This document shows, piece by piece, positions 1 through 33,599 of a DNA stretch of 33,599 bases. Within the stretch, counting starts at the first letter, position 1; each line of letters opens with the position of its first letter. A program made the position numbers and the translations under genes. Source of the DNA: Chiloscyllium plagiosum (Eukaryota); the NCBI RefSeq assembly GCF_004010195.1, contig NC_057751.1, positions 14,950,172-14,983,770 of the forward strand, read 5' to 3'. The notes under the pieces are model-generated. The model was not told where the DNA came from. It saw nothing but the letters and a program-made list of their open reading frames with translations, and did no database searches.

Positions 1-246
1 AGATATTTCTTCAGCCAGAGAGTGGTGGGTCTGTGGAATTCATTGCCACAGAGTGCAGTGGAGGCTGGGACGCTAAATGTCTTCAAGGCAGAAATTGATA
101 AATTCTTGATGTCACAAGGAATTAAGGGCTACGGGGAGAATGCGGGTTAGTGGAGTTGAAATGCCCATCAGCCATGATTGAATGGTGGAGTGGACTCGAT
201 GGGCCGAATGGCCTTACTTCCGCTCCTATGTCTTTTGGTCTTATGG
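1..246 (+). mobile_element. CR1 3' end, cut by the window start
   Basis: Encodes FFSQRVVGLWNSLPQSAVEAGTLNVFKAEIDKFL, followed by a CR1 3' UTR (gggccgaatggcct..ctcctatgtctt). Confidence 0.9.
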
Positions 247-531
247 AATGGGAAATTAGGGATGGCCAATAATTGCTGCCCTAACCAGGCTTCATCCTGA
301 GAATGAATTTAAAAAAAATTGTTACTACACCTGGAGCAGGTGGGACTTGAACCTGGGTGTCCTGGCCAGCTACCACAAGACCCTTGTAAGAGTCCTAAAA
401 TCCTTGGTCGAACCATCTCCAGCTGTTTCATTGACTTTCCTTCCATCATAAGATCAAGCGTAGGGATGGTCACAAACAAATGATGTTCAGTACCATTTGC
501 AAGACCTCAGAAACAATCATTGCCCACTTAT

Positions 532-764
532 TGTTGTTGTGTCGCCATAGTCTTACCAGACCACAGGGGCTGCTCTCATTGGAGAGAGAGGTGCTTGGTG
601 ATGATTTAACTTGAGGGTCACCAGACCTCAGGCAAAGGAAGAGGTTGAGAAGGAGAGTCCTTCATTGTAACCTCAAACCAGTGATGGGAATTGAATCCAT
701 GCTGTTGGCAACACATTGCTCTGCAAACCGACAATCCAGCCAACTGAGCTAAACTGATTCCCAG
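532..764 (-). mobile_element. tRNA-derived SINE with (CAA)n tail
   Basis: 11-bp TSD tgcccacttat (521-531 and 765-775). Minus-strand A-box-like (tagctcagttgg) and B-box-like (gattcaattccc) motifs are present. Confidence 0.75.
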
Positions 765-2371
765 TGCCCACTTATATCAGGACCTGGACAAGATTCTGGC
801 TTAGCTTGATAAATAGCAAATAATCTTTGCACTGCAAGTGTAAGGTTTCCGGTGAGAGAGAGAATTTAAATTCTTCCTTTCTTCATCCCCTGCTCACTGG
901 TGTTCAATTGCGTTACCACTACTGAATCAACATCCTGGGGTTACCATTGACGAGAAATTAAACTGAATCAGCCATTTGAATCCTGTGGCTTCAAGAGCAA
1001 TTCAAAGGCTGGATCCTGCAGTGAATAACTCACCTCCTGACAACCCAAAACTTGTCCATGTCTGTGTTATACCAAGACAATCCTTTGCAGGAGGTCAAGA
1101 ATGTGATTCATGACCACATGCTCAAGGCAATTATTTATTTAGAATGTATGTCATCGTTGAGCTAAGCAATAGCCTTGGCAATGGCAAGATGGAGCTTTTT
1201 TAAGCCAGCCTTCAAGTTAGTCAGGGGATACTCCTCGACAGTGGCCTGTATCATATAAGTGATCTCGATATCTTGATTGGGTGGAGCAGTTCGAATTCTT
1301 GAACTCTAATTCTTGAAGACCTTCTGGTGTGATTTCAGACATTTCAATGTGATGGGCCTGATACAAATGTGCGATTTATGTAATTATTGAGAACACATAA
1401 AGATTTGTGGCATAATCTTAAAATTGGAGCCAAGCCATTTGGAATGCCATCAGGAAGCAATTCTTCACAAAGTAGGGAACGGGGAAGGGTTGGAAATCTG
1501 GAATGATCCCTCTTGACAAGCTTTGGAAGCTGAAGTTCAATTGAACATTTTAGAATTGAGATTGACAGACTTTTGTATTTTTTTTCAATCTTTCATAGGA
1601 TGTTGGCATTGCTGACAAGATCAGCCTCTGTTGCTGAGCCTTGATAGTGCTTGAACTAAGTGGTTTATTGGACCACTTAAGGAAACAGTTAAAAGTCATT
1701 GTTATGGGTCTGGAGTCACATATAGATCAGACCAGGTAAGGACAGCAGATTTTGCTCCTGAAAGGACATTAATGAAACAGATGACTTAATCAATGATAAT
1801 TATCATGGCCTCCACACTGAAACCAGCTTTCAAATCCAGATTTTATTCATCAAATTTAAATTCTACCAACTGCCATGGTTGGATTTGAACCAGTGCCCAA
1901 AGAGCATTAACCTGGGCCTCTGGATCACTTATCCAATGATATTGCCATTATACCCCTTAAAAAAAGGTATTCATGGATACAGAACCAGGGTGGGTAAAGG
2001 GAGGTAAGAGTCAGATTAACCATGATTTGATTGGACACTAGAATAGGTTCCAAGGGCTGAATGGCCACCTCCTGTTCCTCTTTTTTTTCCAATGAACAGC
2101 AGAATTTGTTTCTGCTGGCTATCATTCCCATTTTGCTTCCATAATAAACAATAATTCAGGTTAAAATGAACAGTCACTTGGACAAATGTGAAGTAATGCA
2201 GCAGCATGGATTTGCTAAGGGCAAATAAATTGTTCAAGTTACTTCGTGAGATAACACATTGAGTAATTAAGATAATGCAACACATCGCCTTCTAAAAGAG
2301 ATGAGATGAAATACCATGTAATTAGTTGGTCAGTAAAGCTAAAGATCATGGATTAAAAGGGATAGTAGCAT

Positions 2372-4310
2372 TCACTCTGTTAAGTCCTTTAAGAATCCTG
2401 TGTTTCAATGAGATCACGTCTCATCCTTCGAAACTCCAGCGAGTCGAGTCCCAACCTGTTCAGCCTTTGCTCATGAGACAATCCCTCCATACCAGGGATC
2501 ATCCGAGTGAACTTCCTCTGAACTGCCTCCAATGAAATCGCTCCTTAAATGATATCTTTCCTTTAAATGAGAGGACCAAAACCACTCACAGTACTCCAGA
2601 TATGATTTGACCAGAATCTTGTACAGTTACAGTTGGACTTCCTCCCTATTATCGACCAAATTGCTTGAAATAAGAGCCAACATTCCATGAGCCTTCCTGA
2701 TTACCTGCTGCATCTTTGTGCTAGCTTTCTGTGTTTTGTGCTCAGGATATGGAATATTTGAATGATAAAGATAGGCTGGGATTTCTTTCACTGGAGCGTA
2801 AGAGGTTGAGAGGTGACTTTATATAAGTTTATCAAGTCATGAGGGGTATAGATAGATTAATGGTAGTTGTCTTTTCCCTCGGATAGGGGATTTTCAAGAC
2901 TAGGGTGCATTTTTTTAAGGTAGGAGAAGATATAAAAAAGATGAACAGCAAATTTTTACACAGTAGGTTGCTCACATGTGGAATGAACTTCCAGAGGATA
3001 TGGGCACAGTTACAACGCCTAAAAGATATTTGAATGAATAGGAAAGGTTTGGAGGGGTATGGGTCAGGGGAAAACAGGTGCGACTAGTTCAGTTTGGAGT
3101 TATATACAGCATGGACTGGTTGGACTGAGGGGTCTGTTTCCATGCTGTGTGACTGTCAGTCTAAGTGCCCTAAGTGTCTTTTGTGTTGCAACCTTTTGCA
3201 GTGTTTCTCCATTTAAATAATACACTGTTCTTTTGTTCCCCCTTCCAAAATGTACAACTTCACATTTTCCCATGTTATACCCCATTGCCAACATTTTGCT
3301 TACTTGCTTAACCTCTCAATATCACTCTGTGAACTGTTTGTATCCCCCTCTCTCAACCTGCCTTTCCACCTAGTTTTGTGTCGTCTGTAAACTTGGCTAC
3401 AGAACATTCATTTCTTTCCCCCTTCAAATTCACTAATATATTTTTTAAACAGTTGTGTTCCCAGCACTGATCCCTGACTCCATTGGTCACAGATTGCCAA
3501 CCTGAAAAAGAACCCCCTTTCCCCACTCGCTGTTACCTGCCCATTAACCAATTTTGAATTCCATGTCAAAATACTACCTCCAACAGTGTGTGCTCTTTTG
3601 ACTTAATCTTTTGGAATCTTTTGCCTTCTGGAAGTCCAAATACAACACATCTACTGGTTTCCCTCTCTGTTTGAGAATTCTGAATAAGGTTCTCATAAAT
3701 TAGTCAGACATAGTTTCCATATCATGAAGCCCTGCTTACCCTCCTTGATTAGATAATGATTTTCCAGGTGTCCTGCTATGATTTCCTTAAAAATTGATCT
3801 CAATACTTTTCCAACAACAGATGTCAGGCTAATCGGCCTCGAGCTAACTGCTTTTTGCCTCCATCTGTTCTTTTGAATAGGATTGTCACATTGGCAGTTT
3901 TCTGATCCTTTGGTATTTCTCCAGAATCCAAGAATTTTTGGAAAATTACAACCTATACATCCACTATCTCAGTAACTACCTCTTCAGCATCCTTGGAAGT
4001 AAGCCATCAGGACCAGGGAACCTATCTGCTTTCATCTCCATTAGCTTGTCTAATACTACTTCTCTAGTGATGATGATAGTACTTAATTTCTCCCTTGTGT
4101 TCTTTCATATTAATGGGAGTTTGAAATATCTTCCACTGTACAGAATGATGCAAAATATCTGCTTAACTCATGTATCATTTCCTGCCCTTCCAGTAACCAT
4201 TTCCCCAGGTTAATTTTCTAAGGGACCTATGTTCACTTTGACACCTCACTTCCTTTTACTATGTTTAAAGAAGTTCTTATTGTCTGTTTTTAACTTCCTT
4301 GCTATTTTGG
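2372..4310 (-). mobile_element. Degenerate CR1 (2372-2745 and 3160-4310) interrupted by a plus-strand CR1 3' end (about 2746-3155)
   Basis: ORF 3100-3294 contains KCEVVHFGRGN..YYLNGETL. The nested plus-strand piece has the typical 3' UTR (ttggactgaggggtctgtttccatgctg). Confidence 0.8.
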
Positions 4311-4339
4311 CTCTCCTAGTATAGAATGGAGTTCTGCAG

Positions 4340-5210
4340 GGTTTTAAGCTGGGACCCCTGCTTTCTTCAGATTATGACTTAGATTTGGGTGTACAGGGCA
4401 CAATTTCAAAATTTATGGATGGTATAAAACTTGCAAGCTTTGTGAACTCTTGAGAAAGATAGTGATGGGCTATGAGAGGACATCAGTGATGGAATGGGTG
4501 GAAATAAGGCAGATAAAACCATTACAAAATTGAGTCATTAACCTTTGGGTGGAAAAATGAGAGGAGAATATAAAATGTTGGGTCAAATTTAAAAGAACTT
4601 CAGGAGTGGAAAGATCTGGGTGTAAATTTGGACATACTGAGAAGTTGGTAAATAAAGGCCAAAGATACTGGGCTTAATAATTAGGAGAAGCATGTCCAAA
4701 ATCTAGGAAATTCTATGTAACATGTATAAAGCACTAATATGGCCTCAACTGAAGCGCAGTGTCCAATTCTGGGCACTTGTTTTTTGGAAGGATTCATTGG
4801 CAAGAGTAAAGACAAGACTCACATGATTGGATCTGAGATAGAGGAACTTGACTCCTGTAGAGATTGGTGAAGATGGGACTGTTCCTCACAGAGAAGCAAT
4901 GTTTGAGAGGAGTATGGAATTTGATTGACAGGCCTCAACAGAAGAGGGCAGAATGTTCCCATGGGCAGAAATGTTGAGAACCAAAGGACACTAATTTAAG
5001 TGATTGGCAAAAAAAACCCAAAGGAAAACAACATGTATGCAACATATCATTCAGATTTGATATGCACTGAGAGCAAGGTGGATGTAGATTCAAATTCCAT
5101 TTTCAGAGTGACAAAATATTTGCAGGTTTAATGGGGAGATGATCGGGAAGTGAGTTGCCATTGGATTTGACCAGTTGATTGGGTTCATGCACTATAACAA
5201 TTTTGCTGTT
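4340..5210 (+). mobile_element. Old degenerate CR1 fragment; another lies at about 7025-7750 (+)
   Basis: Remnants of RT-region motifs (tataaagcactaatatggcctcaactgaagcgcagtgtccaattctggg) with no open frame. Confidence 0.65.
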
Positions 5211-5250
5211 CCATTTGAATCTCGTTCTATTTAACTGATAGTGTAACAGA

Positions 5251-6080
5251 GCAGGCTGCAGAGAAGAGTTCTTGGTGCATATATTCTTGGGTGCAGGCTC
5301 TCATCACTAAAAACTAGTAGCACTATATTTCCATGTCTTGCTGTTATTACTCTATTCTTTTGATTGAACTGTGCAGAGATGTGGCCATGACGTATGTGCT
5401 TATGTGCCTACATGCATCTGTCAGTGACATTTTTGCCTTCAACACACAATATTGGGAATCACCATAACAGAAACCTGGGAATACAATGCAGGTCGACAAG
5501 TCCTACTTCAGGCACGCATCCATTTCTGGGGGACAGTACTGAGGGAGTGCTACATTGTCAGAGGGTCAGTACTTGCACTGTCACTTTTTCCTTCTCTGTC
5601 ACATTTTCGTTTCTTCTTTTTTCGGCAGTATTTACTTTATCGTCTTTTTTTCCTCGCATGGTAGGTAGTATTTGGGCTGAGCCTGGCTGCTCTCGGCCAG
5701 CAGTATTCTTTTTCTCTCTCTCCTTTTGATCTTTTTTATTCTTTCTTTTTCTTCATCTTCCTGACAATGTGGGGAGGCCATAGCGGTGTGTCACCGGTGA
5801 CTGTTGGCTCCGGATGCCAATGCATGGTCTCCTGGCATGGGGACAGAACATCAACTGCAGTAATGGCAGAATGGGGACTCCTGGCTTCGTAGGCCTGATA
5901 CATGGACTTCTGGAATCGAGCAACAGAACAGGCTGCAGAGGAGAACATTGCTGCATGTATTATGTTCATGGGTGCAGGCTCTCGAGACTGAAAACTACTG
6001 GCACTACATTCCCCATGTTGCTGATCACAACTTGATGTTATCGCCTTACTTTTTTGACTGAACTGTAGCAGTGTCCATGC
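5251..6080 (+). repeat. Diverged direct repeat of about 140-150 bp (about 5251-5390 and 5930-6080)
   Basis: Shared collinear blocks ggctgcagag, gggtgcaggctctc, act.aaaacta.t.gcacta.att.cc.atgt and tttga.tgaactgt. Confidence 0.75.
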
Positions 6081-6637
6081 CTGGAGTGGTGGGCTCCTGG
6101 CTGTGATAGGCTAGGAGATGGGACCTTACAGAAGACCTGAAGCCATGTTTAGGACCCTGGCAATGAAGATGCACTCTATTTAAGTATTTTCTTCTAATTC
6201 TTTTGTACCTCAAAATGGTGCCAGATTGTGGCAACAGAACACTTTTCACTATATCTCCCTCGATATATGCCAATAAATCATGTCTTTTTTATCTTGCCTC
6301 TTAATATGGTGCTTCATTTCTTAATTTTGTAGGACTATATTCTGCATTCTGTTCTATTCTTGATGTAAAATATGATTTGCCTGGATAGCATGCAAAACAA
6401 TCATTTTTGCTGCATTTTGGTACGTGACAATAACAAATCAAATAATTTCTGCCTCCCTACCCTTTGTCACTGCACATATTTGAGAAAAAAAAACCTCCTG
6501 CACTTAACCCTCCCTGTTTCTCTCGCTCTGTGTATCACTCTCTCTGAGCCCCTACTATTCTGTCTCTCACTCTCCCATCTGCTATGCTGTCACAATTTCC
6601 ATCTGCCTCTCTTGCTTTCTGCCTGCCTGTGATCCCA

Positions 6638-6656
6638 TCTCTCTCTCTCTCTCTCT
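6638..6656. repeat. (CT)n microsatellite; similar runs at about 17384-17403 and 30246-30264
   Basis: Read directly from the sequence. Confidence 0.85.
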
Positions 6657-8109
6657 TTCTCCTGTGCATGTAGTACAGGTGACTGACACACAGTCCTTAC
6701 TTTACCCATCCTTCTATGAAGAAATAGGATTGTAGTTGTTAATGGAGATAATTGTGTGGGTGTGACTCTGTGCAGGAAGTGGTAATTTTAACCCTTTATA
6801 GCTGCTTTCTGTCATTACTCTCTCCTTTCTCCCAATCCAAACTCCACTGAACACAATGTGAATGGATTGTGTTGCAAACAGAGGGACAAGTTTCCTTTAT
6901 TCAGCATCCATTCCTTTCAATTGAAATTCGCCTGTCATTCTAATACTTGAGAAAAGATTTAAAAATATCCAGTAAATGATAAACCGGCATCTATCATTAG
7001 GAAATTAGTTATTCTGTCATTACAGGTAAATTGATTGAATGATTTGAAAATTTTCAGTTGTGCAGAGAGAACCAATGTGGAACCAATGTGTCCAGAAAAT
7101 AATCAAAAAATGCAAATTGAATGCTGGCCTTTGTATCTCAATGACTGGAAGAAGAGAAAATAAAAGTGCTTCAGCTGCATGAAGGAGGGATATCTTAACA
7201 TTGAAGGAAATGCAGCATAGATTTACCAGAATAGTATGTGTACCCCAAGAATTGAATTTATGAGGAAGAATTTGACAGTCACACAAGTGTTATGGTGAGA
7301 AGGCCACCATTTGGCTCAGACCAATTGCCTGCACCAGTTCGTTGAGAGTAGGATTGGCTTTTATTTGCCCAGAATTAAGAAATTTAAGCTGTGATTTTAT
7401 CAAGGGTTTCATAATATTCAGGAAAATAGCTTAGGTAGATTCTAATAAATTACTTCTGGTATAGACAGAGAGTCTAGCTTTAGTGTGCATGGTCTAAGGA
7501 TGAGAATCAGATCTTTTCGGGGGAGAAAGTAGGACACTTCTTTATACACAGATGGTGATAGAAGTTTGGGACTCTTAGATGTCCAGGTGGCAATTCTGCT
7601 TCTGTTAAAATTTGAATATAAAATTGTTAATTGTGAGATTGACAGTTTTTTTATTTGTCTGAGATATTCAGAGACACTGAGATGTGATCTGAGTGAATGG
7701 TCGGTCTTGTACAAGGTGGTGAATGGCCTCCTTCTATTCCGGATCTTGGACAAAGTTTTCATATGCCTGTTTCTCTCCCTGCTGTTCCATTATCCTTTTC
7801 ATTATTCATCGTAAACTAGGTTAAAAAATTCCAAGGGATGAACAGGATTAATCTGGAACAGAGATTTATGAACTCCTACCTTTGTCTTAAGGGGTAGTTT
7901 GTTTGTTAGAGGTGTTAAATTGTCGATAGGCCCTGATCCCTTTGTCTCTGAATTCACCTGTGCATTTTGTGCGACAAAGCCTGCTTCTGCTTTGAACGTC
8001 CTGACAGAAGTTTTCCCAATGTTTACATAAAGATTTAATAGAGGCAAATATTTAGAGTAAACAGCCCATTTTTTGTGCTGCTGTATTCATCTCTGCTTGA
8101 GCTTTAGTG

Positions 8110-8237
8110 ATGAAGAAGGGTTATACCCAAAACATTGACTTCTCCACCTCCTGGTGCTGACTGGCTTGCTGTGTTCTTCCAGTCTCCTGCTTGTGTACCT
8201 TGGATTCCGGCATTTGCAGTTTTTTTTTGTCTCTAAC
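8110..8237 (+). mobile_element. Degenerate hammerhead-bearing PLE-derived fragment
   Basis: aTGAAGA-a-GGGT-tat-ACCC-aAAAC-ATT, followed by a tail resembling family A (..gctgactggcttgctgtgttcttccag..gcatttgcagt). Confidence 0.6.
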
Positions 8238-8794
8238 CGAACTTTAATGATGACAATCTGAAAGTGTTCCTCTGTACCATTGGTGACTGCAGTATCTGAC
8301 CCATTATCAACCTACACCAACACAACAGAATTTAGAGACATTCCAGATTAGTGCAAGAATGAAACGTCACTGTGTAAAACAGGAATATAGAAAAGTGCAT
8401 TTCAGTGATTCTTTCACCAGCTTCAGTTTCCTCTTTTGAACTGTGAGAGTGCATGTCACCATATTTGACAGTGTTATGGCCGAATAGGTCAGTGATTTCA
8501 TTGAAGAGTGGTGACTCATTAACGTTTTTAATTGTTGAAATTTCCCTTATTTGTTTCCTGTAACTGAACCATCAGTAGGTAGACAGACTAATCCTCCAAA
8601 GCGTCAGTTACCATGGAACCCCACTGTCGGTATTTGAATGGTGAAATACAGATTGAATGTATGAACTGAAATTGAATTCTGATGAGCTAATCTTCAAGGG
8701 CTACAAGCAAACTGCAGAAGTTGAAATGACAGAAACAACTTTCATTGATATTGAGTTGTCACAGCCACTAGATCTCTAAGTGCTTCACATTGGA

Positions 8795-9990
8795 GTTATA
8801 GAGTCATACAGCGGAGAAACAGGCTGGTCGGTCCAAGTGTTCATGCTGACCAGTTTCCTAAACTGAACTAGTCCCATTTGCTAGCATTTGGGCCATCTGC
8901 CTCTGAACCTTTCCTAGCAGTGTACTTGTTCAAATGTCTTTTAACTGTTGTAATTGTACCTGCCTCTACCATTTCCTCTGGCAGCTCGTTCCATATATGC
9001 ACCACCCTCTGAAAAGTTGCCCCTAAGGTCCCTCTTTCTCCTCTCACCTTAAAATATGCCCTTTAGTTTTGGACTCCTCTACCCTGAGTAAAAGACCTTG
9101 GCTATTCACCTTATCTATTCCCCTCATGATTTTATAAACCTCTTCAGCCTCCTCTGCACCAGTGGAAATACGACCCATCCTAACCAACCTCTCCTTATAA
9201 CTCGAGCCTTCCAGGTTTCATAGCATCCTTGTAAATCTTTCTTGCACCTTTTCAGGATAACAATACTGTGGCGTTAAGAGGTGTATCTTGTCTTTTTTTT
9301 CAAAATGAAGAGAGGTTGAGACAGAGGCACTGAGTAGAATGTTCCAAGCCAATCAACTAAATAGTTTGTGAAGCCTTAGGTTTTTTAAAATAACATTAGG
9401 ACAATAGAAGCAGACTGAATGAGTAGAGTCAGGTTCCAACAGAACCAGGGTTTTAGTTTATCTTTCAGTGATTGTTGGGGTTTTGAAGTTGGCTCTCTCT
9501 CATGCTCTCTTCCTCTACCCCAGAATTTCTTCTCTATGCTAAAGGCAAAAGCTTGGATTCTCTCTGTCTCACGTGCGATTCTGGCAGCAATCTGTTTGAC
9601 TGAATTTCCAGTCATGTTACTATATTGGAACTGTTGCTGTTTAGTTGTTAAATAATCAATTATTCTGTTGTCTATTTTCCAATAGAGTTAAAGTTACACC
9701 AATTCTTCTTCCTTTTGTCTGTTTTTTGAACTATGGGGGCAAGAATAAAGTGTGTTTTGCTTAAAGCCAAACAATGTAACCAGTTGAATTACATTTAGAA
9801 CACAGCACCTTTATGCTTATCTTTGAATTAGATAAAAGTTAGGGTCTAGGTACCTCCTTGATCTATTTGGGGGGGGGGGGGTTTGGTCTGGTCCATAACA
9901 TCAGTTTAATAACACCCTTCCTACAGCAGGGTGACCAGAATTGTACACAGTACTCAAAATATGACCTTACCAATATCTTGAACAGCTGTA
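8795..9990 (-). mobile_element. CR1 3' end split by the 9256-9900 insert
   Basis: High similarity to the CR1 3' ends at 20350, 23212 and 25103. Confidence 0.85.
9256..9900 (+). mobile_element. Solo-LTR-like insert (645 bp) interrupting a CR1
   Basis: The CR1 sequence resumes on both sides, with a 4-bp TSD TCAG (9252-9255 and 9901-9904). It ends in ATAACA with AATAAA near 9744. The 5' end (GATAAC) lacks the canonical TG. Confidence 0.6.
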
Positions 9991-11349
9991 AACTCTGCTT
10001 CCTGAGTTTATGTACAAATTACTTCTCGTTCCAAAGCTAATAATAGGCTGTCACTGACAAATGCTCTAGCAGTACAGGTGCCCAGTTCTTGCAGTAGAGA
10101 GTCAGTTACTCTGTCTGCCAAGGATATTTCCTGATAGCCTGCACACTGAACCTCTTTGTTTTCCAGTTTGAGTCTAAAGCTGTCAAGCCTGATAAGACCA
10201 GATTACATCCTCAACAGCAATTCATTCCATTCCAGCCTCTCCATGTCTACTGTTTCAGGTGGATGTAAAATTACTTGCAAGAAGAGCAGGGGAAAAGTCT
10301 GTCTGGTGTTGACATTGTGTCACTGAAATAGATTATTTGCACATTGGTGTTTATGGAATCCTGCTGTGCATAAATTGACCACTGTCATATTTCAGGAAAC
10401 ACAATGATTTCAAACCACGTAATGTAAACATTCTGGGTCACCCTGAGGTCATGAAATGCTCTTCAAAAATCCAAGCCTTTTGGTTTACTATTGCTATTTT
10501 CTCGAATGACAGAGGATCCGGAACTGTTATGCTAAATTCAAAAACTGCTCCTGTTCCTTAATGATGCAAAGTCATGATAGTCCGAGGTGACCTTTGAAGA
10601 GCTTCTTGAGTGCATTTCAGTGACGGACAGCAGTGTGCTCAACAGTTATCTTGCTGCTGCTAGTAGCTTGACTACCTTGGTAGATTGACTCATGTCTGTT
10701 TGGTTTGGGCCTCCCCTGTGTCTTAATCTTGTAGCAGGCCATGCATGCTGACCTTCACATGGCGATCTGCAGTAAGCCATTCAGTGCATCATTATAGTTC
10801 TGTAGTTTGGGAATCTGCTACCAATTTAAACCTCTCTGCTCATGGTTATGGTGATGTGAATTTGGAATGCTCCAGTTTCTATCCCCAGACGATCTCTCCC
10901 AGCACATAGTGAGGCCATTCAGTCTGTTGTACCAGTGCCAATCCTCTTTGTGTAATCTGTTGATTCCTATTTCCTATACAATCGAAGGTCCCATCATTTT
11001 TTAAAGTATTCTCTCACTCATTATTTGTTTATGAAAGATTTTGCAGTTCCCTTTAAGGTCACCCAATGATATTCTCCTCTTCATCTTTTTTGTATCATTT
11101 TTCAATTTCCTTAATCATTCTGTATCGTGATCGGTTTTCAATTATTTTCTGTTTTATCAAAAAAAATCCTTTTCTCTCTTTTTATATTAACTTTGCTCCA
11201 TTTACTTTGTCATTCTGGGAGCTCTATTTTTGGATGCCTCAACTTGTATCTCTTTGACAGTATGTCTGGACTGAGCTCAAATATTCTTGCCTTGAGGATC
11301 TGCCAATGTTCATTCACTGTTCTTAACCACTTCTTTGTCTGCACTCAGT

Positions 11350-11591
11350 GGGCGGCACGGTGGCACAGTGGTTAGCACTGCTGCCTCACAGCCGGGTGCT
11401 CCGGTTTCCTCCCACAGTCCAAAGATGTGCAGGTCAGGTGAATTAGCCATGCTAAATTGCCCAGAATGTTAGGCGCATTAGTCAGAGGGGTAAATGTAGG
11501 GGTATGGGTGGGTTTCGCTTCGGCGGGTCGGTGTGGACTTGTTGGGCCGAAGGGCCTGTTTCCACACTGTAATGTAATCTAATCTAATCTA
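11350..11591 (+). mobile_element. HE1-type tRNA-derived V-SINE with internal deletion
   Basis: GGGCGGCACGGTGGCACAGTGGTTAGCACTGCTGCCTCACAGC head containing the A box, joined directly to the V-domain segment cgggtgctccggtttcctcccacagtccaaaga, so the B box is lost. It has a CR1-like tail (gggccgaagggcctgtttcc) and ends in (AATCT)n. Confidence 0.88.
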
Positions 11592-12114
11592 TGCTCGAGC
11601 TCTTCTCAAATTGGTCAAATTAACTCTATTCCTGTTTGATATATTTTACCTCTAATTTTTCTTGTCCTGTTCCATAATCATATTGAACCTCCTTATGTTC
11701 TGATCGCCATTATCTAGTTACTCCCAAAGATACTTCAATTATCCTATATCACTTTCTGGAACTAAATCCAGTGCTGCTTCAGTCCTCATTGGTCCAGAAC
11801 TGCACAAATTAAGGAAGTTCTCCTGGATGGAATTGAAAAAAAAAATTATTATCCTCTTACCCGCCATTCTGGATTTTCTCTCAGACTAAAATTAGGTTAA
11901 TTGGAATCTCATACTATTACTGATATTACACTAACTGTTACATTACACTAAATTCTCTGAAATTACCATACAGGTGAGCTCCATTAGCTGCTCCTTATTT
12001 CAGTGTCTACAGTAAACACCCAGCAAAATAACAGCTGTTTCTTTCTATTCCTTAGCACAAACAGATTTTGACTTGTATTTTGCCTCCTGTTAAATCTTAA
12101 ACATTATAAAAATT

Positions 12115-13830
12115 AGAGAATGTACAAAGGAGGTGCAGGAATAGGACATGTTGTCCACAAAGCCCAGTTGCCAATGAACATGCTCATGACTGATCCTCTA
12201 TCTTAAGATCATACTAAGATCTCTCTCCATCCCCTTTGATACCATTAGCCTCCAAAAATCAATTTCTTTCTTAAATATATTGAGTTACTTGGCCTCCCTC
12301 CTTCTGTGGGAGCAAATTCCAATGAGTGAAGAAATTTCTTCTTATCTTAGTCCAGCGTGGTTCACCTCATATCCTGAGGCCATGCTCCCTAGTTCTCGAC
12401 CCCATGCCAGATGAGGTATCATCCCTGCATCTAATTTGTCCAGCCCTTCTCAAAGTTTGTATGGTTCAGTGACATCCTCCTGTCGTTCATCTAAACTCCA
12501 GTGAAGACAAGTCTAGTTGACCCAGTCTTTCTTCAGACAATAAATATGCCAATCCAGGAACCAGTCTAGTGAACCTTTTGCTTTTTCTTTTAATTAGGAA
12601 GTAAATCATTACTTAGATGAGGTCAAAACTGCACATAACAGTCCAGGTGAAGGCTCACAAGGAGCTGCAATGAGACTTGCTTACTCCTGTACTGAAATCA
12701 GTTTGCCTTCCTATTGCTTACTGCATCTGTATGCTTTGTTTCTGTGACTGCTGTGCAAGGACATCCAGGCCATGTTCCTTCTAAGCAGCTACTGGGAAGT
12801 TCTGTATATGTCACTTGGCATGTTGACGCATTACTTCTGCTCCTGGAAGCTGCAGCCATTCATGGACAGGAAATGACAAGGAATGTTGCACCCAGGGGCC
12901 CCTTGTACATCAACATTTCTTGATTTATCACCATTTTATTAATATTCTCCATTGCCGTTCTCTACCAAAATAGCCAGGTTCACACTGATCCACATTACAC
13001 TGCATCTGCCAGACATTTGTCCATTCTCTCAACTTGTCTAAACCACCTTGAAACCTCATTATATCCTCCCATCACTCAGAAGCCCACTAAATTTATGTCA
13101 TTGGCAAAATTGAGAAGATTTTTGATATACATTATGAATAGCTGGGGCCAAGCAATGATTCCTGTTATGCCTCACTATTCACTACTTTCCACTCCAGAAA
13201 AGAACCATTTATGTGTGTTTTCTGTTTGTGAACCAATTCTCAGGCCATGCCACAACATTACCTCTAATCCTAGATACTTAGATTTTGCTTTGATTTTATG
13301 GGGAACTTTATCAAAGGCCTTCCGAAAATCTAAATACACCAAATCCACTGATTCTCTCTCATCTATTCGACTGGTTATGTCCTCAGAAAACTCCAGTAGG
13401 TTTGTCAAACATGATTTCTCTTTCAAAAATCCGTGTTGATTTTATGTGATCCAGTTGTTATTTTCTAAGTATTCTGTTATCACATCCTTTACAATAAACT
13501 CCAGTATTTTCCCCACTACTCCTGTTCAGCTAACTAGTCTCTAATTTCTGGTTTTCTCCCTCCTTTTTTTAAATATTGGGGTTACATTTGCCACTCACCA
13601 ATGGACCAGGATTGTTCCAGAATCTAGAATTTGGGAAGATTACAACCGACATCCACTATTCCCATTGCCGCTTTCTTTAAACCCTGGGATGTAGATTATC
13701 AGGCTCTGAGGGTATGTTAGTTTCCAGTCCTGTTAATTTTTCCAGCATGTTTTTAATTAATACTAATCTTCTGCAACCCTTCTTTTACTGTCTACATGTG
13801 TTTCTCGAGTATTTTTGGAAAGTTCTGTGA
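12115..13830 (-). mobile_element. Degenerate CR1 LINE fragment
   Basis: ORF 13175-13426 contains KSCLTNLLEFSED..VDLVYLDFRKAFDKVPH. Confidence 0.88.
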
Positions 13831-13954
13831 AGGGAGAATTGAAGAAGTATTATCTTGTTCAAGACTGCCACACCCCCTTCTGTCCTTTCCACTTCCTTAT
13901 CCGTCTTGTATATATTGTAGTTTCCATTCCTGTCCATCTTAAAACCAGATCCCT

Positions 13955-14331
13955 GCTAGGGAGGGAGGTAATGTTGTGGTATTGTAAATGTTATGGGACT
14001 GGCAATCTGGAGTTCAAGGCCACTGCTCTTCACATCCCACCACAGCGGCTTCTGGAGCTTAAAATCAATGAATAAATTCGGAATACAAGGCTTCTCTTGA
14101 TAGTTGTAGTGATAAAACTGTTATTAATTTTTCTAAAAGGCCACCAGGTTTACTATAGAAAGGAAATCTGCCTGTCCTGCACAGTCTGGTCCACCTATGA
14201 TTGCAGATTCACAACAATCTGGTTAACTATTTGTGCCCTCTGAAATGACTCAGTCACTCACTTGAAGGGCATTTAGGGATTGGCAATAAATGCTCGTGTT
14301 GCCATTGGTGCTCATGAAAATGTATGAAAAA
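13955..14331 (+). mobile_element. Old SINE-like element; a related copy lies on the minus strand at about 1590-1950
   Basis: The two loci share segments (ggaaatctgc.gtcct...ctggtc..cctatga) and the gggca.ttagggat.ggcaataaatgct tail also seen near 250, 22830 and 22960. Confidence 0.55.
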
Positions 14332-15314
14332 GTGTAAAGTAACTAATTTTGTTTGTAATCCACACAGACTAACACCCAAGCTAGTTGGCTTTGCACTTCC
14401 CCTCCATCTAATTCTTTTCGCTTCCACACTATTCTTTGTTCAGTTGCTCCTTGTCTCTCAGTTTACTTCTCTCCTCTCTGCTGCTCTCTCCTGATTGCTG
14501 TTCCTTTGCCAAATACATTTAAATGTATCAGCTTTCCCCCCACAGCATTGGTTAACCTCACTGTCAGGACACTGATCCCAGGAACAACAACAACTGTTGA
14601 ATTCATTTAACACCTTTTAAATTGTAAAACATCCAAACGCACTTCACAGGTATAACCAAACAGAATTTAACACTGAGCTGCATAAGGAAATATTCAGACA
14701 ACTGACCCAAAGTGGTATGTTTTAAGGAATGATATAAAGGAAGATGAAATATCAAAGAGATTTTGGGAAGAAATTTGAGAGCTCAGGGCCATACGTAGAC
14801 AAATGGGACTTATTAAGTTTGGGATACTGAGTTGGCGTGAACGAGTTAGACGGAAGGATCTGTTTCCATGCAGAACGACTTTATGAAGGCAAGGTGGCCA
14901 TGGTGGAATGGTTAGAATTGGGAATGTGAATGAATTTGAGGTTTTCAGAGGGCTATTGGAGATTACAGAGAGAGCCTTGTGGATATTCCATGAAGGGATT
15001 TGAAAAGATGAATGAAATTTTCCAATTGAGGTGTTGTTTCACTGGAAGCCATTTACAGGTTAGAATGCAACAGGGCCAAACACAACTAAGTTAAATGTAT
15101 GATCAGGTTTTAAAATAAACAATCAAAGGATTTGCATTTATATAGCACTTTTTCCGAGGGTGTAACAAAGCACTCTGCAGTCAGTAAAATATATATGAAG
15201 TATTGCAATGCAAGAGATGTAGCCCATTTGCAGACACCAAGATCCTGTCCACATCAATGTTATAATGATCAGATCATCTATGTTTTTGTGAATCAGAATT
15301 CATCTGATGAAAGG

Positions 15315-16182
15315 TAGAAACATGAATATCATCATTCAAAATGATTGTGACCGATTATCCAACTCAGTACTCAGTTCCTGCTTTTGCTACATATCTCTTT
15401 GATCCCTTTACCCCCAAGAATTATATTTATCTCCATCTTAAAAACATGTAATGTTTTAGCCTCAACCTATTTCTGTGGCAGATCATTCTACAAGTTCATC
15501 AATGTCTGGGTGAAGACCATCGCAGTCCTAAATGACCTAACTGGTGACCTTAAACAATAAACCCTGGTTCCAAACTCTCTGGTTATTGGGATCGTCCTTC
15601 CTGCATTTACTCTGTCTAGTCCTGTTGGAATTTTACAAGTTTCTATGAGATGCCCCTTCCCCAGGCTTCTGAACTCCAGTGAATATCTGATCCAGTCTGT
15701 CTTCAGATGGCAGTCGTGCCATCCCTAGAATCAGTCTGGTAAACTATTGTTGCACTTCTACCTTAGATAGAACATCCTTCTTCAGATAAGGAGACCAAAA
15801 CTGCACATAACACTCCAGGGTGTGCTCTCACCAAGGCCTTGTACAATTGCAGCAAAACATCCTTGCTCCTGTTTTCAAATTCTTTCGTGATGAAAGCCAT
15901 CGTACCATTTGCTTCCTCCACCATCTGCTTCAAATGCAATCTTACTTTAAGCAATTGGTGTACAAGAACACCCAAGTCTCCTCCTTGCACCTTCCCCTTT
16001 CCCAATCTATTGCCCCTCAAATAATAAACTGCCTTCCTGTTTTTGTTATTAAAGAGGATAATCTTATTCTTATCTACATTAAAAGCCATCTGCCATGCGT
16101 TTGCCCACTCCCTCAACTTGTACAAATCAGACTGAAGTTCCTCTGCATCTTTCTCACAGTTTGCCTCCCCACTGAGCTTTGT
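15315..16182 (-). mobile_element. CR1 LINE 3' fragment
   Basis: ORF 15763-16125 contains WANAWQMAFNVDK and LLQLYKALVRAH. Confidence 0.88.
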
Positions 16183-16684
16183 ATGGAAAGATCATAAACT
16201 TTAACCTTGTTTCTCCCTCCACAGATGCTGTCATATCTGCCGAGAAATTTCTGTTTTTAATACATAAGATAACATTCTGTTTTAGCAAGGTCAGAATCAT
16301 AGGATTTGTGATTGTTGACTTAATATTTGGAGCATATTTGGATTCTGGACTCTGTGAAGGAAACAGTTGAAAGGCATTTAACTTGGCAGCAACTCAAACC
16401 AAACTGAAGTTTGTGAGAAAGCATGTTTTGGCAACTATACTGCAGCTTTTGAAAGATATACATGGGATGTGAATGTTGCCAGCAAGGCTGGCATCCATTG
16501 CCCATCCTGAATTGCCCTTGAGAAGCTGGTAATTGCACAATTGGAATCATGGACTGCTAAAACCACATATGCTCAGCATTGTCTGTGATGGTTCTTTGTA
16601 AAAGCAGTTCATTTACTCCTGGTTCTATGGTCTTTGCTTTTTTTTTGTCTATTCCAATAATTACTTCATTCTGTTTTGTTAGCG

Positions 16685-17127
16685 TCTATTTGAAACCATT
16701 AGCTTTTGGAGCACTGCTCCTTCATCAAACGTTAGTGAGAGAAGACTTTCGACACAGAATTTATAAGGAAAAGAGCAAAGGGTCATACACCTTATGTGCA
16801 CAAATGTGTGTTCAATTTGTTCGCATGACTTGTATAACCCTTTGATCTTTTGCTTGGAAGAAGCTAGACACAGAACTTATAAGAAAAAAGATCAAAGGAT
16901 CATACAACTCATGAACACTGGTGTGTGTTCAATTTGTTCGCATGACTTGTATAACCCTTTGATCTTTTCCTTATAAGTTCTGTGTGTAAGGTCCTCCTCT
17001 CTCACTAACACTTGAAGAAGGAGCAGCACTCTGAAAGTTAGTTTTCAAATAAACCCGTTGGGCTATAACCTGGTGTTGTGTGATTTTTGACTTTGTCCAG
17101 CCCAGTTCAATACCGACACCTTCACGT
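16685..17127. mobile_element. Palindromic PLE-derived element related to family B, with internal tandem duplication
   Basis: Inverted degenerate hammerhead motifs at 16700-16728 (-) and 17012-17040 (+). It shares the aaataaacc.gttgg.c.ataac.tggtgttgtgtgat end with the 18430-19173 element. Confidence 0.78.
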
Positions 17128-18065
17128 TTTTGATAGCCTCAATTGAATCTGCACCTTTCACACTATCGGGCACTGCATTCCAGATCCTAACCACCCACTC
17201 TGTTGAAAACGTTTCTTTATGTTGCTTCTGGTGCTTTTTTGAACTGTTTTCAATTGGCGCTCTCTTGTTCTCACCATTTTCTGCCAAAGGAAGTTTCTCC
17301 TTACCTAGTCTGTCCAGATCTCCAATCCGCTCACATAACCCAAGTTCCTCATGCCTGGAAACATACTTTTAAATATTTTTTGCTCTCTCTCTCTCTCTCT
17401 CTCTGTACTTTCTCATCGTTTCTTGTGACATTTAGGTTTCTCAGTGGCCGCATTTTTTCTGTTAGTCTCTGCTTTCTTCCTCCCAGCTGCTTTTCAGTTA
17501 TAATTTCCATGCACCTCCTGCATTGTTCTACATTTCTGTCTTTTCCCTCTTGCCTCCACAATTTAGACATGGGTTTTGATATTTGTGACAAAGGAAGTGC
17601 AGCCACATGCAACATTAAAGAAACTGTGTTGGTTGGATAAAAGGTCAAGGCTTTATGACTGATTGCAATGGGATTAATGCTCAGGTTAGCCAAAGTAGAG
17701 AGAATGTGCATATAAAAACCTGATCATGGGGAACAAGCACTTGCAAACAGATTCAGAATGCAAAAATAGTTCTTTAAAATAGAAAGAACACACAAGAAAC
17801 TGTCAAATAAAATGAAAATCTTCCATTAATCTGATTAGTTCATACAAACCAACTCAAACTAGAAGTTGATCACAGTATTAGACTGAGAGAAGATTATTAC
17901 GCTTAGGACTGAGGTATCAACAGAGGAATGTGTAAGCTTGCAGATGTAGCTATAGTAAATCTGAATTAAGGAGTCTTATTAAATGAGAGGTCAGGCAAAA
18001 GATGGAGGTAGAATAGTTTACAAGTGGCAGATAGTGATTACACCATCTAGACTTGCTGTTCGACT

Positions 18066-18708
18066 ATAAACCAGGAGGTCTCATAAAGAGATTTTCATCC
18101 TAGCACCCAGGTAACGCAATAATGCTTTGGGATGGGCTATGATTCTACCTTCCAATGATACATAAAATGATGTTTGGGTCTTTACGTGACCACAAGATCA
18201 CATGAAATAGGAACGGGGAGCTGTTTTGGTCCTTCAAGCCTGCTCTGCCATTCAATAGGATCATGGCTGATCCAACGTTGCTCACATCCACCTTCCTGCC
18301 TTTTCCCTATAACCCTTGAATCCCTATTGATCAGGAATTGATCCATCTCAGCCTTAATTATAGAGAAGAACTCTGCTCCCACAGCTCTCTGTGGCACGGA
18401 GTTCCAAAGACTCTCAACCTCTCAGAGAATGATGTGGAGGTGCCAATGATTAGACTGGGGTAGACCAAGCCAACAATCACACAACACCAAGTTTTGGTCC
18501 AACAGGTTTATTGAGAAGTATTAGCTTTCTAAGCGCTGTTCCTTCATCAGGTGCTCCCCGTTCCTATTTCATGTGATCTTGTGGTCACGTAAAGACGCAA
18601 ACATCATTTTATGTATCATTGGAAGGTGGAATCATAGCCCATCCCAAAGCATTATTGCGTTACCTGGGTGCTAGGATGAAAATCTCTTTATGAGACCTCC
18701 TGGTTTAT
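18066..18708. repeat. Near-perfect inverted duplication: 156-bp arms at 18066-18221 and 18553-18708, 331-bp spacer
   Basis: Base-by-base reverse-complement comparison shows two mismatches in 156 nt. Confidence 0.95.
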
Positions 18709-19790
18709 CGAAGACACAGAATTTAGAGCAAAAGACCACAGTGTCACGTAACTGAAACGATATATTGAACAAACCTAGATTGCTGTTAAGTCTCCCATCT
18801 TTTAGAATGAGTTGCAGGTTTCAGTTCATTACTATGTTACTCCTAGAACTTATTTCAAGTGATATTCTTGAGATAACTTAAGGTATTATAAAAAAAAGGT
18901 GACATCTCAGCTCAGACAATGCATTAAAGGTATGAGGTTCGAGTCTGTCTGTATCCCAATCTTGAGACTAGTTCTGTTTCCAAATTAGGAATTTATAAAA
19001 GGTTTGTTCAATATATTGTTTCAGTTGCATGACATTGTGGTCCTTTGCTATAAACTCTGTGTCTTATGATCCTGCTCCACAGCTACCCGATGAAGGAGCA
19101 GTGCTCCAAAAGCTAGTACTTCCAAATAAACCTGTTGGACAATAACTTGGTGTTGTGTGATCTTTAACTTTAACTCAGAGAAGAAATTCCTCCTCTTAAA
19201 GGCACCCCTTTGTTCTGACACCATGCCCTCTGGTACTAAACTCACCCATAAGGGGCAACATTCTGTCAGCATTTACTCTGTCAAGCCCCTTAGGAATCCC
19301 ATATGTTTCAATGAGCAGACTCCCAGCCTGTTTAGCCTTTGCTCATAAGACAATCCTTCCATACTGGGGATCCTCCGAGTGAACCTTTTCTGAACTACCT
19401 CCAATGAAATAAGGGGATCACAACTGCTCACAATACTCAAGATGTGCACTCACCTGCATCTTTCCAGATGCAGTAAGACTTCCCTCCACTTATACTCCAA
19501 TCCCTTGTAATAAGAGCCAATACTCCATTAGTCTTCCTGATTACTTGCTGCACCTGTATGCTAGCTTTCCATGTTTGGTGAACAATTCAGCCTGAAGTCC
19601 CTTTTCTGTTGCAACTTTCTGCAGTTTTTCCCTCATGCTCTGTGTTTTCTTTTTCTTTCCAAAATTAATAACTTCACATTTTCTAACATTATACCTATTT
19701 GCCAACCTTTTTTGCCCAATTACTTAACTTATCAATGTCTCTCTGTAAATTATTTGTATTCTTCTCCCAAAGTTGCCTTTCCACCTATTT
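18190..19790 (-). mobile_element. CR1 3' fragment (18190-18429 and 19174-19790) split by the family B element
   Basis: ORF 18182-18397 (LPQRAVGAE..IKAEMDQFL) is CR1 ORF2 C-terminus-like, and the sequence resumes after the TSD. Confidence 0.82.
18430..19173. mobile_element. Palindromic PLE-derived element, family B, inserted in a CR1 3' end
   Basis: 9-bp TSD ctcagagaa (18421-18429 and 19174-19182). Diverged inverted arms at about 18466-18776 and 19000-19171, with a tail of about 36 nt at 18430-18465. Hammerhead-like motifs lie at 18522-18550 (-) and 19084-19118 (+; tac-CCGATGA-a-GGAGC-agt-GCTCC-AAAA-GCTA-gta). Confidence 0.82.
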
Positions 19791-20349
19791 TGAACTTCAA
19801 TATAATGTAACTTGGTCCTCTGCTGTTACCTTCTCCCACCAGCCTTCGAGTACAGGAAAGGATAGGGCAGTGCACCTCCTCAAATATTGATATGTTGACT
19901 ATGATATGGAGGAAGAGCAGTTTTGGGTTATCGACACCGCATGGCAGTAGAGGAAGGATGTAAATGTGTGAGCAATTCCCTCTAGGAAGTGGAGAGGGAT
20001 GTATACCAGACTTTACAGTGAACACAGGAAGGGACATCAATGTGTAAGAAACAGAGCAGGCAATGAGACAGAGGGGTGTCCAAGGTAATGGGACATCTGC
20101 GTTGAACTTTCCTACCAGAGTATACTTGAGAACACGTCCATTGTACAAGATTCGATTCGTGTATCAATTTGTTTCCTGAACAAAATCTAATTGGGAGCAA
20201 TTCACTGTCAAAATGTTGCTCTTCCTGTCCTGTGACTTTGCAGCGGTTTAAGAGAAGCTAGCATAAATATTTAATGACGGATCAATTCCTGCAACTACCA
20301 ATTGAATTTGCCAATAGTTATTCTGTGGGGATGGCAAAGAGGGACTTAC

Positions 20350-21435
20350 AGTCAGAGTCGTGGAATCATACAGCATGGAAAAAAAACCCTTCGGTTAAAC
20401 TCATTCATGCCAACCAAGCTTCCAAAGCTAAACTAGTCCCATTTGTCTGCATTTGGTCCAAATCTTCTAAACCTTTCCTATTCATGAACCTGTCCACATG
20501 TCTTTTAAATGTTGTAATTTATCCCAGCCTCCACCACTTCCTCTGGCAGCTCATTCCACATAGGCACCACCCTCTGTGTGGAAAAAGTTGTCCTTCAGGT
20601 CCCTTTTAAAACTTTCTCCCCTCATCTTAAGAATATACCTTCTCGTCTTGAACCCCCGTACCCTACAGAATAGACCTTAGTAATTCATCTTACTTATGCT
20701 TCCCATGATTTTATAGATCTCTGAGGCTACTTCTCAACCTCTTATGGTCTAGTGAAAAAGGTCCCAGCTTCTCCTTATAATTCAAATTCTCCAAACCTAG
20801 TAACATCCTTAAATCTTTTCTGCACCCTCTCCAATTTAATCATGTCCTTCCTTTACGAGGGCGACCAGAACTACACACCAAATTTCAAATTTTGCCTCCC
20901 CAATACCCTGTAATTACCAATATTCTCTACATCTTGTATAGGGGTAACATGGCGTTCCAACTCCTATACGCAGTGGCTTGAGCAATGGAGACAAGCATGC
21001 CAAATGCTTCTTTACCACCCTGTCTACCTGTGTTGCAACTAGCAAAGAAACATTTGCCCAACCCTGAGGTCTCTGTTTGACAACACTCCAGAGGGCCTTA
21101 CCATTTATTGTATATACCCGACCCTTGTTTATTTTACCAAAATACAATATTTGGCTTTTATCCAATTTAAACTCCATCTCCCATTCCTCGGCCTATTGGT
21201 CCAATTGATCAAGATCCCTTTGCAATCTTGGATAACTTTCTTCATCATACCACTAAAATTGGTGTCACCCAGAAACTTACTAATCAGGCTTCCTGAATTC
21301 TCATCCAAATCATTTATATGAATTACAAACAACAGTGGACCCAGCACCAATCCCTGTGAAACACTGCTGGTCACAGGACTCCAGTCAGAAAAACAACCCT
21401 CCACCACCACCCTCTGTCTTCTACCTTTAAGCCAT
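20350..21435 (-). mobile_element. CR1 LINE 3' fragment
   Basis: ORF pieces VSQGLVLGPLLFVIHINDLD and MEFKLDKSQILYFGK, plus a CR1 3' UTR. Confidence 0.9.
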
Positions 21436-21597
21436 CATGGCCATTAACAACCTGTCTATTCTGGAATGACTATCACTTGTAGGGAAGTGGGAAAGTGCCC
21501 CCAATACCTCAGCACGTTCAGGATAGTTGTGAGAAATTTTGAGAGCTCCTGATTTGTGTGGTCAGTGTAATTTTTGACTGTTCTCTTTTGCCTTCAG

Positions 21598-21609
21598 GCA
21601 TGAGCAAGG
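21598..21609 (+). other. IKBKB: 5' UTR part of the first coding exon of IKBKB; implies an upstream non-coding exon that was not located
   Basis: The AG at 21596-21597 follows a pyrimidine tract and lies 12 nt upstream of the ATG. Confidence 0.75.
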
Positions 21610-21714
21610 ATGAGTCGACCGCCCTCCTCTCAGAACCTGAGCTGTGGAGCATGGGAGATGAAGGAACGATTGGGGACTGGAGGTTTTGGGAATGTCAACC
21701 GATGGACTAACAAG
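21610..21714 (+). CDS. IKBKB: IKK-beta, first coding exon (aa 1-35, includes the kinase Gly-rich loop)
   Basis: Translates to [35 protein letters not shown], matching the IKK-beta N-terminus as I recall it ([21 protein letters not shown]) better than CHUK/IKK-alpha. Polypyrimidine tract and AG acceptor (ttctcttttgccttcag) end at 21597. The ATG has A at -3. Coding length is 105 nt, followed by a phase-0 GT donor at 21715. Confidence 0.96.
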
Positions 21715-21734
21715 GTAGTGTTTGCTAAGTTTGA

Positions 21735-21928
21735 GAGAAAGTGAGGGCTGCAGATGCTGCAGATCAGAGCTGAAAATGTGTTGCTGGAAAAGCGCAGTAG
21801 GTCAGGCAGCATCCAAGGAACAGGAGAATTGACGTTTCCTGAAGAAGGGCTTATGCCCGAAACGTCGATTCTCCTGTTCCTTGGATGCTGCCTGACCTGC
21901 TGCGCTTTTCCAGCAACACATTTTCAGC
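21735..21928. mobile_element. Palindromic non-autonomous PLE-derived element, family A, copy 1
   Basis: 14-bp TSD tttgctaagtttga (21721-21734 and 21929-21942). Inverted arms 21768-21838 and 21859-21929 are 71 nt with two mismatches, both G-U in RNA. A 33-nt unpaired tail occupies 21735-21767. Confidence 0.88.
21839..21866 (+). ncRNA. Minimal hammerhead ribozyme motif, intact core, sense to IKBKB
   Basis: CTGAAGA-a-GGGC-ttat-GCCC-GAAAC-GTC, with the ACGT palindrome at helix III. Predicted cleavage is after C21866. Stem I is only about 2 bp. Confidence 0.75.
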
Positions 21929-22369
21929 TTTGCTAAGTTTGAATTGCACCAGAGCGCTTGAGTGCAGGCAGGAAAGGTTCTGAATTCTCGTTTTCCTTCC
22001 TCGTTTAGAACATTTCTTTGGAAGTTCGAGTTCTGACTTGTTTTAAACTTTTATGCATTCTGACTGGGCATGAGTAAAGTATTAAATGAATCCAGCAATG
22101 GGGGTAGAATAGAGGCAGAATGGCTATGCACTGAAAAATTCCTCTTGACAGAACATGGTTTTTCTATGGCATAAAAGTCTCACGGTTTGCTCATTATATG
22201 GTTATTTTGCGACTTATTTTATTAAGTTGTTCAGTGACTTGGTCTAATGATCCCATGACCCAAGTTCAAATCTGGACATCTGGGGACCTGAAATTAAATA
22301 ACTGCAATGACAAGCTTGAATCAGTAATAGTGACCATGAAACTAATGGAACGACTGTGGCCACAAAAGG

Positions 22370-22885
22370 AGGTCAGAAGCCAGAAATCCTGCAGCATGTA
22401 ATTCATCTCTGGATTCCCCAAAGCCTATTCGCCAGGCCCTAGTCAAGAGTGTGCTTCCCTGGATGAGTGCAACTCCAACAACACTTAGGTTTAATACCAA
22501 CAAGGAAAGTGCAATCCACTTGATTGTCACAATGTTTACAAGAAATCACTCCCTCCACCACTGATGCACAGTAACAGCAGAAGATACCATCTGTAAGATG
22601 CACTCAGAAATTCACCAAGGCTTCTTAGACAGCACCTTCCAAACCCCAACCACTACCATCACAAAGAACAACGGCAGCAGGTGGAATCAAACCCCACCAC
22701 CTGCAAGTTCCCCTGCAAGTCACGCACCATCCTGACTTGTAATTATCACCATTCGTTCAGTGTGATCGGGTCAAAATCCTGAAACTCTCTCCCAACAGCA
22801 CTGTGGATGTGCTTTCAATCGCCTGAGCAATTACAGATGGACAAGAGATGCTGGCTCAGCTAGCAATCCATGAATAAATATTTTG
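22370..22885 (+). mobile_element. 3' end of a second LINE family (CR1/L2-like); related fragment at about 400-1080
   Basis: LINE-like coding remnants and a shared 3' tail (gcaatta..gatgg.caa.a.atgctgg). Family assignment is uncertain. Confidence 0.55.
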
Positions 22886-23211
22886 AAAAAGGACACAGTT
22901 TTAACTCAGCACGTTAGTTACTTCTCAGTTGTGTAGAAGGCTCATCATCATATTTCTGTGGGCAATTAAGAATGGACAATAAATGCTGACTTTTCAATGA
23001 ATGAATAAGGGGGGAAGAAATGCTGTGATCTAGCTAAATGAGTGCTTCCTCCTTGCTTTTCTAAAATACATCAAATAATGTTAGTGCATTGTTGCTGGTG
23101 TTCGGGGACAAAAATAACCAAGTTCAAAGTGCCCCTTCAGCTCACTTAAATTTCTGCTTTGTGTTTGGCTCAATGTTCTTGGTTATCTGATGTGTGACAC
23201 TTAATTGCTCA

Positions 23212-23640
23212 GTCACAGAGCATGGAAACAGACTCTTTAGTCCAACCAGACCATGCTGAATATTTTCCTCAAAGCAAACTAGTCCCTTTTACCTGCATTT
23301 AGCCCATACTCTTCCAAACTTTTCCTATTCATGTATTAATTCAAATGTCTGTTAAATTTTGTAACTGGACCTGCATCCACCACTTCCTCTGGCAATTCAT
23401 TCCACACATGCACCACCTTTTGCGAAAACGTTGCTTCTCAAGTCCCTTTTAAATCTTTCTCCTCCAGTTTTGAACTCCCCTACAAAGGGGGAAAAAACCT
23501 TTGTTATATACCTTCCTCTTCCCCCCCCCCCCCCATTAATGATTTTATAAACCTCCTATAAGGTTTCCCTTCAGCCTCCTACTCTCCAGTGAACAAGTCC
23601 CAGCCTATGCAGCCTATGTTTATAACTCAAATCCTTTCAA
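23212..23640 (-). mobile_element. CR1 3' end
   Basis: Nucleotide similarity to 25103-25470 and 20350-20800. Confidence 0.82.
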
Positions 23641-23859
23641 GGGAAGGTGTTGCAGAATTTGAGTGAGTGGAGAGCTTTAAGGTGCTCGATATGGGTAGTC
23701 TTACGTTTCTATGCATTAATATTGATTTTCTGCCTGCAAGGACACAACAAATCAAAGCTGAGGAAAGACCCTTTTAATCTACGAAGACTATGCCTCTTGT
23801 TTTTGTCTCTTTAACAGTACTACATTCCCAACTGTCGTGCTTGTTCAACAATGCTGTGC

Positions 23860-24176
23860 TCCCTCACTCCTCCTCCTCTGATGCAGTACTTCCTCAGTAT
23901 TTCACCTCCAACAGTGCAATATCATCCTCCGTACTGATCATCTGACACTGCAATACTCCCTCATTACTGACCCTCTGAAAGCCCAGAATTCCTTCAGCAC
24001 TGATCCTCCAACAGTGCAGAATTCCTTCATTATTGACCCTCTGACAATGCAGAACTCCCTCAGTGCTGCATTGGCAGTATTAGCCCAGATTTTGTGCTGA
24101 AGTCTCTGAAACGAGGCTTGAATCCTTGACCTCTGTATCAAGGTGAAAGGGGTCCCACTGAGACACTGAGCTGACC
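23860..24176 (-). repeat. Degenerate minisatellite (about six 32-bp units) expanded from a DeuSINE-like element, with the SINE head at about 24080-24176
   Basis: Repeated unit approximating ccctctgacagtgcagaactccctcagtactga. The periodicity is visible in ORF 23938-24141 (REFCIVRGS..KEFCTVGGS..KEFWAFRGS). Confidence 0.75.
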
Positions 24177-25102
24177 AAGTAGAATTGTTTGCCTTTGGTC
24201 CTTTTGGGCTTTAAATTGAGTTCAACTCCTGTTTGGTTAAAAATATCTCTTGTTTTCTCTTGATTCAATGAAAGTTCCCTGCTAAACTTCTGATGGGAAT
24301 TTCTGTCAAGGGAGAAGTGAATTCAAAGAAAGCACAGATAATTAATGTATGCATTTTTCTTGAAGCATGCTGCAACTCCATTAGTGGTCAGCAGTAATCC
24401 ACTGAAGCAGGATTCGATTTCCCTTCCTGTCCTCCTCTTCCTCCTTCCCTCCTCCATTTTCTTATGTTTTGTCTCTGTTCTTTGCTCTGATCTCATTTTC
24501 TACGGGTGAGCAATGGCGAGCAGGGAATGGAGACTGTTAGCCAAATTCTGGGCCAAGGCTTCTTCTCAGGCCACTTCACGAAAGCCTCAGCTCCAGATTT
24601 TAAATCCACAAAAAAGTTGAATGTGTGCAGAATTTCCTGAAAGCCAAAGTCTTCATCAAAATTCCTTGTGAAAACTAATATTGAAATGATTATTTGATGT
24701 CATTCACTCAAACCAGAAGGTTGTAGTTTGTGGGGAGAAAAAGATTGAAACTTGAATGTTTGGCGAACCCTCTGTTAAACGGGCTCCTTTTGTGGCCATT
24801 GGATGCAGGGAGAGGTCATTGTTCTCTGCATGTGTAGTGTTTTTTAATGATAGAATCATAGAGTGAAGGTAAATTTTGAGGCAGGTCACTGGGGATAACA
24901 ATCTCCACAGATGGGTTCTATTTATTTAAAGATTGCTAAATCAAGCAGAATTCTCCCAGATTATGAATTAAAAACAGCATTTCAGTCTGTCTTCTTCAGT
25001 GACCATCCCATAATAGCATTGCATCGGAACAAAAAGTTCCCGAATGGGAGACTGTGGACAGACATGGTGACGAAGCTGGGTAGGGATGTCAGGTATCATT
25101 TG

Positions 25103-25470
25103 TAGAATCAGAGCGTCAGAGACAGATACAGCACGGAAACAGACTCTTCGGTCCAACCCGTCTTCGCCGACCAGATATCCAAACCTATACTAGTCCCATG
25201 TGCCAGCACTTGGCCCACATCCCTCTAAACACTTCCTAATCATACACCCATCCAGTTGCCTTTTAAATGCTGTAATTGTACCAGCCTCCTCCACTTCCTT
25301 TGGCAGCTTATTCCATACACGCACCACCCTCTGCATGAAAAAGTTGCCCCTTAGGTCCCTTTTAAATCTTACCCCTCTCACCCTAAACCTATGCTGTCCA
25401 GTTCGGGATTCCCCTACCCCAGGGAAAAGACCTTGTCTGTTTATCCTATCTATGCCTCTCATGATTTTGA
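25103..25470 (-). mobile_element. CR1 3' end
   Basis: ORF 25190-25489 contains KIMRGIDR..RGNFFMQRVVRVWNKLP. Confidence 0.9.
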
Positions 25471-25956
25471 TCCATGCCCCCACTGACATCCCCTCTCATC
25501 ACAGCTCACTCTCCTTACCAGGTTATACTTGGGGAAATAACTTCACTCTTTGTGAATAATTCTAGGAAATTGGACTTTTAAAAAATATTGTGCATGGAAT
25601 TCAGATTTCAGTGATCAGATCAGAATAACAGTGCAAAATATTATATCAATGCCAGCTCCTTTGTTCATGTTTTCCTTTAATTCCATTCCCCACAGCACTG
25701 TAAATTCTTTGACTTGAAATATTTGCCTCATTTCCCTTTCGAATGTTGCAGTCATATCTGCTTCTATGATGCTTTCTTGCAATTTATTCCAGATGTGCTT
25801 AAATCAAAAAGCCTAATTTTCTTTCCAGTTTTTTTTATAGAGTCATGGAGTCCTACAGCACGTAGACAGGCCCTTTGGCCCAAACTGTTCCATGCCGACC
25901 AAAAGGTCCATCCAAGCCAACCCCATTTCCCTGCACTTGGCCCATCTTCTCATCAG

Positions 25957-26169
25957 GGAGGAGAAAGTGAGGGCTGCAGATGCTGGAGATCAGAGCTGAA
26001 AATGTGTTGCTGGAAAAGTGCAGCAGGTCAGGCAGCATCCAAGGAACAGGAAAATCGACGTTTCGGGCATAAGCCCTTCCTGAAGAAGGGCTTATGCCTG
26101 AAACGTCGATTCTCCTGTTCCTTGGATGCTGTCCGACCTGCTGCGCTTTTCCAGCAACACATTTTCAGC
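25957..26169. mobile_element. Palindromic PLE-derived element, family A, copy 2, inserted in a CR1 3' end
   Basis: TSD (gc)ccatcttctcatcag at 25940-25956 and 26168-26184. Same GAGAAAGTGAGGGCTGCAGATG tail and same ...TTTTCAGC end as copy 1, with longer inverted arms. Confidence 0.88.
26080..26107 (+). ncRNA. Minimal hammerhead ribozyme motif, intact core, sense to IKBKB
   Basis: CTGAAGA-a-GGGC-ttat-GCCT-GAAAC-GTC, with a G-U pair at the base of stem II. Confidence 0.7.
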
Positions 26170-27329
26170 CCATCTTCTCATCAGCCTTTCCTATCCATGC
26201 ATTTCTCCAAATGCCTTTGAAATGTTGTTTATGTCTCAGCCTCCACCACTTCCACTGGCAGCTTATTCCATATGCGTACCACCCTCTGTATAAAAATGTT
26301 GCCTCTCAAGTTCCCTTTTATTCTTTCCCCTCTCGCCTTAAACTAATGACCTGTAGTCCTTGATTCCCCAATCCTGGGAAAAAGACTGAGTGGTTCACTC
26401 TATCATGCCTCTCATAGTCTTAGACGCCTCCATAAGGTCCCACCTCAGTCTCCTTTGCTCTAAAGAAAAAGTCCTAGCTTGTCCAACCTCTCTCTCTGTG
26501 ACTCAGACCCTTGAATCCAGGCAATATCCTTGTAAATTTCTTCTGCACTCTTTTCCAGTTTAATAACATCCTTCATAAGTATGGCCGCACCAACGACCTA
26601 TATAACTTCAACATAACTTCTCAACTTCTATTCTCAGTGCCCTGACTGATGAGGGCCAGTGTGCCAAAAGCCTTCTTCACGGGCCTGTCTACCTGTGACT
26701 CCAATTTCAGAGAACTGTGAACCTGAACTCCAAGATCCCTCTGTTCCACTACACTCCTTAAGGCCCTCCCATCCACCATGAAACTCTTACCTTGATTTGA
26801 CTTTCCAAAATGCAAGACTTCACGCTTATCCATATTAAACTCCATTTGCCATTTCTTGCCCACTTCCCCAGCTGGTCAAGGTCCTGATGCAATTTCCGAT
26901 AACCTTCCTCATTATGCACTATGCTGCCTATTTTAGTGTCATCAGCAAACTGACTAACCATGCTTTGTACATTCTCATCCAAATCATTGATATAGATGAC
27001 AAACAGTAATGAGCCCAGTACCGGCCCCTGAGGCACCCCACTAGTCGCAGGCCTTCAGTCTGACAAACATCCTTCCACTATTACCCTCTGCTTCCTCCCG
27101 GCAAGCCAAATGTGTATCCAATTTTCCAGCTCCCCCTGGAATCTCTGTGATCTAACCTTCCAGAGCAGCCTACCATGTGGAACTTTATCAAAGGCCTTAA
27201 TGAAATCCATATAGTCTGTCTACTGCCCTGCCCTCGTCAACCTTCCTGGTCACTTCATCAAACAACTACAACAAATTTGTGAGGCATGATCTCCCATGTA
27301 CAAATCCATGCTGGCTACTCTTAAGCAAA

Positions 27330-27437
27330 GCTGAAAATGTGTTGCTGGAAAAGCACAGCAGGTCAGGCAGCATCCAAGGAACAGGCGAATCGACGTTTCG
27401 GGCATAAGCCCTTCTTCAGGAATGAGGAAAGTGTGTC
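27330..27437 (-). mobile_element. Monomeric (single-arm) family A PLE-derived element inside a CR1
   Basis: Matches one arm of copies 1 and 2. 12-bp TSD with one mismatch, ctcttaa(g/a)caaa, at 27318-27329 and 27438-27449. Confidence 0.85.
27392..27419 (-). ncRNA. Minimal hammerhead ribozyme motif, intact core, antisense to IKBKB
   Basis: Minus strand reads attc-CTGAAGA-a-GGGC-ttat-GCCC-GAAAC-GTC-gatt. Confidence 0.75.
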
Positions 27438-28369
27438 CTCTTAAACAAACCCTGTCTTTCCAAATCATGTCCATCTTATCTTATCGGAATCTTTTCGAGT
27501 AACTTACCACCACAGGTGTTAGGCTTACTGGTCTATAGTTCCCAGGTTTTTCTTTGCAGCCCTTCTGAAATAAGGGCACAATATTCGCTACCCTCCGGTC
27601 TTCCGGGACCTCGCCTGTGGCTAACGATGCAAAAATATCATCCAGGGCCCCCACTTCTCTCGCTTCTTGCAGTGTTCTTGAGTATATCTCATCAGGACCA
27701 GGTGATTTATCCACTTTCATACATTCTAATACATCCAACACCATCTCAAATGTGATATGGACTGTCCCCAAGATATTGCCACTAATTTCCCCAAGTTCCC
27801 AAGTCTTCATGTCTTTCACCTTGGTAAACACAGAGGAGAAATATTCCTTGAGAACCTCACTCATCACCTACAGTTTGACAAATACATGTCCACTTTGGTC
27901 CTTGAGGGGTCCTATTCTTTCCCTGTTTTTTCTTTACCTTTACTATACTGAAAGAACCTCTTTGGATTCATCCTAATCTTTTCAACCAAGGCTATCTGGT
28001 GTCCCCTTTACACCATCCTGATATCCTCCTTCTGTAAATTCATGTATTCCCTTGATCCCAGCTGCCTGTACCTGATCCACGCCTCCTTTTTCTGGTCAAA
28101 GCCTCAATATCGTTTTTCATCCAGGGTTCCCAATTCCTGCCAACCTTGCCTTTGACCGTCACAGGAACAGACAGGCATTTAACTTTAGCCATCTCTCTTT
28201 TAAATGCCTCCCACTTGCCAGAGATCCCTTTGCCTGCAAACAAACTACTCCAATCAATCCCTGTAAGCTGCTGTCTAATTCCATCAAAATTTGCCAATAA
28301 CTTTAAATTTGGATTCTTTGCTTATCACTGAAAACAGTTTCTATTTATTTATTTGTCAGAATCAATTAT

Positions 28370-29035
28370 CAGTCCTTGAACGGCCTCTTAACTATCCCTG
28401 CTCTAAGGAGATAAATTCTAGTTTCTCTTGTGTTTCACACAGCTTCATTTCTGATGGAATTTGGTAAATCTCCTCTGCATTCTTTCCAACGCCTTGTCTC
28501 CTTCAAGCGTGGTGCCCAAAAATGAGACAGTACTCCAGCTGGCCCCAAACTGATATTTTATAAGTCTTTACTCTGTCCTTGCTTTTGTCCTTTATGCATC
28601 TATTGATGAAGAAAAGGATCCCAGACTTCTCAACTTGTCTTGCTACCTTCAAAGATTGTGTGCTTACGTCTCCAGGTCTCTCTTTGCTTTCAAAATTGCA
28701 CCATATAAATTACGTTGCCTCTAAAATGGATCACTTCACACTTTTCTGCAGTCACATCATCCACTATCTGTCTGCCCATTTCACCAATCTGTCAACATAG
28801 TCTGCCACGACCACCTTCACTAAATACTGCATTTTCAGTTTTCATATCAGTTGCAAACTTTGAAGCAATGTCATGAAAACCTAAGTCTAGGTCATGAATA
28901 TAAATCAAAAAGAGCTGAACCCGGCGGAGCAACAATTAATACTTCTCTCCAGTCTGAATGAACCAGTCACAAGTACTGTCTGTCCCTTAGTCAATTTTGC
29001 AGCTGGACAGCGACTATCCCTTTAATCCATTAATG
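28370..29035 (-). mobile_element. Old degenerate CR1 fragment ending just upstream of the IKBKB acceptor
   Basis: Remnants such as cagtactccagctgg, tttcatatcagttgcaaactt and tcatgaatataaat match CR1 RT on the minus strand. Confidence 0.6.
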
Positions 29036-29074
29036 AGCTTGTTATTTGAGTATTTTTTGGTATTTTATTTTTAG

Positions 29075-29170
<96 letters not shown>

Positions 29171-29469
29171 TGAGGGCCCTGTCACCTGACCCTTCATCTT
29201 GGCTTGACACAGAGTGAGGGATCTGCCACTTATGTCCTGTGGATTGATCCAAGGATGATCACATATCCTTTCCCTGGTGCTCTTAGCTGATGACTTTTTA
29301 ATGTAAGAGGCTCGGGATGAAGGAGTTGGAGGGAGGTGAGATGTGGTGGTGGTATTGGAGAAAGGACTTGTAATTTGAGGTGTAACAACAAGACCCATTG
29401 TGAAATGTGCAAGGCGAAGACCTTGTAGGATTAAAGAAACTTAAAGTTTCAGTCTTATGAGTTTGGACA

Positions 29470-30032
29470 TCTCAAAGCACTTTGCGTTCGGTTACATTCT
29501 CTTGAGCTACATGGAGAAAACACAATAATTTTGCAAAACTCCCACAAACACACAATGTGGGAAGTAATCTGTTTTTATGATGTTTTTTGAAAGATAAATA
29601 CTGGCTAGAAACTATCACCGCCTGTGTCAGAGATGACAATGCAAGTTTTCCTCATGATGCTTCATCTCCCATTCAGCTCCTGCCACCCTCATCCCAATCA
29701 AAAAATTGCTAACCCTCTCATTTGAACAGTATGACTTCAGAAAAGAGGCACATTGTAACCTGAAGAATCCTGTGTCATTGGATGCCAAAGATAACTGCCC
29801 TGCTGTCTTCTTTAAAATAGTGGTTTCAAATCTTTTATGCCTGCCTGAAAAGGCATAAAACTCGCTGGTTTAAAGTCTCACCAGAAAGATGGTACTTCAG
29901 ACACGATTCTGCTCCTTCAGTCCTGCATTGCAGTGTCAGCTCAGAGTTTGGTGCTGAAGTCGTAGAGTGGGTCTTGAACCCAAAATGTCTGACTGAGAGG
30001 CAAGAATGCTACCCACTGAGCCACAGCTGACA
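29470..30032 (-). mobile_element. SacSINE1/DeuSINE-like SINE, degenerate and interrupted
   Basis: Minus-strand tRNA-like head tgtcagctgtggctcagtgggtagc...gggttcaagacccac followed by Deu-domain-like sequence. Family assignment is from recall. Confidence 0.65.
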
Positions 30033-30432
30033 ACTCAGAGGCAAAAGCTGGCTGGAGACAAGGAGATGGTATCAAGTCTGAAAGGAGAGGCATATTGCCA
30101 AGCTGCGGAACATAATCAGGTGTTGGAAGGGATAAAATGTTGAAAGAGAAAAGCCACTTTGAGTGACACCTTTCTGCAGATGTGACTGCAGTGGTGAGAC
30201 TGTAGCTTTTGAATATGTGCTAGTATTGTTCATGAGAAGGATGTATCTCTCTCTCTCTCTCTCTCGATTCCCAAGGGTGAGAGTATGATTCTCGAAGGGG
30301 CTGAATGCCAGACTAAATCTGCAAAACCATTCATCTCCCCACATTATGTCTGATTATCCAGAAGCTTCTGTGTGACTTACTCCTGATAACATAGCTGCAA
30401 GGGAGAACCAGTGACAGAGAAAAACACGTTTT

Positions 30433-30553
30433 ATCAGAGTTCTGAGGAAGGATCACTGGACCCGAAGTATTAACTCTGATTTCTCTTCTCAGGTGCTACC
30501 AGATCTGCTGAGCTTTTCCAGCAATTTTGTTTTTGTTTCTGATTTCCAGCATT
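30433..30553 (+). mobile_element. Degenerate hammerhead-bearing PLE-derived fragment, further family
   Basis: atcagagtt-CTGAGGA-a-GGATC-actg-GACCC-GAAg-tatt-aactctgat, with a perfect 9-bp stem I, followed by the family-typical ctgctgagcttttccagca tail. Confidence 0.62.
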
Positions 30554-31106
30554 TTACACATGTTATCATTCTCCCTCTCCAATTTTGGAAGCTTGGCATG
30601 CATTAGTTTGAGCAGTGGAAATCTCTGGCGTCAATGCAGAGAGTCTGTCCCATCTGTGCTTACCATGTTGTGATCAAATCTAAACATGCCGTGTTCCACA
30701 CACAAAGCAGGAAATTAGTTCTTCAAATTGCACAATGTCCAAACCACACTGTCTATAAACCATCACAGCTTGTTTAGATATTCTTTCCCTGAATAAACTG
30801 CCACTTTTGGCCTTCCTGTGTCAAGTTTACTTGACTTGGAGGTTTCTTTTTGCAATCATTTGAAATATTGCTCCTTGAGGACCAGCAGACGACCCTTTGG
30901 AAAACCTATGTATTGTTGATTTCGGTAACTGTTAAACGGCAGCAAGATTGGTATGTGGGTCAGACATTAAGGTATCAACAGCTATCTTGATCCCCTCACT
31001 CTTATCTCTCTTCCAGCTCCTGTTGTCACCCGTGGACGCTCCATTTCCACCTTCAACCACAATTGTCAACACTTCTGCATCAAGGATGCAAATTGGGAAA
31101 GGAGGC

Positions 31107-31338
31107 TGTTGCAATTGTATGGAGTTCAGCTAGGTGGATCTCATTAGAATCTGAGTTCCCTGATAGGGGCTGTTAATCTGGTCCAATCAGGGACCCCTCT
31201 GACAGATATAAACAGGAGTGTCAGACTGCTTGTTCACTCTGAGAACTGGCTCTGAGGGAGATGGATCAGTGTCAAGGATGCTCCATGCCTAAATAAATGA
31301 CTTAGTGATGGGATACTGGCCCCTGTGGAGTTAGTTCA
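31107..31338 (+). mobile_element. Solo LTR (232 bp), sense to IKBKB
   Basis: TG...CA termini and perfect 5-bp TSD GAGGC (31102-31106 and 31339-31343). CCAAT at 31183, TATAAA at 31207 and AATAAA at 31292 occur in LTR order. Confidence 0.8.
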
Positions 31339-31604
31339 GAGGCACTGTCTTAACCACAAACATTCTGCACTATTGGGAGAAATGCACATGAAATATTCTG
31401 AGTTCAGGGCCTGGCACAGAAGTGTCAACAAATTGGAGTTGAATTCTAGACTAGAACCTCAAAGCCAACGTTGGTCGCCACCTCTTGCCTTAGCAAGGAT
31501 GGGGAGAAATGTTGGTCATGAATTTCAGAGTACAGTCACCTCCACAATACTTGCCCAGATCAGCTGGCTCAGTTTTAGTTCCCCTAACTACAAAAGTCTT
31601 CATT

Positions 31605-32752
31605 TAGAACATAGAACAGTACAACACAGAACAGGCCCTTCAGCCCACGATGTTGTGCTGACCATTGATCCTCATGTAAGGTAAACCTAATGTATGAACC
31701 CTCAAATTTCTGTGACCATATGCATGTCCAGCAGTCTCTTAAATATCCCCAATGACCTCGCGTCCACAACTGCTGCTGGCAACGCATTCCATACTCCCAC
31801 AACTCTCTGCATAAAGAACCCACCTCTGACATCCCGTCTATACTTTCCGCCAAACAGCTTAAAACTATGACCCCTCGTGTTAATAATTTCTGCCCTGGGA
31901 AAAAGTCTCTGCTATCAACTCTATCTATGCCTCTCATTATCTTGTCTACCTCAATTAGGTCCCCTCTCTTCCTTCTTTTTTCCAATGAAAAAAGTCCAAG
32001 CTCAGTCAACCTCTCTTTGTAAGATAAGCCCTCCAGTCCAGGCAGCATCCTGGTAAACCTCCTCTGAACCCTCTCCAAAGCATCCACATCTTGCCTATAA
32101 TAGGGCGACCAGAACTGGACACAGTATTCCAAGTGCGGTCTAACCAAAGTTTTATAGAGCTGCAACAAGATCTCACGACTCTTAAACTCAATCCCCCTGT
32201 TAATGAAAGCCAAAACACCATATGTTTTCTTAACAACCCTGTCCACTTGGGTGGCCATTTTAAGGGATGTATGCACCTGCACACCAAGATTCCGCTGTTC
32301 CTCCACACTGGCAAGAATCCTATCCTTAATCCTGCACTCAACTTTCAAGTTCGACCTTCCAAAATGCATCACTTCGCATTTATCCAGGTTGAACTCCATC
32401 TGCCACCTCTCAGCCCATCTCTGTATCCAATTAATGTCACGCTGCAGCCTACAACAGTCCTCTATACTGTCAATGACACCTCCAACCTTTGTGTCATCTG
32501 CAAACTTGCTGACCCATCCTTCAATCCCCTCATCCAAGTCATTAATAAAAATTACAGAGTAGAGGCCCAAGGACAGAGCCCTGTGGAACACCACTCACCA
32601 AAGACTTCCAGGCAGATAACTTTCCTTCCACAACTGTCTTCTGTCGACCAGCCAGTTCTGTATCCACACAGCGAAATTTCCCTGTGTCCCATTCCTCCTG
32701 ACCTTCTGAACGAACCTACCATGGGGAACCTTATCAAATGACTTGCTGAAGT
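31605..32752 (-). mobile_element. Young 5'-truncated CR1 LINE (RT C-terminus and 3' UTR)
   Basis: ORF 31584-32594 has IFINDLDEG..SKFADDTK, WQMEFNLDKCEVMHFG, LYKTLVRPHLEYCVQFWSP and LERVQRRFTR. Frameshifts occur at both ends, and the 3' tail is ttctatgttcta. Confidence 0.95.
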
Positions 32753-32910
32753 AATTTAGTGAAAAAAAAATTGCTCTCTCTGGGGCATTAGGTCCAGGAC
32801 ATTCGACCTTTACATTATATATGTAAAGAAGTGATTAGCTGGTGCTGACACCTCCCTCCCTTTTATCTTTTCTTTTATTCCTGCTGCAGATCCTTAACAA
32901 CAATGGTGAT

Positions 32911-33599
32911 TCAAAGTTTGTGAGAAGATTTGTAGCTCGGGTGCTAGTTGTTGTGGTTCTGTTCGCCGAGCTGGGAATTTGTGTTGCAGACATTTCATCC
33001 CCTGTCGAGGTGACATCCTCAGTGCTTGGGAGCCTCCTGTGAGGCGCCTTTGTGATGTTTCCTAGTGATTTGTGATTATAGTGATTTGTACCTGCTGCTT
33101 CCGGTTGTCAGTTCCAGCTGTCCGCTGCACTGGCCGGTATATTGGGTCCAGGTCGTTGTGCTTATTGATTGAATCTGTGGATGAGTGCCATGCTTCTAGG
33201 AATTCGACTGGCTGTTCTCTGGCTTGTCCTATAATAGTAGCGTTGTCCCAGTCGAACTCATGTTGCTTGTCATCTGAGTGTGTGGCTACTAAGGATGGCT
33301 GGTCATGTCGTTTCGTGGCTCGTTGGTGTCCAGGGATGCGGATCGTTAGCTGTCTTCCTGTTTGTCCTATGTAGTGTTTTGTGCAGTCCTTGCATGGGAT
33401 TTTGTACACTACATTGGTTTTGCTCATGCTGGGTATCGGGTCCTTCGTCCTGGTGAGTTGTTGTCTGAGAGTGGCAGTTGGTTTGTGTGCTGTTATGAGT
33501 CCCAGTGGTCGCAGTAGTCTGGCTATCAGTTCAGAAATGTTTTTGATGTATGGTAGTGTGGCTAGTCCTTTGGGTTGCAGCATGTCCTCGTTCCGTTGT
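32911..33599 (-). mobile_element. 3' end of a Penelope-like retroelement with GIY-YIG endonuclease ORF (33062-33583); continues beyond the window
   Basis: The ORF contains TLPYI, NVVYKIPCKDCTKHYIGQTGR, H...H.FDWDN..II and FLEAWHS, which are typical PLE linker and GIY-YIG motifs. The 3' non-coding part carries a hammerhead-like motif. Confidence 0.92.
32986..33025 (-). ncRNA. Minimal hammerhead ribozyme motif in the PLE 3' region (CpG-decayed)
   Basis: Minus strand reads gca-CTGAGGA-t-GTCaCCT-cgac-AGGgGAT-GAAAT-GTC-tgc. Stem I is gca/tgc and the triplet is GUC; GAAAC appears mutated to GAAAT. Confidence 0.75.

Follow-up and report, generated by a model that had tools for sequence, protein, structure and literature searches.

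Minimal hammerhead motifs on shortened ends of Penelope-like elements around IKBKB in the shark Chiloscyllium plagiosum

The hammerhead-like motifs around the IKBKB gene of Chiloscyllium plagiosum are real, mostly decayed, small ribozyme sequences that lie on the shortened ends of protein-coding Penelope-like elements (PLEs). The window analyzed here is the whole stretch of 33,599 nucleotides (contig NC_057751.1, positions 14,950,172 to 14,983,770). Its inserts are very probably 5′-truncated products of six families (A to F) of autonomous, endonuclease-bearing PLEs, and many of their 5′ ends may derive from strong-stop-like cDNA of uncut RNA.

Hammerhead motifs and insertions in the window

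A strict descriptor of the minimal hammerhead (CTGANGA, an optional extra base, a stem II of at least 3 bp, GAAA and a palindromic NN-T-H) finds four sites in the window, at 21839 (+), 26080 (+), 27392 (-) and 32989 (-), while 30 order-1 and 30 order-3 Markov shuffles contain a mean of 0.03 and a maximum of 1. When one core mismatch is allowed, there are five sites and about 1.1 expected by chance. Family profiles built from genomic copies directly match 10 of the 11 sites named in an earlier note on this DNA, and the remaining one, at 15304, is matched only via its separated 3′ part (16186-16251). The note's count of about 11 minimal hammerheads holds insofar as each of the 11 sites falls within a repeat of a family characterized by a minimal type I hammerhead, but only four pass the strict descriptor and two are undamaged. 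None of the 12 matches in an Rfam scan with E values up to 10 is to a hammerhead family; there are only weak matches to miRNA hairpins, confined to fold-back inserts. Because the motif is devoid of helix III, this blank is no evidence against hammerheads.

The state of the individual copies varies. The core is intact in five of the 11, four of which pass the full descriptor. Read against their family, 21839 and 27392 are the undamaged copies; 26080 has one change, a G10.1-U wobble, in 32986 both the palindrome and the closing pair of stem II show CpG decay, and in 18522 the closing pair of stem II is broken. The core is broken at 8110 (C3 missing, G12A and a broken palindrome), 16700 (C3U and G12A), 17012 (C3U and a changed palindrome), 19087 (U4C and G12A) and 30442 (A15.1 and the palindrome lost), and at 15304 it is interrupted by a CR1-like insert of about 870 bp.

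The 11 motifs represent nine insertion events, since 16700/17012 and 18522/19087 are head-to-head pairs, each with one target duplication. Target duplications exceed the 95% null threshold in six of the eight window units tested. The features are as follows.

8111..8225, plus strand: 3′ stub of family C (putatively Neptune-type) with tail, truncated within the hammerhead core, with three core or palindrome defects; target duplication 10/12, under the 95% null threshold
15304..15315, plus strand: probable 5′ part of a family F hammerhead; the 12 letters are identical in L157/L158
about 15316-16185: CR1-like insertion that probably splits the family F hammerhead
16186..16251, plus strand: degenerate 3′ part of the family F stub (nhmmer E 1e-6)
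16684..17124: family B head-to-head insertion, minus arm 16684-16792 and plus arm 16973-17124, both cores broken; 117-bp duplicated spacer between the arms; target duplication 14/17
18429..19173: family B head-to-head insertion, long minus copy 18429-18553 and 18711-18999, plus copy 19000-19173; a 156-bp inverted copy of nearby DNA inside, at 18553-18708; exact 9-bp target duplication
21610-21714, plus strand: first coding exon of IKBKB
21735..21932: family A fold-back insertion, intact hammerhead at 21839-21866 on the plus strand; exact 14-bp target duplication
25959..26170: family A fold-back insertion, hammerhead at 26080-26107 on the plus strand; exact 17-bp target duplication
27326..27438, minus strand: family A solo stub, intact hammerhead at 27419-27392; target duplication 11/12
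29075-29169, plus strand: second coding exon of IKBKB
30438..30552, plus strand: stub of family D (putatively Neptune-type) that begins 4 nt upstream of the core, which is broken at 15.1-15.2; target duplication 11/13
32911..33599, minus strand: PLE of family E (putatively Poseidon-type), with the end of a GIY-YIG frame at 33062-33598, a hammerhead at 33022-32989, and the pLTR end and tail

It is plausible that 15304..15315 is the 5′ part of a family F hammerhead cut by the CR1-like insertion. The family E element extends beyond the window into an assembly gap, past which an inverted pLTR with a second hammerhead lies about 2.7 kb beyond the window.

At the level of families, the core CUGANGA ... 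GAAA ... UH is present, and among 71 core matches that were not selected for pairing, positions 10.1 and 11.1 pair in 63 (GC 44, GU 16). The extra base between 9 and 10.1 is A in 50 and T in 18. As the earlier note proposed, helix III is reduced to a palindrome (CG 27, GC 10, the CpG-decay forms TG 15 and CA 11, other 8), and the paired parts differ between families and stay complementary. In five or six independent lineages, compensatory changes occur in stem II (10.2-11.2 GC 42, TA 16; 10.3-11.3 GC 30, CG 11, AT 11) and in stem I (2.1-1.1 CG 31, AT 15; 2.2-1.2 TA 31, CG 16, AT 9). In 49 copies of family A, common non-CpG variants are confined to N7 and loop II. The motifs are thereby assigned to Penelope-type minimal type I hammerheads with a palindromic remnant of helix III, in which self-cleavage would call for a dimer or the help of a protein. 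The 9-bp stem I (atcagagtt/aactctgat) of the earlier note is not a feature of family D: its outer four bases belong to the left target duplication (30424-30436), and the family upstream sequence (L132, L142) pairs over a shorter stem I.

The placement of the window at IKBKB is borne out by two exon matches to IKK-beta (E 2e-10 for the first coding exon and 6e-15 for the second), and the high density of motifs is true in absolute terms. Nevertheless, one motif per 2.8 kb in the window equals the genome-wide level (the 40 fixed-position stretches sampled on C1-C18 and C42 have one per 4.2 kb; P=0.12), with about 221,000 intact-core matches in the genome as a whole, and is nothing particular to this locus. 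One intron contains two near-intact cores on the sense strand, separated by 4.2 kb, which could invite the idea that the motifs regulate IKBKB, for instance by dimerization of 21839 and 26080 and cutting of the pre-mRNA. This is hardly credible. The hammerhead at 21839-21866, 125 nt into the intron, has its GAAA and palindrome locked in a hairpin of about 83 bp, and that at 26080-26107 pairs fully with its inverted arm, so that for both sense copies the probability of an unpaired GAAA and palindrome is 0.00. The sole free intact copy, 27419-27392, is unsequestered and antisense to IKBKB, a 4-bp dimer helix would contribute only about -1.7 to -2.5 kcal/mol, and the density is that of the genomic background. 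There is no sign of any role at IKBKB.

Source elements of the inserts

In five of the six families, the longer copies extend on their upstream side into sequence that encodes an endonuclease, although the match is weak for B. In family A, copy L200 has a 674-aa open frame with RVT_1 (E 2.5e-7), a CX4CX2C linker and GIY-YIG (E 3e-4, below Pfam's cut-off), and the family hammerhead follows 358 nt after its stop; the solo stub at 27326..27438 matches the 3′ end of this copy with 93.8% identity across 113 nt. Same-strand endonuclease-coding sequence lies upstream of the motif in L079, L074 and L082 for family C and in L132 (E 5e-21) and L142 (E 3e-16) for family D, and the best that family B offers is a weak match in L053 (E 0.002). 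[quoted passage not shown] Family F is poorly characterized because its guessed pattern found only two copies. Pfam gave no match to the GIY-YIG fragment of the window or to L079, whereas the Atlas feature search gave GIY-YIG clusters at 0.96-0.97. No full-length element with both pLTRs is present among the loci fetched, so the ORF start and promoter of families A to D are unseen.

Judged by the CX2-5CxxC linker, whose presence marks Neptune and whose absence marks Poseidon, families A, C and D appear to be Neptune-type, E Penelope/Poseidon-type and B probably Neptune-like, with F not traced. The linker is present in L200 and L079 and absent in 33062-33598. The earlier suggestion that the element at 32911-33599 shows the class of helper is not supported, as families A, C and D have Neptune-type frames of their own and the two endonuclease fragments share no BLASTP similarity. 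Nor is the picture of non-coding, retrozyme-like mini-elements supported, given that longer members run into their own endonuclease-coding sequence, 5′ ends are ragged save at one hotspot and head-to-tail tandems are rare. The expectation of at least four families was sound, as was the derivation from PLE 3′ ends rather than from MITEs.

The copies show the known Penelope signature of 5′ truncation, a head-to-head inverted partner, an optional tail of about 35 nt and a target duplication of 9-17 bp. In each family the pLTR, made up of the final 90-130 nt, contains the hammerhead, which is therefore present on every stub. The 3′ ends are bimodal, with two alternatives about 35 nt apart. Pairs among 126 unselected copies are head-to-head in 31 cases, head-to-tail in three and tail-to-tail in two. 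The fixed terminal inverted repeats and fixed internal structure of a MITE are not found: some copies lack an inverted arm, and its junction varies among those that have one.

Alternatively, the stubs of 95-130 nt might form a SINE-like, non-autonomous lineage whose transcripts the cognate PLE protein copies in trans, which is the earlier note's idea with the retrozyme part removed. Stubs do far outnumber long copies (22 of 108 unselected copies extend upstream past -12, counted from the core), one 32-mer has 30,393 exact matches, RNA of the family is present in a poly(A) library, and non-autonomous derivatives of PLEs have been described (in the parts covered of PMC8557442 and PMC3846280). 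Such a lineage is nevertheless unlikely, since identity between stubs and coding or long copies is 94-100%, and junctions and inverted arms vary between copies. Moreover, among 40 solo copies, an upstream flank is common to another copy in four; the other 36 share none, and there is little sign of descent of stub from stub.

A 5′-end hotspot at the hammerhead

Truncated copies of autonomous elements remain the preferred reading, and the position of their 5′ ends suggests how they arose. Of 108 unselected copies, 39 start at -12..0, that is, within 13 nt upstream of the core. The start rate per nucleotide is 0.049 in this interval, 0.021 at +1..+12 and 0.006-0.012 in seven other bins, although local alignment blurs the ends by a few bases in old copies. 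Against simple truncation, only nine of 40 solo copies that start in the interval have a target duplication exceeding the null threshold (about two expected). The same boundary is seen in five families of two clades despite their different stems. Only five of the 108 have their 5′ end no more than 3 nt from the cut site, which is the background rate. This avoidance of the cut site, together with the accumulation at the upstream edge, speaks against cleaved RNA as the template, and the hotspot suggests strong-stop-like copies of uncut RNA that starts near the upstream edge of the core.

The same data bear on non-LTR retrozymes, in which tandem units are excised by the ribozyme, circularized and reinserted. 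A type I hammerhead and a PLE origin are held in common with them (bioRxiv 10.64898/2026.07.22.740005, as far as covered). However, the 5′ ends lie off the cut site, no hammerhead-bearing tandem array occurs in the window, head-to-tail pairs number three in 126 copies, the motif is minimal rather than canonical and the families do carry protein-coding sequence. The retrozyme reading is largely refuted and has very little probability left.

In the mechanism proposed here, the GIY-YIG domain would nick the target, and RT would begin synthesis within the RNA, either about 90 or about 125 nt downstream of the core, in line with measurements on the anole element PAc. It would then copy through the uncut ribozyme, most often running off the 5′ end of the RNA, which would lie at the foot of stem I, where pLTR transcription would start. 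The short strong-stop-like cDNA might be attached to the target singly or together with another copy in inverted orientation. Inserted stubs would then decay neutrally, mostly at CpG, with monomer cleavage not expected, and the structure would be kept by selection on source elements, not on inserted copies.

The last step could also be explained by stalling or template switching of RT at a folded, protein-bound or dimerized ribozyme, on an RNA that itself continues upstream. This possibility is somewhat less likely than not; it contests that step only and leaves the elements the same. The ends coincide with the outer end of a stem I of 2-4 bp, whose two strands have a short complementarity that would help, inversion junctions use microhomology in or near the core, the start rate is already raised at +1..+12, and PAc protein is reported to aid ribozyme folding (PMC11167929, in the portion covered). 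On the other hand, the 3′ partner of stem I would already have been copied when RT reaches the 5′ strand, so no helix is expected; the rate drops straight to background upstream of -12; and five families with different stems share one boundary. As to whether RT runs off the RNA end or stalls at the ribozyme, the balance is about even.

RNA reads from one poly(A) single-cell library (about 2% of the run; 2,694 reads, of which 2,017 are only 90-95% alike and hence come from other copies) contain opposite-strand joints and 102 loose ends at -4; a second run from the same sample gave no matching reads. They show no spot where many molecules begin or end, which a fragmented library of this kind could hardly reveal. 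Another candidate cause of the hotspot, a splice acceptor just upstream of the core as in D. virilis (PMC4209133, in part), is unsupported: no upstream exon common to the copies turned up. Families C, D and E and some copies of B have an AG 2-4 nt before the core that the main A and the other B copies lack.

Minimal hammerheads on truncated Penelope ends have been known since 2014, and as a catalogue entry these are ordinary. Their very high copy number and the young family A make this genome useful for the question of what PLE hammerheads do, and the position of the hotspot is a precise prediction of the RNA start. Tentatively, transcription from a pLTR promoter would begin at the foot of stem I, and RT, initiating internally 90-130 nt downstream, would produce a retrovirus-like strong-stop cDNA that is integrated directly. 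If this is true, several hundred thousand stubs are a fossil map of transcription start and abortive first-strand synthesis, the minimal hammerhead acts mainly as a 5′-terminal RNA module and not as a template-making cutter, and some stubs might re-mobilize as a SINE-like class.

Comparison with known systems

The main texts of the open literature searched gave no account of these motifs in sharks or of a hammerhead truncation hotspot. The closest known motifs are the minimal hammerheads of metazoan PLE pLTRs, for which the main-text portion covered of PMC4209133 names no cartilaginous fish. The motifs in that portion likewise have a type I core that lacks helix III, a palindrome at 15.2-16.2, an additional base between 9 and 10.1 and a G10.1-C11.1 pair, with many families per genome, mostly single motifs, which its authors ascribe to truncated PLEs, and opposite-strand pairs about 100-700 bp apart. 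The scale differs, with about 4,000 motifs in coelacanth and 9,000 in Xenopus against the core matches counted here with a looser pattern, and the 4-bp stem II of families A and C is shorter. Cleavage as a dimer was reported by Luense, Weinberg and Breaker in 2016, according to the part covered of the review PMC6765202.

Non-LTR retrozymes, reported in the one chondrichthyan sampled, share the type I hammerhead and PLE ancestry, but are head-to-tail tandems with mostly canonical ribozymes and circular RNAs (PMC7229834 and bioRxiv 10.64898/2026.07.22.740005, both in part); the shark copies are dispersed or head-to-head truncated ends with minimal motifs. The EN+ PLEs, in the parts covered of PMC8557442 and PMC3846280, show strong 5′ truncation, an adjacent inverted 5′-truncated copy, a tail on one end, target duplications of 8-10 bp and the CX2-5CxxC linker as the mark of Neptune. 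Unlike them, most shark copies are cut to the last 90-130 nt and end at a hotspot defined by the hammerhead. PAc, a Poseidon element of the green anole, likewise has two internal RT start sites that give an optional tail of 30-40 nt, an ORF start at hammerhead stem II, as in family E here, and uncut RNA as its main template, with no RNA-seq ends at the cut site. The portion covered of that study (PMC11167929) describes no genomic pile-up of 5′ ends at the upstream edge of the ribozyme, and families A, C and D, in contrast to PAc, appear to be Neptune-type.

Hammerhead motifs in the window and the genome

IKBKB contributes its first two coding exons to the window, on the plus strand, and the earlier note had claimed hammerhead motifs of at least four families across this stretch. 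This was a correct catch: searching with a strict minimal-hammerhead descriptor yields 4 sites where 60 Markov shuffles lead one to expect 0.03, and profiles of the repeats assign 10 of the 11 named sites to six families of Penelope-like element (PLE) repeats, A to F, the 11th being placed through its separated 3′ part. The 11 motifs represent 9 insertions. The copies at 21839 and 27392 are free of damage; another three retain their core but have a changed stem or palindrome, and in the remaining six the core itself is broken. A target duplication of 9–17 bp scores above the 95% null in six of the eight units tested, and not in those at 8110 and 16186; the unit at 32911 extends past the window edge and stands outside these eight.

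At the family level, the hammerhead motif is real. Exact patterns match 30,393 (A), 3,631 (B), 195 (C), 78 (D), and 2 (F) times genome-wide, with 0 matches for the reversed controls of these five patterns, while generic cores give 168,587 matches when ending in ACGT (1,353 in controls) and 52,544 when ending in AGCT (243 in controls). In 71 core matches unselected for pairing, stems I and II keep their pairing through different base pairs across families. At helix III, 63 of the 71 have CG, GC, or a form left by CpG decay. The comparison spans only five or six lineages and is thus a pattern rather than a significance test. In family A (49 copies), those non-CpG variants that are frequent sit at N7 and loop II, the two positions free to vary; selection on the source elements, with decay of the copies once inserted, would produce this distribution. 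The core is intact in 16 of 72 unselected motif-spanning copies. Among the matches listed there is also a further AGCT-type family with a different stem II, outside the six of the window, at 178890–178916 and 402531–402557 of contig C1.

The very high density claimed for IKBKB stands as a figure (12 core-spanning copies in 33.6 kb, or one per 2.8 kb) but not as a property of this locus, which is not special in motif density. The background, taken from 40 fixed-position 10-kb stretches, is one copy per 4.2 kb (48 in 188.5 kb on contigs C1–C18 and 42 in 185.9 kb on C42, the contig of the window), and the difference has a Poisson P of 0.12 in a comparison biased in the window's favour by profiles derived from families observed there. 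Intact cores number 4 in the window against 2.1 expected (P 0.16). By extrapolation, roughly 850,000 remains are present genome-wide.

Truncated ends of Penelope-like elements

The inserts are truncated Neptune- and Poseidon-type PLE ends with minimal hammerheads, very abundant and of a known kind, and their identity, ends, and architecture can be read directly from the copies. Longer copies, traced with family F set aside, run upstream into coding sequence. In a coding copy of family A (L200), a 674-aa frame matches RVT_1 and GIY-YIG and has a CX4CX2C linker of the Neptune type; the hammerhead lies 358 nt downstream of this frame, and the 3′ end is 93.8% identical to window positions 27326–27438. 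In C and D, copies contain related endonuclease sequence in the orientation of the motif, and family B has a 3′ region of 500–740 nt behind a frame end with a weak endonuclease match (E 0.002). In family E, the hammerhead follows a GIY-YIG frame without the linker, and consequently the family can be assigned to the Penelope/Poseidon type by the linker criterion of PMC8557442. Past the window edge, the family E copy at 32911–33599 continues into an assembly gap and then an inverted terminal repeat (pLTR) with a second hammerhead.

Two 3′ ends about 35 nt apart in the families correspond to the PLE "tail"; in family E, an ATG at the start of stem II opens a frame that runs through it. Among 126 unselected copies, pairs are 31 head-to-head, 3 head-to-tail, and 2 tail-to-tail. 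Such ends and pairings are known marks of truncated PLE insertions, according to PMC8557442, PMC3846280, and PMC4209133.

The inserts had been read as non-coding, retrozyme-like families. With coding sequence upstream and so few head-to-tail pairs, they fail the defining tests of retrozymes, and that reading is not supported. They also fail those of MITEs, in agreement with the earlier expectation of PLE rather than MITE ends. The family E element at 32911–33599, proposed as the class of helper, cannot stand as such for A, C, and D because these have their own frames; endonuclease fragments of the two types, when compared, have no similarity.

Other repeats and rearrangements were observed alongside these insertions:
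18066–18221 and 18553–18708: 156-bp inverted copy of nearby DNA, 99% identical, set into a family B insertion that predates it, 3 nt before the hammerhead core, with about 18 nt of the insertion replaced; no match among the other fetched loci; either the product of a local template switch that happened recently or an artefact of the assembly.
16751–16972: 117-bp direct duplication, partly palindromic, between the heads of a family B pair; middle of the region unmatched among the other fetched loci.
About 11352–11590: tRNA-headed SINE, which we take to resemble elasmobranch V-SINE HE1.
31584–32594 and many other window stretches: numerous 3′ fragments of CR1-like LINEs, with a weak RVT_1 match in one frame.
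23932–24062 and 5534–5571: 33-bp tandem repeat (4 copies) and its inverted relative 18 kb off.
L154 (a fetched locus), 362–1451 and 3314–3796: broken retrovirus-like pol and env pieces adjoining a Poseidon-type insertion.

Where copies begin

To avoid selection on the core, 5′ ends were mapped on copies from the fixed-position stretches. This left 108 copies after removal of family F and of those that abut N or a sequence edge or end short of +60. Counted from core base C3, 39 start at −12 to 0, 21 at +1 to +12, and 22 farther upstream than −12; a further 5 start no more than 3 nt from the predicted cut site, and the other 21 lie elsewhere. Per base, copies stop at a rate of 0.049 between −12 and 0, compared with 0.006–0.012 in seven other bins, and 104 copies from the flanks of other loci concur (37 at −12 to 0). 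Hidden subfamily sequence was rejected as the cause of this pile-up, since an upstream flank in common with another copy is absent from 36 of 40 solo copies; nevertheless, as counter-evidence, only 9 of these 40 have a clear target duplication. RNA reads from many copies give 102 loose ends and 18 opposite-strand joints at −4. In effect, 5′ ends pile up at the upstream edge of the ribozyme and few lie at the cut, which points to RNA that is mostly uncut as the template. A search of open-access main texts, as distinct from supplements and Repbase or Dfam entries, turned up no description of these motifs in sharks or of a 5′ hotspot.

Cleavage potential and proposed mode of insertion

A monomer has no helix III, and a dimer would be held by a helix of only 4 bp (−1.7 to −2.5 kcal/mol). 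Minimal motifs have been reported (PMC4209133, PMC11167929) to cleave weakly, dimers included, or to depend on the protein. Neither cleavage nor a start site shows in the RNA reads, which come from a fragmented poly(A) single-cell library ill suited to revealing either. Both sense copies in the IKBKB intron are sequestered in hairpins, and the intact copy that remains accessible runs antisense to the gene; the hammerhead copies are unrelated to IKBKB.

In the same intron, fold-back inserts at 21735–21932 and 25959–26170 form near-perfect RNA hairpins of 83–97 bp, one of them with a splice donor 20 nt away, and are possible A-to-I editing substrates. At 27385, 67 RNA reads exit family A on the antisense side with an A-rich loose end (agreement 0.45), possibly through antisense polyadenylation or a subfamily difference.

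For insertion, the green anole Poseidon element PAc suggests that the GIY-YIG domain would nick the target and that the RT would initiate inside the RNA at two sites. The RT may then run off the RNA 5′ end at the foot of stem I, an end presumably set by the pLTR promoter, to yield a short strong-stop-like cDNA; PMC6765202 states that pLTRs contain promoters. Nearly as likely as this run-off is an RT stall or template switch at the ribozyme. In PAc (PMC11167929), as in family E, an ATG at stem II opens an ORF, and PAc ribozyme mutants still insert, in agreement with a mostly uncut template.

Follow-up and report, generated by a model that had tools for sequence, protein, structure and literature searches.

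The insert that lies behind the first coding exon of IKBKB in Chiloscyllium plagiosum is very probably the 5'-truncated, inverted pLTR end of an abundant, endonuclease-bearing Penelope-like retroelement (PLE), a copy that was dead on arrival and that travels as a passenger in a normally spliced intron. It measures 194 bp (positions 21735-21928 of the window, i.e. the whole stretch of 33,599 nucleotides that was analysed) and begins at intron position +21, 20 nt past the donor of the first coding exon. From its letters and those of its relatives, five features out of six (the reverse transcriptase being the sixth) would place it among the inverted-pLTR insertions of PLEs that bear an endonuclease: we found a hammerhead within the pLTR, a GIY-YIG frame upstream of it in longer copies, a tail of 30-40 nt at one end only, and an inverted truncated copy enclosed by a TSD. 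The same combination (hammerhead in the terminal repeat, inverted truncated copy, one-end tail of 30-40 nt, GIY-YIG endonuclease) is described for PLEs in the available portions of four published accounts (PMC3846280, PMC8557442, PMC4209133, PMC11167929).

Host locus and age of the insert

The first coding exon of IKBKB (21598-21714, plus strand; ATG at 21610, 35 codons) was identified by a phmmer match to IKK-beta and by a presumed-RNA contig. Since the 35-residue frame (21610-21714) is matched far better by IKK-beta (PDB 8omv, E 1.9e-10) than by IKK-alpha (5ebz, E 1.8e-4), we assign it to IKBKB, as the first-pass annotation of this DNA had done; exons of IKBKB_SDD follow on the same strand, some 24-36 kb past the window end. 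The 5' splice site, also as annotated earlier, reads AAG|GTAGTG (21712-21720, donor 21714/21715, plus strand) and is weak at +4 to +6: against the donor consensus CAG|GTAAGT, five of its nine letters agree.

Exact use of the donor was seen in sample X18, where a 601-nt contig equals 21597-21715 with zero differences and diverges at both ends. Depth was 10.2 on this exon-exact contig and zero on the unique intron flanks, and we therefore conclude that this donor serves the exon. No retained-intron contig was found in this one presumed-RNA sample (it bears the same species label, its RNA nature is guessed, it may or may not carry the insert, and its contigs drop rare forms). Throughout the window no 500-bp bin exceeds a CpG observed/expected ratio of 0.55, and no CpG-island promoter for IKBKB was seen in the 21 kb upstream of the coding exon; the absence of a CpG island notwithstanding, the X18 contig bears about 240 nt 5' of the first coding exon.

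The site is empty in two related organisms (B and C), for each of which one contig joins 21720 directly to 21929 (X12 record 1, letters 314 to 315; X9 record 16, letters 549 to 548), without the insert and without one TSD copy, which indicates that the insert is young. As the relatives' contigs align through 21720, the weak donor is host sequence older than the insert; none of the differences listed for these contigs (41 further ones aside) falls within 21712-21720. Compared with its 19 nearest copies the insert has three private letters, at 21760 (18 of 19 copies differ), 21798 and 21830 (19 of 19 each), and this divergence of about 1.5% would make it young, not brand new.

Anatomy and fold of the insert

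Two perfect direct repeats of 14 bp (TSDs, 21721-21734 and 21929-21942, plus strand), of which the empty site has one copy, enclose the insert. Its left arm starts with a 34-nt PLE 'tail' (21735-21768, antisense) that occurs on this arm only and that trails the sense arm in parental copies. The remainder of the arm is an antisense copy of the pLTR 3' end (21769-21838, minus strand). At the inversion junction (21836-21838, plus strand), marked by a TTC microhomology, the antisense arm meets the parental sequence directly 5' of the core of a minimal type I hammerhead motif (21839-21868, plus strand), which comprises CUGAAGA, an extra A, a 4-bp helix II, GAAA and a palindromic ACGU. The right arm (21859-21928, plus strand) is the sense pLTR 3' end, and has no tail.

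The two arms pair into a stem of 71 bp (21768-21838 with 21859-21929), Watson-Crick throughout bar two G-U pairs (U21798 and U21830), both created by private letters. The 20-nt loop (21839-21858) holds CUGAAGA, the extra A and helix II, while the 3' half of the motif, with the predicted cut after C21866, is locked in the stem: in the folding calculations GAAACGUC (21859-21866) is stem-paired with a probability above 0.99. The region folds with a z-score of -19.5, and none of 200 shuffles was equally stable. The first-pass annotation had described precisely such an object (a young insert with a perfect 14-bp TSD starting at +21, folded into a 71-bp stem with two G-U pairs, the loop carrying CUGAAGA and helix II), and both its coordinates and its fold hold, with the empty site in two relatives speaking for its youth. 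No Rfam family reached its gathering score anywhere in the window; 12 sub-threshold matches, mostly to miRNA hairpin models, were rejected as generic hairpin scores.

An abundant Penelope-like family

The 30-nt hammerhead core has 30,936 exact occurrences in the 3.56-Gb assembly, and 12,282 of the core in its 41-nt parental 5' context. The hairpin junction of the IKBKB copy occurs 113 times, and a sister junction with the same sense breakpoint (the 209-bp form, 15 nt longer) 737 times. These exact-match counts are lower bounds, and the control queries, read backwards, gave 0 matches. The meaning specific to this locus that had earlier been attached to the hairpin is hard to maintain with the same and the sister junction so widespread. 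Parental copies continue from the core into the right-arm sequence and, optionally, on into a 34-nt extension, the reverse complement of 21735-21768.

Evidence for the endonuclease stands at the level of the family and comes from longer copies, the IKBKB stub of 194 bp having no ORF. A frame upstream of the core in locus L050 scored 24 bits for GIY-YIG (PF01541; Pfam cut-off 22.6), and L035 (84% amino acid identity) and L053 (91%) carry this frame too, sense-upstream of the core. By tblastn it matches 10 loci, among them, besides L050, L035, L053 and L037, six in other positions or orientations. Two other frames tried gave nothing in Pfam, and one 55-aa piece was without family match. A PLE reverse transcriptase was not seen in the sequence upstream of the core, which reads N in 11 of the 30 loci. 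We found no description of this shark-genome PLE family in the literature searched (mostly open papers without supplements, with Repbase and Dfam outside the search).

Set beside the inverted-pLTR insertions of PLEs, as far as these are covered in the available parts of PMC3846280, PMC8557442 and PMC11167929, the shark-genome copies agree in the inverted, 5'-truncated copy, the one-end tail of 30-40 nt (34 here), the TSD, the GIY-YIG frame upstream in longer copies and the hammerhead in the pLTR. They differ in their very high copy number, in the IKBKB stub being only 194 bp long and devoid of an ORF, in TSDs of 12-19 bp (vs 8-10 bp in the rotifer examples described there), and in a sense breakpoint that is fixed 3 nt before the core in both counted junction forms.

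Two further copies reside in the same intron. One (25957-26168, plus strand) is a second hairpin, of the 209-bp junction form, within a 16-bp TSD (25941-25956 and 26169-26184); the other (27330-27437, minus strand) is a single arm without tail, its hammerhead antisense to IKBKB, with a 12-bp TSD that has one mismatch. The arms of the three copies could cross-pair in the pre-mRNA across 4-6 kb.

The window also contains older palindromic or fragmentary repeats (16684-17054, 18066-18708 and 19000-19171) with degenerate hammerhead-like words and shared ends, which probably represent another PLE family; the second of these includes an inverted pair (18066-18221 and 18553-18708) of 156 bp, 98.7% identical. 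At 30440-30560 a related family is represented by a diverged pLTR-like stub, in which a tail and a decayed hammerhead-like word can be recognised. Stop-free frames on the minus strand (15763-16191, 27481-27867 and 31584-32594) resemble what we take to be fragments of LINE reverse transcriptases.

Formation of the hairpins

The rules by which the arms are combined were read from three sets of copies: 20 of the 113 with the IKBKB-type junction (the first listed on contigs 1-5, minus six already among the best matches to the insert), the first 12 of the 737 with the 209-bp junction, and the first 30 of the 30,936 cores. The tail sits on exactly one arm in all 20 copies of the IKBKB type (13 on the left, antisense arm and 7 on the right, sense arm; three copies have a truncated arm), in all 12 of the 209-bp form (6 antisense, 6 sense), and in 15 of 15 inverted matches among the first 30 cores, which correspond to 12 elements, one of them common to the 209-bp set of 12. 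TSDs of 14-19 bp accompany 15 of the 20 IKBKB-type copies, and TSDs of 12-17 bp 9 of the 12 copies of the 209-bp form. The other half of the first 30 exact cores (15/30) has no detectable inverted arm; in three of these 15, short stretches of antisense sequence are visible on inspection, and inversion is accordingly undercounted.

Within a copy, both arms also carry the same subfamily variants more often than shuffled pairs do. At three diagnostic sites, arm-to-arm agreement among the readable cases of 32 loci was 18/26, 24/24 and 21/24, as compared with shuffled-pair means of 11.2, 17.3 and 14.6, and at most 1 in 10,000 shuffles reached values as high. Hence, the same junction forms repeatedly from different templates, and no single master hairpin lies behind the copies. 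This bears directly on the reading in which the 194-bp hairpin is itself a self-propagating, non-autonomous element (SINE- or MITE-like) descended from one master, to which we give almost no credence. The best 40 genome matches do span nearly the whole 196-nt query at 96% identity or more, with fixed ends, as such an element would, but they were chosen by their likeness to the query; the 20 other copies with the same junction carry the tail on either arm and include several pLTR subfamilies, each on both arms, while the first 30 cores show a variety of junctions and the IKBKB-type junction is found in only 113 of 30,936 cores. A clonal origin from a single master is thus largely refuted; there may be several small master hairpins. 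In one locus (L102) the junction segment is tandemly duplicated (212 bp), which points to template switching having recurred there.

We favour, with some reserve, twin priming as the exact route by which the repeatedly formed hairpins arise. The element's endonuclease would nick both target strands 14 nt apart, and each nick would prime reverse transcription, one from a start site at the tail end and the other from a start site 34 nt upstream; both cDNAs would halt near the hammerhead, anneal through the 3-nt TTC microhomology, and have their gaps filled. Twin priming from two start sites followed by TTC annealing leads to a hairpin with one tail, which is what was observed. In the background literature, the protein of an anole PLE cuts and extends both target strands, and its reverse transcription starts at two sites, one at either end of the tail (PMC11167929). 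The alternative is a self-priming fold-back; for PLE inversions, self-priming on an antisense template is proposed instead in the part of PMC3846280 available. No published report of twin priming in PLEs was found in the literature searched (mostly open, without supplements).

The 5' inversions of L1, attributed to twin priming, likewise consist of an inverted segment with a microhomology junction inside a TSD; the shark-genome copies differ from them in that both arms copy the same element end and are told apart by the tail, hence the hairpin. The antisense arm is explained by the insertion mechanism. The earlier proposal that a self-antisense arm is what makes such inserts tolerable is not supported: half of the first 30 cores have no detectable inverted arm, and for a motif that is monomeric a lock would be superfluous.

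The hammerhead motif

The motif had been called intact, which is true of its core nucleotides and not of its helices. Between 21839 and 21866 we found the conserved core, the extra nucleotide after A9, the G10.1-C11.1 pair and the palindromic 15.2-16.2 of the minimal hammerheads; helix I has 2 bp (vs 4-5 bp in the definition of these motifs) and is short in the parental context too, and helix III is without a loop. Because of this 2-bp helix I and loopless helix III, the hammerhead needs a second motif, with which it would pair ACGU to ACGU. Relative to the metazoan PLE motifs of Cervera and de la Pena 2014, in the sections available (PMC4209133), helix I is 2 bp here, as is reported for D. 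virilis, helix II is 4 bp, and the 3' half is sequestered by the inverted arm.

In the folding calculations, the ribozyme-competent state of the IKBKB insert lies 17.8 kcal/mol above the ensemble (a fraction of about 3e-13), and the ACGU duplex with a partner returns only 1.7-3.1 kcal/mol. In non-hairpin copies the hammerhead fold costs +3.3 to +7.4 kcal/mol (3 of 3 tested), and in the second hairpin copy (25957-26168), which holds the window's only sense partner, 39.8 kcal/mol. A cis dimer with that copy (motif at 26080) was rejected, both motifs being locked (17.8 and 39.8 kcal/mol), as was a type III monomer fold through the left arm, in which, as read from the sequence, there is no room for a helix I hairpin. 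Once the right arm is transcribed the arms would zip into the stable hairpin, and the hammerhead could not assemble; the kinetics should favour the hairpin as well, because the locking arm is transcribed first.

Published activities are in keeping with a silent motif. Single minimal hammerheads of PLEs gave no cleavage, and dimers little, in the part of PMC4209133 available; the same dimer requirement is stated in the accessible text of a review (PMC6765202). The anole PLE hammerhead cleaves only with the element's protein added, and anole RNA-seq contained no reads ending at the hammerhead cut site (PMC11167929). The notion of two mutually exclusive folds acting as a working switch in IKBKB is therefore not supported, in view of the folding cost, the small return from a partner and the inactivity of single motifs. 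On these models the hammerhead is predicted to be locked shut, and a regulatory switch is unlikely. In a rarer variant, with 42 exact copies, the junction runs from the antisense arm straight into the core, and there the arms would give a very long helix I rather than lock GAAAC; these copies, not the one in IKBKB, would by their sequence be the best candidates for dimer cleavage.

Two other kinds of hammerhead-bearing sequences were weighed. Amniote intronic hammerheads such as that of RECK, as presented in the portion of PMC6155905 available, are likewise of type I, sense and located in a host-gene intron; they have been conserved from class to class and are considered domesticated, whereas the IKBKB motif is absent from two close relatives. 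We rejected a domesticated hammerhead given the empty site in B and C, the loopless helix III, the cost of +17.8 kcal/mol, and the lack of an Rfam hammerhead match. Non-LTR retrozymes, in the accessible text of a preprint (bioRxiv 10.64898/2026.07.22.740005), are also non-coding, PLE-related and endowed with a type I hammerhead, and about 43% of their copies in Xenopus are intronic; they form head-to-tail tandem units with at least two motifs, and were rejected here, the IKBKB insert being a single inverted stub.

Possible consequences for the IKBKB transcript

If the insert is a passenger, the intron would be spliced about normally in spite of it, and the +21 position would be a chance event tolerated by selection. 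Its closeness to a donor is unremarkable, since random insertion would be expected to place 65-109 core-bearing copies within 50 nt of a donor (assuming 150,000-250,000 donors).

A quite unlikely variant retains the passenger origin and has the tail (21750-21760) pair with the weak donor (21715-21725), with the hairpin behind it, so that U1 is slowed and splicing of the first coding exon lowered or delayed. Such a helix, the one lead peculiar to this locus, is indeed predicted (11 bp, four G-U; -12.5 kcal/mol as a duplex, -15.1 kcal/mol as a local fold), and in it G+1 pairs with C21760, a letter private to the IKBKB copy (G in 18 of the 19 nearest copies). The mean unpaired probability of donor positions +1 to +6 is 0.06 (vs a control median of 0.415), and when control GT sites were given the same insert 17 of 300 were as paired and 283 less; for most of the windows folded, the insert raises the predicted pairing of the donor, of whose nine letters five fit the consensus. 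However, its unpaired probability varies with the window, from 0.01 to 0.5 with the insert and from 0.11 to 0.66 in the empty-site model, which is itself partly paired, and about 6% of random sites are equally paired. Moreover, the single presumed-RNA sample uses the donor exactly and has no retained-intron contig, and U1 could bind before the tail is transcribed. We hold it to be improbable, from folding models, that the PLE stub would tune the NF-kB kinase in this lineage only, its tail pairing with the donor and the 71-bp hairpin holding that state so as to lower or delay splicing. Were it true, a PLE 'tail' would directly exemplify antisense modulation of a splice site, with insert-plus and insert-minus alleles or species as a ready natural experiment.

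Very improbable is a co-opted dsRNA or ribozyme switch by which, under regulation, the nascent IKBKB transcript would be cut or ADAR, Drosha or Dicer supplied. In its favour, the core nucleotides are intact and in sense orientation, the same intron has another sense motif 4.2 kb downstream, and a stem of 71 bp offers sufficient length to ADAR or Dicer. The anole PLE hammerhead, too, does cleave when the element's protein is present (PMC11167929). The unlocking costs of both sense copies (17.8 and 39.8 kcal/mol) and the 2-bp helix I stand against it, together with the inactivity of single minimal motifs and the little activity of dimers (in the available part of PMC4209133), the anole RNA-seq without ends at the cut site (PMC11167929), the absence of the insert from two relatives, and hundreds of identical hairpins elsewhere in the genome. 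Passive ADAR editing of the stem is plausible, as a generic and not a locus-specific effect.

The raw single-cell run X21, of which about 2 in 100 reads were sampled, yielded 1,684 family reads, none on the exon or the unique flanks. As 99% of them continue into unlike sequence, they stem from other copies of the family. No read-end pile-up was found among these 1,684 reads (a weak test, the reads being from other copies), and the change spectrum by places (A>G 7, T>C 13, C>T 7, G>A 6) likewise describes other copies and is uninformative on editing at the IKBKB locus.

Implications

As it stands, the IKBKB insert matters little, Penelope stubs numbering in the tens of thousands; it provides a clean presence/absence marker 20 nt from the weak donor of an immune kinase. 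For the biology of the family, the restriction of the tail to one arm, like the TTC at the junction, accords with twin priming from the two start sites demonstrated in vitro for the anole element, and would speak to a step that the authors of that study left open.
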